This document shows, one piece after another, positions 1 through 64,000 of a stretch of 64,000 nucleotides of DNA. Origin of the DNA: Paludibacteraceae bacterium (GTDB taxonomy: Bacteria; Bacteroidota; Bacteroidia; Bacteroidales; Paludibacteraceae); NCBI GenBank assembly GCA_017551025.1, contig JAFZNG010000021.1, positions 12,908 to 76,907 of the forward strand, given 5' to 3'. The translations under genes and the position numbers were made by a program. How positions within the stretch are numbered: the first letter of the stretch is position 1; every line of letters begins with the position of its first letter. The notes beneath the pieces were generated by a model that did not search any database, was not told where the DNA came from, and saw only the letters and a list, made by a program, of their open reading frames with translations.

Positions 1-1110
1 CTTGGTAGCCTTAGGCTTGATACGAACGATGCGACTCACTACTTGCTCAGCCAACTCCAGGTCGATCTCATGCTCGGTCAGGGTGGCATGCGCCAGAAGC
101 GATGCCAATACGCCCTCCAAGTCACGTACCGACTCCGTCACGTAGGTAGCAATGAAATCAATCACCTCTTCGGAGAGATGAATACCGTCACGGTGCATCT
201 TATTGCGCAGGATATCCCGACGCAACTGATAATCCGGACGGCGTATCTCTGCAGAGAGTCCCCATTTGAAGCGCGTCAACAGACGATCTTCGATATCCTT
301 CAACTCGATTGGCGAACGGTCGCAAGTCAGTATCAACTGTTTGCGCGACTGCTGCAGGTAGTTAAAGATATGGAAGAAGGTGTCTTGCGTACCTTTCAGA
401 CCTGCGAAATACTGGATATCATCCACGATGAGCACGTCTACCGACTGATAGAAATTCAAAAAGTCGGGAATACGGTTCAGGTTGTGGGCATCCTGGAACT
501 GCAACTTAAAGGTATTCGCAGTAACATAAAGAACGCGCGCGTGAGGGAAGAGCAAGGCCACCTGATTGCCGATGGCATTCGCCAGGTGGGTCTTACCTAC
601 TCCGCTTCCGCCGTAGATAAACAACGGATTGAAGGCCGTATGACCGGGTTGCTTGGAAATAGCCGTACCGGCAGTACGCGCCAATTTATTCGGTTCTCCG
701 GGTACGAACGATTCAAAGGTATATAATTGGTTGAGTTGCGTCTCGAAATTATCGCGGGGCGTCTCCTGCGGCTGGTAGTTGCTCAGTCCCTGTTGCTTGA
801 GCAGGATTTCCTTACGCGCACCCGGCGACGGAATAGTAGGTCCGGCACCCGAAGCGGCATCTATCAGCACGCGGTACTCCAATTGCGTACCGTTGCCAAA
901 CACGCGCAGGATCGCACGCGATAATATATTAATGTAGTTCTCCTCGATATACTCGGCTACGAACTGCGACTTTACCTGCAAGACCAACACGCCCGCCTCG
1001 AATTGCAGAGGCTGGATCGGAGCAAACCATGTCTGGTAAGCTGTGGCGGAAAGATTATCTGCCAGAATGCGCTGGCATTCCGCCCATTTTATGGTTAGTT
1101 GTTCTTGCAT
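1..1110 (-). CDS. dnaA: Chromosomal replication initiator DnaA; C-terminus lies beyond the window start
   Basis: Reverse translation from the ATG at 1110 gives MQEQLTIKWAECQRILADNL... It contains the Walker A block NPLFIYGGSGVGKTHL, then VDVLIVDDIQYF, FFHIFN and RFKWGL. It is absent from the ORF track because the window edge truncates it. Confidence 0.9.
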   Translation of the reverse strand, partial: MQEQLTIKWAECQRILADNLSATAYQTWFAPIQPLQFEAGVLVLQVKSQFVAEYIEENYINILSRAILRVFGNGTQLEYRVLIDAASGAGPTIPSPGARKEILLKQQGLSNYQPQETPRDNFETQLNQLYTFESFVPGEPNKLARTAGTAISKQPGHTAFNPLFIYGGSGVGKTHLANAIGNQVALLFPHARVLYVTANTFKLQFQDAHNLNRIPDFLNFYQSVDVLIVDDIQYFAGLKGTQDTFFHIFNYLQQSRKQLILTCDRSPIELKDIEDRLLTRFKWGLSAEIRRPDYQLRRDILRNKMHRDGIHLSEEVIDFIATYVTESVRDLEGVLASLLAHATLTEHEIDLELAEQVVSRIVRIKPKATK

Positions 1111-1139
1111 TTTTAAAGGCTTTTTTCCGAAAGCGAGTG

Positions 1140-1171
1140 CAAAGGTACTGCTTTTTTTTGATATATGCAAA
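1140..1171 (-). promoter_or_regulatory. Bacteroidota sigma-A type promoter (-33 TTTGCA / -7 TACCTTTG) for dnaA
   Basis: The reverse strand reads TTTGCAtatatcaaaaaaaagcagTACCTTTGca about 30 nt upstream of the dnaA ATG. Confidence 0.6.
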
Positions 1172-1330
1172 TTTTTTTTCAAACGGTCAAAAATGACAAA
1201 ACATGTAAGTATGCGCTTTTCAATGAGTTACACTAAAATTATTGATTATCAGCACGTTATAAAAGTTATTAACATATAATCTATTGATTTTTAGGACATT
1301 TGAAACCTGCAAGAGTTTGGTGATATTTTT

Positions 1331-1373
1331 CAAAAAAAATCTCCAAACCCCCATTCTACAAGGGATTTGGAGA
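1331..1373 (-). terminator. Rho-independent terminator after the MlaD-like gene
   Basis: The reverse strand has TCTCCAAA-loop-TTTGGAGA followed by TTTTTTTT. Confidence 0.7.
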
Positions 1374-1408
1374 AAAATAAAAAAAATGTAAATTTGAAAA
1401 AATAAAAT

Positions 1409-2374
1409 TTATTTCTTCTTCTTTTTCGACCCTGAGCAATCAAATAAGGAGAAATGAACATACCGTTTCGGGTTGGCCTTGAGATCACGCAGCAAGGAGT
1501 CGGCTGAGACCACTGTACTATCGAGATCGTTGTACAAAGTACGCGAGTAAATCAGGCTACCGAGCGTACCGTTTTCGTTGCGAATATCTGCTACGAGTCC
1601 GCCGACTTGATCCACGGCAACGCTCACGTTATCGAGCGTAGTATCCACACGGGCAATAGTAGCCGGGATATCTACGCTGTTGAGTTGGCGTGTAAAGCCG
1701 TTAACGTCACGTATCGAACTCTGGAGTCCGTCGATCGAGCGTTGTGCACCATGGATCACTTCCGGTACGTCGTTCTGCATCATGCGGCGTGCGTCGGCCG
1801 ATACGGAAGTCAGGTCGCGCGATACGACATCCACGTTAGCCAATGTATGATACAGATGGCTGTCTGCCAATTGCGTATTGACTACGCGCATCAAGCTGTC
1901 GGCTTGCTCTACGGCCGTCTCCAGTTTGGCCATCAGGCCGTTTTGAATCTGATCCATCAATCCGCCTTCAATCTGCGTAGGCAACATCTCGCCCGAGGCA
2001 ATAGGTTCGCCTGCTACGCCGATCGGCAGACGCAGTTCAATGGCAGCACCTCCCAACAGTCCGTCCTGGATAAGCACCATTTGTGTACCACGCGGCAACT
2101 TGATGTCGCGATGGATAGATATATCGACGGTAAAGGCAGAATCCACCGTAAAGTCATACTGAATACGGTCCACCTGACCCACCTTATAGCCACGAATATA
2201 GACGGCGGCCTGTTCCTCGAGTCCGTTGGTACGTTGGAACTTGCCATGGAAGGCATACGTGGACGAGAAAATATTCACGCCCTTGAGGAAATTAAATCCG
2301 AAGAAGAGCAGGAAGAGGCATACGGCTGCCAGCAGACCTACTTTCACTTCGCGTGTCATCTTAAATTGTTTCAT
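1409..2374 (-). CDS. MlaD/MCE-family protein (outer-membrane lipid asymmetry ABC system component)
   Basis: 321-aa ORF with an N-terminal TM anchor (VGLLAAVCLFLLFFGF). An MCE-like block follows (VYIRGYKVGQVDRIQYD...GTQMVLIQDGLLGGAAIEL). Confidence 0.7.
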   Translation of the reverse strand: MKQFKMTREVKVGLLAAVCLFLLFFGFNFLKGVNIFSSTYAFHGKFQRTNGLEEQAAVYIRGYKVGQVDRIQYDFTVDSAFTVDISIHRDIKLPRGTQMVLIQDGLLGGAAIELRLPIGVAGEPIASGEMLPTQIEGGLMDQIQNGLMAKLETAVEQADSLMRVVNTQLADSHLYHTLANVDVVSRDLTSVSADARRMMQNDVPEVIHGAQRSIDGLQSSIRDVNGFTRQLNSVDIPATIARVDTTLDNVSVAVDQVGGLVADIRNENGTLGSLIYSRTLYNDLDSTVVSADSLLRDLKANPKRYVHFSLFDCSGSKKKKK

Positions 2375-2384
2375 AACCAGCTAA

Positions 2385-3527
2385 TTATTGTTCCCTTTGC
2401 GGGATTTTCACCACCCAACAATCCGGGAATAGCGCTTTCAGTTCGACTTGGCGTCGCTGCGCATCCTTCTCGTTGGTGTATTCTCCTATATAATATTTAT
2501 ACCAACCGTTGGCCACAAAGAAACGACATTGTTGTCCTTTGAGTCGCGGGTCGTTGTCGGCCAGTTGCGTACGGGAAGCACATACTTGTACACCGTAGTA
2601 GGGCCATTGCATTTGTTCCTCCTGCTGCTGACGCTTTTGATCGAGTTCCTGTTGTTGCTCGGGTGTACGTTGTTGCAGGATAGGTATGGTCTCTGTTTCA
2701 GTCGCAGCCGGAATCGTATCCGTTGTGGGCTGATGTTCACCCGACGAAGGACGGTAGAAATTGGTAAAGGCATCGCACAGTCCGCGTGCAATAGCCTCCT
2801 GATTGGCATGATCCGCCAGAAAACGCTCTTCGTCCGGATTACTGATAAAGCCCATCTCTACGAGCACACTGGGACATGCCGACTTAAGCAACACCCAGAA
2901 GGCTGCTTGACGTACACCTCGATCCGTACGATGGAGTTTCTGCACCAGCTGTTTCTGCACGTTCTCTGCATAGCGGAGCGACTGATCCATATAATTGTTT
3001 TGCATCAGTTCGAACATGATATACGAGTCCACCGACCGTGGGTCAAAACCCTGATACGTAGTCTGATAATCAGTCTCCAACTGGATAACCGAGTTCTCAC
3101 GCATCGCTACGTCCAGATTGGCCGACATCTTCTCCGTACCCAGCACAAAGGTCTCGGCACCGTGGGCCGAGGAATTCGTAGATGCGTTGGTATGCACGCA
3201 GATAAATAGGTTCGCGTTATTGCGATTGACGATATTCGCACGTTCCTGCAAGGGCAGGAAGATATCCGTCTGACGCGTATAAACGACGTTGACCTCGGGA
3301 TATTTCTCCTTGATATACCGTCCGGTAAGCAGCGCCACAGATAGGTTCAGATCCTTCTCGCGCATTATTCTACCTACCGCACCGGCATCCTTACCGCCAT
3401 GACCGGCATCGATTACCACGGTATAGGGTTTCTTGCCCGAACTGCGTTGTGCCCAACCGTCAGCGGCAGGCAGGAGCAACAAAGCAGCCATCAGAACAAA
3501 TGTAGTAAATAGTTGTTTAAAAGCCAT
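2385..3527 (-). CDS. N-acetylmuramoyl-L-alanine amidase (Amidase_3) with a C-terminal SPOR-like domain
   Basis: Motifs VVIDAGHGGKDAGAVG and VHTNA are present, with a SPOR-like tail (YYGVQVCASRTQL...). The track start at 3548 is a TTG inside the -7 box (3546-3553), so I use the ATG at 3527 (MAFKQLF, signal peptide). Confidence 0.85.
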   Translation of the reverse strand: MAFKQLFTTFVLMAALLLLPAADGWAQRSSGKKPYTVVIDAGHGGKDAGAVGRIMREKDLNLSVALLTGRYIKEKYPEVNVVYTRQTDIFLPLQERANIVNRNNANLFICVHTNASTNSSAHGAETFVLGTEKMSANLDVAMRENSVIQLETDYQTTYQGFDPRSVDSYIMFELMQNNYMDQSLRYAENVQKQLVQKLHRTDRGVRQAAFWVLLKSACPSVLVEMGFISNPDEERFLADHANQEAIARGLCDAFTNFYRPSSGEHQPTTDTIPAATETETIPILQQRTPEQQQELDQKRQQQEEQMQWPYYGVQVCASRTQLADNDPRLKGQQCRFFVANGWYKYYIGEYTNEKDAQRRQVELKALFPDCWVVKIPQREQ

Positions 3528-3643
3528 AATATGCCAATTTGAGTGCAAAGATACAATTATTTTTTCAAATATGAAAAACTTATCTGCAAATATCGCGCCA
3601 AAAGGCCTAATCCTTTAATTTTTTCATTTTTTTTACATGTACG

Positions 3644-3675
3644 CTTGCGCGTATGAGATTTTTTTCGTATCTTTG
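3644..3675 (+). promoter_or_regulatory. -33/-7 promoter for relA/spoT
   Basis: cTTGcg-N20-TAtcTTTG lies upstream of the ATG at 3716. Confidence 0.5.
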
Positions 3676-3715
3676 CACGCTTTTTGTATGGTATATTGAA
3701 ACTAGATCACCGCTT

Positions 3716-5977
3716 ATGGCAACGAAATCGACAGCGTTCACCCCGCAGGAGGAGCAGCAGATACAGCAAGCCTTCGACGAAATACTGACAGCCTACGACG
3801 ACCGTAGCGTCGGTCGCGTCAAGGAGGAGCGTATCCGTCAGGCCTTCCATTTTGCGCATAAGGCCCACTACGGGGTACGTCGTCTGAGCGGCGAACCGTA
3901 TATCATGCATCCTATTGCCGTTGCAAAGATATGCGTGAGTGAGATCGGACTGGGTAGTACCAGTATATGTGCGGCGCTGCTCCACGACGTAGTGGAAGAT
4001 ACCGACTACACGGTAGAGGATATTCGCAACCTCTTCGGCGACCAGATTGCCGTCATCGTCAACGGCCTGACCAAGATCTCAGGCGGCCTGTTCGGCGAAC
4101 AGAGTTCGGAGCAAGCGGAGAATTTCCGCAAACTGCTGCTCACCATGACCGAGGATATCCGCGTGGTACTCATCAAGATTGCCGACCGGTTGCATAATAT
4201 GCGCACCCTCGGTTCGCAACCTAAGAACAAGCAGTACAAGATCGCCGGTGAGACCCAATTTATATACGCCCCGTTGGCGCATCGTTTGGGACTGTTCCCC
4301 ATCAAGTCCGAGCTCGAAGATCTCAGCTTCAAATACCAGCACCCCAAGGACTATGCCGACATAGAGGCCAAGCTTAACGAAGTACGGGAGGAGCAACTCA
4401 AATTCTTCGACAATTTCTCCGAACCGATCCGCGAGAAGCTGCGTGCCATGGGCTACGAGTTTGAGGTGCGGGCCCGCATCAAGACCGTCTATTCCGTCTG
4501 GAGCAAGATGCAACTCAAGCAAGTACCGTTCGAGGACGTATACGACATTCTGGCGGTACGTATCATCTTCAAGCCCAACGAGTCGCTCTCGGAGAAAGAC
4601 CAGTGCTGGATGATCTATTCTGCCATTACCGAGATCTACCATCCCCACCCTGTTCGTATCCGCGACTGGATATCCACGCCCAAGGCCAACGGCTACGAGG
4701 CGCTCCATGTTACCGTCATGAGTAAGGACGGCAAATGGGTGGAGATACAGATCCGCACCCAGCGCATGAACAAAATCGCCGAGCAGGGATTGGCTGCCCA
4801 CTGGAAATACAAGACCGGCGATACCGACGACTCGCAACTCGAGAGCTGGTTGCATAGCATACAAGAGGCGCTGCAAAACCCCGAGAAAGATGCTTCGGAG
4901 TTTGTCAACCTCTTCCGCAACAACCTGTTCGTCAAGGAGCTGTTCGTCTTCACGCCTACCGGCGAAGTGAAGACCATGCCGCAGGGAGCTACAGCACTCG
5001 ACTTTGCCTATATGCTCCATACCAACCTGGGTGAACATTGTATCGGTGCCAAGGTCAACCACGACCTCGTACCGCTCAGTTACCCGCTTAAGGGTGGCGA
5101 CCAAGTGGAGATCCTTACCAGTACCAGTCAACATCCGCAACGCGACTGGCTCAACTGGTGCGTGACGGCCAAAGCGCAGTCCGCCCTACAGAGTTATTTC
5201 CGTCGCGAAGAGACGCGCTACAGCAAGCACGGCGAGAAGCTGTTTAACGATGCGCTGAGCATGATGGGCGAGGAGCAGAATGCCAACAAGATCCTACATC
5301 GCATGCTCAACCACTACCAGTTGACCCAGCCCCACCAGCTCTACCTACAAATCGGCCAGGGCTTTATCCTGCTGGACAACATGCGCGATATAGTGAGTGC
5401 GAAGAAAGGCTGGTGGAAACGTATGTTCTCCTCCGGCGACCAGGATACGGAACCGGCAACAGCGGCCACACAAACGCAACCGGCAAGCCCTGCGGCCAAA
5501 CCCGAGAAAGGTAAGGCTAACGCCATCGTACTGACCGATGAGAACCTGGGTAAACTCTACCATCTGAGCGACTGCTGCCGACCGATACCGGGCGATGAAG
5601 TACTGGGTTATCTCAGTCCCGACGGCAAGATGCAGATCCATAAGATCGACTGCCACGAGGCACAGATACTCAAGAGCAATTACGGCAAACGCATCTATGC
5701 CGCTACGTGGAACACCCACCGCGTACAATCCTTTATCGAGACCATCGAGATACAGGGTATCGATAAGTTCGGCATACTCATCCGCGTTCTGCAGACCATC
5801 ACCGAGCAGTTCCGTATCAATATGCACGCCATTCACCTGACCTCCAACGACGGTATCTTCCAGGGACAGATGGAGCTGTACGTCTACGACCGCAACGAAC
5901 TTCAGGATCTGTTCCGTGCCCTGAAGAAGATAGAGGAGATCCAGAGTGTCAAACGTATCGAAAACAAAGATAACTAA
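3716..5977 (+). CDS. Bifunctional (p)ppGpp synthetase/hydrolase, RelA/SpoT family
   Basis: HD domain (GEPYIMHPIAVAKI...LHDVVEDT), synthetase block (DILAVRIIF...YEALHVTV), and TGS and ACT-like C-terminal regions. The track start at 3653 precedes the -7 box, so the ATG at 3716 (MATKSTAF) is preferred. Confidence 0.9.
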   Translation: MATKSTAFTPQEEQQIQQAFDEILTAYDDRSVGRVKEERIRQAFHFAHKAHYGVRRLSGEPYIMHPIAVAKICVSEIGLGSTSICAALLHDVVEDTDYTVEDIRNLFGDQIAVIVNGLTKISGGLFGEQSSEQAENFRKLLLTMTEDIRVVLIKIADRLHNMRTLGSQPKNKQYKIAGETQFIYAPLAHRLGLFPIKSELEDLSFKYQHPKDYADIEAKLNEVREEQLKFFDNFSEPIREKLRAMGYEFEVRARIKTVYSVWSKMQLKQVPFEDVYDILAVRIIFKPNESLSEKDQCWMIYSAITEIYHPHPVRIRDWISTPKANGYEALHVTVMSKDGKWVEIQIRTQRMNKIAEQGLAAHWKYKTGDTDDSQLESWLHSIQEALQNPEKDASEFVNLFRNNLFVKELFVFTPTGEVKTMPQGATALDFAYMLHTNLGEHCIGAKVNHDLVPLSYPLKGGDQVEILTSTSQHPQRDWLNWCVTAKAQSALQSYFRREETRYSKHGEKLFNDALSMMGEEQNANKILHRMLNHYQLTQPHQLYLQIGQGFILLDNMRDIVSAKKGWWKRMFSSGDQDTEPATAATQTQPASPAAKPEKGKANAIVLTDENLGKLYHLSDCCRPIPGDEVLGYLSPDGKMQIHKIDCHEAQILKSNYGKRIYAATWNTHRVQSFIETIEIQGIDKFGILIRVLQTITEQFRINMHAIHLTSNDGIFQGQMELYVYDRNELQDLFRALKKIEEIQSVKRIENKDN

Positions 5978-6009
5978 CCAAATACAAAAAAGATTTAAAT
6001 TATAGGACA

Positions 6010-7104
6010 ATGAAAAAGTTTTTTAGTTTGCTGTCAATGGTATTCGTAGCCGTTGCCATGATGGCACAACAGCCTAAGATTACGTTCGAGAAGACCGAAC
6101 ACGACTTTGGTAAGATCAACGAGGCAGACGGCCGCGTGACGACCATCTTCAACTTCCGCAACGAGGGTATGGCTCCGCTCGTACTGAGCAACGTACGTGC
6201 CAGCTGCGGTTGTACCACCCCCAACTGGACCCGTGAACCCATCAACCCGGGCGAGACAGGCCAGATCACGGTAACCTACAACCCCAACGGACGTCCCGGT
6301 CGTTTCCAGAAGACCATTACCGTCACCTCCAACGCCGAGGAAGCCAGCGTAAAACTCTATATCAAGGGCGAAGTGATACCGAAGCCCGCACAGCCCGCTC
6401 CGGACAGCTACCCCGTGAAGATGGGTGGACTGAGCCTCAAGGCCGACAACGTGAACTTCGGTACGATCAAGAAAGGCCAGTCGGCTACCAAGGAAATCGA
6501 GTATGCCAACAAGACCGACAAAGATATTACCGTAGCCATGTTGCTGCCCGGTAAAGGCGTGGACGGACAAGTCACTCTGGAAGTTGTAAAACCCAACCAG
6601 ACCGGTAAACTCGTCATCCTGTTCGACAGCAAGCAGTCGAAACTGTACGGCCCGAACGAACTGCCTATCTACCTCATCATCAACGGTAAGAAGCAGACCA
6701 CCAACGAATTCCGCATCAATGTCAAGGCTGAGGTAGTAGAGGACTTTACGAAGCTGACCACCGCCGAGAAGCAGAATGCCCCGATCATCGAGATCCAGGG
6801 TGCTATCGACTTCGGTACGGTAGCAGCCGGCAAGAAAGGACTGAAGAAGAGCATCCAGTTCGGCAACAACAATGCCAACCCGCTCATCATCCGTCGTATC
6901 TACAACGCCAACCCAACTCTGCTGAGTTGCACGGCAACCGGTACGGTAAAGGCTAATAAGAAAGGCGTGCTGACCGTGGCACTCAACACCATCCAGGACG
7001 GCAAGCCCATGCCTGCCGGACAATACAGCCGCCAGATCACGCTCTATACCAACGACCCGCAACGCTCCAAGGTGAACATCACCGTGAAGTGGACGGTGAA
7101 ATAG
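6010..7104 (+). CDS. DUF1573-family secreted protein
   Basis: Signal peptide, then the DUF1573 hallmark DFGKI...FRNEG..PLVLSNVRASCGCTTP. Confidence 0.75.
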   Translation: MKKFFSLLSMVFVAVAMMAQQPKITFEKTEHDFGKINEADGRVTTIFNFRNEGMAPLVLSNVRASCGCTTPNWTREPINPGETGQITVTYNPNGRPGRFQKTITVTSNAEEASVKLYIKGEVIPKPAQPAPDSYPVKMGGLSLKADNVNFGTIKKGQSATKEIEYANKTDKDITVAMLLPGKGVDGQVTLEVVKPNQTGKLVILFDSKQSKLYGPNELPIYLIINGKKQTTNEFRINVKAEVVEDFTKLTTAEKQNAPIIEIQGAIDFGTVAAGKKGLKKSIQFGNNNANPLIIRRIYNANPTLLSCTATGTVKANKKGVLTVALNTIQDGKPMPAGQYSRQITLYTNDPQRSKVNITVKWTVK

Positions 7105-7153
7105 GGTGTAGGGTGTAGAGTGTAGAGTGTAGAGTGTAGAGTGTAAAGTGTAA
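7104..7153. repeat. Tandem heptamer GRGTGTA, about 7 copies, intergenic
   Basis: gggtgta gggtgta gagtgta x4 aagtgta, between the DUF1573 stop and the meaB start. Confidence 0.95.
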
Positions 7154-7158
7154 AAAGT

Positions 7159-8256
7159 ATGCAGCATCCGGAAAATGACTCGAAATACAAGGGACTGACG
7201 GTCAACCAGGGCGTGGAGAACCTGCCCTCCGTCAATCCGTATGCCACGTTCCGTCGTAAGAAGACCGTGCTGAGCCCCGAAGCTTACTTCGAGGGCATCC
7301 GCCGTGGCGACATGACGATACTGAGTCAGGCTGTCACGCTCGTAGAGAGCAACCTGCTGGCCGACCAGGCCATCGCGCAGAAAGTAATCGAGATGTGCCT
7401 GCCCTATGCGGGCCAGTCGATACGTCTGGGCGTGACAGGCGTACCGGGTGCCGGCAAATCCACTTTCATCGAAGCGCTCGGCACCGAACTGTGCCGGATG
7501 GGTAAACGACTCGCCGTACTGGCTATCGATCCCTCGTCGGAGCGCTCGAAAGGTTCGATCCTGGGTGACAAGACCCGCATGAACGAACTCTCGGCCGAGC
7601 ATAACGCCTTCATACGCCCCAGTCCATCGGCAGGAAGCCTGGGAGGCGTAGCGCGTAAGACACGCGAGACCATCGTGCTCTGCGAAGCAGCCGGATTCGA
7701 TACAATCATGGTAGAAACTGTCGGCGTAGGCCAGTCGGAAACGGCGGCGCAGTCGATGGTAGATTACTTCCTGCTGCTCCAGGTTACCGGTACGGGTGAC
7801 GAACTGCAAGGCATCAAGCGCGGCATCATGGAGATGTGCGACGGCATCGCTATCAACAAGGCGGATGGTAATAATATAGAACGCGCGCGCGCTGCGCGAG
7901 TAAGTTTCAAGAACGCCTTGGCTCTTTTCCCGCCTGCTGCATCGGGCTGGCAAGCACAGGCGCTATGCTGTTCGTCGATCGACCACTCGGGTGTGCTCGA
8001 CGTATGGGAGAACGTACTGGATTATATCGCGTTCACCAAGCGTAACGGCTACTTTGAGCAGAAACGTACCGAGCAGGCTAAGTACTGGATGTACGAGACT
8101 GTCAACCAGGCACTACTGGACGGATTTTATAAAAACGAAACCATGGAGGCGCTGATTGCTCAGGCTGAGCAACAGGTTCTCCGCAACGAGATAAGCAGCT
8201 TTATTGCTGCCCACAACCTACTGACCGAATATGGCCGAAATCAAAAACAACAGTAA
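7159..8256 (+). CDS. meaB: Methylmalonyl-CoA mutase-associated GTPase MeaB / ArgK family
   Basis: P-loop GVTGVPGAGKSTFIEALG, then DPSS..SKGSILGDKTRM and INKADG. Confidence 0.85.
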   Translation: MQHPENDSKYKGLTVNQGVENLPSVNPYATFRRKKTVLSPEAYFEGIRRGDMTILSQAVTLVESNLLADQAIAQKVIEMCLPYAGQSIRLGVTGVPGAGKSTFIEALGTELCRMGKRLAVLAIDPSSERSKGSILGDKTRMNELSAEHNAFIRPSPSAGSLGGVARKTRETIVLCEAAGFDTIMVETVGVGQSETAAQSMVDYFLLLQVTGTGDELQGIKRGIMEMCDGIAINKADGNNIERARAARVSFKNALALFPPAASGWQAQALCCSSIDHSGVLDVWENVLDYIAFTKRNGYFEQKRTEQAKYWMYETVNQALLDGFYKNETMEALIAQAEQQVLRNEISSFIAAHNLLTEYGRNQKQQ

Positions 8257-9787
8257 ACGTAAAACCACTACTACCGTCATCAAGGTAGGCACTAACGAGA
8301 TGGGCAAACTGCCCCCGCAGGCACCGGAACTGGAAGACTCGGTGCTGGGAGCACTCATGATTGAGAAAGACGCCTACATGACGGTAGCCGACCTGCTGCG
8401 TCCGGAGTCGTTCTACAAAGATCAGAACCGGCATATCTACGAAGCTATCCGTGCGCTGGCCGTCAAGGAGCAACCTGTCGATATCCTCTCCGTAGCCGAG
8501 AAACTGAAGAGTCTGGGCACCCTGGAGGAAGCCGGTGGCGTGAGTTACCTAAGTGAACTCACACGCCGCGTCGCCTCGACAGCCCACCTCCACTACCATG
8601 CCCAGATCGTTGCCCAGAAAGCGACGGCACGCGAACTCATCGCTATGGCAGCCCAGGTAGAAGAAGCCGCCTACGATGATACCCAGGACGTAGATGAACT
8701 GCTCCAGAAAGCCGAAGCAGGTGTATTCGAGATATCCCAGCGTTCGCAGAAACGCGACGTAACCCAGATAGACCCCGTCATCACCGAGGCCCTCTCGCGT
8801 ATGTCCAAAGCAGCCCTCAACGAGGGTAATATCTCCGGCGTACCGTCCGGTTTTACCGCCCTGGACAAGATTACGAGCGGATGGCAGAAATCCGACCTCG
8901 TCATCATCGCCGCTCGTCCGGCGATGGGTAAGACGGCCTTCGTGCTGTCGATGGCGAAGAATATCGCCGTCAACCTCAAGCGTCCGGTAGCGATGTTCTC
9001 GCTCGAGATGAGCAACGTACAGCTCGTCAACCGTCTGATTATGAACGTCTGCGAACTGGAGGGTGATAAGATTAAGACCGGTAAGTTCACCAAGGAGGAA
9101 CGCAAGCGACTGGACACCAAGATCAACGACCTGTATAACGTACCGCTCTATATCGACGATACGCCTTCGTTGTCGGTCTTCGAACTCCGCTCCAAGGCTC
9201 GTAAACTAAAGCAAGAGCACCATATCGAACTGCTCATCATCGACTACCTGCAGCTCATGAACGCACAGGGTATGCAGTTCGGTTCGCGTGAGCAGGAGGT
9301 GTCGATCATCTCGCGTAACCTCAAGGGACTGGCCAAAGAGCTGGATATACCGATTATCGCCCTCTCGCAGTTGAACCGTGGCGTAGAAGCCCGTACGGGT
9401 GTAGAAGGCAAGACCCCGCAACTCAGCGACTTGCGTGAGTCGGGTGCCATCGAGCAGGATGCCGATATGGTATGCTTTATCCACCGTCCGGAGTACTACC
9501 ACCTCTATAACGACGAGAAGACCGGTAAGGACCTGCGTGGTCTGGGTCAGATCATCGTAGCCAAGCATCGTAACGGTGCGACCGACTCCGTATGGCTCCG
9601 CTTCCTGGGTAAATACGCTAAGTTCCAGAATGAGAACGACGCCTACGATCAGGACGACCTGCCGCCGATGCCGGCTCAAGAACCGCAAGACCTCGACCAG
9701 CGTACGGCCTGGACGGGCAGTTCGGCTATGAACCAGATGTCGCCCGACGGCGCACGTATCGACGACCCGCAAGAGGCACCGTTCTAA
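8231..9787 (+). CDS. dnaB: Replicative DNA helicase DnaB
   Basis: PPQAPELEDSVLGALM, Walker A ARPAMGKTAF, and LSDLRESGAIEQDAD. It overlaps the meaB end by 26 nt; an alternative in-frame ATG is at 8300. Confidence 0.9.
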   Translation: MAEIKNNSKRKTTTTVIKVGTNEMGKLPPQAPELEDSVLGALMIEKDAYMTVADLLRPESFYKDQNRHIYEAIRALAVKEQPVDILSVAEKLKSLGTLEEAGGVSYLSELTRRVASTAHLHYHAQIVAQKATARELIAMAAQVEEAAYDDTQDVDELLQKAEAGVFEISQRSQKRDVTQIDPVITEALSRMSKAALNEGNISGVPSGFTALDKITSGWQKSDLVIIAARPAMGKTAFVLSMAKNIAVNLKRPVAMFSLEMSNVQLVNRLIMNVCELEGDKIKTGKFTKEERKRLDTKINDLYNVPLYIDDTPSLSVFELRSKARKLKQEHHIELLIIDYLQLMNAQGMQFGSREQEVSIISRNLKGLAKELDIPIIALSQLNRGVEARTGVEGKTPQLSDLRESGAIEQDADMVCFIHRPEYYHLYNDEKTGKDLRGLGQIIVAKHRNGATDSVWLRFLGKYAKFQNENDAYDQDDLPPMPAQEPQDLDQRTAWTGSSAMNQMSPDGARIDDPQEAPF

Positions 9788-9829
9788 AGCAAAAACCAAT
9801 AAGCAAGAAAACAATAAAACACAATATAC

Positions 9830-11227
9830 ATGCAACGTACAGAAATCAAAGACGCACTTCGCTCCACCGAGTTTGGTCAACCGATCAACGTTCGCGGATG
9901 GGTGCGCAGCCGCCGAGGCAATAAGAACGTATCGTTCATCGCCCTCAACGACGGCTCTACTATCAAGAATATCCAGATCGTGGTAGACCTGGAGAAATTT
10001 TCGGAAGAGCAGCTCAAGCCTGTCACCACAGGTGCTTGTATCTCCGCTACGGGTACACTGGTAGAGAGCCAGGGTGCCGGTCAGTCGGTGGAGATCCAGT
10101 TGACCGAACTGGAAGTATACGGTACCGCCGATCCGGAGAAATATCCGCTCCAGAAGAAAGGACTCTCGATGGAGTTCCTGCGCACCGTTGCTCACCTGCG
10201 TCCGCGCACTAATACCTTCGGTGCTGTCTTCCGTATCCGTCACCACATGGCGATGGCTATCCACAGCTATTTCCATCAGCACGGCTACTACTACTTCCAT
10301 ACGCCGCTTATCACGGCGAGCGACTGCGAAGGTGCCGGCCAGATGTTCCAGGTGACGACCAAGAACCTGTACAATCTCCGAAAAGATGAGAATGGCCAGA
10401 TCGACTACTCGGACGACTTCTTCGGCAAGCAGGCGGCACTAACCGTCAGCGGACAGCTGGAAGGTGAACTCGGTGCCTTGGCGCTGGGTAAGATCTATAC
10501 CTTCGGTCCTACGTTCCGCGCCGAGAACTCGAATACGCCGCGTCACTTGGCCGAGTTCTGGATGATAGAACCCGAAATAGCCTTTATCCAGAAGGACGAA
10601 CTGATGGACCTCGAGGAGGACTTCATCAAGTACTGCGTACGCTGGGCACTCGACAACTGTATGGACGACCTGGAGTTCCTCAACCAGTTTGTGGACAAGG
10701 GGCTCATCGAGCGTCTGCGTTCGGTTATCGATACCGAGTTTGTACGCCTACCCTACACCCAGGGTATCGAGATTCTGCAGGAGGCTATCAAGAACGGCCG
10801 TAAATTTGAATTCCCCTGCCAGTGGGGCGACGATCTGAGTTCGGAGCACGAGCGTTACCTGGTAGAGGAGCACTTCGGCAAACCCGTCATCATGACCGAC
10901 TATCCGAAGGATATCAAGGCCTTCTATATGAAGATCAACGAAGACGGCAAGACCGTTCAGGGTACCGACGTGCTGTTCCCGCAGATCGGTGAGATCATCG
11001 GCGGTTCGGTACGTGAGGAGAACGAGCAGAAACTCAATCAGGAGATTGAGCGTCGCCAGATCCCGATGAAGGATATGTGGTGGTATCTGGATACCCGCCG
11101 TTTCGGTTCGGCACCGCATGCCGGCTTCGGACTGGGCTTCGAAAGACTGATGCTCTTCGTGACGGGTATGCAGAACATACGCGACGTGATTCCTTTCCCG
11201 CGCACGCCGAAGAATGCTGAATTTTAA
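9830..11227 (+). CDS. asnS: Asparagine--tRNA ligase
   Basis: 465 aa with an OB-fold N-terminus ([24 protein letters not shown]), class II motifs and the tail [10 protein letters not shown]. Confidence 0.9.
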
Positions 11228-11259
11228 TTATTAACTTTACTATTTAATACCAGTTCTTT

Positions 11260-14200
11260 ATGAAAAAACTACTGACAATGCTGCTGGGCCTCGGACTGAC
11301 ACTATCAGCCCTGGCACAGACATCGTTGCGAGGACAGGTAGTTGATGCCGGTACCGGTGAACCTATCCAGGGTGCTAAGGTGCTGCTCGGCAACCAGAAC
11401 ATCGCAACCACCACCAACGCTGCCGGCGAGTTTCAACTGCTCTACCTCGACGCCATGGACGAAGAGGTGATCATCGAAGCCGAAGGCTACGTAGGTACTA
11501 TCGAACTCGTGCTCCTGGAGGACAACCAAGCCGTCAAGATGGAGGCTGTCAAGCTCCAACAGGACATCGCCAAGCAAACCCAGGATGAGATTCTGCTCAA
11601 CCTGACCGAAGAGGAGATGAACGACGACGAGGGACGTTCTCAGGCACAAGCCAGTGCCAGTTCGGCCACGGTGGACGTATTCAACTCGACCACCTCTTTT
11701 GCCTGGTCTACAGCACGTTACCGCAACCGCGGCTACAACTCCACGGCCGAGACCTACTATATCGAAGGTCTGCCGTTCAACTCGGCGGAGCGTGGCCAGT
11801 TCAACTACTCGGCTATGGGTGGTCTGAACGACGCCAGCCGCTACAAGGAAGTGCTCAACCCGATGGAGGCCACGAGTTTCAGCTTCGGCGGACTGGGTCA
11901 GGCTACCAACTACATGATGGGTGCCAGCCGTTTTGCCCAGGGATGGAAAGTAGGTGCTGCCGGAACCAACCGTAACTACAAGGCACGTATCAACGCTACC
12001 TACGCTTCCGGAACGCTGAGCAACGGATGGTCGTTTATCGGTCAGTTGGCTTACCGCTTCTCGCCGTATGTTGACCAGAAGGGCATCATCGGAGAGGGTA
12101 TCAAGTACTACTCGCTGGGTTACTTCTTCTCGGCTGAGAAACAGTGGCAGAACGGCAACCGCCTGCGCCTGATCACCTTCGGTGCACCTACCGAGCGTGG
12201 CCAGAACGGTGCGGTAACGCAGGAAGTATATGACCTGACCGGTTCGATCTACTACAACCCCTACTGGGGCTATCAGAACGGCAAGGTGCGCAACTCGCGT
12301 ATCGTCAAGGCTTACGACCCGACGGCTATTGCTGCCTTTGACCTGAAGATAGACGAACAGCAGAAGATGAAGTTCGCCGTAGGATACCACTACTCGATGT
12401 ATTCCAATTCGGCGCTCAACTACTTCAACGCACCCGATCCGCGTCCGGACTACTACCGCAACCTGCCGAGTGCGATGTGGGACGGCCAGATCGCCAACCC
12501 GTATAACGAGACTTCGGCTGCTCAGATGTACCGCCCGGACGGTTCGCCTTACGGCTACGGACTGTTTATCGGTCAGGACATGAACGGCACGTACCTGGGT
12601 GCTGCCCAGACGGCTGCCGACGGCAACCTGGTAGGACCGAGCGTAGATATCAACCAGTATAACGCGCTGGTTAATCTCTGGCAGAACCGCGACAACAAGA
12701 CCACCCAGATCGATTGGGAGAGCCTCTATGCCGCCAACTACGCCAACAATGCCAACGACCCGAACGCTTCTGCACGCTACTTCATCGAGCGTCGTCATAA
12801 CGACATCCAGGAGGTTTCGGCCGTAGTTAACTACCAGAATACCAAGTTCGACCACCTGAAGATGACCGCCGGACTGGAGGGTCGCTTCTCTCAGGGTATC
12901 CACTACAAGACCGTAGAGGACCTGCTCGGTGGTAACCAGTGGATCGATATCGACGCTTTTGCCGATCGTGATATCAAGGAGCTGGCTACCAACAGCGGTT
13001 TCACGCAGGAGGATATCAAACTCATTCGCCAGAATGAGACCCGCGACGGCTACGAACTCAATAAGAAAGACGGTGACCGTTTCGGTTATGACTACCGCAT
13101 CAATATGGGTAACCTGAAGGCATGGTTCCAGAACGAGTGGACCTTCCACGAGGTGGACCTATACTACGCCCTGCAACTCAACTTCAACTCGATGCAGCGT
13201 ACGACCAACATGCTGAACGGTCGTGCATGGTATCTGACCAAGATTGCCGATGAGAAGATGGCTGCCGACGCTACCCGTTACTACGGCGCTAACGCCTACG
13301 CACAGATCAAGGCCGCTGAGGCTGCCGGTACGCTCCAGGCAGGAACGACCTACGCAGGTGATGCCCACTACTTCCTCGACCCGGCCTTCAAACTGGGTCT
13401 GACGTACAAGATCAACGGTCGCAACCGACTGAAAGTAAACGCGCTCGCACAGACCAACGCACCGTACGCGCGTGATGCTTATATCTCGCAACGCGTACAC
13501 GATCGCGTGGTAGAGAATATCTACCGTCACGACCAGGCCAAGTCGCTGGCCGACTTCTATGCCGCCAGCGAGAAGGTGGCTGCTGCCGACCTTACGTATG
13601 AGTTCAACTATCCGATCGTTCGCGGTCGTGTAACGGGATTCTTCACCCAGACCTGGAACGGCACGGAGCTGAACGGCTACTACGACGATGAGGCTCGTAC
13701 CTTCGTCAACCAGGCACTGAGCGGTATCGACAAGCGCTATATGGGTGTAGAAGCCGCCGTATCCGTAAAACTCGGTACGTACTTCACCCTGACCGGTGCA
13801 GCCAGCGTAGGCGACTACCGCTATACCAGCGATGCTCAGTCTGTTACCTCGGCCGAGAACGGTATGCCGATGACCCAGGATCAAGGTACTCAGGAGCTCG
13901 TCTTCGAGACCCAGGATCGCGTACTGCTCAAGGGCGTTAAGCTGTCCACCGGTCCGCAGGCGAATGCCAGCCTGAAACTCGGCTTCTTCCACCCGAAGAT
14001 GTGGTTTGCCGACATTACCGTCAGCTACCATGACTGGAACTACCTGTCGGTAGCTCCGAGCCGCCGTATGCAGGGCCTGTACACCGGTACACGTACCGAC
14101 GGTACGGCTGTCAACGGATGGTTTGGCGACAAGAATGCCAACGCTATCGAGACCACCGACGGTCAGCTGCTGCGCGTGAGCATGGATGCCGACGGCAATC

Positions 14201-14574
14201 CGGTATATGAGAATGCCGTACTGGACGAGAACGGTGTACCCGTACTCAAGTACCCGTACAACCTGATGACCATGCAGGAGAACCTGGCAGCTACCAACCC
14301 GCTCAACCGCTTCATCATCGACGCTTCGGTAGGTAAGCTGATCTACCTGAAGAACCGTCAGTCGGTTTCGATCAACCTCTCGGTGACCAACCTGACGAAC
14401 AACACGCACTTCAAGACCGGCGGCTACCAGCAAGCCCGTCTGCCGCGTGCCGTACAACAGGGCGAGAAGGACTACCAAAACTCGCTGATCACAGCCAATG
14501 CCTGGAAGTACCCGTCGAAGTACTACTACGCTTGGGGTGCTAACTTCTTCCTGACTGTAACTTATAAATTCTAA
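11260..14574 (+). CDS. Large outer-membrane beta-barrel, TonB-dependent-receptor-like, with an N-terminal CarboxypepD_reg domain
   Basis: Signal peptide, then LRGQVVDAGTGEPIQGAKVLL...TNAAGEF. 1104 aa with an aromatic C-terminus (TVTYKF). I saw no clear TonB box. Confidence 0.65.
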   Translation: MKKLLTMLLGLGLTLSALAQTSLRGQVVDAGTGEPIQGAKVLLGNQNIATTTNAAGEFQLLYLDAMDEEVIIEAEGYVGTIELVLLEDNQAVKMEAVKLQQDIAKQTQDEILLNLTEEEMNDDEGRSQAQASASSATVDVFNSTTSFAWSTARYRNRGYNSTAETYYIEGLPFNSAERGQFNYSAMGGLNDASRYKEVLNPMEATSFSFGGLGQATNYMMGASRFAQGWKVGAAGTNRNYKARINATYASGTLSNGWSFIGQLAYRFSPYVDQKGIIGEGIKYYSLGYFFSAEKQWQNGNRLRLITFGAPTERGQNGAVTQEVYDLTGSIYYNPYWGYQNGKVRNSRIVKAYDPTAIAAFDLKIDEQQKMKFAVGYHYSMYSNSALNYFNAPDPRPDYYRNLPSAMWDGQIANPYNETSAAQMYRPDGSPYGYGLFIGQDMNGTYLGAAQTAADGNLVGPSVDINQYNALVNLWQNRDNKTTQIDWESLYAANYANNANDPNASARYFIERRHNDIQEVSAVVNYQNTKFDHLKMTAGLEGRFSQGIHYKTVEDLLGGNQWIDIDAFADRDIKELATNSGFTQEDIKLIRQNETRDGYELNKKDGDRFGYDYRINMGNLKAWFQNEWTFHEVDLYYALQLNFNSMQRTTNMLNGRAWYLTKIADEKMAADATRYYGANAYAQIKAAEAAGTLQAGTTYAGDAHYFLDPAFKLGLTYKINGRNRLKVNALAQTNAPYARDAYISQRVHDRVVENIYRHDQAKSLADFYAASEKVAAADLTYEFNYPIVRGRVTGFFTQTWNGTELNGYYDDEARTFVNQALSGIDKRYMGVEAAVSVKLGTYFTLTGAASVGDYRYTSDAQSVTSAENGMPMTQDQGTQELVFETQDRVLLKGVKLSTGPQANASLKLGFFHPKMWFADITVSYHDWNYLSVAPSRRMQGLYTGTRTDGTAVNGWFGDKNANAIETTDGQLLRVSMDADGNPVYENAVLDENGVPVLKYPYNLMTMQENLAATNPLNRFIIDASVGKLIYLKNRQSVSINLSVTNLTNNTHFKTGGYQQARLPRAVQQGEKDYQNSLITANAWKYPSKYYYAWGANFFLTVTYKF

Positions 14575-14579
14575 GCACT

Positions 14580-15800
14580 ATGAAGACGATAAAATATAGT
14601 TTGTACTTTGTACTTAGCGCCTTTGTTCTCTTTGCGTTTACGGCATGCGAACCGAAGGAACTGACCGAGGACGATATTTTCGTTCAGGAGTCGGAACTGG
14701 ACGCCATGCTCCAGGAGGAGAACCCGGAGGGACAATATACGATTTATGAACTCGAGGACTTCCTCGACCGGTTCATGACCGAGAAGGGTAATTATGCGAG
14801 CGACACCTGTCCGTATCGTGATCGTTCGTACGACGCTACCCACGACCTGTATCTCTACTCGGTAGATACGATTCCTACCAACGGCCCCGGTATCTATATC
14901 CGCGGTCGCATCACGACCGACGACTATGCCGGCAACTTCTACAAGTCGATGGTGATCCAGCGCGTGGTAGGCGGCAAGCAGCAGAACCTGCGTATCTCCG
15001 TAGATCTGGGTTCGAGCCACGGCTTGTACCAGATGGGTCAGGAGATCCTGATCCGATGCAACGGACTGGCTGTAGGACGTTATGCCAACCAGCCGCAACT
15101 CTGCGTACCGTCGTACAACAACAATATCTATGCGATGAACGCTTCGCAGAAGGTAGGTTGGTGTCCGGGACGTATCCAGGGGAGCATCTTCCGTCGCGTG
15201 ACCAAGATGATCGGTACGCCGGATCGCAGCAAGATCCAGTATGATACCCTCACGCTGGCAACGCTCTATACGGAGATCAAGCGCATCCCGAATGCCGACG
15301 CTACGGATATGGCAGCCCTGCGCAAGATGGACGGACGTCTGGTAGTACTCAAGGACGTGCATTTCAACGGCAAGTACGACGACAACGGTACGATCACCAA
15401 CTGCGTAGTAGGTCACCCCGACTCGGTAGGCGGCGCCAATGTATTCGCTCCTTCTACCCAGAATATCGGTTATCCGCAGAGCCGCTACCTCCAGGATCAG
15501 GGCACGGGCACGATTATGTGTTCCAACTCCGAGTACGCCAAGTTTGCTTACTACTACCTGCCGGGTGCGGACAAGACGGGTATTGCCAACTGCGTCAACT
15601 TCGAAGGTACCGTAACGGGTATCCTGGGTTGGTACCTGGATAAGGCATCTACGCTGGCAAGCAATAAGCTGACTGGTACGGAGTGGTCGGTTACCCCGCG
15701 TGGTATTCCGGGCTTCGGTATTCCGGATATCCAGATGTACTTCCAGGGCGACACCGATTCGCCTTGGGTACCGAAAGAATATGATCCCAACGACAAGTAA
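14580..15800 (+). CDS. Lipoprotein of unknown function, partner of the upstream barrel
   Basis: Lipobox LFAFTAC. The start is 5 nt after the barrel gene stop. The family was not recognised. Confidence 0.6.
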   Translation: MKTIKYSLYFVLSAFVLFAFTACEPKELTEDDIFVQESELDAMLQEENPEGQYTIYELEDFLDRFMTEKGNYASDTCPYRDRSYDATHDLYLYSVDTIPTNGPGIYIRGRITTDDYAGNFYKSMVIQRVVGGKQQNLRISVDLGSSHGLYQMGQEILIRCNGLAVGRYANQPQLCVPSYNNNIYAMNASQKVGWCPGRIQGSIFRRVTKMIGTPDRSKIQYDTLTLATLYTEIKRIPNADATDMAALRKMDGRLVVLKDVHFNGKYDDNGTITNCVVGHPDSVGGANVFAPSTQNIGYPQSRYLQDQGTGTIMCSNSEYAKFAYYYLPGADKTGIANCVNFEGTVTGILGWYLDKASTLASNKLTGTEWSVTPRGIPGFGIPDIQMYFQGDTDSPWVPKEYDPNDK

Positions 15801-16318
15801 TGAACTGGCTTGATCTCGTCATATTGATTATCCTCGCAGGGGGCCTTGTAGAAGGTGTCCTGCGGGGATTTATCCGCTCCGTAGTAGGCGTCGTATCGGT
15901 GGCGGCAGGTATCTATATGGCCCGTCTGTGCGGCGACGATGCGGCTGCGTGGGTGGCGGATCTGTGGGACCTGGATCCGATGCTGGCAGAGGCTATCGGT
16001 TATGCGCTGCTGTTTACGGTGATCAGTTTTGCCGTTTCGATGCTCTCGCGCCTGATGGGCGAACTGGTCAAGGCGGCTCATCTGAGCGGACTCAACCGTC
16101 TGCTGGGTGCCGGCGTAGGCCTAATGAAGGGGGCTATCGTGGCACTCGTCATCGTCTTTGCACTCGGACGTATCGACCAGGCCAAACCCTTCCTGCCCGC
16201 CGACATACGCGAGCACTCCCTACTCTTCAACCCCACTTACCGCTTGGCTAATGACTGTCTATCTATCACTCGGAGCCAATTTGGGCAACCGCGAACAGAC
16301 GATACAGACGGCGATTGA
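15800..16318 (+). CDS. cvpA: CvpA-family membrane protein
   Basis: MNWLDLVILIILAGGLVEGVLRGFIRSV... with four hydrophobic segments. Confidence 0.7.
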   Translation: MNWLDLVILIILAGGLVEGVLRGFIRSVVGVVSVAAGIYMARLCGDDAAAWVADLWDLDPMLAEAIGYALLFTVISFAVSMLSRLMGELVKAAHLSGLNRLLGAGVGLMKGAIVALVIVFALGRIDQAKPFLPADIREHSLLFNPTYRLANDCLSITRSQFGQPRTDDTDGD

Positions 16319-16691
16319 TAGGCTTGCTACGGCCGGAACGGTCGTACGGCAGTCGTCGTGGTTTTATTCCGAGCCTTGGGGTTTTCAATCCGAACATGCG
16401 TTTTGCAACTGCTGTGTACAGCTTGAGACCGAGTTGTCGCCTTTGGAGTTGCTCGACCTGACGCAGGATATCGAGCGCGAACTGGGCAGAAGAAAAAAAA
16501 CGGAAATCTCAAATCTCAAATCTCAAATCAGAAATTACTCCGACAGGAGTATTGATATCGATCTTATCAGCGCGTATGATGCTAAGGGGCAGGAGATCAT
16601 CATTTCTTCCGACCGGCTTACCCTTCCCCACCCGCTTTGGCGGGAAAGAGATTTTGTCCGCGTCCCGCTGGCGCAGATACAAAAGAAGTGA
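16251..16691 (+). CDS. folK: 2-amino-4-hydroxy-6-hydroxymethyldihydropteridine diphosphokinase (HPPK)
   Basis: MTVYLSLGANLGNREQTI..., WGFQSEHAFCNC and LTLPHPLWRERDFVRVPLAQI. The ATG at 16251 is preferred to the track start at 16158. It overlaps the cvpA end by 68 nt. Confidence 0.85.
   Translation: MTVYLSLGANLGNREQTIQTAIDRLATAGTVVRQSSWFYSEPWGFQSEHAFCNCCVQLETELSPLELLDLTQDIERELGRRKKTEISNLKSQIRNYSDRSIDIDLISAYDAKGQEIIISSDRLTLPHPLWRERDFVRVPLAQIQKK
16504..16538. repeat. Tandem heptamer AAATCTC (3 exact + 2 degenerate copies) inside folK
   Basis: aaatctc aaatctc aaatctc aaatcag aaattac, translated as EISNLKSQIRNY. Confidence 0.95.
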
Positions 16692-16716
16692 CTCAGGTGA
16701 GCCACTTCTTTTTTCT
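16684..16716. terminator. Bidirectional hairpin terminator between folK and the convergent 126-aa gene
   Basis: AGAAGTG-loop-CACTTCT followed by TTTTTTCTTT. Confidence 0.6.
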
Positions 16717-17097
16717 TTAGCCGTTCTGGGCGTCGTACGCGTCTCCACAAACTTTCCAGAGATAGGCGCGGAGGGTTTTCTTACCACCGGCAAGATCCTT
16801 CTGGGCCTCGAAGGCTTCGCGATCAGTTGCGATCGTCGAGAGGTTCTTCATACGGGTGTTGACAGCCGCCTGTACAGCGGTGAAGCGGGTGCGAGCTGCG
16901 AGCTCGTTCTGGGTGGGCTCGGTCGAACGCTCTACCAGATCACGCATGTAAACACGCGTACAATTCGGGTTAGAGGTTGCAGCCTTGCGGTGCGTGCCAA
17001 GCAGCATCTTCTCGTGCTTGTGCTGACCGTCTTTCTTCGGTTTCGACAATGCGCCGGATACATAATCGATACCGGCACTCCATTTTACAATTGCCAT
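16717..17097 (-). CDS. Hypothetical protein (126 aa)
   Basis: Intact ORF MAIVKWSAGIDYVSGALSKPKKDG... that looks protein-like. No family was recognised. Confidence 0.5.
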   Translation of the reverse strand: MAIVKWSAGIDYVSGALSKPKKDGQHKHEKMLLGTHRKAATSNPNCTRVYMRDLVERSTEPTQNELAARTRFTAVQAAVNTRMKNLSTIATDREAFEAQKDLAGGKKTLRAYLWKVCGDAYDAQNG

Positions 17098-17187
17098 AGT
17101 TCACTTCGTTTTTAAAGGGTTCATTACTTGGGGCATAGCCCCGTTACCGACTCTTTCTTTATCCACGAGAGCCGTTTGCGTGGTTGC

Positions 17188-17394
17188 TCACCTGTTGTCC
17201 TTCTTGCCCTTGTACTGTTCTTGGGTTTTGGTCCAGATGCAGGCGACCGAGTCACCTCTTGTCTCGTACGTGGCGGTCGTCGTGTAGGTCCGTACCGCGG
17301 TGCAACTCTCCATGCCGAGTGCTATCGCTACGCAGGTCACTACCGCCGTCGCCATCGTTACGACAATCTTGTAAATCTTCTGCTTTTCCATCAT
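17188..17394 (-). CDS. Small membrane protein or lipoprotein (68 aa)
   Basis: A hydrophobic N-terminal segment ends in ...ALGMESC. It has its own -7 box (TAatTTTG, reverse strand, about 17462-17469). Confidence 0.45.
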   Translation of the reverse strand: MMEKQKIYKIVVTMATAVVTCVAIALGMESCTAVRTYTTTATYETRGDSVACIWTKTQEQYKGKKDNR

Positions 17395-17407
17395 TCGTAA
17401 TTTTGCA

Positions 17408-17431
17408 TTTTTAATTTTTAATTTTTAATTT
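17408..17431. repeat. Tandem heptamer TTTTTAA x3
   Basis: tttttaa tttttaa tttttaa, directly upstream of the 68-aa gene. Confidence 0.9.
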
Positions 17432-17500
17432 CTATGATTTTGAGGCGCCTTTCAAAATCGAGTGCAAAATTACTGCTTTTCCCTCATACGCTTCGTCATT

Positions 17501-17550
17501 AAGCCACTTTAAGCCGCAATAAGCCGCAATAAACAACAATAAGCCGCACT
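17501..17550. repeat. Tandem 10-mer AAGCCGCAAT, 5 copies (2 exact)
   Basis: aagccacttt aagccgcaat aagccgcaat aaacaacaat aagccgcact. Confidence 0.9.
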
Positions 17551-17743
17551 ACGGCGGCTCATCGTCTAAAATAATGCAATATTTCTCACAGAGGTATTCT
17601 ACGGCTCTTGGCGGAACCAGTCTCGAACGCGGCAACATGCCGCATGAGGCGAGTTGTTGTCTGTCTTGTTGTAGCCACTTGCGAAACGTGTCGCGTGAGA
17701 CGCCTGCGGCGCGGGCCAATTCACTTTTGAGCATTGCTTGCAT
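17549..17743 (-). CDS. DUF4248-like small helix-turn-helix protein
   Basis: The 64-aa sequence SELARAAGVSRDTFRKWLQQ...LVPPRAVEYLCEKY resembles the Bacteroidales DUF4248 pattern, recalled from memory. Confidence 0.5.
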   Translation of the reverse strand: MQAMLKSELARAAGVSRDTFRKWLQQDRQQLASCGMLPRSRLVPPRAVEYLCEKYCIILDDEPP

Positions 17744-17927
17744 AATCTTGTTTGTTTACGTTAGTAATTAGTTCTGTGAGCCCTTCGACGGCGGCATCGA
17801 TGGATGTGCCGGGGCGGAGGTAAAGATGGATCTGACCGTTGGCGGAACGGCGAAGGTACATGCCGCGTTGGCGGAAAGCGCGTCGAGCGGCGCAGAAATC
17901 AAAAGAGGGGTTGGTAGTTAGTAGCAT
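17721..17927 (-). CDS. Hypothetical protein (68 aa)
   Basis: ORF overlapping the downstream DUF4248-like gene start by 23 nt. It is protein-like (RGMYLRRSANGQIHLYLRPGTSIDAAVEGL). Confidence 0.35.
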   Translation of the reverse strand: MLLTTNPSFDFCAARRAFRQRGMYLRRSANGQIHLYLRPGTSIDAAVEGLTELITNVNKQDYASNAQK

Positions 17928-17930
17928 TTT

Positions 17931-17966
17931 GACAGGTAATTGATAGGTAATTGACAGGTAATTGAC
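17931..17966. repeat. Tandem 11-mer GACAGGTAATT x3
   Basis: gacaggtaatt gataggtaatt gacaggtaatt, abutting the ATG of the 68-aa ORF. Confidence 0.9.
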
Positions 17967-17999
17967 CCGATGAAACCTCGCGTATGTACGTGCGGAGCT

Positions 18000-18053
18000 C
18001 TAGACACCCTAGATACCCTAGACCGCTGCGCTGCTCTAGACAACCTAGATATC
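18000..18053. repeat. Tandem 9-mer CTAGAYANC, 5 copies plus one degenerate unit
   Basis: ctagacacc ctagatacc ctagaccgc (tgcgctgct) ctagacaac ctagatatc. Confidence 0.85.
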
Positions 18054-18212
18054 TTCGAGGTACTGCTCGAAGGGGTAGTCTTCGGGGGACCAGCCGTTGA
18101 TTGCGCATACCTCTTGGTAGGTGGCGCGTTCGGCTTCCATGGCGTCGAGGTAGGCATCCCAGCGGGCGTCGGAGAGGAGGTCTTGTAAATAATCTTCGTC
18201 ATACGTGTTCAT
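18045..18212 (-). CDS. Hypothetical acidic protein (55 aa), below the ORF-track size cutoff
   Basis: My translation is MNTYDEDYLQDLLSDARWDAYLDAMEAERATYQEVCAINGWSPEDYPFEQYLEDI. Its ATG overlaps the stop of the upstream 109-aa ORF by 14 nt. Confidence 0.4.
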   Translation of the reverse strand: MNTYDEDYLQDLLSDARWDAYLDAMEAERATYQEVCAINGWSPEDYPFEQYLEDI

Positions 18213-18528
18213 AATAGACATTTCCTGTTTCGGGTTTGATCATGCGCCAGCCGTCTTGTTCTACGGTGGTGTCGAAGCGAGCGTAGTAGTCGCGGAAGGA
18301 GAGTCGTTGCGGCGGGCGTTGTTGCCGCTGCCGGGCATTATCTTCGATAGCGAAATAGGGATTCTCGTTGACGAATTCGCCTCGCCTAAGTTTGCCATCG
18401 ATAATCGAATAAATTTCTTCTTGCCTAGCCTCGCCATAGCCTTGCCATAACCGTTCACATGCGCCTCGCCGCCGTTTGAACTCACCTTGCGGGTTTAGCA
18501 GTTGCCAAATGTCTAAGAAAGTTTTCAT
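18199..18528 (-). CDS. Hypothetical protein (109 aa)
   Basis: Intact ORF MKTFLDIWQLLNPQGEFKRRRGACERLWQGYGE... No family was recognised. Confidence 0.5.
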   Translation of the reverse strand: MKTFLDIWQLLNPQGEFKRRRGACERLWQGYGEARQEEIYSIIDGKLRRGEFVNENPYFAIEDNARQRQQRPPQRLSFRDYYARFDTTVEQDGWRMIKPETGNVYYEHV

Positions 18529-18616
18529 AAAATTAAATTCGCCTTGCCAAGCCAGGCCTTTTTCTTTGCATTGTCATGACAATTTATTGGCATGGCAAGG
18601 CAAGGCTTTTTCTTTT

Positions 18617-19054
18617 TTAATTTTTCTTTGCTTCTTTCTTTTTATTAGCTTTCTTTTTGTCCAGATTCTGGACAGATTTACGGGTCACATGGAGGATGTA
18701 GTAGGGTTTCGCTGCATCGGGATACTTCTTGCAGATGATCTTCTCCAGCTTGTAGATATCGCGATTGACGGTCGAGAGTTTTTCCGCCAGATTGGTCTTG
18801 CGCCTCAGCTTAGCCTCCAGTTGCCTCACCAGTCGTTGGTTCGTCACCTCGGTGAGTTCCACGGTATAGCGGGTCGTCACGCTGAATATGCCGCCCTTGT
18901 GTGCAAACTCTGTCCCGTCGTGGAATCTTTCGGGATAATTCTCTCGGATAAAGCACACGGCCTCCTGACGCTGCTCTGCGAGCTTCGTCTTCATAATGTC
19001 CATTGCGAATGTCGTCTTACGCACTTGTTGCAGTGCATCTAATGTTGTTGCCAT
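18617..19054 (-). CDS. Hypothetical protein with a Lys-rich C-terminal tail (145 aa from the ATG at 19054)
   Basis: MATTLDALQQVRK...KKKANKKKEAKKN. The track start at 19084 is a GTG inside an upstream direct repeat. Confidence 0.5.
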   Translation of the reverse strand: MATTLDALQQVRKTTFAMDIMKTKLAEQRQEAVCFIRENYPERFHDGTEFAHKGGIFSVTTRYTVELTEVTNQRLVRQLEAKLRRKTNLAEKLSTVNRDIYKLEKIICKKYPDAAKPYYILHVTRKSVQNLDKKKANKKKEAKKN

Positions 19055-19067
19055 AATTAAATAACGA

Positions 19068-19120
19068 TTTAACGTGCGTAGCACCTGTTTAACAATTTAA
19101 CAGTTTAACGTGCGTAGCAC
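19068..19120. repeat. 17-bp direct repeat TTTAACGTGCGTAGCAC x2 (19068-19084 and 19104-19120)
   Basis: Two exact copies 36 bp apart, just upstream of the 19054 start. The 14-bp palindrome GGCTACCGGTAGCC follows at about 19134-19147. Confidence 0.85.
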
Positions 19121-19218
19121 TGATTAATAATTATGGCTACCGGTAGCCTTGTTAGCTTGAATTCGGGTGCAAAGGTAGCGGTTTTTGCGGAATTGGGCAA
19201 CCCGCAATTGCGGGTCAA

Positions 19219-19437
19219 CTACGTATGTTCCTGATTCATAAACTCTAACGCTCTTTGAACTTTGCTCTTGCTTGTACGCAAATCACCTGCAATTTGCACC
19301 TGAGAAAGTTCTGGAAAAAGTAAATGGTATTCATAGATCTCTTTCCAGGACAGTAGATGCGGTGATACACCATACGGATACCATTCTTTGAGTTCGCCGG
19401 ACTCGATTTTGGCGCAAAGAAATTCATAACGTGTCAT
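19219..19437 (-). CDS. Small putative HTH DNA-binding protein (72 aa)
   Basis: HTH-like segment SQVQIAGDLRTSKSKVQRAL. It has its own promoter (TAtcTTTG on the reverse strand, about 19470-19480). The 16-bp palindrome ACCCGCAATTGCGGGT lies just after the stop. Confidence 0.5.
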   Translation of the reverse strand: MTRYEFLCAKIESGELKEWYPYGVSPHLLSWKEIYEYHLLFPELSQVQIAGDLRTSKSKVQRALEFMNQEHT

Positions 19438-19571
19438 CTTTATACTCCATTTTAGGGAATGTTAATCTAAAATGAAGACAAAGATACATCTATTCTTCCG
19501 ATCGGCAAAGGGGATTGATTAGCCCCATTTAGTCAAAAAATAAAGAATTTTTGCATTTTTTTGCTCAATTT

Positions 19572-19603
19572 CTTGCGTATGTCAAAAAAAAACTGTACTT
19601 TTG
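19572..19603 (+). promoter_or_regulatory. -33/-7 promoter with no obvious gene behind it
   Basis: cTTGcg-N19-TActTTTGcagcg. Confidence 0.55.
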
Positions 19604-19609
19604 CAGCGC

Positions 19610-19910
19610 AAAACGCAAAGTTTTGCAGTATTTCAGTCCACGCTGGGGAGGTGTCCTTACTTAAGTGGGCGGGAATACGGACATATTGAAAACGGCGTCT
19701 TTAGCGCTTTGTTTTGGCTATCTGGAATCTGGTAAATTCACAACTAATCCAAAACATTGCAGCACAAGATGCCCATGGTATGTATTAAACAAGGTACGTA
19801 CATACGTACACGTATACATACGGCGTGGGCTCCAGTGTTGTTGTTTGGATTAAAGGCAATACCAGAGCCTCAGATAGCGGAACAGCAAGATTGCAGTCCC
19901 GCTTTTTTAT
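19610..19910 (+). ncRNA. Candidate non-coding transcript, about 300 nt, class unknown
   Basis: The segment runs from a consensus promoter to a weak hairpin plus T6 (19876-19908). Internal pairings include GCAAAAC/GTTTTGC and GTATGTAT/ATACATAC. The only ORFs look implausible (62 and 79 aa in the track, with non-ATG starts). Confidence 0.3.
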
Positions 19911-20062
19911 TTGTTATATGCGGGAATTCAATCAAAGACGTACAAAGAGTGATCTTTGAAATATTGGATTACCGTAAAAAAGAAATTGTTGGCTAATTTT
20001 TGGTAATTGTTGACCGAAAAACAAGAAAATTCGCTTAATTCGGTTAATTTGTGAACGAAAAT

Positions 20063-20094
20063 CTTGCATATGTCGAAAAATTGTTGTACCTTTG
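20063..20094 (+). promoter_or_regulatory. -33/-7 promoter for the 44-aa ORF + GNAT pair
   Basis: cTTGca-N18-TAccTTTGcagcgacaaagg. CCTTTG/CAAAGG form an inverted repeat at the predicted start site. Confidence 0.6.
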
Positions 20095-20131
20095 CAGCGA
20101 CAAAGGTAAATAAACAGCAAAATTTTAGACT

Positions 20132-20266
20132 ATGTTTGGTGTAAGATCTTCAAATCAGCCCATTAGCGGACAGTTCGCAGAAGATTTCGTGCGGAATCTT
20201 CTCGAGGCTCAAAAGCAACCTAAACAAGAGGTAAGAAAAATGACGCATAATATTGTAATTGATTAA
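20132..20266 (+). CDS. 44-aa ORF translationally coupled to the GNAT gene; possible antitoxin
   Basis: My translation is MFGVRSSNQPISGQFAEDFVRNLLEAQKQPKQEVRKMTHNIVID. Its stop overlaps the GNAT start as TAATG. Confidence 0.35.
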   Translation: MFGVRSSNQPISGQFAEDFVRNLLEAQKQPKQEVRKMTHNIVID

Positions 20267-20814
20267 TGGCGCAACTTAACTTACATCTTCGTTTGGAGCA
20301 GGATACCTCTATCCTAGCGGATTTTTATTCTGGAGTAGAGGCGATGGATACGTTTATTCATACGCGTTTATCCGCTTTCTTGCGAGCATATAATTGTCGC
20401 TTCTATGTACTGCGAGACGAGCAGGACATTGTTGTTGCTATGTTTGTAGTTGGAGCAGGACAGCTGTTTTTAGATGAAGATTGTAAAGATGACTTGCATT
20501 TAAAGTTCCCGGATATAGAAGGGTGGCCTAGTATGCAAGATTATTGGGAGGCCGGAGTTTTTCCAAGTATAGAGATTCATTATTTAGCTGTACGAAAAGA
20601 GTATCGGAATCAGCATATAGGGGAAGATATTCTATCGCTCATTGATACTTTCAAGGAAGACATCTTCTATCATCACCCGTTGTTCTTGTCAGTCGATGCA
20701 TATTGTACAAACGAGTATTCTGCAGTGAAGTTCTATGAAAGATGTGGCTTCTGGGCTTCTGAGTTTAGAGGGCAGCACATAGATTCACTCCGGATGTATA
20801 GAACACTGAGTTAA
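20266..20814 (+). CDS. GNAT-family N-acetyltransferase, TacT/AtaT-like toxin candidate
   Basis: Acetyl-CoA motif IEIHYLAVRKEYRNQHIGEDIL, then AVKFYERCGF. The N-terminal DFYSGVEAMDTFI resembles the DFxCG...L..FL block of GNAT toxins. Confidence 0.55.
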   Translation: MAQLNLHLRLEQDTSILADFYSGVEAMDTFIHTRLSAFLRAYNCRFYVLRDEQDIVVAMFVVGAGQLFLDEDCKDDLHLKFPDIEGWPSMQDYWEAGVFPSIEIHYLAVRKEYRNQHIGEDILSLIDTFKEDIFYHHPLFLSVDAYCTNEYSAVKFYERCGFWASEFRGQHIDSLRMYRTLS

Positions 20815-20840
20815 GTTATTTTGTCTTAATCTACACCAAA

Positions 20841-20874
20841 AGCGGTAATCCAATAGCGGGTTACCGCTTTTTTG
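20841..20874 (+). terminator. Rho-independent terminator after the GNAT gene
   Basis: AGCGGTAA-loop-TTACCGCT followed by TTTTTT. Confidence 0.75.
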
Positions 20875-20930
20875 TCGTGAAAAACAAACCAATTAATTAA
20901 CCATATTTATTAACCAAAATTTTTTATTGT

Positions 20931-23900
20931 ATGAGAAAATTTTTCTTAATTCCCGTATTGGCGCTGTTTACATGCGTTAGTGCGTGGGCAATTGAGGTGA
21001 CCACCAAAGAGGCTCTTCAGACTGCTCTCAATGCAGGAGGTGAGATTACACTTGGTGCAGACATCAATCTTGGTGCATCTCAGGTTACCATGACATCAGG
21101 GACAGTTGTTTTGGATCTGAACGGTAATAATCTCACGAGTACATTGGCAAACTATGGCACAGACAAGGGTGCGCTCAATGTGTCTGGCGGTAATCTGACC
21201 ATCAATGCTACGAATGGTGGAGGCATTAGAAACAACGGTTCATCTGGTTGTGCTATTGTCGTTGGTGATGGTGCAAAATTGACAGTTAATGGAGGAACCT
21301 TTTTCGGTTTTGAGGCTATTTATACAAAAGGAGGTGAAATTATCGTAAATGATGGTGTATTCACAACTGGAGCGACTGCAGATAACTGTATTTGGTTGGC
21401 CGAAAATGACGACAATCCTTCAAAAGCTTTAATTAAAGGCGGTAATTTTACCGGTGGTTGGATGTGTTTCCAAGTTGATGCTACTTCAGAATTAAAGATC
21501 GAGAATATCACTGCTGCATCAAGTGGAAATGCAGGATGCGCTATTATTTATAATGCAGGCAACACTACAATTGAGATTACCGGTGGTTCTTTTAAAGGTG
21601 AGAACCCTGCTCAATATGTAGTATTCGAAGAGGCTCTTATGACATATGATAGCAGTACTGACACATATACTGTTTCCAAAGAAGTGTCTGGTGTCGCATA
21701 TAATCTTGATAACTTTACTACAGGCGAGTCTCTTCAAGATGTTGTTGATGCTGCCAGCAACGGTAACCATATTTTAGTTTTGGCTTCCGGTCAATCTGCA
21801 ACTGTAGGCAAGAATCTGACTTTTGAGTTAGGAGCAAACGCTGCAACTATTAATGCTGCTTCCGGTTATCAGAAATCGGTTAATGGTGATTTTGTGTCTA
21901 TAATGGCAGACGGTAGCCTCGGTGCATACTTGAATGGCGATTCCGAGACACCGTATGTGGTTAGCGCTAATACTGATTTAAGAACACAGGGTCTGGTAAA
22001 AGTTAAGGGCAATAAGAAAGTTACTATTAACTCAGGCGTTACAGTAACCACTGCTTATAAGACTAAATATCCTCATTTTAGAGTGCCTAATGGTGCTAAA
22101 TTAACTATCGAAGGAGATGGTACTATTATAGGTGATCGTGGCCAGTTTATCGTATATAAAGGCGGTGAGTTGGTAATTGGAAAATCAGACAAAAGCGATC
22201 AGCTTCATATAACTACTTCTTACAACAATGTTGTTAACCTTGTTGTGAAGAACTACGGCAAGACAACTATTAATAATGCCGAGATTCACGCTGCATCTGC
22301 AGTTGCACAAAGTTGGGGAACTATGGAGATACTTGGTGGTCTCTATACCGGAGAAGCTTCTACAGCAAGTATGCACAAATACTGTATCACTGCAGACAAT
22401 GGCTCGCAGATGACGCTCAAGAACTCAACCGTAAAAGGTGTTCATGGCGCTGTCTGTGTTCAAGGATTGGATGCATCCCAAAAGGGTGGCAATATCCGTA
22501 TCGAAGACTGCGAGTTAATTGCTACAGATACTCCTAATGGCACAAAGATTAATGGTCTCGTTCACTACGCATTGTACTCAGCTACTGGTGGTATAGCTTC
22601 TGTTTATCGGACAAAAATGAAATCCACGACACAACCACGTGCTATCCATATAGGAAATAATGACGCCTATAATACTTTCGGTTTAGTATACCTATACGAA
22701 GGCTGCAAGGTTAAATGCGATATTTCACACAAAAATGATAAAGGAGTCTACGATGGTTGGAGAATTAATGTACAAAAGAGATCGGCAACTGACAAGGAAG
22801 TTTTGTTCCCTATTTCTGTTGACGAAAATTCAGCTTGGTACACTGCCGCTATGAACGGTGGCGAAGGTCCGCTGCCTTCAGGTTACAATTGGGTCGCTAT
22901 CGACGAGGATGGCTACACATGGGAAGTTGTCAGCACAGCGGAAAAAGAGTCTGATGCTGCAGGTACTACCATTCCGTGGCAACAAAATACCACTTGGACA
23001 GATACAGAAACTCCTAAAGTTCCTGATCAGAATACCGCTGTAACTATTCCAGAAGGAAAAACCGTTGTGGTTGATAAAGATCAAGCCAACAAAGAAGCTA
23101 AGGCAGAGCAAATCACAATTGCAGGAGAAGGCGCATCGCTGACCGTACAGGACGGAACAACGCTCAATGTTGAGAATGGTATGAATATCGCCGATGGTGG
23201 TAAATTGGTTGTTGATGCCGGAGCTAGGGTAACCGTAGGTGCAGGTGGTGTCGTAGCAGCAAATGATGATGCTGTAGAGATTAAGACCGCTGAAGGCAAA
23301 TCGGGTATCTTTATGATCGCTCCGACCGTAACTGAGAATACCCACCCGATGGCTAAAGTTGAACTCAAGTCGAAAGCTTATAAGCGTGGTGAGAATGATT
23401 ATGTATGGCAACGTTTCGGTCTTCCGGGCTACATGACAGGTGTAACTCGTGCTGACATGGAATACGATCATGTTACTTATCCTACTTCGGTTAAGAAAGT
23501 TGTTAACCAGAACTGGGCAAACATGGAGAACGACGACGAGTTTGTTCCGTTCAAGTGCTACGCGTTGACTACTAATAATCCTGTAGCAGGTGCGGTTTAT
23601 ACCTTTACTTGCCCGTTGATGGGTAATGGTAATGCTGAGTTGGAGTTAACCGACAATTGGAACTATTATGCAAACAGTTACACAGCTCCGATTACGATCT
23701 CTCAAATGATTAGCGATTTTGCGACTAACTATCCGAGCGTTTCTGCTACGGTATATCTCTATGATCCGGAGACTGATTGGTGGTTTGAAATCAACAACGC
23801 TACCCAGTACTTGCACCCGACATGGCCTAAGACTATCGAGCCGATGCAGGCATTCATCTTCCAACGCATGGCTTCCGGAGATAACCCCGTAATCAACTAT

Positions 23901-24506
23901 CAAAACCAAATTTGGGATCCGATTATGACTCCTCCGGCTTCTCCGGCTCCTGCTCGCGAGCAAGTAGCTCCGTTCGGAACGGCATTGATTGAGATCACGG
24001 CTGCTGATGGCTCTAAGGACAATGTAAGTCTTGTTGCTGGTAACCAGTTCTCGTCAGCATTCGATAATGCATACGATGCTACCAAGTACATGAATGATGC
24101 TTCCTTCAACTTGTTCGCTGATGCAAATAATGAGAAGATGAGTATTATCGCTACGGATAACTTGGAAGGAACTACGCTCAGTATGACCACTAAGGAGCAG
24201 ACATCGTTTACGATGGCCATTAGCAACGTTAATGCTATGGATTATGCTATTCGCGATAACCTCACCGGTACTGTCATTGAGTTGGTAGAGGGTGCAACCT
24301 ACATGTTTAGCACGCAAGCTAACGCGAATGTAGAAGGCCGCTTCGAGATTATCCCTGTTGCTAAGATGCCGACGGCTATTGACAATATTGAAGAAACTGC
24401 TGCTGTCAAGGGCATTTACACTGTAACCGGTCAGTTCGTTGGTAATAACTACCACGCTCTGCCTGCAGGTGTATATGTTGTAGATGGCAAGAAAATCGTG
24501 AAGTAA
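20931..24506 (+). CDS. Large secreted beta-helix / Pmp-repeat-like protein with a T9SS C-terminal sorting domain
   Basis: Signal peptide, then repeated GGxxxxN / GGTF segments (VSGGNLTINATNGGGIRNNG, LTVNGGTFFG, IKGGNFTGG). The C-terminus GIYTVTGQFVG...LPAGVYVVDGKKIVK looks like a type A CTD. Confidence 0.7.
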   Translation: MRKFFLIPVLALFTCVSAWAIEVTTKEALQTALNAGGEITLGADINLGASQVTMTSGTVVLDLNGNNLTSTLANYGTDKGALNVSGGNLTINATNGGGIRNNGSSGCAIVVGDGAKLTVNGGTFFGFEAIYTKGGEIIVNDGVFTTGATADNCIWLAENDDNPSKALIKGGNFTGGWMCFQVDATSELKIENITAASSGNAGCAIIYNAGNTTIEITGGSFKGENPAQYVVFEEALMTYDSSTDTYTVSKEVSGVAYNLDNFTTGESLQDVVDAASNGNHILVLASGQSATVGKNLTFELGANAATINAASGYQKSVNGDFVSIMADGSLGAYLNGDSETPYVVSANTDLRTQGLVKVKGNKKVTINSGVTVTTAYKTKYPHFRVPNGAKLTIEGDGTIIGDRGQFIVYKGGELVIGKSDKSDQLHITTSYNNVVNLVVKNYGKTTINNAEIHAASAVAQSWGTMEILGGLYTGEASTASMHKYCITADNGSQMTLKNSTVKGVHGAVCVQGLDASQKGGNIRIEDCELIATDTPNGTKINGLVHYALYSATGGIASVYRTKMKSTTQPRAIHIGNNDAYNTFGLVYLYEGCKVKCDISHKNDKGVYDGWRINVQKRSATDKEVLFPISVDENSAWYTAAMNGGEGPLPSGYNWVAIDEDGYTWEVVSTAEKESDAAGTTIPWQQNTTWTDTETPKVPDQNTAVTIPEGKTVVVDKDQANKEAKAEQITIAGEGASLTVQDGTTLNVENGMNIADGGKLVVDAGARVTVGAGGVVAANDDAVEIKTAEGKSGIFMIAPTVTENTHPMAKVELKSKAYKRGENDYVWQRFGLPGYMTGVTRADMEYDHVTYPTSVKKVVNQNWANMENDDEFVPFKCYALTTNNPVAGAVYTFTCPLMGNGNAELELTDNWNYYANSYTAPITISQMISDFATNYPSVSATVYLYDPETDWWFEINNATQYLHPTWPKTIEPMQAFIFQRMASGDNPVINYQNQIWDPIMTPPASPAPAREQVAPFGTALIEITAADGSKDNVSLVAGNQFSSAFDNAYDATKYMNDASFNLFADANNEKMSIIATDNLEGTTLSMTTKEQTSFTMAISNVNAMDYAIRDNLTGTVIELVEGATYMFSTQANANVEGRFEIIPVAKMPTAIDNIEETAAVKGIYTVTGQFVGNNYHALPAGVYVVDGKKIVK

Positions 24507-24509
24507 GAA

Positions 24510-24656
24510 ATGAAGATGATGAGTAAAAAATCATACCTGATTCCGGAGACAGAAACCCTGTCTCTGGAATCTATGGGTGCCCTTATGATCTCGGGTGATG
24601 CACAGAACTCTCCTACAACCCCCGGACCGTTCACCGCACCTCAAAAGGTATTCTGA
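24510..24656 (+). CDS. Micro-ORF (48 aa), paralogous to 25721..25849
   Basis: My translation is MKMMSKKSYLIPETETLSLESMGALMISGDAQNSPTTPGPFTAPQKVF. It starts 3 nt after the upstream stop. Confidence 0.4.
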   Translation: MKMMSKKSYLIPETETLSLESMGALMISGDAQNSPTTPGPFTAPQKVF

Positions 24657-24683
24657 TGAATAATATTTAAAACCATTAATAGT

Positions 24684-25682
24684 ATGAAAAAAATAGCATT
24701 TTTAATGTGTGCAATGTGCTTGTCACTCGCTATGTCGGCTCAATCGATTACTAGCGTGTCGCTCATTACCCTCTCTTCTGCCGGTCAGCCGGACAAAGAG
24801 TTAGGTATGCTGATGTCTTCCTCCTTCTCGGATGGTTTTGACAACTCATGGGATGCACAATCTATTAACGAAAGTGGCATCTATGTGTACTATCAAGGTG
24901 CACGTTATACAACATGGGCAAGTAATGCATATTCGCAGAATCTTCCTATTGGATTCTATTCGTGTGATAATAATGATTACACACTAAAATTCAGCGGATT
25001 TTCAGGAGAAGAATATCAAATCTATGACCTTGTAGCTAATCAAACGATAAACGTCAATGCTGCAACTCCGAACTATGATTTTTCTATCTCTGATGACAAG
25101 AAAGGCATAGCCATCAATGATCGTTTTATCATTAACTACAACCCGGCAGCTTTCGAAACCTCTCTGACTACTAACGATTACGGTTGGGCTTCGTTCTCGT
25201 ACGATGCAAATCTCCAATCGACTCTGCCCATAGGACTTAAGATATACAAGGGTGCATTGCAAGGTACGGAGACGCTGAACCTGACGGAAGTTAACTATGT
25301 TCCGGCAAACACCGGTGTGATCGTTTACGGTACGCCGAATACGACCTATTACTTCGCAGCCGGTACCGGCACGAGTGATTTCTCTGACAATATCCTCCGT
25401 CCGACAAGCGCCTACACTATTGGTGATCAGAACGTATTCGTGCTCAAGGGCAATGCCCTGCTCCAATACGTAGGTAATACTGCTCTTGCAGCTAATAAGG
25501 CATACTTGCAGTTGCCGGGTACTACTACCGCTCCCCAACGTATCCGCATGGTCATCAACCAGACGACGGGCGTTGAGAACGCAGAGGCTCTGGAGGCTCC
25601 TGTGAAGTTCGTTGAGAACGGACAGATCTTCATCCGCCGCGGTAATGAGGTATATAACCTCCAAGGTCAAATGGTTAAGTAA
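24684..25682 (+). CDS. Secreted protein sharing a domain with the C-terminal part of the 1191-aa protein
   Basis: Signal peptide, then SSSFSDGFDNSWDAQ...RFIINY, which parallels NQFSSAFDNAYDAT...RFEIIP in the 1191-aa protein. The C-terminus IFIRRGNEVYNLQGQMVK looks like a partial CTD. Confidence 0.6.
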   Translation: MKKIAFLMCAMCLSLAMSAQSITSVSLITLSSAGQPDKELGMLMSSSFSDGFDNSWDAQSINESGIYVYYQGARYTTWASNAYSQNLPIGFYSCDNNDYTLKFSGFSGEEYQIYDLVANQTINVNAATPNYDFSISDDKKGIAINDRFIINYNPAAFETSLTTNDYGWASFSYDANLQSTLPIGLKIYKGALQGTETLNLTEVNYVPANTGVIVYGTPNTTYYFAAGTGTSDFSDNILRPTSAYTIGDQNVFVLKGNALLQYVGNTALAANKAYLQLPGTTTAPQRIRMVINQTTGVENAEALEAPVKFVENGQIFIRRGNEVYNLQGQMVK

Positions 25683-25720
25683 TTGTTGAATGTTTAACGT
25701 TTAAAGAAAGGAACAGAATT

Positions 25721-25849
25721 ATGAAAAAGAATTATATTGCTCCGATGACGGAGAACATTCAATTAGCCGGAGATTCGATGATGCAATCGCTTAACATCGT
25801 TACCGGTTCCGGTGCTCCTACCGTAGATAACGGTCAGAACATCGACTAA
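25721..25849 (+). CDS. Micro-ORF (42 aa), paralogous to 24510..24656
   Basis: My translation is MKKNYIAPMTENIQLAGDSMMQSLNIVTGSGAPTVDNGQNID. It shares the KK-x-Y-[IL]-x-P-x-TE start with the other micro-ORF. Confidence 0.4.
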   Translation: MKKNYIAPMTENIQLAGDSMMQSLNIVTGSGAPTVDNGQNID

Positions 25850-25903
25850 CGATTAGAAGAATCTCACGCATGTCGTGAGAATTAAAGAATAAATTTTTCT
25901 TGA

Positions 25904-25940
25904 GGCATCCCCGTTGCGAAACGCCGGATGCCTTTTTTTT
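25904..25940 (+). terminator. Rho-independent terminator closing the four-gene cassette
   Basis: GGCATCC-loop-GGATGCC followed by TTTTTTTT. Confidence 0.8.
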
Positions 25941-25998
25941 GCACTTTTTTGAATAACTGTCAGATTTTGGCAGTTAAGAGCAGTACTTTTGCAGCGTC
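25934..25998 (+). repeat. 65-bp direct repeat, copy 1 (contains a TActTTTG -7 box)
   Basis: tttttttgcacttttttgaataactgtcagattttggcagttaagagcagtacttttgcagcgtc, identical to 27485-27549. Confidence 0.95.
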
Positions 25999-26050
25999 CG
26001 AACGATTAGGTGGTTTCACAGAACCCACATTTTCACACATTTTTATGTGT

Positions 26051-27241
26051 TTAATACATCATCCCGAACAGCCACAACGGAATCTTGTTCTCAAAACCAA
26101 TGTCAATGCCATCTGCAACCACATAACTCTCGGGGATATTGGCTATCTGCTTATAACCTTTCGTTCGCCCACCAACCTCAAAGAGAATGTGCTTATCCAC
26201 CAACAAATCGCCCTTTTGAGGCATGGATATAGAGTGACCAAAACTCATCATATCTGCGAAATATGTCTCTCGCATCGTGCCCTGATCGGCTTGAGGAGAT
26301 AAAGCATACATGATGTTCGTATTATCAAATAATATCTTCTCCGGCTTTTGCAGCATCTTCATGGAGCGCTCTTTGGAGAATAACCGTCGTATGATGGCAG
26401 CCTGATTGAGCAAATCGAATAGTTTCATCACTTGGCTGGTGGAGGTCTCTAATGTGCGTGCCAACGCGGACACATTCAGCGTGTATGGTGATTGCTCGGA
26501 GAAGATAGCCAATAACTGCCGCAGTTTGTATATCGTCTCGTACTCTACGCTCACAACAGCCGGAATATCTTCAGTCAGCACCGTATTGATAACACGTTGT
26601 AACCGCTCGTCAAAACCGTTCCCTTCTTCTATATAGAAAGGATAGTATCCATGACGCAGATAGTTCTCAAAATGTCCCAGCACTTTTGCTTGTCCGGTCA
26701 TTTTGGAGGCCAGCTGAGGATGATGTTGTAATATATCTTCCAACGACAGCACAGGCCAGTCTGCCACGCCTTCCAATTTAAGATATTCGCGGAAACTCAA
26801 TCCTCGTAGCGTATATTCCTTGCAACGACGCGAAAGGTCACCCAACGCATGCTCGATGCGCAGCATAGAAGAACCGGTTACAACCAAATTGAGACGAGGG
26901 AATGAATCATAGATATTCTTTATCTCTTGCTGCCAATTCTGGTATTTATGTATCTCATCGATAAAGAGGTGAGTCCCGCCATGAGTGTAGTGGTATTCCG
27001 CCAAATCAATCAACGTATGATTGGCAAACCAGATATGATCTGCAGCAACATACAAGGCCTTCGATGTATCCTCAAATGTACGTGTGATATGCTGTAATAA
27101 CATCGTCGTCTTACCAACTCCACGCGCACCTTTAAGCACAATCAGACGGTTCTTCCAATTGATGCTCTCGTACAAGTAACGGAAAGAAGACGGCCTTGGT
27201 TCTCCCAACAAACGGATGTAATTTTCAATTAAACGCTTCAT
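26051..27241 (-). CDS. AAA+ ATPase, COG1373 / DUF4143-type
   Basis: Walker A LKGARGVGKTT, Walker B HLFIDEIH, and the typical length of 396 aa. Confidence 0.75.
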   Translation of the reverse strand: MKRLIENYIRLLGEPRPSSFRYLYESINWKNRLIVLKGARGVGKTTMLLQHITRTFEDTSKALYVAADHIWFANHTLIDLAEYHYTHGGTHLFIDEIHKYQNWQQEIKNIYDSFPRLNLVVTGSSMLRIEHALGDLSRRCKEYTLRGLSFREYLKLEGVADWPVLSLEDILQHHPQLASKMTGQAKVLGHFENYLRHGYYPFYIEEGNGFDERLQRVINTVLTEDIPAVVSVEYETIYKLRQLLAIFSEQSPYTLNVSALARTLETSTSQVMKLFDLLNQAAIIRRLFSKERSMKMLQKPEKILFDNTNIMYALSPQADQGTMRETYFADMMSFGHSISMPQKGDLLVDKHILFEVGGRTKGYKQIANIPESYVVADGIDIGFENKIPLWLFGMMY

Positions 27242-27358
27242 AATTGGCTGTTTTATGGTTGTTTTGCATATTCAAAAATTAAATTTTGCTCATATTTTAC
27301 ACATTCAAAAGTGTAAATTATTTTCAATTTTATACATTCCAATGTGTAATTTCGACTG

Positions 27359-27390
27359 CAAAGGTACTGCTTTTTTTTGAATTGTGCAAA
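27359..27390 (-). promoter_or_regulatory. -33/-7 promoter for the AAA ATPase gene
   Basis: The reverse strand reads TTTGCAcaattcaaaaaaaagcagTACCTTTG, leaving a leader of about 115 nt. Confidence 0.6.
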
Positions 27391-27484
27391 TATTCTGATG
27401 ATTTTTTTTCCAAATCTATAGTTTTTGCCCTACACTACAAACAAATCACCGACAAAAAAACACGATAAATCAATAAAAATCGCA

Positions 27485-27549
27485 TTTTTTTGCACTTTTT
27501 TGAATAACTGTCAGATTTTGGCAGTTAAGAGCAGTACTTTTGCAGCGTC
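27485..27549 (+). repeat. 65-bp direct repeat, copy 2
   Basis: Identical to 25934-25998. A 14-codon ORF MVMMFLFAAVLLCI follows at 27557-27601. Confidence 0.95.
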
Positions 27550-27624
27550 AAACAAAATGGTAATGATGTTTCTCTTCGCGGCAGTGCTGTTGTGTATCTA
27601 ATCGCGTAGATAATTGCAAAATAA

Positions 27625-27656
27625 TTTGCATATATAAGAAAAAAGTCGTACCTTTG
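27625..27656 (+). promoter_or_regulatory. -33/-7 promoter for fic
   Basis: TTTGCAtatataagaaaaaagtcgTACCTTTG. Confidence 0.6.
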
Positions 27657-27692
27657 CACCCGATTTTGTGTACCTATGGAAATAATACAGGA

Positions 27693-28718
27693 ATGGCTAA
27701 ATCACAAGACATATTGCAAACCATCACCCGCTATCGTGAGTTAGGTATCGAGGAACAGATAGACTACAAGAAATTCTACTTGTATTCTATCATCACGCAC
27801 TCGACCGCTATCGAAGGTTCAACCGTCACGGAGATCGAGAACCAACTCCTCTTCGACGAAGGCATAACGGCTCCGGGACGTACGCTACAAGAGCAGATGA
27901 TGAACCTCGACCTCAAAGCGGCTTACGAGGAAGCACAACGCCTTGCGGAGCAGCACGCCGATTATAGCGTAAACATGCTCTGTCGCTTGTCATCTATCGT
28001 GATGAAGAATACCGGCAAAACGTACAATACTATCTTGGGATCGTTCTCTGCTGCCGATGGCGAGTTGCGCAAAGTGAACGTGACGGCCGGCTTCAAAGGA
28101 CGCAGTTATCTGGCGTGGGAGAAAGTGCCGCAAGCCTTGACGGACTTCTGTCGCTGGCTCAACGCAGAGCGCAAGAACTTACCGCAGAACGATTTAGTAG
28201 CAGCTTATCGCCTCTCATTTGTCGCGCACTATCGTCTCGTCAGCATCCACCCGTGGGCAGATGGCAACGGACGTATGTCGCGTCTGGTGATGAATATGCT
28301 CCAGTGGGAGTTCGGTTTGATTCCGGTGAAGGTACTCAAGGAACAGAAAGCCGAGTATATCCAAGCCCTCAATGATACACGCGATAAGGAGGATGAGACG
28401 ATCTTCCCGAACGTAATGTTGCGCTTGCACAACAAGAACCTGCTTGCAGAGATAAAAGAATTTACCCAATCGCAGAAAGAGGATGCAACCTTACAACCTG
28501 CCAACCTTACAACCTTACAACCTTACAACCTTACAAGCTTGATGAAGGAGATATTGGTATATTGTAAGGACTGGCACTCGGTAGGCGAGATTGCGGAGCA
28601 TTTCCAACGCAGTCGTCAGTATATACGTGGTGAGGTGTTGCCTAAGTTGTCTGATCTGTTGGAACGTAAATATGATACTCCGAACCATCCACAACAGCAG
28701 TATCGGACGAAGGGTTAA
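27693..28718 (+). CDS. Fic-family protein (class II, N-terminal inhibitory motif) with a C-terminal winged-helix-like region
   Basis: Fic motif HPWADGNGRMSR. Inhibitory motif STAIEG, i.e. (S/T)xxxE(G/N). The track start at 27654 is a TTG inside the -7 box, so the ATG at 27693 is used. Confidence 0.85.
   Translation: MAKSQDILQTITRYRELGIEEQIDYKKFYLYSIITHSTAIEGSTVTEIENQLLFDEGITAPGRTLQEQMMNLDLKAAYEEAQRLAEQHADYSVNMLCRLSSIVMKNTGKTYNTILGSFSAADGELRKVNVTAGFKGRSYLAWEKVPQALTDFCRWLNAERKNLPQNDLVAAYRLSFVAHYRLVSIHPWADGNGRMSRLVMNMLQWEFGLIPVKVLKEQKAEYIQALNDTRDKEDETIFPNVMLRLHNKNLLAEIKEFTQSQKEDATLQPANLTTLQPYNLTSLMKEILVYCKDWHSVGEIAEHFQRSRQYIRGEVLPKLSDLLERKYDTPNHPQQQYRTKG
28487..28534. repeat. Tandem octamer AACCTTAC x6 (48 nt) inside fic
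   Basis: aaccttac aacctgcc aaccttac x4, translated as the LQPANLTTLQPYNLT stretch of the track protein. Confidence 0.95.
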
Positions 28719-28721
28719 AAA

Positions 28722-28739
28722 TGTGAGACGCGTCTCACA
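28722..28739 (+). terminator. 18-bp perfect palindrome after fic (possible terminator hairpin)
   Basis: TGTGAGACGCGTCTCACA. There is no strong T-run. Confidence 0.4.
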
Positions 28740-28808
28740 AATTTGAAAATCCACAAACGATTAACCAGATGGACTATTTGCACGCAAATTTGAGTACGAC
28801 ATACAGCT

Positions 28809-29255
28809 ATGAAGAATGAAATCAATGCCTTGATCATGGAGGCGATGAAAAACCATGATACCGTTCGCACAGAGACCCTGCGCGGCATCAAGAGCGCGTT
28901 TCTCAATTGGCAAACCAGCAAAGAGAACGCCGGTAAAGACCTGAGCGAAGCGGACGAGATCCAGATCATCAAAAAGATGGTAAAACAGCGCCAGGAGTCG
29001 GCAGAACAATACCTCGCAGCAGGGCGCCAGGAGTTGGCCGAAGCAGAGCAGGCACAGATCAACGTACTGGAGGCCTTCCTGCCGAAAGCCGCCTCGGAAG
29101 AAGATATCCTGCGTGCCTTCCATGACGCCCAAACAGCCAACGGCTGGGAGGCCGAGAAGAAGAACATGGGACTCTTCGTAAAAGCCATCAAAGCCGCCCT
29201 TCCGAACGCCGACGGCAAAATGGTAGCGCAAGTCGTTCAAAGCCAATTAGGCTGA
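28809..29255 (+). CDS. GatB/YqeY domain protein
   Basis: MKNEINALIMEAMKNHDTVRTETLRGIKSAF...IIKKMVKQRQESAEQY. Confidence 0.8.
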   Translation: MKNEINALIMEAMKNHDTVRTETLRGIKSAFLNWQTSKENAGKDLSEADEIQIIKKMVKQRQESAEQYLAAGRQELAEAEQAQINVLEAFLPKAASEEDILRAFHDAQTANGWEAEKKNMGLFVKAIKAALPNADGKMVAQVVQSQLG

Positions 29256-29263
29256 GGAGAAAC

Positions 29264-29285
29264 TGCGGAGAAAGGGGGATTCGAA
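29264..29285. repeat. 22-bp duplicate of the tRNA-Ser 3' end (att-like)
   Basis: tgcggagaaagggggattcgaa is identical to 29411-29432. An inverted partial copy ccccctttactccg lies at about 29350-29363. Confidence 0.9.
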
Positions 29286-29363
29286 AAATGCGCAGCATTA
29301 ATCGTTCGAGCGCAGCGAGATAAGAACCCCCGACCGTGGGGTGAGAAGGCCCCCTTTACTCCG

Positions 29364-29408
29364 AATAAAAGAAATAGGATGCCCCTCGTGGACATCCTAT
29401 TCTTTTAC
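29364..29408. terminator. Bidirectional hairpin terminator (tRNA-Ser / yqeY)
   Basis: AATAGGATG-11 nt-CATCCTATT, flanked by T-rich runs on both strands. Confidence 0.7.
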
Positions 29409-29412
29409 CTTG

Positions 29413-29499
<87 letters not shown>

Positions 29500-29645
29500 T
29501 CGTCGGAACAAGCTTGCGAGACCGAAACTCGTTGCACGCGTTTAACTCGCCGCTGTTCCTCCTCTTCAATCGAAATATCGCTTGCGCTAGCATTTCGATT
29601 GAGTTGTTGGGCTTCGCAAAAACTACATTTTTACCAAAGCGGGTG

Positions 29646-29677
29646 CAAAGGTACTGCTTTTTTCTGATATACGCAAA
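29646..29677 (-). promoter_or_regulatory. -33/-7 promoter about 139 nt upstream of tRNA-Ser
   Basis: The reverse strand reads TTTGCGtatatcagaaaaaagcagTACCTTTG. Confidence 0.55.
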
Positions 29678-29713
29678 TTTTTTTGCAGAAAAATGACAAA
29701 TAGCCCTAAAAAA

Positions 29714-29745
29714 CTTGCATATTCCAAATATTTGTAGTAATTTTG
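29714..29745 (+). promoter_or_regulatory. -33/-7 promoter for thrS
   Basis: cTTGcatattccaaatatttgtagTAATTTTG, leaving a leader of about 60 nt. Confidence 0.55.
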
Positions 29746-29813
29746 CAGCCGATTTTGGCGAAGGGGCAGTTGTTAGCCCGGAGCCGTAAACATTTGTAGG
29801 TTTATTTATATAT

Positions 29814-31757
29814 ATGATTAAGATTACTTTTCCGGACGGAAGCGTCCGTGAATTCGAAAGCGGCATCACGCCGCTCGGAATTGCTGAGTCGATCAGCAGT
29901 CGTTTAGCACAAGATATCCTCTGTGCATCCGTCAATGACCAAATCGTAGAACTCAACCATCCTATCACCGAGGATGCGGCTATCAAGTTGCACAAGTGGG
30001 AGGATGCGGAAGCCAAGCATGCTTTCTGGCATACCTCGAGCCACCTCATGGCAGAGGCACTCCAGGAACTCTATCCCGGTATCCAGTTCGGTATCGGACC
30101 GGCTATCGAGAACGGTTTCTACTACGACGTCATGCCACCCGAGGGGGTAGTGATCAACGACACCTGCTTTGCTGCGATTGAGAACAAGATGCTGGAACTG
30201 CGCGCCAAGAAAGAGGCTGTGGTCAAAAACGCCATCAGCAAAACGGATGCGCTCAAAGCATTCGGCGACAAAGGACAGACATACAAGTGCGAGTTGATCT
30301 CCGAACTGGAGGACGGACATATCTCCACCTATACCCAGGGTGCGTTCACCGACCTGTGTAAAGGTCCGCACTTGCTGAGTACCGAACCCATCAAGGCGGT
30401 CAAAGTGCTGAGTTGCTCCGCCGCCTACTGGCGCGGCGACGAGACCCGTCCGATGATGACACGTATCTACGGTATCTCATTCCCCAAGAAAGCCATGCTC
30501 GACGAGTACCTGACGCTGCTCGAAGAGGCCAAGAAACGTGACCACCGCAAGATCGGTAAAGAACTGGAGCTGTTCATGTTCTCCGACATGGTGGGCAAAG
30601 GTCTGCCTATCTGGTTGCCGAAGGGTACAGCATTGCGTCTGCGTCTGGAGGACTTCCTCAAGAAGATCCAGAAACGCTACGGTTACCAGCAAGTCATCAC
30701 CCCGCATATCGGTAGCAAGAACCTCTATATGACTTCCGGTCACTGGGATCACTACGGCAAGGACTCGTTCCAGCCGATCACCACGCCGGAAGAAGGTGAG
30801 GTATACCTACTGAAGCCGATGAACTGCCCGCACCACTGTGCGATCTTCAAGAATAGTCCGCGCTCGTACAAAGACCTGCCCTTCCGCTGCGCAGAGTTCG
30901 GTACCGTCTATCGTTACGAGCAGAGCGGTGAGCTTCACGGCCTCACGCGCGTACGTTCCTTTACACAAGATGACGCGCATATCTTCTGCCGTCAGGATCA
31001 GGTAAAGCAGGAGTTTATCCGCGTGATGGAGATCATCGAGATCATTTTCAAGGCACTCAACTTCGAGAACTTCGAGGCACAGATCTCGCTGCGCGACCCG
31101 AACAACCATACCAAATATGTCGGTTCGGACGAGGTATGGGCACTGGCCGAACAGGCTATCATCGATGCCTGCAAGGAGAAGAACCTGCCGGCTAAGGTAG
31201 AATACGGCGAGGCTGCTTTCTACGGTCCGAAACTGGACTTCATGGTCAAGGACGCACTCGGTCGCCGTTGGCAACTGGGTACTATCCAGGTGGACTACAA
31301 CCTGCCTGAGCGTTTTGAACTGGAGTACACGGGTGAGGACAACCAGAAGCACCGTCCCGTCATGATCCACCGTGCACCGTTCGGTTCGATGGAGCGTTTC
31401 GTAGCCGTGCTGATTGAGCACACCGCCGGTAAATTCCCGCTGTGGCTCACGCCGGACCAGGCTGTGGTACTGCCTATCTCGGAGAAGTCGAACGAGTACG
31501 CATGGAAGGTAAAAGAGCTACTCGAGCAGCAAGACGTTCGCGTCATCGTAGATGACCGCAACGAGAAGCTGGGTCGTAAGATTCGCGACAACGAATTGAA
31601 GCGCATCCCGTACATGCTCATCGTGGGCGAGAAAGAGGCCGAGCAAGGACTCGTATCGGTTCGTCAGCAAGGTGCTGAGGAAAAAGGCCAGATGACCATC
31701 CAGGAGTTTGCCGACTTCATCAACGAAACGGTGAAGAAGCAGATGAATGCGTATTAA
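29814..31757 (+). CDS. thrS: Threonine--tRNA ligase
   Basis: TGS N-terminus [24 protein letters not shown], class II core ([16 protein letters not shown]) and an anticodon-binding C-terminus. Confidence 0.92.
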
Positions 31758-31795
31758 CGGTTAACGGTTAACGGTTATCGGTTATAGGTAATGGA
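31754..31795. repeat. Tandem heptamer TTAACGG x3 plus degenerate copies, filling the convergent spacer
   Basis: ttaacgg ttaacgg ttaacgg ttatcgg ttatagg. The array contains both stop codons. Confidence 0.9.
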
Positions 31796-32576
31796 AAATA
31801 TCCATTCCGAAGGCAGGCGTGAAAGCGTCTGCCTTTTTTAATGCATCGGGCGTGTCGAGGGCGATACCCTGTCCGGGTGTCATCAGCAGGATACGGTCAG
31901 AGAGCGCGAGCGCAAGATCCAGTTCGTGGGTGGAGATAAGGATGGTCTTCTGCTGCTCATGCGCCAACTGCCGCAGCAGTTTCAGCACCAGGATACGATG
32001 CGGCAAGTCAAGATGCGCCGTAGGTTCGTCGAGCAGGATGATCGGCGTCTGCTGCGCCAGGGCTTTGGCTATCAGGATACGTTGCTTCTCGCCGTCGGAG
32101 TGAGAATTGAATGGTGTATGGTGTATGGTGTATGGTGTAGGGAAGCCTACTTGTTCGAGCGACTCGGTGATGATACGCTCGTCCTCCGGGGTCAGGCCAC
32201 CTAGAAAAGAGGTGTACGGGTAGCGCCCCATAGCGACTACGTCGTGGACGGAGGTATGCTCGAGCGAGAGACGCTCGGTTAATACCAAGGCCACGGCCTT
32301 GGAGTTGAGAGTTGAGAGTGGAGAGTTGAGAGAAGTTGGCGAGTTAAAAGTAGAAAGTTTATATTCTCCGCTTAGGGCGGGTTGCAGGCCCGCGAGAGTG
32401 TGCAAGAGGGTCGATTTGCCGCAACCGTTCGGGCCGAGCATGCAGACCATCTCACCCTGACGAAGCGAGAAAGAGAGATCGCGCTGAACTATCTTTCGAC
32501 TTTCGACTTTCGACTTTCGACTATCATCGGCATAGCCGATAGTCAGCTTATTCGTAGTAATAGACTCGTTGTACAC
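31782..32576 (-). CDS. ABC transporter ATP-binding protein (iron-complex/B12 FecE-BtuD-like)
   Basis: Walker A LGPNGCGKSTL, signature-like SDGEKQR, Walker B IILLDEPTAHLD. It contains three repeat-derived segments. Confidence 0.75.
   Translation of the reverse strand: MYNESITTNKLTIGYADDSRKSKVESRKIVQRDLSFSLRQGEMVCMLGPNGCGKSTLLHTLAGLQPALSGEYKLSTFNSPTSLNSPLSTLNSKAVALVLTERLSLEHTSVHDVVAMGRYPYTSFLGGLTPEDERIITESLEQVGFPTPYTIHHTPFNSHSDGEKQRILIAKALAQQTPIILLDEPTAHLDLPHRILVLKLLRQLAHEQQKTILISTHELDLALALSDRILLMTPGQGIALDTPDALKKADAFTPAFGMDIFHYL
32111..32141. repeat. Tandem heptamer ATGGTGT x4 inside the ABC ATPase gene
   Basis: Encodes TPYTIHHTP just before the signature motif. Confidence 0.9.
32302..32347. 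repeat. Tandem heptamer GAGTTGA, about 6 copies, inside the ABC ATPase gene
   Basis: gagttga gagttga gagtgga gagttga gagaagt..., which encodes SPTSLNSPLSTLNS. Confidence 0.9.
32493..32527. repeat. Tandem heptamer CTTTCGA x4 inside the ABC ATPase gene
   Basis: Encodes SRKSKVESRK near the N-terminus. Confidence 0.9.
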
Positions 32577-34416
32577 GGCGGCTGACAGAGGTTAGTATTT
32601 CGTAGGTGATCGTACCGAGTTTATCGGCCAGTTGCTCCAGCGGCATATGTTCGCCGAATACCTCCACCAAGTCACCCGGACGGGCATCGGCTTCGGTGAC
32701 GTCGATCATAGCCTGGTCCATACATACATTGCCCACTACGGGACACCGCTTGCCACGCACCCATACTTCGCCGCCGTAGTTGGAGAAGCGGCGATCGAAA
32801 CCATCGGCATAACCAATAGGTATGACGGCGATGACGCGGTCCTTGTCAAGGCGCGTATGACGGCCGTAACCGATCGTCTCTCCGGCACGGACGGTCTTGA
32901 CCGACAGGATCGTGGTCTGCAGCGTACATACGTTGCGCAGTTTAGCCCCTGCAAACGAGAAGCCGTACAGGCCGATACCCAGGCGGCACATATCGAACTG
33001 GTACGGCGTGAAGCGCTCGATACCGGCGGAGTTGAGGATGTGCTTTAGAATGGTGTAGGGTGTAGAGTGTAGGGTGTAGAGCCCTTTCTTCAGTTCTTCG
33101 GCGCAGGCGTCGAAGTAGCGAATCTGATCACGGGTGAAGTCGTCGAACTGGGCCTCGTCCGATCCGGCGAGGTGCGAGAAGACGGAGGCTACGCGAACGG
33201 CTTTGGTATGACTGAGTTTATCGATAAGCCACGGTATATCTTCGCGGTAGAAGCCGAGGCGATGCATGCCGCTATCAATCTTGATATGGATAGGCACCTG
33301 CTCCAGTCCCTTGGCTTCGGCAGCTGCGATGACGGTCTTGAGCGACTGATGGGAATAGACGTTCGGCTCGAGGTTATTCTCCAGGATGAGGTCCATAGCT
33401 GCCACTTCGGGGTCCATGATGATGATCGGCAGGGTGATGCCTGCGCGGCGCAGTTCGACACCTTCATCCGCCACGGCTACCGCCAGATAGTCAACTAACC
33501 TACTCTCTTGCAGCGCTTTCGATACTTCCAGGCTACCGGCACCGTACGCAAAAGCCTTGACCATACAGGTCAGTTTGGTCTCCGGACGGAGCAGACTGCG
33601 GAAATAGCGGACGTTATCGATAATGGCGGTGAGATTGACCTTGAGCACGGTCTCGTGGGTCTGCTGCAGGATACGTGCGGCGATGGTCTCTTCGTCGTAG
33701 CCCAGGGCACGCATCACGGCGGCGCAGGTGCGGACGTTCTGGTGGGTCGGATCTTCGATGACCTGCTCCGAGTGGACGAACAACCGCATCTTCTCCTCGC
33801 GTTTCTGCTCGAGCGATTGGAAGTTCTCGTCGTGCTCGTGACCGATATATGTGATGACGCCTATCGTCGGTCGGATGATGCGCTCCAGTCGCTCCATTTC
33901 ACCCGGCTGCGATATTCCCGCCTCGAAGATGGCTAAGAGCGGCTTATCATTTTGAATTTTTAATTTTTCATTTTTAATTTGCGTAAGTTCCCAAACGCTA
34001 AGCGGCACACCGATCTGGGAGTTGTAGGACTTAGGCGAGCGGATGACGCGATAGTCGTCCTTGAGGAGCTGGTAGAGCCATTCCTTGACAACGGTCTTGC
34101 CGTTGGAGCCGGTAATACCGATGACGGTACCTTGGAACTGCCGGCGCACATGTGCTGCCAGGTCTTGCAGGGCCTGTACGGCATCGCCGGTAACGAAGGC
34201 TTGTACGCCCTGTTCACGGAGTTCGGGTATATACTTGGCGCCGTCGTTGCGGTCGGTTCGGATGGCGAAGAAGAGCACTTCATTCACTCGCCAGTCGCTA
34301 TGTGCTTTTAGTTCACGGCTGTCGGTCAAGAGGTGACGTATCTCCAGCGAGTCGTCTCCCTCCACTTGCGCATAAGCGCCTATCACTTGTTTTATCTCAG
34401 CTAAACGCATAATCAA
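32548..34416 (-). CDS. alr: MurF-like Mur ligase N-terminal/central region fused to alanine racemase
   Basis: Mur ligase P-loop GITGSNGKT, SYNSQIGVPLSV and ITYIGHEH. The Alr part follows (MVKAFAYGAG, GIGLYG, GYADG, VCMDQ). Total length is 622 aa. Confidence 0.8.
   Translation of the reverse strand: MIMRLAEIKQVIGAYAQVEGDDSLEIRHLLTDSRELKAHSDWRVNEVLFFAIRTDRNDGAKYIPELREQGVQAFVTGDAVQALQDLAAHVRRQFQGTVIGITGSNGKTVVKEWLYQLLKDDYRVIRSPKSYNSQIGVPLSVWELTQIKNEKLKIQNDKPLLAIFEAGISQPGEMERLERIIRPTIGVITYIGHEHDENFQSLEQKREEKMRLFVHSEQVIEDPTHQNVRTCAAVMRALGYDEETIAARILQQTHETVLKVNLTAIIDNVRYFRSLLRPETKLTCMVKAFAYGAGSLEVSKALQESRLVDYLAVAVADEGVELRRAGITLPIIIMDPEVAAMDLILENNLEPNVYSHQSLKTVIAAAEAKGLEQVPIHIKIDSGMHRLGFYREDIPWLIDKLSHTKAVRVASVFSHLAGSDEAQFDDFTRDQIRYFDACAEELKKGLYTLHSTPYTILKHILNSAGIERFTPYQFDMCRLGIGLYGFSFAGAKLRNVCTLQTTILSVKTVRAGETIGYGRHTRLDKDRVIAVIPIGYADGFDRRFSNYGGEVWVRGKRCPVVGNVCMDQAMIDVTEADARPGDLVEVFGEHMPLEQLADKLGTITYEILTSVSRRVQRVYYYE
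33052..33080. repeat. Tandem heptamer GGTGTAG x4 inside alr
   Basis: Encodes LYTLHSTPYT. It belongs to the same family as 7104-7153. Confidence 0.9.
33950..33980. repeat. Tandem heptamer TTTTNAA x4 inside the MurF-like part
   Basis: Encodes IKNEKLKIQN. Confidence 0.85.
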
Positions 34417-34511
34417 TCAACCGGTTTATAACCGGAGCAAATCATTTCAGCGTGCAAAAGTACTAAAAAATTCCGACATAAGCAAATTAAAACATGCAAA
34501 ATTTGCACATA

Positions 34512-35177
34512 TCATGAAAAAGCAGTCATTTTGCAGCCGAAAAACAAATCTTGTGGACGGTCGATAATCGTCGATATCCCGGCTTCTACCAATTTCTCGC
34601 GCGGCACGAATCCCCACGAACACGCCACGAACGGCACGTTCGCATTTTTTGCGGTCTCGTAGTCTACCAGGCTGTCGCCGAGGTATAGAATCGGAGTATT
34701 CGGATTATTCGGAATACTCTGAATAATGTCGAAGACAATCTGCGGATTGGGTTTGCGTTCGATGCCTTCGCGCTCACCCAGGATGACATCAAACACACCC
34801 GGGAAGAAATGGCGCACGATCTTCTCAGTTGCCGCCTGGTACTTATTGCTCGCTACCGCCAACAGATGGCCTTGTGCCTTGAGCGTTGCCAACACTTCGG
34901 GAATACCGTCGTACGGCCGCGTATAATCACAGTTGTGCGCATCGTAGTACGGCACGAAAAACGCCCGCACTTTCTGTATATTCTCCTCCGTCCGTTCCGA
35001 TTCCGGCAGGGCACGCCGAATGAGGTTGTTAATGCCGTTGCCCACTTTCGCAGGATAGGCCTCGATGGGGAAGGTAGGATAACCGGTCATTCCCAAGGCA
35101 TAGTTGCACGCATAGCCCAAGTCGTCAATCGTATTGAGCAGCGTTCCGTCCAAGTCAAAAATGATGATCATAAGCAA
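34512..35177 (-). CDS. HAD-IA family hydrolase (phosphoglycolate phosphatase-like)
   Basis: Motif I IIFDLDGTLLNT, then VASNK and GDSLVD. Confidence 0.8.
   Translation of the reverse strand: MLMIIIFDLDGTLLNTIDDLGYACNYALGMTGYPTFPIEAYPAKVGNGINNLIRRALPESERTEENIQKVRAFFVPYYDAHNCDYTRPYDGIPEVLATLKAQGHLLAVASNKYQAATEKIVRHFFPGVFDVILGEREGIERKPNPQIVFDIIQSIPNNPNTPILYLGDSLVDYETAKNANVPFVACSWGFVPREKLVEAGISTIIDRPQDLFFGCKMTAFS
34692..34727. repeat. Tandem 9-mer CGGANTANT x4 (36 nt) inside the HAD gene
   Basis: Encodes IPNNPNTPI. It is the reverse complement of the family seen at 38713-38766. Confidence 0.85.
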
Positions 35178-35188
35178 TAATTAGACCG

Positions 35189-35220
35189 CAAAATTACAAA
35201 ATATATTTGGGATACGCAAA
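35189..35220 (-). promoter_or_regulatory. -33/-7 promoter for the HAD gene
   Basis: The reverse strand reads TTTGCGtatcccaaatatattttgTAATTTTG. Confidence 0.55.
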
Positions 35221-35244
35221 TTTTCGAAGAAAAAATGCATAAAA

Positions 35245-35276
35245 TTTGCATATATCGAAAAAAAGCAGTACCTTTG
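35245..35276 (+). promoter_or_regulatory. -33/-7 promoter for the lptD-like gene
   Basis: TTTGCAtatatcgaaaaaaagcagTACCTTTG. Confidence 0.6.
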
Positions 35277-35293
35277 CGCATTATTTTGCCTAT

Positions 35294-38113
35294 ATGTGCG
35301 CATACGCGAGACATATTATGCTAATGATGGTGGCCCTTACGGTCGCCGTAGGTGGTTGGAGTCAGGTGCGCCAGTCGGAACTGGCTGTGCACCCCGACCA
35401 GTTATCCCCCACCCGACTGAGCGAGATACTGAGCGACACGATACCGGAAGAGGAAGAAGACACCGTGGTCGTCATCCGGCAGAACAACAGCGTCAAGTCG
35501 CCTATACCCTACTCGTCGAACGACTCGATGGTGGTGCATAAAGACGGACGCGCCTTCCTATTCGGACAGGGTAACATCAAATTCGAAGGCATGGAGCTGC
35601 AGAGCGAATATATCCGCATGAACATGGACAGCAACACCATCTACGCCACCGGACGGTATGACTCGATCAACGACGAATGGATCGGACGCCCCGTATTCAA
35701 GGACGATAAAGACAGCTACAACGCCAACGAGATGGTCTATAACCTGCAGACGCAAAAAGGCTTTATCAAAAACGTCGTAACCCAACAAGGCGAGGGCTAC
35801 ATCATTGCGGAGAAAGCCAAGAAAGTAGGTGACGACGTGCTCATGATGGCGGGCGGAAAATATACGACCTGCGATCAGCACGACCATCCGCACTTCTACC
35901 TGCGTATGACCAAAGCCAAGGTGAAGCCGGGCGACTACGTAGCAACCGGACCGGCGTATATGGTAGTGGGTGAAGTGCCGCTACCGCTGGCCATACCCTT
36001 CGGTTTCTTCCCGTTCACCAACAAATACTCGAGCGGCCTTATCATGCCGAACTTCGGCGACGACGGCACGCGCGGATTATACCTCAGCGGACTGGGCTAC
36101 TACTTCGCCATCAACGACTATATCGACCTGGAGATAAAAGGCGACATCTACTCGAAGGGTACCTGGGCCATCTATGCCAACAGCCGGTATACCAAGCGCT
36201 ACGCCTTCAACGGCAACATCGCGCTGGCCTACCGCAACGATGTGACGGGCGAAAAAGACATGCCGGACTACCAGAAACGCACCAATTTCTCGGTACGATG
36301 GACCCATACGCAGGATGCGAAAGCCAATCCGTACTGCAACTTCTCCGCCAGCGTTAACTTCTCGACCAGCGGTTACAACCGGTCGAACATCAACAGCTAC
36401 TACAACCCGTCGCTATACTCGGAAAACGAGAAGAGTTCGTCGATCAACTACACGCAACGCTTCCCCAACAGTCCGTGGAACATCAGCCTGACGATGAATA
36501 TCAACCAGCGTACCAAAGACTCGACAATATCGATGACCTTGCCTCAACTAACCGTAAGCATGAGCAAGATATACCCCTTCAAGCGCAAGAAAGCCGTGGG
36601 CAAAGAGAAATGGTACGAGAAGATAGGCTTCAGCTACACGGGCGAAGGACGTATCTCGGTAAGCAGCATCAAAGAATCGAAACTGCTGCACTCGGACTTC
36701 CTGCGCGACTGGCAGACCGGACTGAAACACTCTATACCGGGTGTGTCGGCCACGTTCACGCTATTCAAATACCTGAACATAACGCCCTCGATCAGTCTGA
36801 CAGACCGTATGTACTTCCAGCGTATCGACCGCACCTTCGACGAAGAACAACAGCAACTGATGATGGACACAACCAACGGTTTCTACAACGTGTTTAACTT
36901 CGATGTCGGACTGAGTATGTCCACCAAGCTATACGGTTTCTACACGCCCTCGAAGAAACTGTTCCCGAACAGCAAAGTGGAGAAGTTCCGACACGTAATC
37001 ACGCCGACGGTATCGTTCAGTTACCACCCCGACTTCGGTAAGGCAGGTTGGGGCTACTACGGGGCGTACGACGAACCGGTGTATAGTGGTATCGATTCCG
37101 TCACGGGTCGCAAGATCCAGAAAACAGACGATCTGGGCAATCCGATATATGTGCATCAGACCTACTCGCGCTTCTCGAACGGCATCTACGGCAACGCACC
37201 GCAGGGCGCCGCCGCCAGTCTGCATTTCTCGATCGACAACAACCTGGAGATGAAGATTGTCAACCGCAAAGATACGACAGGCGAGCAGCCGTTTAAGGTA
37301 GTAAGTCTGATCGACCAGTTCAGCATCTCGGGCGGATACAACTTCGTAGCCGACTCGATGAATTGGGAGCGGTTTAATATTACCCTACGCTTCAAGACCC
37401 CATGGCTGAAAGCGCTACCGAGTATCTCGCTGCGCACGACGCTGGATCCGTATATGTACGAACTGAACGCCTTCGGACGACCGGTACGTACCAACAAGCA
37501 GTACTGGCACAACAAACGTTTCCCCCACTGGAGCGGAACGGGATTCCAGTTCAGCTATACGTTCAACAACAACACCTTCAAGGAGTGGTTCGGCAAGAAA
37601 GACAAAGCCAAACACGAAGGCGAAGAGGACGAGAACAAGCCCTTCACCGTCAATGATGACGGCACGGGTAACAACGGCAAGGTGCACGATCACGACCACA
37701 GCAAAGAACCGGACACAGAAGTGGATGACGGCTACGTAAAGACCAAGATACAATGGAGCCTGAGCTTCAACTACTCGATCAACTACGGCGCAGGAAGTAC
37801 ATTCGACTATGACAAGATGTACTACAAGATGGAGTGGACCCAGTACCTGAGCCTGAGCGGAAACATATCGCTGGGCGAGGGATGGAAAGTAAGTGCGAGC
37901 ACGACATTCGACTTCAAGCGCAAGAAGTTCAACACCGCTACGTTTAACGTAAGCCGCGACCTGCATTGCTGGAATATGACCGCCAGTTTTGTGCCCTTTG
38001 GGCCAAACAAGAGTTATACCTTCCATATCGGCGTCAACGCCTCGATGCTGGCCGACCTGAAGTATGACAAGTCGAGCTATGACTCGACGAACAAACGCGT
38101 CACATGGTGGTAA
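35294..38113 (+). CDS. LptD/OstA-family LPS-assembly outer-membrane protein (Bacteroidota type)
   Basis: OstA-like N-terminus (VVHKDGRAFLFGQGNIKFEGMELQSEYIRMNMDSNTIYATG) followed by a long beta-barrel. The track start at 35246 is a TTG in the -33 box. In-frame ATGs occur at 35294, 35318 and 35324. Confidence 0.75.
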   Translation: MCAYARHIMLMMVALTVAVGGWSQVRQSELAVHPDQLSPTRLSEILSDTIPEEEEDTVVVIRQNNSVKSPIPYSSNDSMVVHKDGRAFLFGQGNIKFEGMELQSEYIRMNMDSNTIYATGRYDSINDEWIGRPVFKDDKDSYNANEMVYNLQTQKGFIKNVVTQQGEGYIIAEKAKKVGDDVLMMAGGKYTTCDQHDHPHFYLRMTKAKVKPGDYVATGPAYMVVGEVPLPLAIPFGFFPFTNKYSSGLIMPNFGDDGTRGLYLSGLGYYFAINDYIDLEIKGDIYSKGTWAIYANSRYTKRYAFNGNIALAYRNDVTGEKDMPDYQKRTNFSVRWTHTQDAKANPYCNFSASVNFSTSGYNRSNINSYYNPSLYSENEKSSSINYTQRFPNSPWNISLTMNINQRTKDSTISMTLPQLTVSMSKIYPFKRKKAVGKEKWYEKIGFSYTGEGRISVSSIKESKLLHSDFLRDWQTGLKHSIPGVSATFTLFKYLNITPSISLTDRMYFQRIDRTFDEEQQQLMMDTTNGFYNVFNFDVGLSMSTKLYGFYTPSKKLFPNSKVEKFRHVITPTVSFSYHPDFGKAGWGYYGAYDEPVYSGIDSVTGRKIQKTDDLGNPIYVHQTYSRFSNGIYGNAPQGAAASLHFSIDNNLEMKIVNRKDTTGEQPFKVVSLIDQFSISGGYNFVADSMNWERFNITLRFKTPWLKALPSISLRTTLDPYMYELNAFGRPVRTNKQYWHNKRFPHWSGTGFQFSYTFNNNTFKEWFGKKDKAKHEGEEDENKPFTVNDDGTGNNGKVHDHDHSKEPDTEVDDGYVKTKIQWSLSFNYSINYGAGSTFDYDKMYYKMEWTQYLSLSGNISLGEGWKVSASTTFDFKRKKFNTATFNVSRDLHCWNMTASFVPFGPNKSYTFHIGVNASMLADLKYDKSSYDSTNKRVTWW

Positions 38114-38115
38114 TA

Positions 38116-38143
38116 GAAATTAAAAATTAAAAATTGAAAATTA
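38116..38143. repeat. Tandem heptamer AAAATTA x4, intergenic
   Basis: gaaatta aaaatta aaaattg aaaatta. Confidence 0.85.
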
Positions 38144-38144
38144 T

Positions 38145-38720
38145 ATGATTGAAAATCAGAAAGTAGTAACGGCGACATACGAATTGTATGTAGCGGGAGA
38201 GAATGGTGGCGAAGAACTCTTTGAGCAGGCCACCGCAGAACGTCCTTTGACCTACTGCCAGGGCGAAGGCATGATGTTGCCCGCCTTTGAGGCACAGATG
38301 GCCGGTAAGGAACAAGGCGACAACTTTGACTTCACCATCGCATGCCAGGACGCCTACGGCGACTATGACGAGCAGGGATTGCAAACCCTACCGAAAGCAA
38401 TCTTCCACGATGGCGACGGCCAGTTTGACGAAGAACGCGTCTTCCCCGGCAACGTCATTCCGATGACGACCGTCGACGGACAAATCGTCAACGCCATGGT
38501 GCTGGAAGTGGGCGAGAAAGACGTGACCATCGACCTGAACCATCCCCTGGCCGGAGAAGATATGCACTTCGTGGGCAAGATCTTGGAGGTACGCGACGTC
38601 ACGCCGGAAGAGCTGGAACAGATACGTCATCCACACCACAGATGCGGCAAGTGCTGCGGCAAGAAAGAGAAAGCCTGCGGCGGCAGTTGTGAGAAGCATT
38701 GCGGGAAAGAATCCGAATAA
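38145..38720 (+). CDS. slyD: FKBP-type peptidyl-prolyl isomerase, SlyD-like, with a Cys/His-rich tail
   Basis: FKBP/IF core, then the tail HPHHRCGKCCGKKEKACGGSCEKHCGK. Confidence 0.8.
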   Translation: MIENQKVVTATYELYVAGENGGEELFEQATAERPLTYCQGEGMMLPAFEAQMAGKEQGDNFDFTIACQDAYGDYDEQGLQTLPKAIFHDGDGQFDEERVFPGNVIPMTTVDGQIVNAMVLEVGEKDVTIDLNHPLAGEDMHFVGKILEVRDVTPEELEQIRHPHHRCGKCCGKKEKACGGSCEKHCGKESE

Positions 38721-38766
38721 TCAGAGTAATCTGAATAATCCGATTAATCCGAATAATCAGAATAAT
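38713..38766. repeat. Tandem 9-mer CYGAATAAT x6
   Basis: ccgaataat cagagtaat ctgaataat ccgattaat ccgaataat cagaataat. The array starts in the last slyD codons. Confidence 0.9.
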
Positions 38767-38777
38767 TTTTTAAAACT

Positions 38778-40091
38778 ATGGCAAATATTGTAGCGATAGT
38801 GGGTCGTCCCAACGTAGGGAAATCGACCCTATTCAACCGCCTGACGGGAACACGCCGGGCGATCGTCATGAACACAGCCGGCACGACACGTGACCGTCAG
38901 TACGGTAAGTGCGAATGGTGCGGCAAAGAATTCTCGGTAATAGACACCGGTGGATGGGTGGTCAACTCGGACGACACGTTCGAGAGCGAGATCAATCGTC
39001 AGGTAGACCTGGCAATCCGTGAATCGGACGTCGTACTGCTCGTAGTGGATGTAAACGAAGGTGTCACGCAGTTTGATACCGAAGTAGCCCACCTGTTGCG
39101 TCAGGCTAAGAAGCCGACGGTGCTGGCCGTCAACAAAGTAGATACCTTCGAGCAGCAGTACGGAGCGGCTGATTTCTATAAACTCGGACTGGGCGAACCG
39201 TTTATCCTGTCGGCCGAAAACGGACTGGGTAGCGGAGACCTGCTGGACGAGATCGTCAGCCGTTTTCGCAAGGACGACACCGATGAGGAGATTGACGACC
39301 TGCCACGCTTTGCGATCGTAGGCCGACCGAATGCCGGTAAGTCGAGCATCCTGAACGCTCTGATAGGCGAAGACCGCGCCATCGTGACCGACATTCCGGG
39401 TACGACACGCGACTCGATATACACACGGTATAACAAGTTTGGCAAGGATTTTTACCTGGTTGACACCGCCGGTATACGCAAGAAAGCCAAAGTAACGGAG
39501 GACATGGAGTACTACTCGGTCGTGCGCTCCATCCGTGCGATAGAGAACTCGGACGTATGCATCCTGATGATCGACGCTACACGCGGCATCGAAGCCCAGG
39601 ACCTGAATATCTACTCGCTGGTTCAGAAAAACAAAAAAGGACTAGTGGTATGCGTGAACAAATGGGACTTGGTAGAGAGCAAGACGACAGCGGATATCAA
39701 GGGGTATGAGAACGCTATTCGCGAACGACTGGCTCCGTTTACCGATTTCCCGATTATCTTCTGTTCGGCCCTGACGAAACAGCGTATCTTCAAGGTAATG
39801 GAGACTGCGCTCCACGTCTATGAGAACAAGCAGCGCAAAGTGCCGACGGCGCAACTGAACGACAAGTTCCTGCCGCTAATTGAGAACTACCCGCCACCCG
39901 CCAACAAGGGCAAGTATATCAAGATCAAGTACTGCACCCAGTTGCCTAACACCCAGGTGCCGACCTTCATCTTCTTTGCCAACCTGCCGCAGTACGTCAA
40001 GGAGCCGTATCGCCGGTTCCTGGAAAACAAACTGCGCCAATGGTGGGACTTCAACGGCACACCGGTACAGCTGTTCATCAGAGCAAAGTGA
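38778..40091 (+). CDS. der: Ribosome biogenesis GTPase Der (EngA)
   Basis: Two G domains ([12 protein letters not shown] and [12 protein letters not shown]) and a KH-like C-terminus. Confidence 0.92.
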
Positions 40092-40127
40092 TATTTTTTA
40101 AGAAAAAGTTAACTTTTTCCTAAAATA

Positions 40128-40159
40128 TTTGCATAATTGAAAAAAAAATAGTAATTTTG
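40128..40159 (+). promoter_or_regulatory. -33/-7 promoter for the FAH-like/porU/porV unit
   Basis: TTTGCAtaattgaaaaaaaatagTAATTTTG. Confidence 0.55.
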
Positions 40160-40177
40160 TGCGCTCTTTGTGGGGTT

Positions 40178-40723
40178 ATGAAGATTATAGGTATCACATA
40201 TCTGGGCGGAACAGCACAAATGGTGCTGAAAGGCGACTCGTCGTTGCTGAACGGAAAGAAGCCCTTCTTCATGCCCGACAATACCGCCGATATACGAGCC
40301 CTGCCGGCTATTATCCTGCGGGTAAGCCGCCTGGGCAAACATATCGAAGAGCGCTTTGCCTCGCGCTACTACGATGCCGTAGCGCCCGGACTGGACCTGA
40401 TAGCCTATGACCGGCTACAAGACGCACAATCCAAAGGGCTTAGTTGGACAGAGGCCACGTGTTTTGACTACTCGATGCCCATAGGCGAATGGGCAGAAGA
40501 GCAAGCGCAATACGAATGGACGATTGACAATCAGCCCTGGGCCGTAGGCGAACTATGCTGCACCCCCGAGCAGGCCATCGCACGTATCAGCCGACTGATG
40601 ACCATCCGGCAAGGTGACCTTATTTATATCGCTGCGGCGCAAGCGCCTACCCCGCTTCGACGCGAACGAGTATTGCGTGCCGGCGAGGGCGAAAGAGAAT
40701 TATTATATTGCAAGATTAAATGA
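40178..40723 (+). CDS. Fumarylacetoacetate hydrolase-family-like protein (weak assignment)
   Basis: 181 aa starting MKIIGITYLGG...KKPFFMPDNT... The track start at 40157 lies in the -7 box. The stop overlaps the porU start as ATGA. Confidence 0.45.
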   Translation: MKIIGITYLGGTAQMVLKGDSSLLNGKKPFFMPDNTADIRALPAIILRVSRLGKHIEERFASRYYDAVAPGLDLIAYDRLQDAQSKGLSWTEATCFDYSMPIGEWAEEQAQYEWTIDNQPWAVGELCCTPEQAIARISRLMTIRQGDLIYIAAAQAPTPLRRERVLRAGEGERELLYCKIK

Positions 40724-43700
40724 AGCGACTGCTGAACATATTGCTAGCGTTATGCCTCACGATAAGTGCGGTAAGAGCCGGTGTACACTCGTATACCGAC
40801 AACTCCGTGCTGAAGACCGGACACTGGGTAAAGATCCAGGTAAGCAGTAGTGGTGTGTGCCGCATGCGATTCGACCAGTTGCGCGATGCCGGTATTGAGC
40901 CGACACAGTTGCGCGTATACGGTTACGGCGGCGCAATGCTGAACCAGGATTTCTCGAAGCGCAAGATAGACGACCTGCCACAAGTGCCGGTCTATACGGG
41001 TGAAGACTATGTACTGTTCTACGTACAGGGCCCGATCAGTTGGACCTACCAGAACAGCCGTTTTGTGCACAGCAAGAACATCTACTCGAACTACGGTTAT
41101 TATTTCTTGACTGACAACGTAGGCAGTCACCTGGAATTGACGCCCGCGGAAGCCCTGACGGGTACGCCCAAGGACGTATATACGTATCAAAATGTCCAGG
41201 TACATGAGTTGGACTCAATCAACCTGGTGGATAAGAGTGGCGTCTCGGGAGGCGGCAAGACCTTCTACGGCGAGCAGTTCACCACCAATCAATCGCGGAC
41301 CTTCCGCTTCGCAACGCCGAATGCAGTAACGAGTGGTAAGAGTTCGGTCTATGTCGACCTGGCCGCCTATGCCACGACGCCGAGCACGTTCCGCGCCGCC
41401 TTGAATGGTAACGAAAACAAGACCGTATCCATCACGGCGCCTTCGACCAGCGACCACTACACCTTCGGTGTGCGCAACGCGATAAGTATGACAGGTACGA
41501 GCGCAAGCACTCAACAGCAAATACAGTTGACCTTCCAGAACACGACGGCCTCCGGCGCACTGGGTTGGCTAAACTATATCGAAGTGCAGACCCCTTGTTC
41601 GCTACGCATGAACGGCGACTGGATGATGATACGCAGCACCGAGAACCTTGGCTCATCGACGCCGATACGTTTCCACCTAGAGAACGCCACCGCCGCTACC
41701 CAAATATGGGATGTGACCAACCGGGCTGCCATCCAGCGCATCCCTGCTACGCTCAACGGTACGGAACTGACATGGATCGGCACCAACCGCGACGATATAC
41801 ATGAATATATCGCAGTAAACACAACGGGTTCGTCGTACGTGAGCGCCACAACGATAGGCGAGGTCAGCAACCAGAACCTGCACCGTCTGCGCAACACAGA
41901 CTATGTCATCATCTGTCCGAACGGATATGAGGCCGAGGCGCAACGCCTGGCACAAGCCCACGAACAGAAACAAGGTATCACTTGGGCCGTCGTGACCGAC
42001 CAACAGGTATATAACGAGTTCTCGTCCGGTACGCCGGATGCTACGGCCTACAGATGGCTCATGAAGATGCTATACGACCGCGCCAACAACGGTGACGGCC
42101 AAAAGCCACGCTGGTTGCTACTCATGGGTCACGGCTCGTTTGACAATAGGAATATTTGCGTAGATCCCCAAACAGGCGTCTCCTATTCCGGCAGCAAACT
42201 GTTGCTCACCTATCAGGCCAACAACTCGCTCAACGAAGTGCAGGCCTATGCTACCGACGACTATTTCGGATGGCTCGATGATAACGAGGGTACGAGTGAC
42301 AATCTCGCCCGCATGGATGTCGGTGTAGGACGACTGCCGGTGGAGAGCGTGGAAGAGGCCACGACAACAGTAGACAAACTGATTCGGTACATGCAAAACA
42401 TGGAGCCCGGCAAATGGAAAAACCAGTTGGTATACCTGGCCGATGACGGCGACGGAGGCGATCATACGAAAACCGCAGAGGGAAGTGCGGAAGAGGTACG
42501 TGTACAGAACCCCGACTTCGTAGTGCACAAGGTTTACCTGGATGCTTATCCGCAGGAGACGAATGCCTCGGGCGAGAGTTATCCCTTGGCCAAGAACAGG
42601 ATACAGAATCTGCTGAAGAACGGTGTGCTCTTCTTCGACTATTCGGGTCACGGAGGCTATAACGGCGTGACAAGTGAGTCGGTACTGCTTCGTGCGGATA
42701 TCGACAAGATGAACAACAAGAATCTGGGATTCTGGTTCTTTGCAACGTGTAACTTTGCCCAGTTTGACGGTGGACGTCGTTGTGCCGCCGAGGCTGCCAT
42801 GCTGAATCCGAACGGAGGAGCGGTAGGCGTATTTGCCGCTACGCGTACGGTATATGCTGACCAGAACACGAAGCTGAACCGCGCGGTGACAAACCAACTA
42901 TTCAAGCACTCGGACACCTTCCACTACGAGGCTACGCTGGGCGAAGCCATCATGGAGGGCAAGAACAAACTGAGCGATGACAACAAACTAGCCTACGTAC
43001 TGCTGGGCGACCCGGCGATACGCCTGAACTACCCGACCGACTACTGGGTAGAGACCCTCACAGAAATAGATACGCTGAACGCACTGAGTATACAGCAGGT
43101 AGAAGGACGAATCATCGATGAAGACAGCACGCTGGTGAGCGATTTCAACGGTACGCTGGATATCACTATCTACGATAAGATGCAAGTCATCACCACCCGC
43201 GATAACGACGACAAGACGGGAGAGCCGACCGAAATACCGTATAACGACTACCCGAACACGATCTATACAGGTTCGACCACCGTAACGGACGGACAATTTA
43301 CGTACACCTTCATGGTACCGAAAGACATCCGCTACAACTACGGCCATGGACGTATCGTCTATTATGCACACGACGACACGTACAACCTGGATGCCGTAGG
43401 TCACTCGGAGCAATTGATCATCGGCGGCACAAGCAACATCGTATGTGCGGACACTACGGGTCCGGAGATGAACATTTACCTGAACAGTACTGCTTTCCGC
43501 GATGGCGACCATACCTACCCCACACCGCGCTTCTTTGCCGACCTCCAAGACGAGAACGGCATCAACACCGCGGGTGCCGGTATCGGACACGACCTGATGC
43601 TCATCATCGACAACGACCCGAAACAGACCTATACAGTCAATGACTACTTCACCTCGGCGAACAGCAGTTACCGTGCCGGCCAAGTGAGCTATCTGCTCTC

Positions 43701-44091
43701 CGCCCTACCGGACGGTCCGCACAGCCTGAGTTTCCGTGCATGGGACCTTCTGAACAACAGCACAACGAAGAGTCTGAACTTCGTAGTAGAATCCGGACTC
43801 GATCCGTCGATCTATTCCGTAACAACCTATCCCAATCCCGTGCATCAGTCGGGCGTCATGACGATGGCCGTACTGTATGACCAGCCGGATGAGTTGCTCA
43901 CGACCGATGTATATATCTACAACCTGAGCGGCCAAATGATCTGGCACCACACACAAGACAATCCCGATCAACTGCAAATCAACCTGGGCGAACTGGGCAT
44001 GCAGCCGGGCGTATATGTCTATAGCATACGTATCAAATCCGCCACGAGCAAGTATAGTACCTGCTCGGGCAAGATCATAGTCACCAAGTGA
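40720..44091 (+). CDS. porU: Type IX secretion system sortase PorU (C25-like peptidase)
   Basis: 1123 aa with a signal peptide, the N-terminal LKTGHWVKIQV..GVCRM block, a gingipain-like core, a C-terminal CTD-like end, and porV immediately downstream. Confidence 0.8.
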   Translation: MKRLLNILLALCLTISAVRAGVHSYTDNSVLKTGHWVKIQVSSSGVCRMRFDQLRDAGIEPTQLRVYGYGGAMLNQDFSKRKIDDLPQVPVYTGEDYVLFYVQGPISWTYQNSRFVHSKNIYSNYGYYFLTDNVGSHLELTPAEALTGTPKDVYTYQNVQVHELDSINLVDKSGVSGGGKTFYGEQFTTNQSRTFRFATPNAVTSGKSSVYVDLAAYATTPSTFRAALNGNENKTVSITAPSTSDHYTFGVRNAISMTGTSASTQQQIQLTFQNTTASGALGWLNYIEVQTPCSLRMNGDWMMIRSTENLGSSTPIRFHLENATAATQIWDVTNRAAIQRIPATLNGTELTWIGTNRDDIHEYIAVNTTGSSYVSATTIGEVSNQNLHRLRNTDYVIICPNGYEAEAQRLAQAHEQKQGITWAVVTDQQVYNEFSSGTPDATAYRWLMKMLYDRANNGDGQKPRWLLLMGHGSFDNRNICVDPQTGVSYSGSKLLLTYQANNSLNEVQAYATDDYFGWLDDNEGTSDNLARMDVGVGRLPVESVEEATTTVDKLIRYMQNMEPGKWKNQLVYLADDGDGGDHTKTAEGSAEEVRVQNPDFVVHKVYLDAYPQETNASGESYPLAKNRIQNLLKNGVLFFDYSGHGGYNGVTSESVLLRADIDKMNNKNLGFWFFATCNFAQFDGGRRCAAEAAMLNPNGGAVGVFAATRTVYADQNTKLNRAVTNQLFKHSDTFHYEATLGEAIMEGKNKLSDDNKLAYVLLGDPAIRLNYPTDYWVETLTEIDTLNALSIQQVEGRIIDEDSTLVSDFNGTLDITIYDKMQVITTRDNDDKTGEPTEIPYNDYPNTIYTGSTTVTDGQFTYTFMVPKDIRYNYGHGRIVYYAHDDTYNLDAVGHSEQLIIGGTSNIVCADTTGPEMNIYLNSTAFRDGDHTYPTPRFFADLQDENGINTAGAGIGHDLMLIIDNDPKQTYTVNDYFTSANSSYRAGQVSYLLSALPDGPHSLSFRAWDLLNNSTTKSLNFVVESGLDPSIYSVTTYPNPVHQSGVMTMAVLYDQPDELLTTDVYIYNLSGQMIWHHTQDNPDQLQINLGELGMQPGVYVYSIRIKSATSKYSTCSGKIIVTK

Positions 44092-44124
44092 ATTGATAAT
44101 TGAAAATTGATAATTGAAAATTAT
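44091..44124. repeat. Tandem 14-mer ATTGATAATTGAAA x2
   Basis: Lies between porU and porV. Confidence 0.85.
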
Positions 44125-44191
44125 GCCTATGAAGCATTTTTAAGTGGATTTTTTTAATAAGACAAATAATAATCAAAAAATAAACAACACA

Positions 44192-45388
44192 ATGAAAAGA
44201 ATTATTTTATCTCTCGCAGCCGTCCTGTGTATCGGTATGAGTGCATGGGCGGTGGACGAAACGATGAACCCGCTGATCACATCGATGCCGTCGCTCTCTA
44301 TCGCCCCTGATGCCCGTGCAGCAGGTATGGGTGACCTGGGTGTAGCGACGCAGTCGGACTACAACGCGCAGTACTGGAACCCTGCCAAGTATGCATACAA
44401 TAGCAGCAAGGGAGCCATCAATGCCAGCTACACGCCGTGGTTGCGCAAACTGGTGTCGGATATCGATCTGGCATATATCGCAGGATTCTACAACTTCGGT
44501 GACCTGGCCGGTGGTATCGGTGCAAGCTTCACGTACTTCTCGCTGGGTGATGTAGCGCTGACGAATGCCAGTGGTGACAAGATCCAGGATGTACGTCCCA
44601 ACGAGTGGGCACTGGACCTGAGCTACTACCGCAAGTTGCACGAGTACGTTTCGATGGCCGTAGCCGTTCGCTTTATGTACAGCGACCTGAATAACGGTTC
44701 GAACAGTTCGATAAGTGGCGGTACGGAGATGTATCCGGCATGGACGATGGCCGCTGATGTTTCGCTCTACTATCGTCAGCCGATCGACCTGAAGATGGGA
44801 ACCAGTTATTTTGCTTTAGGTTTCAGTCTGAAGAATCTGGGTGGTAAGATGACCTACGACAAGGTGACGCAGAATTTCATTCCTGCCAGCCTGAATATCG
44901 GTGCCAGCTACGAGTTGCCGTTCGACAAGTACAACTCGTTAACCTTTAACGTAGAGGCTAACAAATTGATGGTTCCTAGCCGCAAATCGCGCTATACGGA
45001 AGGTTTTAACGCAAACGACGAGAAGACCTGGCAAATGTCGCAGGATGCTTACTCGGAACTGAACTCGGCCAAGGGTTGGTTCCAGTCGTTCAACGATGCT
45101 CCTGGCGGTGCCGCAGAGGAGTTTAAAGAGGTACGTTGGGGTGCCGGTCTGGAATACACCTACAATAAGCAGTTCTTTGCACGTGCCGGTTATAGCTACG
45201 AGAACTACTACAAAGGTAACCGTAACTATGTGACGCTGGGTGCTGGTTTCCACCTCTCGATCGTCAGTCTGGACTTTGCCTACTGTGTAGGTCTGGCCGC
45301 ATCGAACCCGCTTGACCAAACGATGCGATTCACGCTTGGCTTCGACCTAGCCGGTATCAAAGACCTGGTGGATAACAAGAAGAAATAA
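44192..45388 (+). CDS. porV: Type IX secretion outer-membrane shuttle protein PorV (LptO)
   Basis: Signal peptide MKRIILSLAAVLCIGMSAWA, then PSLSIAPDARAAGMGDLGVAT and a beta-barrel. The track start at 44144 is a GTG. Confidence 0.85.
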   Translation: MKRIILSLAAVLCIGMSAWAVDETMNPLITSMPSLSIAPDARAAGMGDLGVATQSDYNAQYWNPAKYAYNSSKGAINASYTPWLRKLVSDIDLAYIAGFYNFGDLAGGIGASFTYFSLGDVALTNASGDKIQDVRPNEWALDLSYYRKLHEYVSMAVAVRFMYSDLNNGSNSSISGGTEMYPAWTMAADVSLYYRQPIDLKMGTSYFALGFSLKNLGGKMTYDKVTQNFIPASLNIGASYELPFDKYNSLTFNVEANKLMVPSRKSRYTEGFNANDEKTWQMSQDAYSELNSAKGWFQSFNDAPGGAAEEFKEVRWGAGLEYTYNKQFFARAGYSYENYYKGNRNYVTLGAGFHLSIVSLDFAYCVGLAASNPLDQTMRFTLGFDLAGIKDLVDNKKK

Positions 45389-45413
45389 CCGGATCGCATC
45401 CGAAGACAGTTAT

Positions 45414-45884
45414 ATGCGTATCGGATACGGATATGATGTGCATCAATTCGCCCCTGACCGCAAATTGTGGTTAGGGGGAATTGAGGTGCCTGCAGACAAA
45501 GGTCTCTTGGGACACTCGGATGCCGATGTAGCAATCCATGCCCTGTGCGACGCCTTGTTAGGTGCCGCTGCAATGCGCGATCTTGGTTATCATTTCCCCG
45601 ACACGAAGGGCAATGAATACGAAGGAATAGATTCTAAGATACTGTTGCGGCGCGTAATGGACATGATTCGCAAGGCGGGTTACGAACTCGGCAACTGCGA
45701 CCTGACCATTTGTGCCCAAACACCAAAACTAAGTCCGTATATCGAAGACATGCGCAAATGTCTGAGCGAGACCATGCGTGTGGACATATCCCAAGTATCT
45801 GTCAAAGCCACAACAACCGAGCACCTGGGATTCGTAGGACGGAAAGAAGGTATTGCGGCGCATGCCGTTGTATTGATCGTATGA
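45414..45884 (+). CDS. ispF: 2-C-methyl-D-erythritol 2,4-cyclodiphosphate synthase
   Basis: MRIGYGYDVHQF...GHSDADVAIHALCDALLGA. Confidence 0.92.
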   Translation: MRIGYGYDVHQFAPDRKLWLGGIEVPADKGLLGHSDADVAIHALCDALLGAAAMRDLGYHFPDTKGNEYEGIDSKILLRRVMDMIRKAGYELGNCDLTICAQTPKLSPYIEDMRKCLSETMRVDISQVSVKATTTEHLGFVGRKEGIAAHAVVLIV

Positions 45885-46273
45885 AGAAAGCACTACTATT
45901 CATAGCCCTATTGGTTGCCAACCTGGTCATAGCCGATCCGGTAGAGCCGCTGATGGAATTCTTGCGCGACCTGCACGGTGCGCCCGAGATACTGGAGCAG
46001 ACGGAGGAGTACCTCTACGTGCGCATGGCGGAAGAGTGCTATTACCATGTCTATTCGCCTGCAGAAGCAGACAGCATCGTGCTGATACAGACTGTCTGCG
46101 CACCAATATGTTCCTCGTGCGTGCGCGTATATAATAAGGAATGGGAACTGCTCCGTCAGGTATGGCCAACGCGTCGTGGCATCTTCCAGGAAGCCACCTT
46201 CCGCGACGGACAGATCTACTGGATTGACCATACATCCGAATACCTGGATGAGGAGGAGAAGCAACGTCAGTAG
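45881..46273 (+). CDS. Hypothetical secreted protein (130 aa)
   Basis: Signal peptide MKKALLFIALLVANLVIA. The ATG overlaps the ispF stop as ATGA. Confidence 0.5.
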   Translation: MKKALLFIALLVANLVIADPVEPLMEFLRDLHGAPEILEQTEEYLYVRMAEECYYHVYSPAEADSIVLIQTVCAPICSSCVRVYNKEWELLRQVWPTRRGIFQEATFRDGQIYWIDHTSEYLDEEEKQRQ

Positions 46274-46276
46274 GAC

Positions 46277-46822
46277 ATGGAACTGCCTATTTACTTAATA
46301 GGGTATATGGGTGCCGGCAAGACCACCGCCGGCAGATTGCTGGCCGAGAAACTGGGTTGGCATTTTGTAGATTTGGACGATGCGTTCTATCAGATTCACG
46401 GTTACACGACGGGCGATTACATCCGCCAATTCGGCATCGAAGATTTTCGCAAGAAAGAGAAATACGTAGTAGAGGACCTAGCCGAACTCCCCTATGAGCA
46501 CGTCATCTACGCCACGGGAGGCGGTTATCCGTGTTGGGAGGACAACATGGACTGCCTGTTGGAACTGGGCACAAGTATCTATCTGCGCTGGCCGGCAGAG
46601 CACCTGGCTAAACGACTCAGTCTGACAGACCTGAGCACTCGTCCGGTACTGGAGGGGCAGACGGAAGAGGAGTTGCTGGATTTCATACAGACGCAACTCG
46701 CCGAACGAGATCCGATATACAGCCGCGCCAACCACGTACTGGAAATAGACCACTGCGATGAGCAATCCGACGAGCGCATTGCGGAAAAACTGTATACCTG
46801 GATTCAAACTAATCGGAAGTAA
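46277..46822 (+). CDS. aroK: Shikimate kinase
   Basis: IYLIGYMGAGKTTAGRLLA...DLD. Confidence 0.88.
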   Translation: MELPIYLIGYMGAGKTTAGRLLAEKLGWHFVDLDDAFYQIHGYTTGDYIRQFGIEDFRKKEKYVVEDLAELPYEHVIYATGGGYPCWEDNMDCLLELGTSIYLRWPAEHLAKRLSLTDLSTRPVLEGQTEEELLDFIQTQLAERDPIYSRANHVLEIDHCDEQSDERIAEKLYTWIQTNRK

Positions 46823-46823
46823 C

Positions 46824-47237
46824 ATGAGCATTGAAGAGAAACAGAAACAGATCATCGAGGAGTTTGAGGGTCTGGAATGGATAGACCGCTACGAGATGAT
46901 TATCGAATACGGAAAAGACCTTAAGCCTTTCCCAGCCGAGTTGCGCACCCAGCAGAACTTGATAGAAGGTTGTCAATCGGAGGTATGGTTCACGGCCGAA
47001 CTGCAAGACGGGAAAGTCATCTACCGTGCGGATTCGGACGCTCTATTAGTGAAAGGCATTGTGGCCTTGCTGGTGGATGTATTGAGTGGCCACACGCCAA
47101 AAGAAATCGTCGATGCAGATTTACACTTCATCGACGATATCCAATTGCGGGAACATCTATCCCCCACGCGCAGCAACGGCATAGCCGCTATGCTGCATCA
47201 GATGAGGCTATTTGCCTTAGCCCTTTCGGCTAATTAA
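46824..47237 (+). CDS. sufE: SufE-like cysteine desulfuration protein
   Basis: LIEGCQSEVWF and SNGIAAML. The ATG at 46824 follows the aroK stop. Confidence 0.8.
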   Translation: MSIEEKQKQIIEEFEGLEWIDRYEMIIEYGKDLKPFPAELRTQQNLIEGCQSEVWFTAELQDGKVIYRADSDALLVKGIVALLVDVLSGHTPKEIVDADLHFIDDIQLREHLSPTRSNGIAAMLHQMRLFALALSAN

Positions 47238-47896
47238 TCAAAAATCATTTCGTCACGGAACTCCAATATGCGTCCCGGATAGCGTTCGGGCCAGAGCATG
47301 TTGTGGGTAGATATGATAACAGCAATTCCTGCCTTGCATATCTCCACAAGCAGCGCCATAATCTCGTTACCCGTCTCGGGGTCTAGGTTACCTGTAGGTT
47401 CGTCGGCCAGGATCATCTCGGGCGAATTAAGCAGAGCACGGGCAATCACAACACGTTGCTGTTCGCCTCCGGAAAGTTGGTAGGGCCGTTTGTAGGCCTT
47501 GTCGGCCATGCCTACCTGCTTAAGCACTTCCTGTATATGGTCGTGCATGAGTCGCTTGTCCTTCCATCCGGTAGCTTCGAGCACAAATAGCAGGTTGTCC
47601 TCCACCGAACGGTCAGTAAGTAACTTATAGTCCTGGAACACAATACCCATGCGACGACGCAAGAGAGGCAATTTGCGATAGCCGATAGCACGCAAATCAT
47701 ATCCGAGCACCGTAGCACTACCCTGCTCTATGGGCAACGCGCCGTATAACGTCTTGAGCCAACTGGACTTACCGGAACCAATCTTACCAAGCAAGTAAAC
47801 CAATTCGCCACTATGCACTGTTACGTTGACATTACGTAGCACGATCTGCTCTTGCTGGCAGATTTCCACGTTTCTATATTCAATCAGAGCAGCCAT
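47234..47896 (-). CDS. ftsE: Cell-division ABC ATP-binding protein FtsE-like
   Basis: Walker A GKIGSGKSS, signature LSGGEQQR, and ILADEPTGNLD. 220 aa. Confidence 0.75.
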   Translation of the reverse strand: MAALIEYRNVEICQQEQIVLRNVNVTVHSGELVYLLGKIGSGKSSWLKTLYGALPIEQGSATVLGYDLRAIGYRKLPLLRRRMGIVFQDYKLLTDRSVEDNLLFVLEATGWKDKRLMHDHIQEVLKQVGMADKAYKRPYQLSGGEQQRVVIARALLNSPEMILADEPTGNLDPETGNEIMALLVEICKAGIAVIISTHNMLWPERYPGRILEFRDEMIFD

Positions 47897-49362
47897 TAGT
47901 CTTCGTTTTCCATTTTCTGTTCGAGCTCCTCAAGTTGTTTCTTGAGTGCATCGATTTTCTTCTGCATATCATCCACCAGCTTGTTGGCTGTCTTGGACTT
48001 TGCGGTAAAGAAGAGGATATTGTTCTCGGCCGTTTTGATCTCCTGTTGCAGACGGTCGTGCATGCGACGCAGTCCTTCAGCACCTTGGCTGGCAGCCGCC
48101 TTGACAGCTCGTGCAGCACGCTCTTTGCGGTTCTCGTCGCGCGATTCCTTCATAGCCTCGCGACGTGCGTTAAAGAAACTATCGCAGGTCTCATTGAATC
48201 GTTTCCACAGTTCGTCGCTGTACTTACGTGCCACAGGACCTATCTGTTTCCACTCCTTTTGCAAGTCCATGAGTTTGTCGCTTGTCTCGCGCCAATCCTG
48301 GCTATCCTTTAGCGCTTCAGCCTGCTCGATGAGGGCACGTTTACGCTTGAGATTCTCGTTGAGTTCATCGCGAAGTCCTTTATAGAAAGCCGTCTTGGCC
48401 TGGAAGAAGCCATCGCACAAGGCACGATATTCCTCGTAGATGGTCTGATTCTGCTTCTTAGGAGCAAAACCTATGGTACGCCACTCGTTCTGGAGAGCCT
48501 GAACTTGCTCGGTCATAGCATCCCACTGCTTATTCTGCTTCAGTTCTGAGAAATCGAGCGCCTTGAGTTGGTCAATGATAGCTTGCTTGCGCTCCAGATT
48601 CTCTTGCTCCTTCTTGTGCAATTCGTCAAAATACGCTTGGTGCTTCTTATTAATAATCGTAGAAGCCGCCTTAAAGCGATTCCACAGGTCTTCGCGCAGT
48701 TCACGCGCTACCGGACCAATCTCAGCCCATTCATCGTGGAGTTGCTGCAAAGCACGACTGGCTTCAATGACCGATGGATTCTCCTGCAGTTTTTCTGCGG
48801 CTTCACAGAGCAGGGTCTTCATCTCAAGATTTTTCTTGAAATCCAGATCACGCAACTCAATATTGATTTTTACCAGATCGTAGAACTGTTCCTGGTATTG
48901 CTGGTATTGCTTCCAGATCTCCTGCACTTTCGGAGCCGGTACTTGACCGATCTCTTTCCACTGCGCTTGCAACTCACGCATGCGCTTGAGATTGTCCATA
49001 ACATCGGCGCATTCGGCCTCTGCCAACTGCTTCATTTCCTTGAGGATCTCTTGCTTGCGCTCGAGATTAGCTTGCTGCTCAGCTTCCAAACGGGCCGTAG
49101 CCTCCTGGCGCAACTTCTTATATTGTGCTAACAACTCACGAAACTCCTGCTCCTGTTCATCCACAGGCGGTTGCCATGTTTCCAGCACCTCACCGGCTGC
49201 CTCAGCCGCCTGCTGGGCCTGTTGACGCAGGGTCTCCAGTTCCTGGTGATACTGACGATAAAACTGGTTTTTCAACTGTTCTACCTGCTCCTTGAGAGCA
49301 GTGCTGTCCTGTTCGAGTAGAGCCTTAAGCTCATCGATAAGTTGTTGCTTTTCGTTTGCCAT
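47896..49362 (-). CDS. DUF349-family coiled-coil protein
   Basis: Repeated units of the form W..IG.V.......LW.RF. The ATG at 49362 (MANEKQQLIDELK) sits downstream of the -7 box, so the track's longer N-terminus is rejected. Confidence 0.7.
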   Translation of the reverse strand: MANEKQQLIDELKALLEQDSTALKEQVEQLKNQFYRQYHQELETLRQQAQQAAEAAGEVLETWQPPVDEQEQEFRELLAQYKKLRQEATARLEAEQQANLERKQEILKEMKQLAEAECADVMDNLKRMRELQAQWKEIGQVPAPKVQEIWKQYQQYQEQFYDLVKINIELRDLDFKKNLEMKTLLCEAAEKLQENPSVIEASRALQQLHDEWAEIGPVARELREDLWNRFKAASTIINKKHQAYFDELHKKEQENLERKQAIIDQLKALDFSELKQNKQWDAMTEQVQALQNEWRTIGFAPKKQNQTIYEEYRALCDGFFQAKTAFYKGLRDELNENLKRKRALIEQAEALKDSQDWRETSDKLMDLQKEWKQIGPVARKYSDELWKRFNETCDSFFNARREAMKESRDENRKERAARAVKAAASQGAEGLRRMHDRLQQEIKTAENNILFFTAKSKTANKLVDDMQKKIDALKKQLEELEQKMENED

Positions 49363-49389
49363 AATAGTAACGCGTAATAAAAAATCGTG

Positions 49390-49421
49390 CAAATTTACAA
49401 CAAAAAAATCAAATATGCAAG
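49390..49421 (-). promoter_or_regulatory. -33/-7 promoter for DUF349/ftsE
   Basis: The reverse strand reads cTTGCAtatttgatttttttgttgTAAATTTG. Confidence 0.5.
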
Positions 49422-49436
49422 ATTTTGAGCAAAAAA

Positions 49437-49468
49437 CTTGCGTATATCGAATATTTTTTCTACCTTTG
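49437..49468 (+). promoter_or_regulatory. -33/-7 promoter for the trypsin-like protease gene
   Basis: cTTGcgtatatcgaatattttttcTACCTTTG. Confidence 0.55.
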
Positions 49469-49489
49469 TGCTCAAAATTCGAGAATACT

Positions 49490-50986
49490 ATGAAAAAGCG
49501 TTTCTTTTTACTGCTTACCATGTTGAGTGTAAGTATGTCTTGTTTGCTGGCTGACGACTGGACCGGAACGGGTTGGGCCCTCAAGGACGGCTATGTAGTA
49601 ACCAATCATCACGTAGTAGAGAATGCCAACAGTATCGTACTGAAGTTTCAACGCGGCGGTCGGCTCTTTGAATACGATGCCGAAGTGGTTGCCGTAGATG
49701 CTGAGCATGATGTCGCATTGATACATATCACAGCGTCATCGTTCCCTGGTTTCGGTGAGATACCCTATGCCGTAAAGACTGATCTGGCCGATGTAGGCGA
49801 ATCGGTATTCGTACTGGGTTATCCGCTCACAGACACCATGGGAGACGAGATCAAGTTGACCACGGGTATTATCTCTTCGCACTCCGGATACCAAGGCGAC
49901 CAATCCCTTTATCAGATATCCGCGCCGGTACAACCGGGCAACAGCGGTGGTCCGCTATTTGATGACAAAGGTAATGTAATAGGTATCGTGTGCGCTATGC
50001 ACATGCGCGCGGAGAACGCCAATTATGCCGTAAAAGCATCCTATTTAGCCGATTTGGTACGTCGTCAGTTGGGTAGCGTAGCAATCCTGCCGACAGCGAA
50101 CCGTCTGGAGCAGTTGAGTCTGCCGGAAAAGGTTAAGAAAGTGAAAGAGTTGGTATGTTATATCCAATGCTCCACGCGGCATAATCGTCCGAATCCCTCC
50201 AATGGTTCGGATATGCCTTCCGCCCCTCACAATAACCCGCCACAAACCACACCTTCCCGCCCAACACAACCGCAACAGACTTTGCCGCAAGGTCCGCTGG
50301 GCGAGGGTATCAGTTCGGGATTTGGCAGCAATACCGGTTCCGGAAGCGAATCGGGGAGCTCTTCAGATAGTGAAGGTCGTGCTTTCATAAGAGAATGTAT
50401 CACCCAGTGGGGTGAATGCCGCAACGTAGCCATCACCGAAACTAACGGCGATCTAGCCATCCATGGACGAAACGGTTGGGCCGGCACGGGATTGCCCGAG
50501 CGGTTGTCTAACGCGCTTACTGAATTGAACGAGGATAACAAATACATTTCTGATGTGCAGCTCACCGAGCAAGGCAATTGGATCATACTATACGGCAACA
50601 ACGGTTTCCGCTGGTCGGGTATCCCGAAATCGCTAGAAGATAAAATACGCGAATATAACGCAAATTATGAGGAGGTTACATCGGTTACGTTCAACGACTC
50701 GGGCGACTGGATTGTGATCACAACAGAGCACTATGCTTCGTCTGATGCACGTATCACAGCCTGGCTCAAAGAGGGTGCGGCCGAATACGGCATACTTTGG
50801 GCGGCATGTATCACAGAGCGAGGCATGGTAGCATGCTACGAGAAGGGGTACAAGTTCTTCGGCGAAGTGCCATCGGAACTGCGAAGCCGCTTGCGTGAAA
50901 CCGACTTTGACGTATATCGTATCAAGATTGCCGGTGAGAGTTATTTCTTCGCAGATAAAGAAGGACACTATCATTACAAGATGTAA
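49490..50986 (+). CDS. Exported trypsin-like (S1) serine protease with a low-complexity linker and an unrecognised repeat-containing C-terminal domain
   Basis: Signal peptide, then VVTNHHVV (His), DVALI (Asp) and GNSGGPLF (Ser). A P/Q/S/G-rich linker and about four repeats of roughly 45 aa follow. Confidence 0.75.
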   Translation: MKKRFFLLLTMLSVSMSCLLADDWTGTGWALKDGYVVTNHHVVENANSIVLKFQRGGRLFEYDAEVVAVDAEHDVALIHITASSFPGFGEIPYAVKTDLADVGESVFVLGYPLTDTMGDEIKLTTGIISSHSGYQGDQSLYQISAPVQPGNSGGPLFDDKGNVIGIVCAMHMRAENANYAVKASYLADLVRRQLGSVAILPTANRLEQLSLPEKVKKVKELVCYIQCSTRHNRPNPSNGSDMPSAPHNNPPQTTPSRPTQPQQTLPQGPLGEGISSGFGSNTGSGSESGSSSDSEGRAFIRECITQWGECRNVAITETNGDLAIHGRNGWAGTGLPERLSNALTELNEDNKYISDVQLTEQGNWIILYGNNGFRWSGIPKSLEDKIREYNANYEEVTSVTFNDSGDWIVITTEHYASSDARITAWLKEGAAEYGILWAACITERGMVACYEKGYKFFGEVPSELRSRLRETDFDVYRIKIAGESYFFADKEGHYHYKM

Positions 50987-51029
50987 TTCGAACTAATTTA
51001 CACTTTTTTCTTAAAAAATCGCACAAAAA

Positions 51030-51061
51030 TTTGCAGCAATGAGATTTTTTTTGTAATTTTG
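51030..51061 (+). promoter_or_regulatory. -33/-7 promoter for the caspase-like gene
   Basis: TTTGCAgcaatgagattttttttgTAATTTTG. Confidence 0.55.
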
Positions 51062-51083
51062 TCGCGATTTTTATACAAAAGGT

Positions 51084-51944
51084 ATGAAACGTCTAGTAAT
51101 CCTTGGTCTTCTGATGACGCTTGTGTTGGGTATGCAAGCGGCTACGAAGCGCGCTCTGGTGATAGGTATCGGTCCGTATCCCGCTTCGAGCGGATGGGCT
51201 CGCATCAACGGAGACAAAGATATTCCGGTAGTAGAAAAACTGCTGCAGGCTAACGGTTTTCAGCAGAAAAACATCTATACGCTGTGTAACGAGCAAGCAA
51301 CATTTTCCGCCATTTGCAATCAAATGGAGAAGATCATCTCAATTGCGCAACCAGGTGATTTCCTGTATATTCAATTCTCAGGACACGGTCAGCAGATTAC
51401 CGACCGTAACGGCGATGAGCCGGATGGCTACGACGAAGCCTGGGTGCCTTATGATGCGCCGATGCAGTATACCAAAGGCGTTTATGAAGGAGAACGCCAT
51501 ATTACCGATGATCGGTTGAACGGCTGGTTGCATCGCATGCGCAAACGTGTTGGAGAAAGCGGCAAAATCATCGTAGTAGCAGACGCCTGTCATAGCGGTG
51601 ACGGTACGCGAGGCCCGGCTGAAGAAGAGGCTGCGCAACATTTGGTCATTCGTGGCACTTCCGATAAATTTATCATTCCGGGTGCGTCCCAGCAAGCGCA
51701 ACGCCAGAGTTTCCCGATTGAGTGGATCAGTATCAGTGCATGCAAACCTTACCAATGCAATTACGAGTACAACGGAATGGGTTCGCTCACCTATGCACTC
51801 TATCAGGAGAGAGAGCGCCTCTCTACCCTAACCGGTAAGCAACTGCATCAAAGTATCCGACAAAGTATACAACGTGTCATCCCTCAGACCCAGACCCCTG
51901 TGGTCGACATGACGGACGACGATAGAGATAATCGCATTTTTTAA
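51084..51944 (+). CDS. Exported caspase-family (C14) peptidase / orthocaspase
   Basis: Signal peptide, KRALVIGIG, catalytic His in YIQFSGHG, DGYDEAWVPYD, and catalytic Cys in VVADACHSG. Confidence 0.8.
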   Translation: MKRLVILGLLMTLVLGMQAATKRALVIGIGPYPASSGWARINGDKDIPVVEKLLQANGFQQKNIYTLCNEQATFSAICNQMEKIISIAQPGDFLYIQFSGHGQQITDRNGDEPDGYDEAWVPYDAPMQYTKGVYEGERHITDDRLNGWLHRMRKRVGESGKIIVVADACHSGDGTRGPAEEEAAQHLVIRGTSDKFIIPGASQQAQRQSFPIEWISISACKPYQCNYEYNGMGSLTYALYQERERLSTLTGKQLHQSIRQSIQRVIPQTQTPVVDMTDDDRDNRIF

Positions 51945-51991
51945 AAATGTTGAAACAACCAATTTATTAACCCCAAAAAACAATTACGAGC

Positions 51992-52732
51992 ATGAAAAAA
52001 GTATTATTTGCTGTCATTGCGCTGAGCGCAATCCTGGTTTCTTGCAACAAGAAATGTTGTGGCAACTGCCATCCTGAGAACGACACCGTTGCAGTATCGG
52101 AAGAGAAAGCCGAAGCACAAGGTGAGTTGAGCGAAGGCCTCGAGGCTATCCGTATTGCTATGGATCTGGCACAATACGGTTACCGTGTTGAGTCGGCTGA
52201 CGCCCTGATCAAGGCTGCTGACATTTTGGCTTCTACTCCCAAGGTAGACATGCCTGAGGAGCAAGTAGCAGAGAAGAACAACCCGGAGGCTAAGGTTGAG
52301 GACAAAGACAACGACAAAGGCGAGATCACAGCCGAGAAACTGATTGCAGACGCTAAGGAAATGGCCGGCGACGACGCTCATTTGTTGGCAATGGCTGCTG
52401 ACGTTGAAAAGAAGATCGCTGCTGCATCGGAGAGCACTCGCGGTGCCGTTAACGGTCCGATCGAGCACTACGATCGCATCCTGGCTCGCGACTATGACCT
52501 GTACTACATTCCTTTCCGCGCAGGTGAGATTGCAGAGGTAGCAGTTATCGGCGACGGTGACACCGACCTGGATCTCTACGTTTATGATGCTAACGGCAAC
52601 CTGATCGTTTCTGACACGAGCTACAGCGGCAACTGCTATGTAAGCTTCCTGCCCTACGTAACCAGCAATTTCACGATCAAGATCGTTAACCGCGGCAACG
52701 TTTACAACAACTACGTACTGTTGACCAACTAA
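51992..52732 (+). CDS. Lipoprotein with an acidic helical N-terminal half and a PPC (pre-peptidase C-terminal)-like beta domain
   Basis: Lipobox ILVSC. The C-terminal region is DYDLYYIPFRAGEIAEVAVIGDGDTDLDLYVYDANGNLIVSD...FTIKIVN. Confidence 0.6.
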   Translation: MKKVLFAVIALSAILVSCNKKCCGNCHPENDTVAVSEEKAEAQGELSEGLEAIRIAMDLAQYGYRVESADALIKAADILASTPKVDMPEEQVAEKNNPEAKVEDKDNDKGEITAEKLIADAKEMAGDDAHLLAMAADVEKKIAAASESTRGAVNGPIEHYDRILARDYDLYYIPFRAGEIAEVAVIGDGDTDLDLYVYDANGNLIVSDTSYSGNCYVSFLPYVTSNFTIKIVNRGNVYNNYVLLTN

Positions 52733-52766
52733 ATTCTTGCGGCTTAGCCGCCGGAAAGAATAAAAG

Positions 52767-52795
52767 GAGTCGGCCTAATGGGTCGACTCTTTTTG
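52767..52795. terminator. Bidirectional terminator hairpin
   Basis: GAGTCG-loop-CGACTC followed by TTTTT. It overlaps the stop of the convergent 196-aa gene. Confidence 0.65.
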
Positions 52796-53353
52796 TATTT
52801 GTTTATATTCCGTTTCGCTTATCTGTTCGGCTTCATAAGCATCATAGGCCGTAGGAAGCATAGCTACCTGTACCGTCAATCGCTGGTACCATCGTTGCCA
52901 CTCCGCATCAAATTTGCCCAGGAGGAATGCAACATCTTTTCGCGCCGCATATAATGTCTGCAACGAATCCCGCATTCGTTCGCCGCAGGCTTGCATCTCT
53001 GCCAGCCTACATTCCGCCGGTTCGCGAAAACGCACCGCATCAATCTTCTGCTGCCAGTGATAGCAGGTCTGCTCGGCCAGCCGACACAATTGTCTGCACA
53101 GCACGTCTTTATCCATAGGCACTTCCGTTGTCGAGTCCGTTTGCGCCGGCGAAACCACGACCGTAGTATCACCCGGCACAACGGTCGTCTCGGACGACGA
53201 CTGGACAACTACAACCTGACGCTGAAGATCCAGCGTAGCCGAATGACGGGTAATACGTCCGCGATGCTCCAGGTAGTACTCACCGCCAAGCGCAAGCGCC
53301 ATCAGCACCAACGCACCCACAACAATGGCAATATAACGTCCGTTTTCTTCCAT
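52775..53353 (-). CDS. Single-pass membrane protein, unknown function
   Basis: TM segment YIAIVVGALVLMALALGG, a T/V/S-rich spacer and a Cys-containing helical domain. The start is the ATG at 53353 or at 53365. Confidence 0.5.
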   Translation of the reverse strand: MEENGRYIAIVVGALVLMALALGGEYYLEHRGRITRHSATLDLQRQVVVVQSSSETTVVPGDTTVVVSPAQTDSTTEVPMDKDVLCRQLCRLAEQTCYHWQQKIDAVRFREPAECRLAEMQACGERMRDSLQTLYAARKDVAFLLGKFDAEWQRWYQRLTVQVAMLPTAYDAYEAEQISETEYKQIQKESTH

Positions 53354-53408
53354 TTTCGGGCACAAAATTACAACATTTTTTGCAAATTTGCAATTTTATT
53401 TGCATAAT

Positions 53409-53440
53409 TCAAGAAAAAAGTGTAATTTTGCGCGAATTTT
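53409..53440 (+). promoter_or_regulatory. -33/-7 promoter for the MMPL gene
   Basis: TTTGCAtaattcaagaaaaaagtgTAATTTTG. A divergent reverse-strand -7 box lies at about 53371-53378. Confidence 0.55.
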
Positions 53441-53455
53441 TGTGTACACACACGT

Positions 53456-56400
53456 ATGACACGTAAGCGCACGCACTACATATTATTTTACTCTACACTG
53501 CTACTCGCATTGATTAGCGGCGTGCTGATATTCTATACAAATGTCAACTCGGACATGACCAAATATCTACCTAAAGACTCGGAGATGAGTCAGGGCTTGG
53601 TTATTCTGAACGAAGAGTTTGGCACAATACCGAATACGACGGGTGATGTGCATGCCATGTTCACCGACCTTAATGACCAAGAGCGTCGTGAGTTGGTGGA
53701 TTCGCTCAGCGCTTATGAGGAAATCGATTCGGTTCGCTACAAACAGAGCAGTGACGGTCGCTACACCCTGTACGACATGGATGTAGCCAAGTCGGTCAAC
53801 CAAAAGCAACTAGGACAACAGATAGCCAAGCGCTTTGGGCACGATGCCGTCGTAGAGACCAGCCAGGACGGTGCTACGCCGCCGCTATCGGTCATCATCA
53901 TCGCCGCCGCGCTGATACTGATCATCCTGCTTGTCATGGCACAATCGTGGGTAGAATCATTTATCATCCTCTTCACCTCCGGTATTGCCATACTGCTCAA
54001 CATGGGTACCAATGCCCTATTGCCCAGCGTAAGTATTACGACCAACTATATCGGATCGATTCTACAGATGGTGCTCTCGTTGGACTATTGCATCGTGCTG
54101 CTCAACCGGTATCGTCAAGAGCAACGTGACGAGACCGACAAACGCGATGCCGTTCTGGCTGCCAACAAGGCGATCCACCGTGCGTTCCGACCGATCATGA
54201 GTAGTGCGCTGACAACAGTCATCGGTCTGCTGATGCTCTGCTTCATGCGACTCCGTATTGGATTAGATATGGGTATTGTGCTGGCCAAGGGCGTGATATG
54301 CAGTTTGGTTTGCACCTTTACCGTGCTCCCGTCGATGATGATGCTGCTGCGCAACAGTATCAATTCTACGGTAAAGAAAGCTCCTGTGCTGCCTACCGAC
54401 CGTCTCGGACGATTTGCCACCAGTCATAAGATTCCAATGGCCATCTTTGCCGTCTGTCTGTTTGGCTTCGCGTATTACTTCGCCGGCAAGACGGAGATAT
54501 TCTTCTGCACCAACGGCGAATCGGAAATAGAAAAAGTCTTCCCGCAACCGAATCCGGTTGTTATCCTATACAGCAATACGGACCAGGATCGTATCATCAC
54601 CCTGGCCGACAGCCTGAAGCCCATTGATGGTGTGCAGTCGATTATCAGTTATCCTACCCTGCTCCAGCAACGCTACAATGCCGACGAAATGGTGCGGTAT
54701 ATCCAGGGTATGACTACCCAGTATAGCGACCTCATGCCGGATACTATTCCGCTGGATATGCTCACGCCGCGACTGATGCAGACGCTCTATTACATGCACA
54801 GCCGCCGCGATACGGCTGTCACGATGACTTTCCCCGAGATGATTAACTTCATCGAGCAGAATTGTCTGAACGACCCGATGACGCGTGATTTTATCGATGA
54901 TGATATGCGTAAGCAGCTGGCACTACTGCATACCATCGAGCGTACCGGCCCGGCGGAGGATGAAGAAGAGGAAGACGAACGTATCGTCGTTCCGAAACGT
55001 CCGAAGAAGAAATACCATAGCGGTAAGGACATCCGTACTACCCCCACCGACTCTATCGGACAGGGCGCAACGGCTCACTCGGAATATATCCTGCTGACCG
55101 ACTTCCTGCCCAAGCTTTACAAGGCCGCTCCGTCTGAATTGACGGCCGAACTGAGCCGACTGAGCAACCGCCAGCAACTCAACCGTCAGATGACCAAACG
55201 CGAACTGAGTGATTTCGTAGGTTCGAGCATGGCACAGACCAAGATGGTATTTAAGTTTGCCAAAGGCCATCACGAGACGATGTCGCCGTTGCAATACGTC
55301 CATACGCTTACCGACGACCTCTTCCAACGTCGCATGTTGCGCGCCATGGTGAGCGACGAGCAGATTGAAGCCCTCACGATACGTGTGCAACTGATGGATA
55401 TGTGTAATCAGGATGCCGCTTTGTCGCCACGCGAACTGAGCCAACTGTTGGCCGACTTCGGAATTACGGGCTTGAGTACGGCCGACCTATACGCGATAGC
55501 CTATCCCGAATCGCAACCGACCGTATCTATTGCGCAAAACCAAACAGATAGTCTGGCACAAGATAGTATGCATTTGGACAGTACCGAACTGGTAAAACCC
55601 GTTCCGGTAGCGAAGCCAAAGGTGACTGCCAAACCGGTCATTGCCAGCAAGAAAGCACGCAAAAAGAGCGCGGCAGAAATTCAGCAAGACCGCGTGACGG
55701 AGCGTATTCTGGACTTGTTGGAGGGCAAGCAATCCTTCCGCGCCGAGGAGATGGCAAAGCAATTTGCCTACCTTGGCCATGAGATTCCCGCCGAACAGGT
55801 TAGTCTGCTCTATACCTACTACGGCAGTATGAATGATTCTACAGCCGGCGAACTGCTGCTCACACCAGAGACACTCATCAACTATTTGTGCGATACGCTG
55901 GCCAACGATTCGCGCCTGCAACTGTTCATCACGGCGGAGCAGCGCCAAGACATTTCGTCCATTAAGCCACAACTACTCTCTCAGATGACGCGTCTCAACG
56001 GCGAAAGACACAGTCTGCTTATTCTCTTAACCGACCTGCCGCTGGAGTCAGTTCGCACCTTTGCCGCACTCGATAGTATCCACGCGCAAGTAGACGCACA
56101 ACTCACGCCTGAGACGCATTATATGATCGGCGAATCGGCGATGTATCGCGAGATGAAAGCCGGATTTGGCAGCGAGATGACGCGTATCAGTCTGCTGACA
56201 ATCATCGCCATCTTCCTAATCGTAGCGATTTCGTTCCGTTCGATTATCGTACCTACCATCCTGGTGGTAACCGTCATGACGGCCGTGTATGTCAACGTCA
56301 TCTTTGCCGGTCTGTTGCGCGGCGAGATGCTTTATCTGGCGTACCTTATCGTACAATCCATTCTAATGGGTGCCACCATCGACTACGGTATTCTATTTGC

Positions 56401-56707
56401 CAACTACTATAAGGAATTCCGACGCACGATGCTGCCATACGAAGCAGTCAAAGCGGCTTACAAGGGCTCTATTCGCACTATTACGACTTCCGGTCTGATT
56501 ATGGTAGTAGCCCCGGGAGCTATGGCATTGCTGGTAGATGATATTACGATATCGGCGATTGTAGGATGCCTGGCGGTAGGTGCCGGCATGGCCGTACTGC
56601 TGATACTGATCGTACTGCCCGGTGTGCTGGTAGCCTTCGACAAACTCGTGGTACGGAAAAGTCAGCGTCTCGAACCGAAGCCCGAGACGCCAGATGAAAG
56701 CCGTTAG
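53456..56707 (+). CDS. MMPL/RND-superfamily transporter with an asymmetric, very large second extracytoplasmic region
   Basis: Two hydrophobic bundles of 5-6 TM segments (about aa 150-330 and 880-1060), with roughly 500 aa of soluble sequence between TM7 and the second bundle. Confidence 0.7.
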   Translation: MTRKRTHYILFYSTLLLALISGVLIFYTNVNSDMTKYLPKDSEMSQGLVILNEEFGTIPNTTGDVHAMFTDLNDQERRELVDSLSAYEEIDSVRYKQSSDGRYTLYDMDVAKSVNQKQLGQQIAKRFGHDAVVETSQDGATPPLSVIIIAAALILIILLVMAQSWVESFIILFTSGIAILLNMGTNALLPSVSITTNYIGSILQMVLSLDYCIVLLNRYRQEQRDETDKRDAVLAANKAIHRAFRPIMSSALTTVIGLLMLCFMRLRIGLDMGIVLAKGVICSLVCTFTVLPSMMMLLRNSINSTVKKAPVLPTDRLGRFATSHKIPMAIFAVCLFGFAYYFAGKTEIFFCTNGESEIEKVFPQPNPVVILYSNTDQDRIITLADSLKPIDGVQSIISYPTLLQQRYNADEMVRYIQGMTTQYSDLMPDTIPLDMLTPRLMQTLYYMHSRRDTAVTMTFPEMINFIEQNCLNDPMTRDFIDDDMRKQLALLHTIERTGPAEDEEEEDERIVVPKRPKKKYHSGKDIRTTPTDSIGQGATAHSEYILLTDFLPKLYKAAPSELTAELSRLSNRQQLNRQMTKRELSDFVGSSMAQTKMVFKFAKGHHETMSPLQYVHTLTDDLFQRRMLRAMVSDEQIEALTIRVQLMDMCNQDAALSPRELSQLLADFGITGLSTADLYAIAYPESQPTVSIAQNQTDSLAQDSMHLDSTELVKPVPVAKPKVTAKPVIASKKARKKSAAEIQQDRVTERILDLLEGKQSFRAEEMAKQFAYLGHEIPAEQVSLLYTYYGSMNDSTAGELLLTPETLINYLCDTLANDSRLQLFITAEQRQDISSIKPQLLSQMTRLNGERHSLLILLTDLPLESVRTFAALDSIHAQVDAQLTPETHYMIGESAMYREMKAGFGSEMTRISLLTIIAIFLIVAISFRSIIVPTILVVTVMTAVYVNVIFAGLLRGEMLYLAYLIVQSILMGATIDYGILFANYYKEFRRTMLPYEAVKAAYKGSIRTITTSGLIMVVAPGAMALLVDDITISAIVGCLAVGAGMAVLLILIVLPGVLVAFDKLVVRKSQRLEPKPETPDESR

Positions 56708-56717
56708 TTATTGGCTA

Positions 56718-59099
56718 TTAGTCTTTTTTATCTAAAGACCAGCGGAAGCCGGCATATACTTTCCATCCCGTAATAGGTCCCCATACCATCGACGCATCGA
56801 AATTAGCGCCGTAGGGGTCGTCTGCACCTATGATCGGATTGTCCTGACGGAAATTGGTCATATTCTCAGCACCTATATACACACTGCAGGTGCGGAAATA
56901 CTTAGTAATCTGGGCCATGAGTTGCGGATACCACCGGAGTGTCTGCGGCGTACCGTATCCTCCCATCAGGTCACCTTTAGCGTCAAATCCATCGGGCATA
57001 CGACTGATGCCGTTGAACTGGGCCGTCACGTCAAACTGCCATTTCTTGAGAGGTGTCTGATAACTCGTTGTAATGACCCCCTTATAGCGGTTGGTCAGGG
57101 CTTTCGGACGCAATTCAAACTGGTTCGTTGTCGCATTGAATGTCGTCTGCTCTATATCCGTCCAACGGAAGGCGGCCGTCCATGTCCATCCCCGCAGCAC
57201 TTCTATACTGGCCTCTACCTGTGCACAATGTGCAAAAGACTTTCCGTTGGGCATATCCTGCTGGTTATAGAAATACACAGCATGCGGATCACGGTCTAGA
57301 TCTACGATAAGCGAGTTCAGGAAATGGGTATAGTAATACTCTGCCGATAACTGCAACTGCTTGCTGCCCAGCGGGATATAAAAGGTCGTACTGACACCTG
57401 TATTGACGGCTTGCTCCTGTCCAATCTCATGGGTCATATGACTGACATCCATCGACTTACCGTCAAAGCGGTCGAATTTCAGCGCTCGGCTCGAAGGCAA
57501 CACAAAGGCATTGTCGGCCAGTACGTATGGCGTTCTGTACCCCATACCGGCACTCGCACGCAGCGTCCACCATTCGAAAGGCGAATAGCGTATATTCGCA
57601 CGCGGTGTGAAGAAGAATCCGTAATGAGGCGACCAATCCGCACGGACACCGGCTACCAGTGACAACTGCTCGCCGTATTTATACGCATACTCGGCAAAGA
57701 TACCGGGCGTCACGTCCAGATGACTGAAATCACCGATCGCACTAGCATAACCCGTCTGAGCGGTATTATAGACGCCCAACCAATCATAACACAGATCCAT
57801 CAGCACAGATACACCGGCATTCAATCGATGGTCGTTATCTACCTCGCCGCGTCCTTCCCAGTTGCGCTGCCATATACCGTTGAGATAGGCGTTCCATTGA
57901 TGGGCACGGCGGTTGCGCAGTCCGTAGGTATTATCCAGGTTATGGTAACTCAGCGACGTGATAAGCGCAATACTCGATCCGCTCTCATCGTCATACACAT
58001 AACCGTTCTTCAGGAATCCCTCCACGCGCCATGTATTGAGGTTGATCAGATACGGATTTGTCGCTGGCGCCGTCTTCTCTACGATCTGTCCGCCGCGACG
58101 ACGGTCATATAGTCCACGAGCAAAAGCGATCAAGGTATAGTCGCCATGACGGAAAAACCAACGGTTGGCTACATTCACATTTTGCACCAGCGGCATGTCC
58201 GCAAAACCGTCCTTGTTCTCGTCCATCGGCATAAAACTGCCACCATAGTGCGCCATCAGTCCGGTATACAAACTCTCGTGATGACAATGCGTATCATGCT
58301 CGTGATGTTCCTCGTGATGATCATGTTCCTTAAGGGGGATTTGCCAACCTCCTTCGATATTCACCTCGCCCATCAATTCACTATTGAGCATGAGGTTGAT
58401 GCTGAGCGGATTCTGAGTCTGGGGTTTGAGCAACTCTACGTTGATCTGACCGGAAACAGCCTCATAACCATTGATGACCGATGACGTACCTTTGCTCACC
58501 TGGATCGACTGCATCCACGAACCCGGGATATACTCCAGTCCGAAGTTCTGCGCCAATCCTCTTACGCCGGGCGTATTCTCCTGAAGCAACTGCACATACG
58601 TACCGCTCAGTCCGAGCAACTTGATTTGCTTGGCTCCCGTAGCGGCATCCGAATAAGCCACATCCACCGAGGCATTGGTTTCAAAAGCTTCGCTTAGGTT
58701 ACAGCAAGCCGCCTTGCACAATTCATCCACACCGATAGTCTCCGTATTGAACGCCGCCACGCGACTCTTTACCACACCGGCTTTGCGTTCGGTGATCGTC
58801 ACCTCGTCCAATGTCAGGTCGCTTACCAGTACCATGACCTGCTCCTCGCCACTCTTCACAAGCACCGTGTCTGCCCTATACCCGATAAACGAAGCAACCA
58901 GAAAATCCGTCTCCTTGACCTGCGGTATACGGAACGAACCATCCGGATCGGTCGTCACGCCTACGGTCGTTCCGCGCCAATACACATTGGCGCCGGGTAG
59001 TACTTCCCCTTTATCATCTAACACAACACCTTTGATATCAGCCGCATACATACAAAAAGCGGCACCTATACTCACCAAAATTAGTAACAATCTTTTCAT
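56718..59099 (-). CDS. TonB-dependent receptor (CarboxypepD_reg + plug + barrel) with a His-rich loop
   Basis: DIKGVVLDDKGEVLPGANVYW, plug region ...AACCNLSEAF...KGTSSVINGYE, the loop KEHDHHEEHHEHDTHCHHES, and an aromatic-rich C-terminus. The ATG at 59099 follows the -7 box. Confidence 0.8.
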   Translation of the reverse strand: MKRLLLILVSIGAAFCMYAADIKGVVLDDKGEVLPGANVYWRGTTVGVTTDPDGSFRIPQVKETDFLVASFIGYRADTVLVKSGEEQVMVLVSDLTLDEVTITERKAGVVKSRVAAFNTETIGVDELCKAACCNLSEAFETNASVDVAYSDAATGAKQIKLLGLSGTYVQLLQENTPGVRGLAQNFGLEYIPGSWMQSIQVSKGTSSVINGYEAVSGQINVELLKPQTQNPLSINLMLNSELMGEVNIEGGWQIPLKEHDHHEEHHEHDTHCHHESLYTGLMAHYGGSFMPMDENKDGFADMPLVQNVNVANRWFFRHGDYTLIAFARGLYDRRRGGQIVEKTAPATNPYLINLNTWRVEGFLKNGYVYDDESGSSIALITSLSYHNLDNTYGLRNRRAHQWNAYLNGIWQRNWEGRGEVDNDHRLNAGVSVLMDLCYDWLGVYNTAQTGYASAIGDFSHLDVTPGIFAEYAYKYGEQLSLVAGVRADWSPHYGFFFTPRANIRYSPFEWWTLRASAGMGYRTPYVLADNAFVLPSSRALKFDRFDGKSMDVSHMTHEIGQEQAVNTGVSTTFYIPLGSKQLQLSAEYYYTHFLNSLIVDLDRDPHAVYFYNQQDMPNGKSFAHCAQVEASIEVLRGWTWTAAFRWTDIEQTTFNATTNQFELRPKALTNRYKGVITTSYQTPLKKWQFDVTAQFNGISRMPDGFDAKGDLMGGYGTPQTLRWYPQLMAQITKYFRTCSVYIGAENMTNFRQDNPIIGADDPYGANFDASMVWGPITGWKVYAGFRWSLDKKD

Positions 59100-59119
59100 C
59101 GTGATTCTAAATTTTGGTG

Positions 59120-59145
59120 CAAAGGTACTGCTTTTTTTCTGCAAC
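59120..59145 (-). promoter_or_regulatory. -33/-7 promoter for the TonB-dependent receptor
   Basis: The reverse strand reads TTGCAGaaaaaaagcagTACCTTTG. Confidence 0.5.
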
Positions 59146-61095
59146 TCAGTTGCAAACTTGCTTTACGGCGCGCAAAATTGGATCTATCGACGGTTCAGCG
59201 CCTACTGCCCGGATCAACCATTGTTGGGGTGTCAATCGTCCCAGACGGTAGATACGCGCATATTCTTCGGCAAAAGCATGCGGGTCGGTAAACTTGGCCA
59301 GATGTTCCTCCAGTTGGTACTGTACGATATGTCCGAGCGGATAGTTGGGCAGATACATCGGAGCATTCACCATATGGCTGTATACGGCCAGCAACACGCA
59401 GTCGCGCTCACCCAACACGGGTTCGTAGTACTGATTCCACACCTCACGGGCTATACCGACCGTCGCCTCACACAGTTGCTTCGGCGTTGCATCCGGATGG
59501 GCGTATATCCATTGCCACATCTGCATATCCACCAGACTCACACCCATGATCTCGTACATCGACCAGAACTGATCCAATACTTCGTTGCTATTAGCCATTG
59601 GCTTTTGGCCATTAGGCATCAGTTGCAAGTCGCGATGCTGCCATAGGAAGGCACTGGCCTCCGTATAAGCCGTATTCGGTACGCCGCTAAGCATGTAATG
59701 ATCGATCTCATACATATCCAGCACTTGCTCTACGCAATGGCCAAACTCGTGCACGGCTATATTATATCCTTTATAATCCATGCCCGAGGGCGCGATACGC
59801 GTACGTAGGCGTGCAGGTTCTTGGCGTCCCATACACGGCCAGGCATGTCCCGAACCGCGAGCGGGTTCTACCACGATATGCTCCGCTATCTTCCGGGCCT
59901 CTTCGCCCAGGAAGCCCAAGCACTCCAGCAGGCGCGGCATATCCTTGGCAAAAGCCTCGGCATCGGGATACAGTCGGCGCGTCTGTTCGCTCAGTTCGTC
60001 CTCGTTGAGCGTAGCGCGCGTCTTAAAACCGTCGTACCATATATCATACGGACGCAACTCACGTCCCAGACGCGCACGAATCACCGCTGCCACTTGCTTC
60101 ACTTGCTCCGAACCCACCAGCGCGCGAAACAAACTGTCTATCTCCTGCGCCGGAATCTCCATACCCTCCTCAAAGTTGCGCTGGATACCCGTCGGAGCAG
60201 ACGGACAGTAACGATCTTCTTCCATGAGGGCATGCGCCGTGGCCAAGATACGCTCATAGCGCGTATAGGGCTCCGGATTCAGTGTGTCGGAATAGGGTTT
60301 CCACAGATAATCACCCTGATTGATAGCGGCTTGAGGAATTTGCTGACACACGATATGTTGCATGATCTGATAGATCATTTCCTGCTTCTCCTGTCCGGCA
60401 GCGGTATCGGCATAGAGTGCCTTGAGTTCGTCACGCAGATTCCAGTGGCTCAGCAACACCTTATCCTCCGGCCATAGTTGGCGGTCATCCTCGGTACGCA
60501 GACTGCCCATATAGATATTATAGTCGGCGATATAGTTCTCGGCATCAGCCTGAGCCTGTGCCAACCGGGCATTCACGTCAGCCGGCACGCGCGTCGTGAA
60601 CACATCTCCCAAACGCGCCATTGCCCACTCTTGTCGGCTCCAGTCTTTACCTAAGCTATTCTTCTCCTCCAGGCTATAATGCGGGAAGTTGATCACAGTG
60701 ATAAACGCAATCTTATTGGCAAACAGATCATCCGAGAAATGCGCCATCGGACTGTATCCCGACATGATCCAGTCGGCCGCAGTAGGCTCCCCGGCATTGG
60801 TCAACTGGGTAGGTTTAAGCAGTTCTACGGTCAGCATATCAGCCGACTCGTTGCATCGCTCCAGAATGCGACTGAGCGACTCAAACAGCACCCATCGTTC
60901 GCTGTCGGTCTGGCAGTAGTACGCACGCACCAGGTTTTGGAAATCCTCCTTACTACCGTCTTCCGCTGTCCATAACGCAGCCGCCTGATCGATACCACGC
61001 GACTGAAATTCAAGTCCTTCTGTCAGGTTCATCTCTTTCTTGCCGCAGGCCATGCATAGCACGACACACAGCACGCATAGGATTTTATTTCGCAT
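59146..61095 (-). CDS. Zinc metallopeptidase lipoprotein (HEFGH gluzincin, M3-like)
   Basis: Lipobox VVLCMAC and the HEXXH motif in IAVHEFGHCVEQ. Confidence 0.6.
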   Translation of the reverse strand: MRNKILCVLCVVLCMACGKKEMNLTEGLEFQSRGIDQAAALWTAEDGSKEDFQNLVRAYYCQTDSERWVLFESLSRILERCNESADMLTVELLKPTQLTNAGEPTAADWIMSGYSPMAHFSDDLFANKIAFITVINFPHYSLEEKNSLGKDWSRQEWAMARLGDVFTTRVPADVNARLAQAQADAENYIADYNIYMGSLRTEDDRQLWPEDKVLLSHWNLRDELKALYADTAAGQEKQEMIYQIMQHIVCQQIPQAAINQGDYLWKPYSDTLNPEPYTRYERILATAHALMEEDRYCPSAPTGIQRNFEEGMEIPAQEIDSLFRALVGSEQVKQVAAVIRARLGRELRPYDIWYDGFKTRATLNEDELSEQTRRLYPDAEAFAKDMPRLLECLGFLGEEARKIAEHIVVEPARGSGHAWPCMGRQEPARLRTRIAPSGMDYKGYNIAVHEFGHCVEQVLDMYEIDHYMLSGVPNTAYTEASAFLWQHRDLQLMPNGQKPMANSNEVLDQFWSMYEIMGVSLVDMQMWQWIYAHPDATPKQLCEATVGIAREVWNQYYEPVLGERDCVLLAVYSHMVNAPMYLPNYPLGHIVQYQLEEHLAKFTDPHAFAEEYARIYRLGRLTPQQWLIRAVGAEPSIDPILRAVKQVCN

Positions 61096-62275
61096 TGTAG
61101 GCTTCCAGGGCTTTACGTAACACGATCATGGCTTTGGCCAGGTCTTCCTTTTTGAGCACATAAGCCATGCGAACCTGATGACGACCGTCTTCGGGGTTGG
61201 TGTAGAAACCCGTACCGGGTGCCATCATGACGGTAGCTCCCTCATAGACAAAGTCCGTCAGACACCACTTGCAGAATTTCTCCGTATCATCTACCGGCAG
61301 TTCTACCATCACGTAGAACGCACCCGTCGGTGCCGGGGCAAAGACACCCGGAATCTGGTTCAACTGGTCGATCAGGAAATTACGACGACTCAGGTACTCA
61401 TCATATACCTCCTGCAAGTATTCTTCGGGCGTAGAGAGCGAAGCCTCTGCGATCACCTGACCGAACAACGGAGGACTTAGGCGCGCCTGGCAGAATTTCA
61501 TCACCGACTCGCGCACCGCTTTGTTCTTGGTAATCAACGCACCGATACGTATGCCGCACTCCGAATAACGCTTCGAGACGCTATCCACCAGAATGACGTT
61601 TTGCTCAATACCTTCCAGGTGGCAGGCCGAGATATAGGGCGACTTGGTATAGATAAACTCACGATACACCTCGTCCGAGATGAGGTACAGGTCGTATTTC
61701 TTCACCAGGTCGCGTATCTGACGCATCTCCTGCTTGGTGTACAGATAGCCGGTCGGGTTGTTGGGGTTGCAGATCAGAATCGCACGCGTCTTGGGCGTGA
61801 TCTGCTTCTCAAATTCCTCTACCGGAGGCAACTTAAAGCCATTCTTGATATCCGTCTTTACGGATTTCACTACCGCACCTGCCGAGATAGCAAACGCCAT
61901 ATAGTTGGCGTAACTGGGGTCGGTCACAATGATCTCATCCCCCGGATTCAGACACGACATATAGGCAAACATGATCGCCTCCGAACCACCTGCGGTGATG
62001 ATAATCTCATCGGGCGAGAGGTCAATACCGTAGTCGGCATAGTAACTCACCATCTTGGTACGCAGCGACTTCAGTCCCTGACTAGGTGAGTACGCGAGGA
62101 TATCCTCACTATACTGACGCACCGCCTCCATGGCCTGGGGCGGTGTTTTGATATCGGGCTGACCGATATTCAGGTGATATACGTGTGTGCCGGCCAACTT
62201 AGCGGCATCGGCATACTTAGCCAGTTTGCGAATCGGGCTCTGGGGCATCGATTGCGCGCGTAAACTAATCTCCAT
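61085..62275 (-). CDS. PLP-dependent aminotransferase, class I/II (aspartate/aromatic type)
   Basis: IRKLAKYA..., NPNNPTG, and the PLP-lysine block SVSKRYSECGIRIG. Confidence 0.85.
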   Translation of the reverse strand: MEISLRAQSMPQSPIRKLAKYADAAKLAGTHVYHLNIGQPDIKTPPQAMEAVRQYSEDILAYSPSQGLKSLRTKMVSYYADYGIDLSPDEIIITAGGSEAIMFAYMSCLNPGDEIIVTDPSYANYMAFAISAGAVVKSVKTDIKNGFKLPPVEEFEKQITPKTRAILICNPNNPTGYLYTKQEMRQIRDLVKKYDLYLISDEVYREFIYTKSPYISACHLEGIEQNVILVDSVSKRYSECGIRIGALITKNKAVRESVMKFCQARLSPPLFGQVIAEASLSTPEEYLQEVYDEYLSRRNFLIDQLNQIPGVFAPAPTGAFYVMVELPVDDTEKFCKWCLTDFVYEGATVMMAPGTGFYTNPEDGRHQVRMAYVLKKEDLAKAMIVLRKALEAYNAK

Positions 62276-62298
62276 ATCGTGTGTTTTTTTGGTTTCTC

Positions 62299-64000
62299 TT
62301 ATTCTACTGTCACCGACTTGGCCAGGTTGCGCGGTTGGTCTACATCACAACCCTTGACCACGGCAATATGATAGGCCATCAGCTGGAGCGGGATGACGGT
62401 CAATAGCGGCGTTAGGCACTCTTCCGTCTCCGGCACCTCGATCACGTAGTCCGCTATCTTGCGCACTAGTTCATCGCCCTCCGTCACCACGGCGATTACC
62501 CGACCCTTGCGGGCCTTGATCTCCTGGATATTCGAGACCACTTTCTCGTACGTACCGCAGCGCGGCGCCACTACTACTACCGGCATCTCCTGCGAGATCA
62601 AGGCAATCGGTCCGTGCTTCATCTCCGCAGCCGGATACCCCTCGGCATGGATGTACGAGATCTCTTTTAGTTTCAAGGCTCCCTCCATCGCTACGGGATA
62701 GTTGTATCCGCGTCCCAGATAGATGAAATTCTGGGCATATGTAAAGGTCTTGGCGAAATCCTGGATGCGTTTGTTCTGCTCCAGTACGCGCTCTATTTTC
62801 TGCGGTATCTGTCCCAATTCACGCACTACGCTCAGATACTGTTCCTCGCTCATCGTGCCCTTCTCGCGTCCAATGCAGAGTGCCAACATCGTCAGGGCCG
62901 TCACTTGTGCCGTGAATGCTTTCGTACTGGCCACACCAATCTCCGGACCTACGTGGGTATAGCAACCGCTATCGCTTACGCGCGGAATCGACGCACCTAC
63001 CACGTTGCATATCGAGAAGATAAACGCTCCTTTCTGTTTGGCCAGCTGGATAGCAGCCAGCGTGTCGGCGGTCTCGCCACTCTGCGAGATAGCAATGACC
63101 ACGTCGTCTTTATTGATCACAGGTTTACGGTAGCGGAACTCACTCGAATACTCCACCTCAACCGGTATCTGAGCAAACTCCTCGATGGCATACATCGCTA
63201 TCAGACCGGCATGCCAACTCGTGCCGCAGGCCGTGATGATGATACGCTTGGCGTTCAAGAAGCGCTCCTTGTTATCGATAAATCCAGACAGCGCGATATT
63301 GTCCTGACGCACGTTGACACGACCACGCATCGAGTCGGCCAGCGTACGCGGTTGCTCAAAGATCTCCTTGAGCATGAAATGCGGATAACCGCCTTTCTCC
63401 AGTTGGCTCAACGAAAGCTCCAGTCGCTTGATCTCGGGAGTTTTCTGAACGTTGTTAATCGTCGTAATATCTATGGAACTTTCAACTTTCAACTCTCCAA
63501 CTTCTTTCAACTCTAAACTCTCAACTCTCAACTTCAAGGAGACCACTTCTTCATCCTCGATATAAATCACCTTGTCGGTATACTCAACGATCGGCGTAGC
63601 GTCCGAAGCCAGGAAGTATTCGTCCTCACCGATGCCCACAACGAGCGGACTACCTTTTCTTGCGGCAATCAAGGTATCGGGGTTATCCTTATCCAGTACG
63701 ACGATAGCATACGCGCCAATCACCTGCTGCAGTGCCAGTTGTACGGCCGTCTTCAGGTCTACATGACGGTTGACCTGGGTATATTCGATCAGTTGCACCA
63801 GCACCTCGGTGTCGGTGTCCGACTTGAAGGTATAGCCCTCTTGCATCAATCCGGCTTTCAGCACCGCATAGTTCTCGATGATACCGTTATGAATGATAGC
63901 CAGCCGCTCCGATTCCGAGTAATGGGGATGAGCATTCTGGGTATTGGGTTCTCCGTGCGTAGCCCAACGGGTATGTGCAATACCTATCGTGCCGTCGATA
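62299..64000 (-). CDS. glmS: Glutamine--fructose-6-phosphate aminotransferase; N-terminus lies beyond the window end
   Basis: Two SIS domains (GTSWHAG, SQSGETADT) and the C-terminus PRNLAKSVTVE. Upstream of the track's GTG start, the same frame continues to the window edge with IGIAHTRWATHGEP...HPH. Confidence 0.92.
   Translation of the reverse strand, partial: IDGTIGIAHTRWATHGEPNTQNAHPHYSESERLAIIHNGIIENYAVLKAGLMQEGYTFKSDTDTEVLVQLIEYTQVNRHVDLKTAVQLALQQVIGAYAIVVLDKDNPDTLIAARKGSPLVVGIGEDEYFLASDATPIVEYTDKVIYIEDEEVVSLKLRVESLELKEVGELKVESSIDITTINNVQKTPEIKRLELSLSQLEKGGYPHFMLKEIFEQPRTLADSMRGRVNVRQDNIALSGFIDNKERFLNAKRIIITACGTSWHAGLIAMYAIEEFAQIPVEVEYSSEFRYRKPVINKDDVVIAISQSGETADTLAAIQLAKQKGAFIFSICNVVGASIPRVSDSGCYTHVGPEIGVASTKAFTAQVTALTMLALCIGREKGTMSEEQYLSVVRELGQIPQKIERVLEQNKRIQDFAKTFTYAQNFIYLGRGYNYPVAMEGALKLKEISYIHAEGYPAAEMKHGPIALISQEMPVVVVAPRCGTYEKVVSNIQEIKARKGRVIAVVTEGDELVRKIADYVIEVPETEECLTPLLTVIPLQLMAYHIAVVKGCDVDQPRNLAKSVTVE
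63477..63537. repeat. Tandem heptamers AACTTTC/AACTCTC, about 8 copies, inside glmS
   Basis: Encodes LKLRVESLELKEVGELKVESS in the inter-domain region. It is the reverse complement of the GAGTTGA/CGAAAGT families at 32.3-32.5 kb. Confidence 0.9.

Follow-up and report, generated by a model that had tools for sequence, protein, structure and literature searches.

How do short tandem repeats come to lie inside conserved genes, and how do they persist there? The window analysed here is a stretch of 64 kb from an uncultured Paludibacteraceae bacterium (Bacteroidales) of the rumen or ruminant gut. Its typical array is a tandem repeat of about 30 bases with 7-base units, and such arrays are seen both in gene gaps and, in frame, inside essential enzymes.

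Of the 52 rows that TRF reports for the window, 16 have period 7. Block-wise dinucleotide shuffles of the window give 9.5 rows on average and 17 at most. At scores of 45 or more, 26 rows are observed against 0.43 in the shuffles, and 12 rows of period 7 against none. An earlier note, made from the sequence alone, had proposed this comparison, and the enrichment is evident. The identical pipeline finds four weak arrays in 50 kb of E. coli K-12, none with period 7. All arrays named in that note are recovered where it had placed them (7102-7152 to 63477-63534), and the observation of tandem arrays is confirmed as real. The main arrays are listed in Table 1.

Table 1. Tandem arrays in the 64-kb window, with encoded peptides and differences among strains.
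Array	Position	Strand	Location	Peptide or remark
(GGTGTAG/AGTGTAG) x7.3	7102..7152	.	gap between choice-of-anchor-D protein gene (6010-7104) and meaB (7159-8256)	first TAG is the stop codon of the upstream gene
degenerate A-rich 7/15-nt array	9785..9821	.	gap between dnaB (end 9787) and asnS/aspS-like gene (start 9830)	
(CGCCAACAA) x2.8	12732..12756	.	1104-aa CarboxypepD_reg protein gene	9-nt unit, codon-compatible
(AAATCTC) x3.7	16503..16535	.	folK, in frame	EISNLKSQI
(TAATTTT) x4.9	17398..17431	.	directly upstream of start of small ORF 17188-17394 (-)	low-GC island
(TAAGCCGCAA) x3.9	17510..17548	.	abuts stop of ORF 17549-17743 (-)	
(TTGACAGGTAA) x3.5	17929..17966	.	directly upstream of ORF 17721-17927 (-)	
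(CAACCTTA) x6.9	28486..28540	.	Fic-domain gene 27654-28718, in frame	
(TTAACGG) x4.4	31754..31784	.	convergent gap between thrS (+) and ABC ATPase (-)	provides stop codons for both genes
(ATGGTGT) x4.1	32111..32139	.	ABC ATPase, hot spot 3	TPYTIHHTP; (CCGTCAC)-type array instead in strain L010
composite, GAGTTGA x4 then AAGTTGG/AAAGTTG units	32297..32359	.	ABC ATPase, hot spot 2	(GGTCTAACAGCGAAGC) x4 in its place in strain L008
(CTTTCGA) x4.3	32493..32522	.	ABC ATPase, hot spot 1	SRKSKVESRK; most frequent unit family of the clade
(GGTGTAG) x4	33052..33081	.	murF/alr	LYTLHSTPYT; at least 4 alleles among related strains
(ATTTTTA) x4.6	33949..33980	.	murF/alr	IKNEKLKIQN; array in 40/60 orthologues
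(TCGGAGTAT) x2.6	34691..34713	.	HAD hydrolase gene	IPNNPNTPI; +45 nt incl. (CTACACC) x4 in strain L001
(AAATTAA) x3.9	38117..38156	.	gap, lptD stop to slyD-like start	unit altered in every copy in strain L001
(AATCCGAAT) x6.3	38710..38766	.	last codons and stop of FKBP/slyD-like gene, then gap to der	2 fewer units in strain L001
(AATTGAA) x4.6 and A-rich 11-nt array	44091..44187	.	porU-porV gap	
composite (AACTCTC/AACTTTC)	63477..63539	.	glmS	LKLRVESLELKEVGELKVESS; hypervariable hot spot of GlmS orthologues, copy of the ABC-gene element

Arrays inside genes and in gene gaps

Nine arrays lie inside folK, fic, the ABC ATPase gene (three), murF/alr (two), the HAD hydrolase gene and glmS, whose identities are confirmed with NCBIfam. 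The earlier note had claimed eight; the location in conserved genes stands, while the count is nine, or ten if the 9-nt array at 12732 is included. The ORFs are open throughout the arrays, and the peptides quoted in that note are found in the translations. It had also argued that a 7-nt unit endangers the frame, and the lengths bear this out. Heptamer arrays in genes peak at 29–31 nt and form a second cluster at 51–58 nt, as predicted from reading-frame selection, with almost none at 40–50 nt. All in-gene differences between strains are multiples of 3. Outside genes the lengths are broadly distributed, with a mild mode at about 30 nt.

In the repeat-encoded peptides S, Q, N, H, K, T and P are over-represented, and W, A, M, D, G and F under-represented. 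Orthologues carry differing repeat-derived peptides at a few common loop or linker sites. These peptides are lineage-specific additions to conserved proteins, a point that the earlier note had put forward for checking. In E. coli GlmS the corresponding site is a hairpin/linker, and in the ABC ATPase the sites fall in turns or coil. There are three hot spots in the ABC ATPase, one main site in GlmS and several in MurF/Alr; many orthologues have no array at a given site. Between genes, several arrays occupy stop-to-start gaps exactly and contribute stop codons, and some are placed immediately 5' of start codons.

Recurrence among species, loci and strains

The array habit is not peculiar to the source genome; it is common to the whole family and to some rumen Prevotella MAGs. 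On a sample of 64 kb from this genome and about 20 kb from each relative, about 65 related species share it, with 3.9 arrays per 10 kb, 50% of them in genes. The 74 Paludibacteraceae loci (1.25 Mb) contain 492 arrays, in which period 7 is far more frequent than 11, 8 and 9, and array density is about 8-fold greater outside genes than inside. Units are diverse (107 canonical units among 230 arrays), and most arrays are not G4-forming. Besides heptamers, the GGTCTnnCAGCGAAGC family, with a unit of 16–18 nt, is conserved in >15 species at the same hot spots. At locus L003, a 36-nt insertion is nested within an element of this family, GGTCT...CAGCGAAGC. In a group of viral contigs, (TCGAAAG)n is seen just 3' of a stop codon. 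No description of the heptamer-cassette habit of Paludibacteraceae was found in the literature searched.

Sequence families also recur inside the window. Positions 7105-7134 and 33052-33081 are 97% identical and have a G/A pattern in common. The other pairs are complementary: 32297-32359 and 63477-63539 (63 nt each) at 89%, 17407-17435 and 38113-38141 at 97%, and 34691-34725 and 38718-38752 at 86%. These four pairs uphold the recurring families of the earlier note, whereas its CTTTCGA/CTTTCAA link is looser, with one mismatch between the units.

A composite of about 60 nt with a common internal irregularity is present in five contexts: glmS, the ABC ATPase gene (opposite strand), a RimO/MiaB-like gene, a PrmC gene and, outside genes, a higher-order array. 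The order of its variant units and a 3-nt phase shift are identical across unlinked loci, genes and genomes, in both orientations. This recurrence in several genes and on both strands indicates that arrays are copied between loci, beyond what independent slippage would give. Identical units are seen in 4.1% of array pairs within genomes versus 1.4% between genomes (permutation p<0.001). The interpretation first offered for the arrays, an active insertion or templating process, is partly supported: the recurrence between loci agrees with it, but no transposase or reverse transcriptase for an enzyme-driven process was found in the window.

Two further metagenome assemblies of this strain (L006 and L007; 99.99% identity over 20.6 and 13.0 kb) carry the arrays unchanged, and the arrays are also present in five assemblies from a strain with about 96.5% identity. 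At 98–99.8% identity, zero array indels are seen between strains, while at 96.5%, 4 of 10 arrays have changed. The copy-number variation sought in strain panels is absent at 98% identity or more, and the arrays are therefore not phase-variable. Strain-to-strain cassette swaps are partly short homologous-recombination tracts between alleles and partly clean events. The flanks of the glmS array in L136 are 15–22% diverged against a background of 1.4%, and resemble another species there; those of the murF/alr swap are 23–25% diverged against 3.3%. Clean events with undiverged flanks are the +45 nt at the HAD site and the changes in copy number or unit at 38740 and 38118. The replacement at ABC site 2 in L008 is also clean. 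Junction microhomology is limited to anecdotal cases, namely CCTTG at a single junction and TATACC/TACACC at the HAD site.

Origin and persistence of the arrays

We lean towards considering the arrays as heptamer-dominated long simple sequence repeats, a genome-wide family habit of near-neutral or selfish micro-satellite DNA without a dedicated function, shaped by ectopic copying and selective filtering. Replication slippage would first duplicate and expand short units. The arrays would then occasionally be copied elsewhere, in either orientation, or replace each other, probably by microhomology-mediated template switching, SPDIR-like annealing of ectopic single strands, or ectopic gene conversion. 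Harmful arrays are purged by selection, as the data show. Those that survive lie in operon spacers or at the ends of genes, and there a TAA, TAG or TGA in the unit serves as the stop codon. Inside genes the surviving arrays are free of stops, have lengths that keep the frame, and encode polar peptides at loops, hairpins or linkers, which gives rise to persistent hot spots. The data also show that an established array is stable at the strain level, and that the alleles of hot spots are shuffled among lineages via short (~150 nt) homologous-recombination tracts, so that cassettes seem abruptly replaced.

By slippage alone, a 7-mer in an essential gene would pass through out-of-frame states on its way to four copies, so an origin inside a gene would need either multi-unit events or the import of a ready-made array. 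The mode of ~30 nt outside genes, together with the four-unit preference for unrelated heptamers of Xanthomonas and Nostoc in the corresponding passages of PMC4692102, suggests that a length-setting mechanism may be missing from this account. Besides, the GGTCTnnCAGCGAAGC family is more widely conserved than neutral satellites are expected to be, which speaks against a neutral satellite.

Alternatively, cassettes of ~30–60 nt could be very small, non-autonomous mobile elements that a putative trans-acting enzyme (reverse transcriptase, primase-polymerase, integrase or HUH-type) writes or transposes, with existing arrays or particular sites as preferred targets. The composite in at least five unrelated gene contexts and both orientations, the unit families recurring within genomes, the hot spots shared by the GGTCTnnCAGCGAAGC family and heptamers in many species, the nested insertion, the length mode kept even outside genes and the one clean +45-nt event would fit such a system. 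It is nevertheless unlikely: no transposase, reverse transcriptase or integrase is found in the window, and the arrays examined have no terminal inverted repeats, target-site duplications, conserved ends or hairpins. Moreover, the different heptamer units number >100, arrays stay unchanged between strains of 98% identity or more, and several seeming replacements are plain homologous-recombination tracts.

The arrays could also be functional cis-elements, selected between genes as operon spacers or regulator-binding sites and in genes as flexible linkers. A spacer might supply a three-frame translation stop and, for the Shine-Dalgarno-independent initiation of Bacteroidota, a leader that is A/U-rich and unstructured. 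The exact filling of stop-to-start gaps, the stop codons supplied and the placement upstream of start codons are consistent with this, as are the facts that most arrays do not fold, that the same sites are occupied in different species and that the viral arrays directly follow a stop codon. A translational role is proposed for TAACTGA arrays of Beggiatoaceae in the pertinent passages of PMC4679880. However, units are highly diverse and freely replaced at one site, the array is missing at a given site in many orthologues, and arrays between convergent or divergent genes are roughly proportional to the gaps available. The enzymes that host in-gene arrays are cytoplasmic and unrelated, and share no need for a linker. 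Selection for such functions is quite improbable.

Local slippage acting independently at every site, with arrays never copied between loci and shared units reflecting only mutational or compositional preference, would suit the dominance of period 7 regardless of sequence and the in-place copy-number and concerted unit changes at 38740 and 38118. The site-1 variants SRKSKVESRK and NRKSNIENRK also resemble in-place homogenisation. Already disfavoured, this explanation is very unlikely in the face of the 63-nt composites with their shared unit order and phase shift at unlinked loci, in different genes and genomes, the common G/A pattern of 7105-7134 and 33052-33081, and unit sharing that is greater within a genome than between genomes. 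Although a run of N is found at the murF/alr hot spot of one scaffold, L002, the chance of an assembly or sequencing artefact is negligible, the arrays being shorter than a sequencing read, identical across independent samples and different assemblers, and intact in reading frame throughout.

Comparison with known repeats

[quoted passage not shown] LSSR with 5–11-nt units (Mrazek et al. 2007, as cited in part of PMC4679880) likewise consist of short head-to-tail units longer than chance, are most abundantly heptanucleotides, occur sporadically but lineage-wide, and are unlinked to virulence genes. Ruminant-gut Paludibacteraceae and some Prevotella MAGs are not among the lineages reported in those passages. 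The arrays here also differ in that half of them are in genes despite the codon-incompatible unit, orthologues have fixed hot spots, and composite arrays are dispersed between genes.

Individual heptamer systems, namely STRR GGGGA(C/T)T of cyanobacteria, GGGAATC of Xanthomonas and TAACTGA of Beggiatoaceae, Cyanobacteria and Bacteroidetes, also have 7-nt tandem units with a mode near four, as far as the heptamer sections of PMC4692102 and PMC4679880 go. According to the same sections, they lie at ORF ends and between co-directional genes, and vary in length and sequence among related strains. Stop codons are overlapped by TAACTGA arrays, which are occasionally within ORFs; two such arrays are listed for Paludibacter propionicigenes. 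In those systems one unit or a few dominate each genome and the arrays are strongly depleted from coding regions, whereas Paludibacteraceae have the above diversity of mostly not G4-forming units, and their core enzymes commonly contain in-frame arrays.

SPDIR, as outlined in bioRxiv 10.1101/2023.11.22.568220, makes ectopic patches of 3–100 bp at microhomologies. As presumed here, a patch is replaced from elsewhere in the genome, in either orientation and with no target duplication. In that outline SPDIR mutations are very rare and known from laboratory detection, whereas here SPDIR is a presumed route of spread.

Contingency loci with phase variation, such as the SSR switches of Haemophilus, Neisseria and others, are similar in their tandem short units, in which a change of +/-1 would shift the frame. 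The arrays here differ in lying in housekeeping genes and in being distributed along the gene, with no copy-number variation at 98% identity or more and the frame always kept.

Small dispersed repeats (SDR) of Nostoc are reported to use tandem heptamer arrays, and one another, as insertion sites (Elhai et al. 2008). They resemble the present case as dispersed elements of ~20–30 nt tied to heptamer arrays, and in nesting, as with the 36-nt insertion. They differ in phylum and sequence, and the conserved central core, bordered by imperfect inverted repeats, that defines SDR is not evident here.

Rickettsia palindromic elements (RPE) are said to be in-frame selfish elements (Ogata et al. 2000). 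Like the arrays, RPE are short dispersed DNA in frame in conserved genes, in both orientations, giving tolerated surface peptides. In-frame selfish elements or MITEs are the subject of a review (PMC10969869). RPE are palindromic, 100–150 bp long and have a family consensus, whereas the arrays here are direct tandem repeats of 30–60 nt, free of palindromy, terminal inverted repeats and target duplications.

Tandem arrays in the window and in the family

In the 64-kb window TRF reported 52 rows, of which 16 have period 7. The arrays have periods of 7, 8, 9, 10 or 11 nt and consist of 2–8 head-to-tail copies. Every array listed in the earlier note was found at its coordinates. Shuffled sequences, with dinucleotide content preserved within 2-kb blocks of the window, gave 9.5 rows on average (17 at most). 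Rows scoring at least 45 number 26, against 0.43 in the shuffles; among them 12 have period 7, against 0. A 50-kb control from E. coli K-12, run through the identical pipeline, yielded four weak arrays, all with 2.8 copies or fewer and none with period 7. The observation of dispersed tandem arrays is confirmed. The recurring sequence families proposed earlier are also real, as seen from pairwise identities of 86–97% between window arrays. Arrays of a similar kind are present in L001–L005, which are assemblies of one other strain with about 96.5% identity to the window.

Based on NCBIfam and Pfam, the gene content corresponds to an ordinary chromosomal neighbourhood: relA/spoT, dnaB, a class II tRNA synthetase, meaB, folK, thrS, a FecE/BtuD-type ABC ATPase, a MurF-like/alanine racemase fusion, a HAD phosphatase, lptD, an FKBP isomerase, der, porU, porV, ispF, aroK, sufE, htrA, an RND pump, TonB receptors and glmS. 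Neither a transposase nor a reverse transcriptase was found in the window with these models. Searched with Rfam at gathering thresholds, the window and three loci gave tRNA-Ser only, and no array matches an Rfam family. The arrays are direct repeats. Their single-strand folding energies are 0 to -6 kcal/mol, no better than those of shuffles, which rules out hairpin or REP-like structures.

The proteins nearest to those of the window belong to MAGs named "Paludibacteraceae bacterium", and the window GlmS is MBR6017970.1. Judged from sample labels, the source samples are probably ruminant gastrointestinal metagenomes. About 65 Paludibacteraceae or uncultured Bacteroidales MAGs were surveyed together with Prevotella and Hallella, with one genome per species. 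In most Paludibacteraceae loci the density is 3–10 arrays per 10 kb and period 7 prevails, while cultured Prevotella and Hallella loci contain about 1–2. In total, 492 arrays were counted over 74 loci (1.25 Mb), a density of 3.9 per 10 kb. If only arrays clearly too long for chance are considered, period 7 is far above periods 11, 8 and 9. The median copy number is 4.4. Units are diverse: 107 canonical units are seen among 230 arrays, and at least eight in the window alone. The array habit is family-wide and not confined to the window genome.

Heptamer arrays of 4.4 copies, and AATGGTC arrays of 17–19 copies, are also seen in four rumen Prevotella MAGs (L079, L080, L084 and L088). In L080, TCTCACC is repeated 4.4 times inside an ABC ATPase gene. 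Neither kind of array was seen in the cultured Prevotella and Hallella loci. The commonest unit of the clade, TCGAAAG, is found exactly, in four or more copies, in 32 IMG/VR viral contigs (L100–L131); control heptamers had 0–2 matches there. Most of these contigs represent one related phage group (~44% GC), each with a single array of 5–12 copies. In L101, the only one inspected, the array is directly 3' of a stop codon.

Several other features of the window were observed. An exact 65-nt direct repeat flanks an AAA_14 ATPase gene. L001 has a single copy and the gene is missing. This difference is an insertion/deletion of ~1.55 kb with the repeat at its boundaries. The repeat lies in a lower-GC (40–45%) variable island rich in 9–11-nt arrays. 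The island contains small unannotated ORFs, a GNAT gene, a 1191-aa T9SS-type secreted protein and the AAA_14 gene, and in L001 it is rearranged or only partly alignable. On both sides of tRNA-Ser(GCT), too, most of the sequence of the window strain cannot be aligned with that of L001. A recurrent ~40-nt family, TTTGCA...N...TAcCTTTGC, is found upstream of genes on both strands. The Bacteroidota promoter consensus is -33 TTTG / -7 TAnnTTTG, and the family looks like this consensus rather than a mobile repeat.

Coordinates of arrays, genes and other features (window positions, unless a locus of a related genome or an alignment is named)
Feature	Position	Strand	Remark
Array pair	7105-7134; 33052-33081		97% identical; G/A variant pattern shared
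AATTTTT array pair	17407; 38113		97% complementary
Nonamer array pair	34691; 38718		86% complementary
Composite arrays (ABC ATPase site 2; glmS)	32297-32359; 63477-63539		63 nt each; 89% complementary
Tenth in-gene array	12732		9-nt unit, codon-compatible
Arrays at gene ends	7102; 31754; 38117; 38710; 44091		Upstream stop codon within the array or abutting it; 31754 has stop codons for both convergent genes
ABC ATPase gene	31782-32576	-	GTG start in the window strain
ABC ATPase, short call	L006:10001-10660		219 aa
MurF-like/alanine racemase fusion gene	32548-34416	-	622 aa
Lower-GC island	~16700-27600
65-nt direct repeat	25934-25998; 27485-27549
AAA_14 ATPase gene	26051-27241
tRNA-Ser(GCT)	29412-29499	-	Flanks 29280-29640
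TTTGCA...N...TAcCTTTGC copies	1122-1181; 27341-27400; 27615-27669; 29628-29687; 35241-35277; 40115-40171; 53345-53442; others
GGTCTnnCAGCGAAGC family in related genomes	L008:1342-1412; L001:9460-9500; L011; L014; L017; L018; L020; L023; L036; L076; others
33-nt higher-order repeat	L097:5604-5776		5.3 copies, 89% identity
glmS substitution clusters, window against L136	alignment columns 927-930; 1521-1542; 1981-1987		3–5 substitutions within 4–21 nt

Reading frame and hot spots

Nine heptamer, octamer or nonamer arrays of the window lie within open ORFs: folK, fic, the ABC ATPase gene (three), murF/alr (two), the HAD gene and glmS. The statement in the earlier note that ORFs stay open through the arrays holds, with its count of eight raised to nine, besides the codon-compatible array. 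The remaining strong arrays fill stop-to-start gaps almost exactly. Units containing stop codons (GGTGTAG, TTAACGG and AAATTAA) lie in the sense direction only where a gene ends or beyond that point; inside genes they are antisense. Across the 74 loci, 244 of the 492 arrays (50%) are in predicted genes, against 88.8% of the DNA being coding, with an approximate, codon-usage-scored gene model. The density is ~2.2 arrays per 10 kb in coding and ~18 per 10 kb in non-coding DNA, an ~8-fold difference.

The lengths of in-gene period-7 arrays show a sharp mode at 29–31 nt (66 of 276) and a second cluster at 51–58 nt, with 40–50 nt almost empty. The length distribution outside genes is broad. The in-gene lengths are as expected if ORFs tolerate only arrays of 1+3k units, or those with a length divisible by 3. 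Where strains differ in the length of an in-gene array, the difference is always divisible by 3 (+9, +15, +27, +36 and +45 nt). Reading frame, stop-codon content and position act as filters on the arrays.

In array-encoded peptides, such as LYTLHSTPYT, SRKSKVESRK and LKLRVESLELKEVGELKVESS, the residues S, Q, N, H, K, T and P are over-represented, and W, A, M, D, G and F under-represented. In the host genes folK, glmS, murF/alr, HAD hydrolase and ABC ATPase, the arrays are spread along the gene length. Alignments of ABC ATPase, GlmS and MurF/Alr orthologues bear out the lineage-specific insertions supposed earlier: repeat-derived peptides are found at a few loop or linker sites. ABC ATPase orthologues are 241–289 aa long and 70–80% identical outside three sites, located after GY, after GEY, and between QVGF and FN.HSDGEKQR. 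At these sites each lineage has its own visibly repeat-derived peptide or none, and the arrays overwrite native loops instead of simply extending them. A low-confidence AlphaFold model (pLDDT 57.6), used only qualitatively, would place the three sites at one beta-hairpin turn and two coils.

GlmS orthologues (619–647 aa, 92–95% identical) have one main hypervariable site, with its own repeat peptide in each group. On E. coli GlmS, this corresponds to a poorly conserved hairpin, residues ~215–233, and the linker before the isomerase domain. MurF/Alr of sixty species (584–707 aa) has many rarely used insertion sites and a few common ones. One site is occupied in 40 of the 60 species, and that of LYTLHSTPYT in 13.

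Two of these proteins show further peculiarities. The ABC ATPase is called as 264 aa in some assemblies but as 219 aa in one, and the shorter call loses the conserved N-terminus and the first array. The MurF/Alr fusion is short against the 822 positions of NCBIfam PRK11930, and ~200 residues of the Mur-ligase C-terminal part are absent. All 60 orthologues found are likewise short.

Exchange between strains and copying between loci

No array differs between strains at 98.0–99.8% identity. Of ten arrays shared at 96.5% identity, four are different. Array 38740 lost two nonamers, array 38118 has its unit altered in every copy, and the HAD array gained 45 nt including (CTACACC)x4; the flanks of all three are at background divergence. 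The murF/alr array is completely swapped in L001, and its flanks are 23–25% diverged against a background of 3.3%. At least four alleles of this hot spot are seen among strains 91–97% identical, and one scaffold breaks there. GlmS of the near-identical strain L136 differs from that of the window only in the cassette. In its gene, however, a ~150-nt tract has flanks 15–22% diverged, against 1.4% elsewhere, and resembles another species. At ABC site 2, the swap in the related locus L008 has identical flanks.

With flank divergence far above background, the glmS tract of L136 and the murF/alr tract of L001 are foreign alleles imported by short homologous recombination. De novo replacement as the origin of all close-strain swaps fails for these two. 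The HAD gain and the changes at 38740, 38118 and ABC site 2 are genuine local or ectopic events. The array upstream of thrS in L010, another related locus, looks like a new insertion, but is no proof of a recent one because the adjoining sequence is diverged. No target-site duplication was found at the HAD event, the ABC cassette boundaries or the thrS-upstream difference. Phase variation is rejected, since no array changes at 98% identity and above, and in-gene changes keep the frame. The arrays are stable at the strain level and are exchanged between lineages by short homologous-recombination tracts. Away from the array, the otherwise ~99%-identical glmS sequences of the window and L136 contain clusters of substitutions, which may represent additional, very short patches of recombination or microindel type.

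The ABC site-2 and glmS arrays share 57–63 nt at 89% identity in opposite orientation. Both consist of four GAGTTGA-type units, followed by a 3-nt phase shift and AAGTTGG/AGAGTTG/AAAGTTG units. An exact search of JGI metagenomes for the irregular junction found three contigs, none of them with the junction in glmS or the ABC gene. The first has it inside a RimO/MiaB-like gene, where it encodes KLKVESLKLKEVGELKVDS, near-identical to the GlmS peptide. The second has it inside a PrmC/HemK gene, immediately before the NPPY motif. In the third, it is a 33-nt higher-order repeat of 5.3 copies between aminotransferase and transporter genes. Counted across genomes, the composite is found in five contexts. 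The same composite is present in unrelated genes. The 33-nt repeat of L097 is composed of AAGTTGA heptamers and AAGAAGTTGGGGG, and the neighbouring aminotransferase-like gene contains a 13-copy in-frame GTCGAAA array.

Three periodic A-to-G differences separate the window glmS array from the glmS arrays of two other species, and at these positions it matches the ABC array of the window. This may weakly favour ectopic conversion between glmS and the ABC gene. Units are identical in 4.1% of same-genome, different-site array pairs and in 1.4% of pairs between genomes (permutation p<0.001), both far above the ~0.1% expected for random heptamers.

Another family, GGTCTnnCAGCGAAGC or GGTCT..CAGCGAAGC, has a 16–18-nt unit (sometimes 23 nt) containing the GCGAAGC motif. 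Sister strains and more than 15 species have it at heptamer hot spots, in frame, with peptides like GLTAKRS. In L003, a 36-nt insertion is nested within such an array. The unit is missing from the window's arrays, and the GGTCTTTCAGCGCAGCGGTCT element from the entire window; neither occurs in viral contigs. The peptide of the element, as a doubled query, had no match in the protein database at E<=10.

Possible mechanisms and known systems

The most likely explanation is a conservative one and needs no new mechanism. The units would arise and expand by replication slippage, to which published work attributes the abundance of heptamer SSRs in general (PMC4679880, PMC4692102). Arrays would then reach new sites, or overwrite old ones, via microhomology-mediated template switching. 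Ectopic single strands annealing at the replication fork could be another route. SPDIR microindels are likewise patches of 3–100 bp without target duplications (bioRxiv 10.1101/2023.11.22.568220). Candidate microhomologies, from few events, are CCTTG and ATA, shared at the two junctions of the composite, and TATACC/TACACC at the HAD site. This conservative explanation has two weak points. The first array in an essential gene would have to avoid passing through out-of-frame states, and about four units are favoured outside genes too, to which the frame argument does not extend.

The earlier note suggested an active insertion or templating process. Its inter-locus copying is supported by the composite and by unit sharing; against a dedicated process stands the lack of transposase and reverse transcriptase genes in the window. 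A dedicated mobile or writing system is an unlikely source of the arrays. It is similarly improbable that they represent a new ultra-small class of mobile DNA in ruminant-gut Bacteroidales: tandem-repeat mini-cassettes of ~30–60 nt that have neither inverted ends nor target duplications, and that a putative enzymatic or repair activity, measuring about four 7-nt units, writes or copies into chromosomes and even into essential genes. If so, surface loops of core enzymes would become hypervariable allelic cassettes. Selection for a cis-function as spacers or linkers, to which the filled gaps and linker sites could be compared, is quite unlikely beside sites where some lineages have no peptide at all. 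Purely local slippage would account for changes such as the lost nonamers, but it is very unlikely given the inter-locus copying. An assembly or sequencing artefact is excluded, with practically no probability left, because the arrays are shorter than a sequencing read and identical in independent assemblies, including L006 and L007, which match the window, arrays and all, at 99.99% (20.6 and 13.0 kb).

If the pattern is genome-wide, an abundant rumen family tolerates hundreds of frame-incompatible micro-satellites within core enzymes. This would amount to a large standing hazard of mutation, and to a natural experiment on protein loops accepting arbitrary peptides. It would also bear on transposase-free copying of short sequences between unlinked loci, and make tractable the long-standing question of why 7-nt units and about four copies prevail in bacterial long SSRs. 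With frame-quantised length classes, selection is separable from mechanism. The finding would surprise workers on bacterial repeats and protein evolution, and makes the heptamer and four-copy question testable. Hot-spot cassettes are usable as metagenomic strain markers. They also lead to scaffold gaps and start-codon miscalls, and inflate apparent protein divergence in MAG catalogues.

In kind, the arrays are long simple sequence repeats (LSSR) of the 5–11-nt class. They share with LSSR the short head-to-tail units, the above-chance arrays and, in the 74 loci, the lineage-wide heptamer dominance. A full-text literature search returned no paper on tandem or heptamer repeats in Paludibacteraceae. 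In the papers found, Bacteroidetes are mentioned only in PMC4679880, for a few TAACTGA arrays. The heptamer arrays of cyanobacteria, Xanthomonas and Beggiatoaceae are similar in their four-unit mode, their position at ORF ends and their variation between relatives. Single-unit systems (STRR, GGGNATC and TAACTGA) have one or a few dominant units per genome, whereas the window lineage has more than 100. They are mainly intergenic near ORF ends, while the present family is denser outside genes, yet half of its arrays are in genes. Unlike the known heptamer arrays, the present ones are commonly in frame inside core enzymes, have hot spots common to the whole family, and include composite arrays dispersed between genes. 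Contingency loci lie at 5' or promoter positions of surface, virulence or restriction-modification genes, and their copy number switches frame or promoter between very close strains or cells; the window arrays lie in housekeeping genes and are static at 98.0–99.8% identity. The dispersed composite arrays recall the in-frame Rickettsia palindromic elements (RPE), but palindromy and terminal inverted repeats are absent here. The composite of ABC site 2 and glmS, an 89% identical match of 57–63 nt in opposite orientation, is similar to SPDIR, in which a patch of 3–100 bp comes from elsewhere in the genome.

Follow-up and report, generated by a model that had tools for sequence, protein, structure and literature searches.

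Most of what is known about bacterial caspase-fold proteases comes from defence systems in the cytoplasm and from the orthocaspases of cyanobacteria, and we know of almost no extracytoplasmic roles for them. Among trypsin-fold enzymes, the classic example of site-1 cleavage of an anti-sigma factor is that by DegS. Of characterised systems, the one most like the locus described here is DdvA/DdvS of Myxococcus xanthus, which comprises an ECF sigma factor and a transmembrane anti-sigma factor bearing a periplasmic TPR-CHAT region; DdvA-like proteins were found by its authors only in Myxococcota and in one Comamonas (PMC11506125). Caspase-fold and trypsin-fold proteases are also paired in NTPase-linked conflict systems, which are cytoplasmic (Kaur et al. 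2020, PMC7159879). The text of that study mentions neither signal peptides nor CHAT (PMC7159879).

The window analysed here, a stretch of 64,000 nucleotides from a Paludibacteraceae bacterium (GCA_017551025.1, JAFZNG010000021.1:12908-76907), encodes an S1 protease, a C14 orthocaspase and a PPC-like lipoprotein at 49490-52732 on the plus strand, with intergenic gaps of 97 and 47 nt. Our main reading is that this trio is one functional unit, a reduced member of an extracytoplasmic regulated-proteolysis cluster, for which we put the probability at roughly 0.6. This figure combines claims of unequal strength: a genuine module of three linked genes is highly probable, while a specific cleavage relay at Arg-Gly sites is doubtful.

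Compared with DdvA/DdvS, fuller versions of the cluster likewise combine a caspase-fold protease domain on the periplasmic side with TPR repeats and couple it genetically to a dedicated ECF sigma/anti-sigma pair. In both cases, a protease is proposed to make the site-1 cut in a juxtamembrane linker, followed by intramembrane proteolysis. However, CHAT is fused to the anti-sigma factor in DdvA/DdvS, whereas here CHAT and C14 are separate secreted proteins, and DdvA/DdvS lacks the S1 protease and the PPC-like lipoprotein of the Bacteroidota clusters. The window locus, unlike DdvA/DdvS, contains no sigma, anti-sigma or CHAT gene.

The NTPase-linked conflict systems share with this cluster caspase-fold and trypsin-fold effectors, variable sensor-like domains and a patchy distribution. 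The first-pass annotation of this DNA had mentioned these cytoplasmic pairings; the pairing itself is indeed described (PMC7159879), but the window trio has no NTPase and carries export signals. Its parts are predicted to be exported, in contrast to the cytoplasmic systems (PMC7159879), and no STAND, MoxR or GTPase component accompanies them. As that annotation had stated, no NTPase was detected among the window neighbours (Pfam, NCBIfam), and no STAND, MoxR-vWA or GTPase protein occurs among the 25 neighbour clusters most often seen in the 80 related loci described below; of seven recurrent, not yet identified neighbour clusters, six were scanned against Pfam. No effector-associated adaptor domain was found here either, the NCBIfam model caspase_w_EACC1 reaching 25.8 bits against a cut-off of 140.

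Domain architecture of the putatively exported proteins

All three proteins had been credited with a secretion or lipoprotein signal, and the signal peptides and lipobox can be recognised by eye at their N-termini. Reading the N-termini in this way points to a location outside the cytoplasm for the whole trio.

The S1 protease gene (49490-50986, plus strand) encodes 498 aa from MKKRFF. A longer ORF from 49292 was rejected as upstream read-through. The protein consists of a predicted signal peptide, a protease domain (approximately aa 25-230), a Pro/Gln/Ser/Gly linker (approximately aa 235-295) and a C-terminal domain. It matches Pfam Trypsin_2 (PF13365) with 101.3 bits against a cut-off of 27.6 (1e-28), and its motifs TNHHV, EHDVALI and GNSGGP align, in the same order, with the His, Asp and Ser of the DegP-like structure 5y28, which bears out the visible triad reported earlier. 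The protease domain is most similar to DegP, DegQ, DegS and MarP, and its triad is intact. Unlike HtrA/DegS proteins, however, it lacks a PDZ domain (no match in Pfam or NCBIfam), and all HtrA-type models in these databases score far under their cut-offs; instead, a Pro-rich hinge leads to a propeller-like domain of four repeats that belongs to an unnamed family. An orthologue in the syntenic locus of the closest relative (G185) shows 76% identity.

This C-terminal domain (50360-50983, plus strand) is built of four repeats of three strands and a helix each. Its AF2 model (pLDDT 93, pTM 0.89) looks like a small propeller, and no close fold was found in the PDB (best TM approximately 0.43). The family comprises 722 cluster representatives and occurs elsewhere as a stand-alone secreted protein of 230 aa or in fusions to trypsin, a transglutaminase core or FGE-sulfatase. 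The stand-alone form adjoins the lipoprotein gene in two loci (L092 and L086) and a trypsin gene in a third (L124). The recognition domain of the S1 protein varies from locus to locus, being this four-blade domain in some and MORN repeats or a different beta domain in others.

The C14 gene (51084-51944, plus strand) encodes 286 aa matching Pfam Peptidase_C14 with 63 bits against a cut-off of 21.4 (4e-17). The catalytic dyad consists of His101 (FSGHG) and Cys169 (DACHSG), as had been proposed, and these motifs align with YSGHG and DSCHSG of the yeast metacaspase Yca1 (4f6o) and of GSU0716 (3bij). The catalytic Cys is present in 43/43 homologues, and the His column of FSGHG is invariant in an alignment of eight sequences. 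The protein shares with these orthocaspases and metacaspases the caspase/haemoglobinase fold signature, the His-Cys dyad and acidic S1-pocket residues; it differs from other orthocaspases in its signal peptide, its minimal size with no prodomain or extra domains, and the placement of its gene in a probable operon beside those for an S1 protease and the lipoprotein. Asp44 and Asp167 align at the acidic S1-pocket positions, which we take to be those known from metacaspase structures, and these residues imply a predicted cleavage after Arg or Lys. C-terminal to the catalytic Cys lie the conserved Arg176 and Arg190-Gly191; among homologues, Arg occurs at +7 from the Cys in 38/43, and further on Arg occurs in 40/43 and Gly in 41/43.

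The lipoprotein gene (51992-52732, plus strand; 246 aa) begins 47 nt downstream of the C14 gene, in agreement with the distance given at first pass. In its product, an LVSC lipobox and a disordered tether are followed by a four-helix domain carrying an acidic/Lys-rich loop (aa 82-113), an Arg150-Gly151 linker and a PPC-like beta-sandwich (aa 157-245). Judged by pattern, the lipobox is LVS-C18, with Ser17 and Cys18 invariant in eight homologues. The linker motif is near-invariant, Arg being conserved in 73 and Gly in 75 of 77 homologues. The AF2 model has a pLDDT of 82 overall and above 90 in the beta-sandwich, for which the best Foldseek matches include the C-terminal jelly-roll of Tk-SP subtilisin (3afg, E 2e-7), the collagen-binding domain of collagenase ColH (3jqw) and a Bacillus anthracis PPC domain (5sv5). 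The PPC assignment made at first pass therefore holds for the fold, but not at the sequence threshold of Pfam, where PF04151 scores 15.9 bits against 25.9 (E = 0.025). A precomputed PF04151 match exists for homologue cluster P0036, which represents the second lipoprotein copy of this genome (G000:C18); this paralogue adjoins a TIR-domain gene. The family contains at least 1018 cluster representatives, all unnamed, and at least 280 loci in species-representative genomes, including gut and rumen Prevotella, Bacteroides and Paraprevotella.

Gene neighbourhoods in Bacteroidota

Eighty fetched loci encoding the lipoprotein family were compared. The lipoprotein is most often accompanied by a secreted TPR-CHAT protease (59 loci), followed by C14 (44), S1 (32), a sigma factor (20) and an anti-sigma factor (19). 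Of the 29 loci with complete flanks on both sides, 28 encode CHAT and 17 encode C14. S1, which the first-pass annotation had placed with C14 in a hypothetical proteolytic cascade or zymogen activation, is absent from most lipoprotein loci and is the partner that the trio can most easily do without. The complete set of window families was found in 23 of the 80 loci, nearly always on the same strand and often directly adjacent, in Paludibacteraceae, Prevotella, Paraprevotella and Bacteroides; co-conservation of the S1, C14 and lipoprotein genes in Bacteroidota, on which the earlier proposal depended, is thus found, and to an extent that far exceeds chance. Across the sample, 280 of 292 family matches lie on the strand of the lipoprotein gene, which is less than 150 nt from C14 in 23/44 loci and from S1 in 22/32. 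Of 401 Bacteroidales genomes, 45 encode the C14 subfamily and 10 the lipoprotein; 7 encode both, which gives an odds ratio of 21.7, although related genomes are not independent, so that such locus and genome counts make the statistical support look stronger than it is. Taken from C14, the association is loose, as only 7 of the 45 C14 genomes also encode the lipoprotein.

The full, tight operon of seven genes, in the order S1, lipoprotein, CHAT, CHAT, C14, ECF sigma and anti-sigma, was found in two loci (L062 and L089). In eight loci anchored on C14, a sigma factor is nearby in seven and an anti-sigma factor in six. The sigma factor is of genuine ECF type, and the anti-sigma factor of the related loci is a single-pass protein of 230-270 aa whose TPR-like ectodomain is short and whose transmembrane segment is followed by an invariant Arg, the CHAT proteins being separate. 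In the syntenic locus of the closest relative, the order is S1-CHAT-C14-lipoprotein. At the window locus the CHAT gene is missing, four CHAT proteins being encoded elsewhere in the genome, and no sigma/anti-sigma pair of the family was detected in the window or anywhere else in the genome (family HMMs, E<1e-4). The trio is a reduced form of a widespread Bacteroidota cluster and not the whole system. The first-pass annotation could not match the locus to a described system, and likewise no paper describing the cluster was found in the literature.

It had also counted the convergent single-pass membrane protein gene (52775-53365, minus strand; 196 aa) as a member of the locus. This assignment has to be dropped: among the 80 loci, homologues turn up in only 3, which all belong to close relatives. 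Pfam, NCBIfam and PADLOC gave no family for the protein, and the gene is a lineage-specific neighbour outside the module.

Proposed mechanism and alternative readings

The analysis establishes the linkage of the genes, the identities of their domains, the catalytic residues and the conserved motifs; in the mechanism proposed here, the localisation of the proteins, which of them cleaves which and the biological trigger are what we infer. In its full form, the cluster encodes a secreted S1 protease of HtrA-like type whose recognition domain varies, together with the hallmark PPC-like lipoprotein. To these it adds between one and three TPR-CHAT proteases and a C14 orthocaspase, all of them secreted, and a dedicated ECF sigma factor with its single-pass anti-sigma factor. 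The orthocaspase, cutting after Arg like metacaspases, would mature at its own conserved Arg-Gly sites and act on the membrane-tethered lipoprotein at the Arg-Gly linker between the helical and beta-sandwich domains; the lipoprotein may serve as substrate, tether or pseudosubstrate regulator. The propeller-like domain would aim the S1 protease at its target. In full versions, the same kind of cleavage could provide the site-1 cut of the anti-sigma factor, at the invariant Arg just outside the membrane, and thereby release the sigma factor. Because this genome encodes no sigma or anti-sigma factor of these families, the signalling output of the full versions cannot apply here as such, and the output might be the cleavage of proteins as such, or cross-talk with the four CHAT proteins whose genes lie at other places in the genome. 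The relay in this specific form is tentative, and the Arg-Gly motifs could be structural instead of cleavage sites.

The cluster is a compact, recurrent and testable case in which exported C14, CHAT and S1 proteases and a hallmark lipoprotein are often joined by a private sigma switch. If true, the relay would bring to a dominant gut phylum a type of CHAT-coupled ECF switch of which Myxococcus DdvA is the one studied example, and would provide functions for two large unnamed families, the lipoprotein and the four-repeat domain of S1. It is conceivable, if rather unlikely, that the lipoprotein marks an undescribed, phylum-wide signalling or immune pathway outside the cytoplasm of Bacteroidota, in which a C14/TPR-CHAT/S1 relay operates at Arg-Gly linkers, the caspase is the site-1 protease of an ECF switch and the trio is the minimal form lacking sigma.

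The module may instead be a cell-envelope conflict or immune system, in which TPR, propeller or MORN domains sense an invader's protein in the periplasm, such as a phage protein, a type VI effector or a contact-dependent toxin, whereupon the caspase-fold proteases degrade it or set off a response. Such a role overlaps with regulated proteolysis in mechanism and differs in the module's purpose; we consider it possible but not probable. The distribution is patchy, with C14 in 4 of 24 same-genus genomes and the lipoprotein in 6 of 201 family genomes, although patchiness also fits accessory signalling modules. The locus lies at a synteny break, but its flanks contain no phage or mobile-element genes. 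While the protease domains match PADLOC defence models at the domain level, these matches reflect generic protease domains, and no known defence gene, nuclease or NTPase was found in or adjoining the window trio (Pfam, NCBIfam, PADLOC). The variation of the S1 recognition domain among loci, the TIR-domain gene beside the second lipoprotein paralogue and a sister variant with an FHA-TM-trypsin protein and a pseudokinase also favour immunity, as does the control of a defence island by the analogue DdvA/DdvS (PMC11506125).

It was also considered that a gut anaerobe secretes these proteins as nothing more than digestive proteases which, with a PPC-type binding lipoprotein, harvest peptides as co-regulated neighbours that do not act on each other. 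Bacteroidota export many proteases, all three proteins carry export signals, and PPC domains are typical of secreted degradative proteases, in line with the Foldseek matches to subtilisin and collagenase domains. This is nevertheless improbable: the persistent partners, TPR-CHAT and ECF sigma/anti-sigma, form a regulatory architecture, the distribution is sparse, a T9SS C-terminal domain is lacking, and the conserved neighbourhood offers neither SusC/SusD nor a partner for peptide transport. Moreover, caspase-fold enzymes are not bulk degraders, and family C14 in particular is established as performing site-specific processing. A mere coincidence of three unrelated exported proteins in a variable region is scarcely credible. 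The region does vary among members of the genus, and each family is found also without the others, but the neighbourhood counts already contradict this reading: the full trio recurs on one strand with short gaps in those 23 loci from several Bacteroidales families, C14 and the lipoprotein are associated at the genome level by the odds ratio given above, and order and spacing are conserved in syntenic relatives.

Promoter-like and terminator-like elements

The locus had been drawn from position 49437; this start falls in the putative promoter region, the ATG of the S1 gene being at 49490. A Bacteroides-type -7 promoter box, TACCTTTG, recognised by eye as a pattern match to TAnnTTTG of the published Bacteroides promoter consensus, is located at 49461-49468 on the plus strand, 22 nt upstream of this ATG. 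At the 3′ end of the trio, a terminator-like hairpin with a 17-bp stem (52760-52796, plus strand) is shared with the convergent gene. No terminator-like site of comparable strength was found on the plus strand between the trio genes; the sole one among them is a stem of seven pairs at 52016-52032, within the 5′ end of the lipoprotein gene. From this arrangement, S1, C14 and the lipoprotein are probably co-transcribed, with a single terminator behind the last gene. Ahead of the C14 gene, TTTG (51030-51033) and TAATTTTG (51054-51061), both on the plus strand, form a promoter-like pattern matched by eye, and the spacer in which they lie has its homologue between the CHAT and C14 genes of the closest relative.

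Gene order, flanks and co-occurrence

The locus in the window is a cut-down representative of a larger system that has caspase-fold proteases at its centre. As claimed in the first-pass annotation, the S1 protease, C14 orthocaspase and lipoprotein genes lie side by side, and they form three plus-strand ORFs of 498 aa (49490-50986), 286 aa (51084-51944) and 246 aa (51992-52732), separated by 97 nt (S1-C14) and 47 nt (C14-lipoprotein). A 196-aa membrane-protein ORF (52775-53365) is convergent to the trio. The terminator scan placed a hairpin with a 17-bp stem and a T-tract after the lipoprotein gene (52760-52796) and detected no plus-strand site of comparable strength inside the trio, its single other match on that strand being a 7-pair stem (52016-52032). 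By eye, −7-like motifs were recognized on the plus strand 22 nt upstream of the ATG of both the S1 (49461-49468) and C14 (51054-51061) genes, read against TAnnTTTG, the Bacteroides −7 promoter consensus.

The trio is flanked by housekeeping or transport genes: upstream lie DUF349, an FtsE-like ATPase, SufE and AroK, while the downstream side has an MMPL transporter and a TonB-dependent receptor. Together with two upstream ORFs resembling PorU and PorV by eye (40720-45388) and the labels of related contigs (Paludibacteraceae, ruminant guts), these flanks point to a type-IX-secreting Bacteroidales genome as host. In genus members without the trio, the DUF349 gene has unrelated neighbours on its 5′ side, so the trio sits at a synteny break; the MMPL gene is missing in most of these genomes, and comparison with these relatives gave no clean insertion site.

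The pieces of the trio are rare, since the C14 gene was detected in only 4 of 24 other genomes of the genus, and of 201 genomes in the family 6, the own one included, encode the lipoprotein. A scan of species-representative genomes identified 280 lipoprotein-family loci, 80 of which were fetched and searched with HMMs built from neighbour clusters. CHAT proteins (a caspase-fold protease family, here secreted TPR-CHAT proteins) were present in 59 of these, C14 in 44, S1 in 32, ECF sigma factors in 20 and anti-sigma-like proteins in 19; where at least ~8 kb was available on both sides (29 loci), the counts were 28/29 for CHAT and 17/29 for C14. Almost all family matches (280/292) share the strand of the lipoprotein gene; C14, where present, is within 150 nt of that gene at 23/44 loci, and S1 at 22/32. 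All three genes occur together in 23 of the 80 loci, on contigs labelled Paludibacteraceae, Prevotella, Paraprevotella, Bacteroides and Bacteroidaceae, and the expected co-conservation of the trio is thus borne out. Among 401 evenly sampled Bacteroidales genomes, 45 have the C14 subfamily and 10 the lipoprotein, with 7 having both (odds ratio 21.7, Fisher's p 1.3e-5), a ratio that ignores kinship and overstates the support because related genomes are not independent. With four Pfam-level CHAT genes in the 1.94 Mb of the own genome, a 20-kb segment picked at random would seldom contain one. The adjacency of the three genes is meaningful.

Protein families and conserved sites

The S1 protein matches Pfam Trypsin_2 (101 bits), and on alignment the His, Asp and Ser of DegP-like proteases correspond to its TNHHV, EHDVALI and GNSGGP motifs. 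No PDZ domain was found by family-profile scans, and assignment to the HtrA, DegS or MarP families was rejected, the NCBIfam models (including the MarP/HtrA equivalogs) all scoring far under their cut-offs. The protease domain is followed by a Pro/Gln/Ser/Gly linker and a 208-aa C-terminal domain (50360-50983), for which AlphaFold2 predicts an N-terminal helix and four repeats, each of three strands and a helix (pLDDT 93, pTM 0.89). This domain has no close fold in the PDB, the best matches, propellers including BLIP-II and UVR8, reaching TM-scores of ~0.43, and its model looks like a small propeller. It belongs to an unnamed family of 722 representatives, which is also fused to trypsin, transglutaminase core or FGE-sulfatase domains. 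Stand-alone secreted copies (~230 aa, 56-65% identical to the window's domain) occur across distant Bacteroidota; such a gene adjoins the lipoprotein gene in two related loci (L092 and L086) and lies directly upstream of a trypsin gene in another (L124).

The orthocaspase matches Pfam Peptidase_C14 (63 bits by hmmscan), and its FSGHG and DACHSG motifs align with the His-Cys dyad of yeast metacaspase and GSU0716, so that the catalytic residues read earlier in both proteases are intact on alignment. The genome profile search with PF00656 missed this very protein, and its negatives are untrustworthy for C14; the NCBIfam model caspase_w_EACC1 was rejected with a score far under cut-off. Asp44 and Asp167, invariant among the aligned homologues, fall at the acidic S1-pocket positions of metacaspases, from which we infer that the enzyme cuts behind Arg or Lys. 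Processing of caspase-fold enzymes usually takes place in the region after the catalytic Cys, and here an Arg 7 residues past it is found in 38 of 43 homologues, followed by an Arg-Gly at ~20 residues (Arg 40/43, Gly 41/43). Many homologues of this subfamily (loci L116-L123) are 570-750 aa long, and three of five scanned have a C-terminal beta domain with weak similarity to DUF4384; in other lineages, the beta-sandwich of the separate lipoprotein may therefore have a protease-fused counterpart. In two loci of the same genus (L013 7202-7723 and L014 8912-9337), the gene between C14 and CHAT encodes a small secreted protein whose tail is Arg-rich and highly basic and which matches no family.

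With regard to the lipoprotein, the hallmark of the wider cluster, its family comprises at least 1018 cluster representatives, none of them named, and the Ser-Cys of the lipobox is invariant among homologues. Its AlphaFold2 model (pLDDT 82, pTM 0.74) starts with a disordered tether, after which come four helices and a beta-sandwich of eight strands. For this sandwich, Foldseek returned the C-domain of the subtilisin Tk-SP, GOLD domains, collagen-binding domains of collagenases and a PPC domain (5sv5); the PPC assignment proposed earlier therefore holds by fold and falls under threshold by sequence. An Arg-Gly lies in the 9 residues that link the helical domain to the beta domain (Arg in 73 and Gly in 75 of 77 lipoproteins). 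A Cys-rich CNKKCCGNCH right after the lipobox (51992-52060) is found in the window's copy only. A second paralogue, 53% identical, is located on the minus strand elsewhere in the own genome (G000:C18:119791-120510, equal to L027 9292-10011), 16 nt upstream of a gene whose 458-aa product has a TIR domain at its N-terminus (L027 7899-9275; TIR_2, 4e-14), beyond which lie an array of small unannotated ORFs and, nearby, a WG-repeat secreted protein.

Fuller clusters and the window's reduced version

In Paraprevotella (L062) and Prevotella (L089), S1, lipoprotein, TPR and CHAT proteins, C14, sigma and anti-sigma form, in this order, a tight operon, with gaps of a few to ~25 nt and two overlapping genes in L062; the S1 protein here combines MORN repeats and trypsin. 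Among eight C14-anchored loci, sigma is present in seven, anti-sigma in six and CHAT nearby in most. The sigma-like protein has no Pfam match; its profile matches SigW (4.5e-9), and TIGR02937 is matched by 18/18 members, by which sequence criteria it is a true, divergent ECF sigma factor. At the N-terminus of the anti-sigma-like proteins (such as L062 12952-13677 and L119 7354-8109) lies a helix that by eye resembles an anti-sigma domain; a single transmembrane segment and a short, TPR-like ectodomain are also present. These proteins share an invariant Arg, in most cases followed by Gly, ~25 residues beyond the membrane, which is a candidate protease site.

The flanks seen here recur in the closest relative (G185, Paludibacteraceae RGIG5934), where the order is S1, CHAT, C14, lipoprotein, membrane protein, with identities of 76% (S1), 68% (C14), 55% (lipoprotein) and 43% (membrane protein). 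The CHAT ORF is cleanly absent from the window locus, since the 97-nt S1-C14 spacer aligns with the CHAT-C14 spacer of this relative. Four CHAT proteins are encoded elsewhere in the own genome, one of them within a sister-variant copy (C30:14096-20226), and family HMMs detected no sigma/anti-sigma pair of this family anywhere in that genome. The first-pass annotation had treated the trio as a module and the membrane protein as part of the locus. The trio is co-conserved and is not the whole system, fuller versions having CHAT and sigma/anti-sigma as well; the membrane protein is present only in the three closest loci and is thus placed outside the conserved module. Its candidacy as the anti-sigma factor was also rejected, as it has only ~10 cytoplasmic residues and no family match, and occurs in near relatives only.

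A sister variant swaps some parts for an unnamed 490-aa protein, an FHA-like-TM-trypsin and a pseudokinase-TM protein, with CHAT alongside, and 9-11 of the 80 related loci have this set beside the lipoprotein gene. The own genome has such a cluster (G000:C30:14096-28962, minus strand), comprising two TPR proteins, a 1196-aa CHAT, the 490-aa protein, FHA-like-TM-trypsin, a pseudokinase-TM protein with a beta C-terminus and a 772-aa CHAT.

Known systems and a proposed mechanism

The nearest characterised analogue of the cluster is the Myxococcus DdvA/DdvS pair. [quoted passage not shown] In the Bacteroidota cluster, however, the proteases are separate proteins and an S1 protease and a lipoprotein are added, while the window lacks the sigma switch. 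By analogy, the window's system may work like DdvA, yet it is not a DdvA-type member. Caspase/trypsin conflict systems centre on cytoplasmic NTPases (Kaur et al., PMC7159879), whereas the cluster, as first noted for the NTPase at this locus, has neither NTPase nor adaptor domain. PADLOC matches (RT-protease, LmuA, Avs1b and 'caspase') were dismissed as generic protease-domain matches, with no defence system assembled around them. For no ECF group does the text of the ECF reclassification name a caspase or CHAT in the genomic context (PMC7826278). In a full-text search of a limited collection the cluster was undescribed, as it was in PMC7159879, PMC7826278 and PMC11854122.

In the simplest model, the putatively Arg-specific orthocaspase of the operon would act in three steps. 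Briefly, C14 would mature itself, the tethered lipoprotein would be cleaved or bound as a pseudosubstrate, and in full systems the anti-sigma factor would receive its site-1 cut. The conserved Arg-Gly motifs may instead be structural, and a cascade between S1 and C14 is a conjecture. The variable S1 domains (four-blade, MORN repeats or another beta domain) and the TPR arrays of CHAT look like recognition modules.
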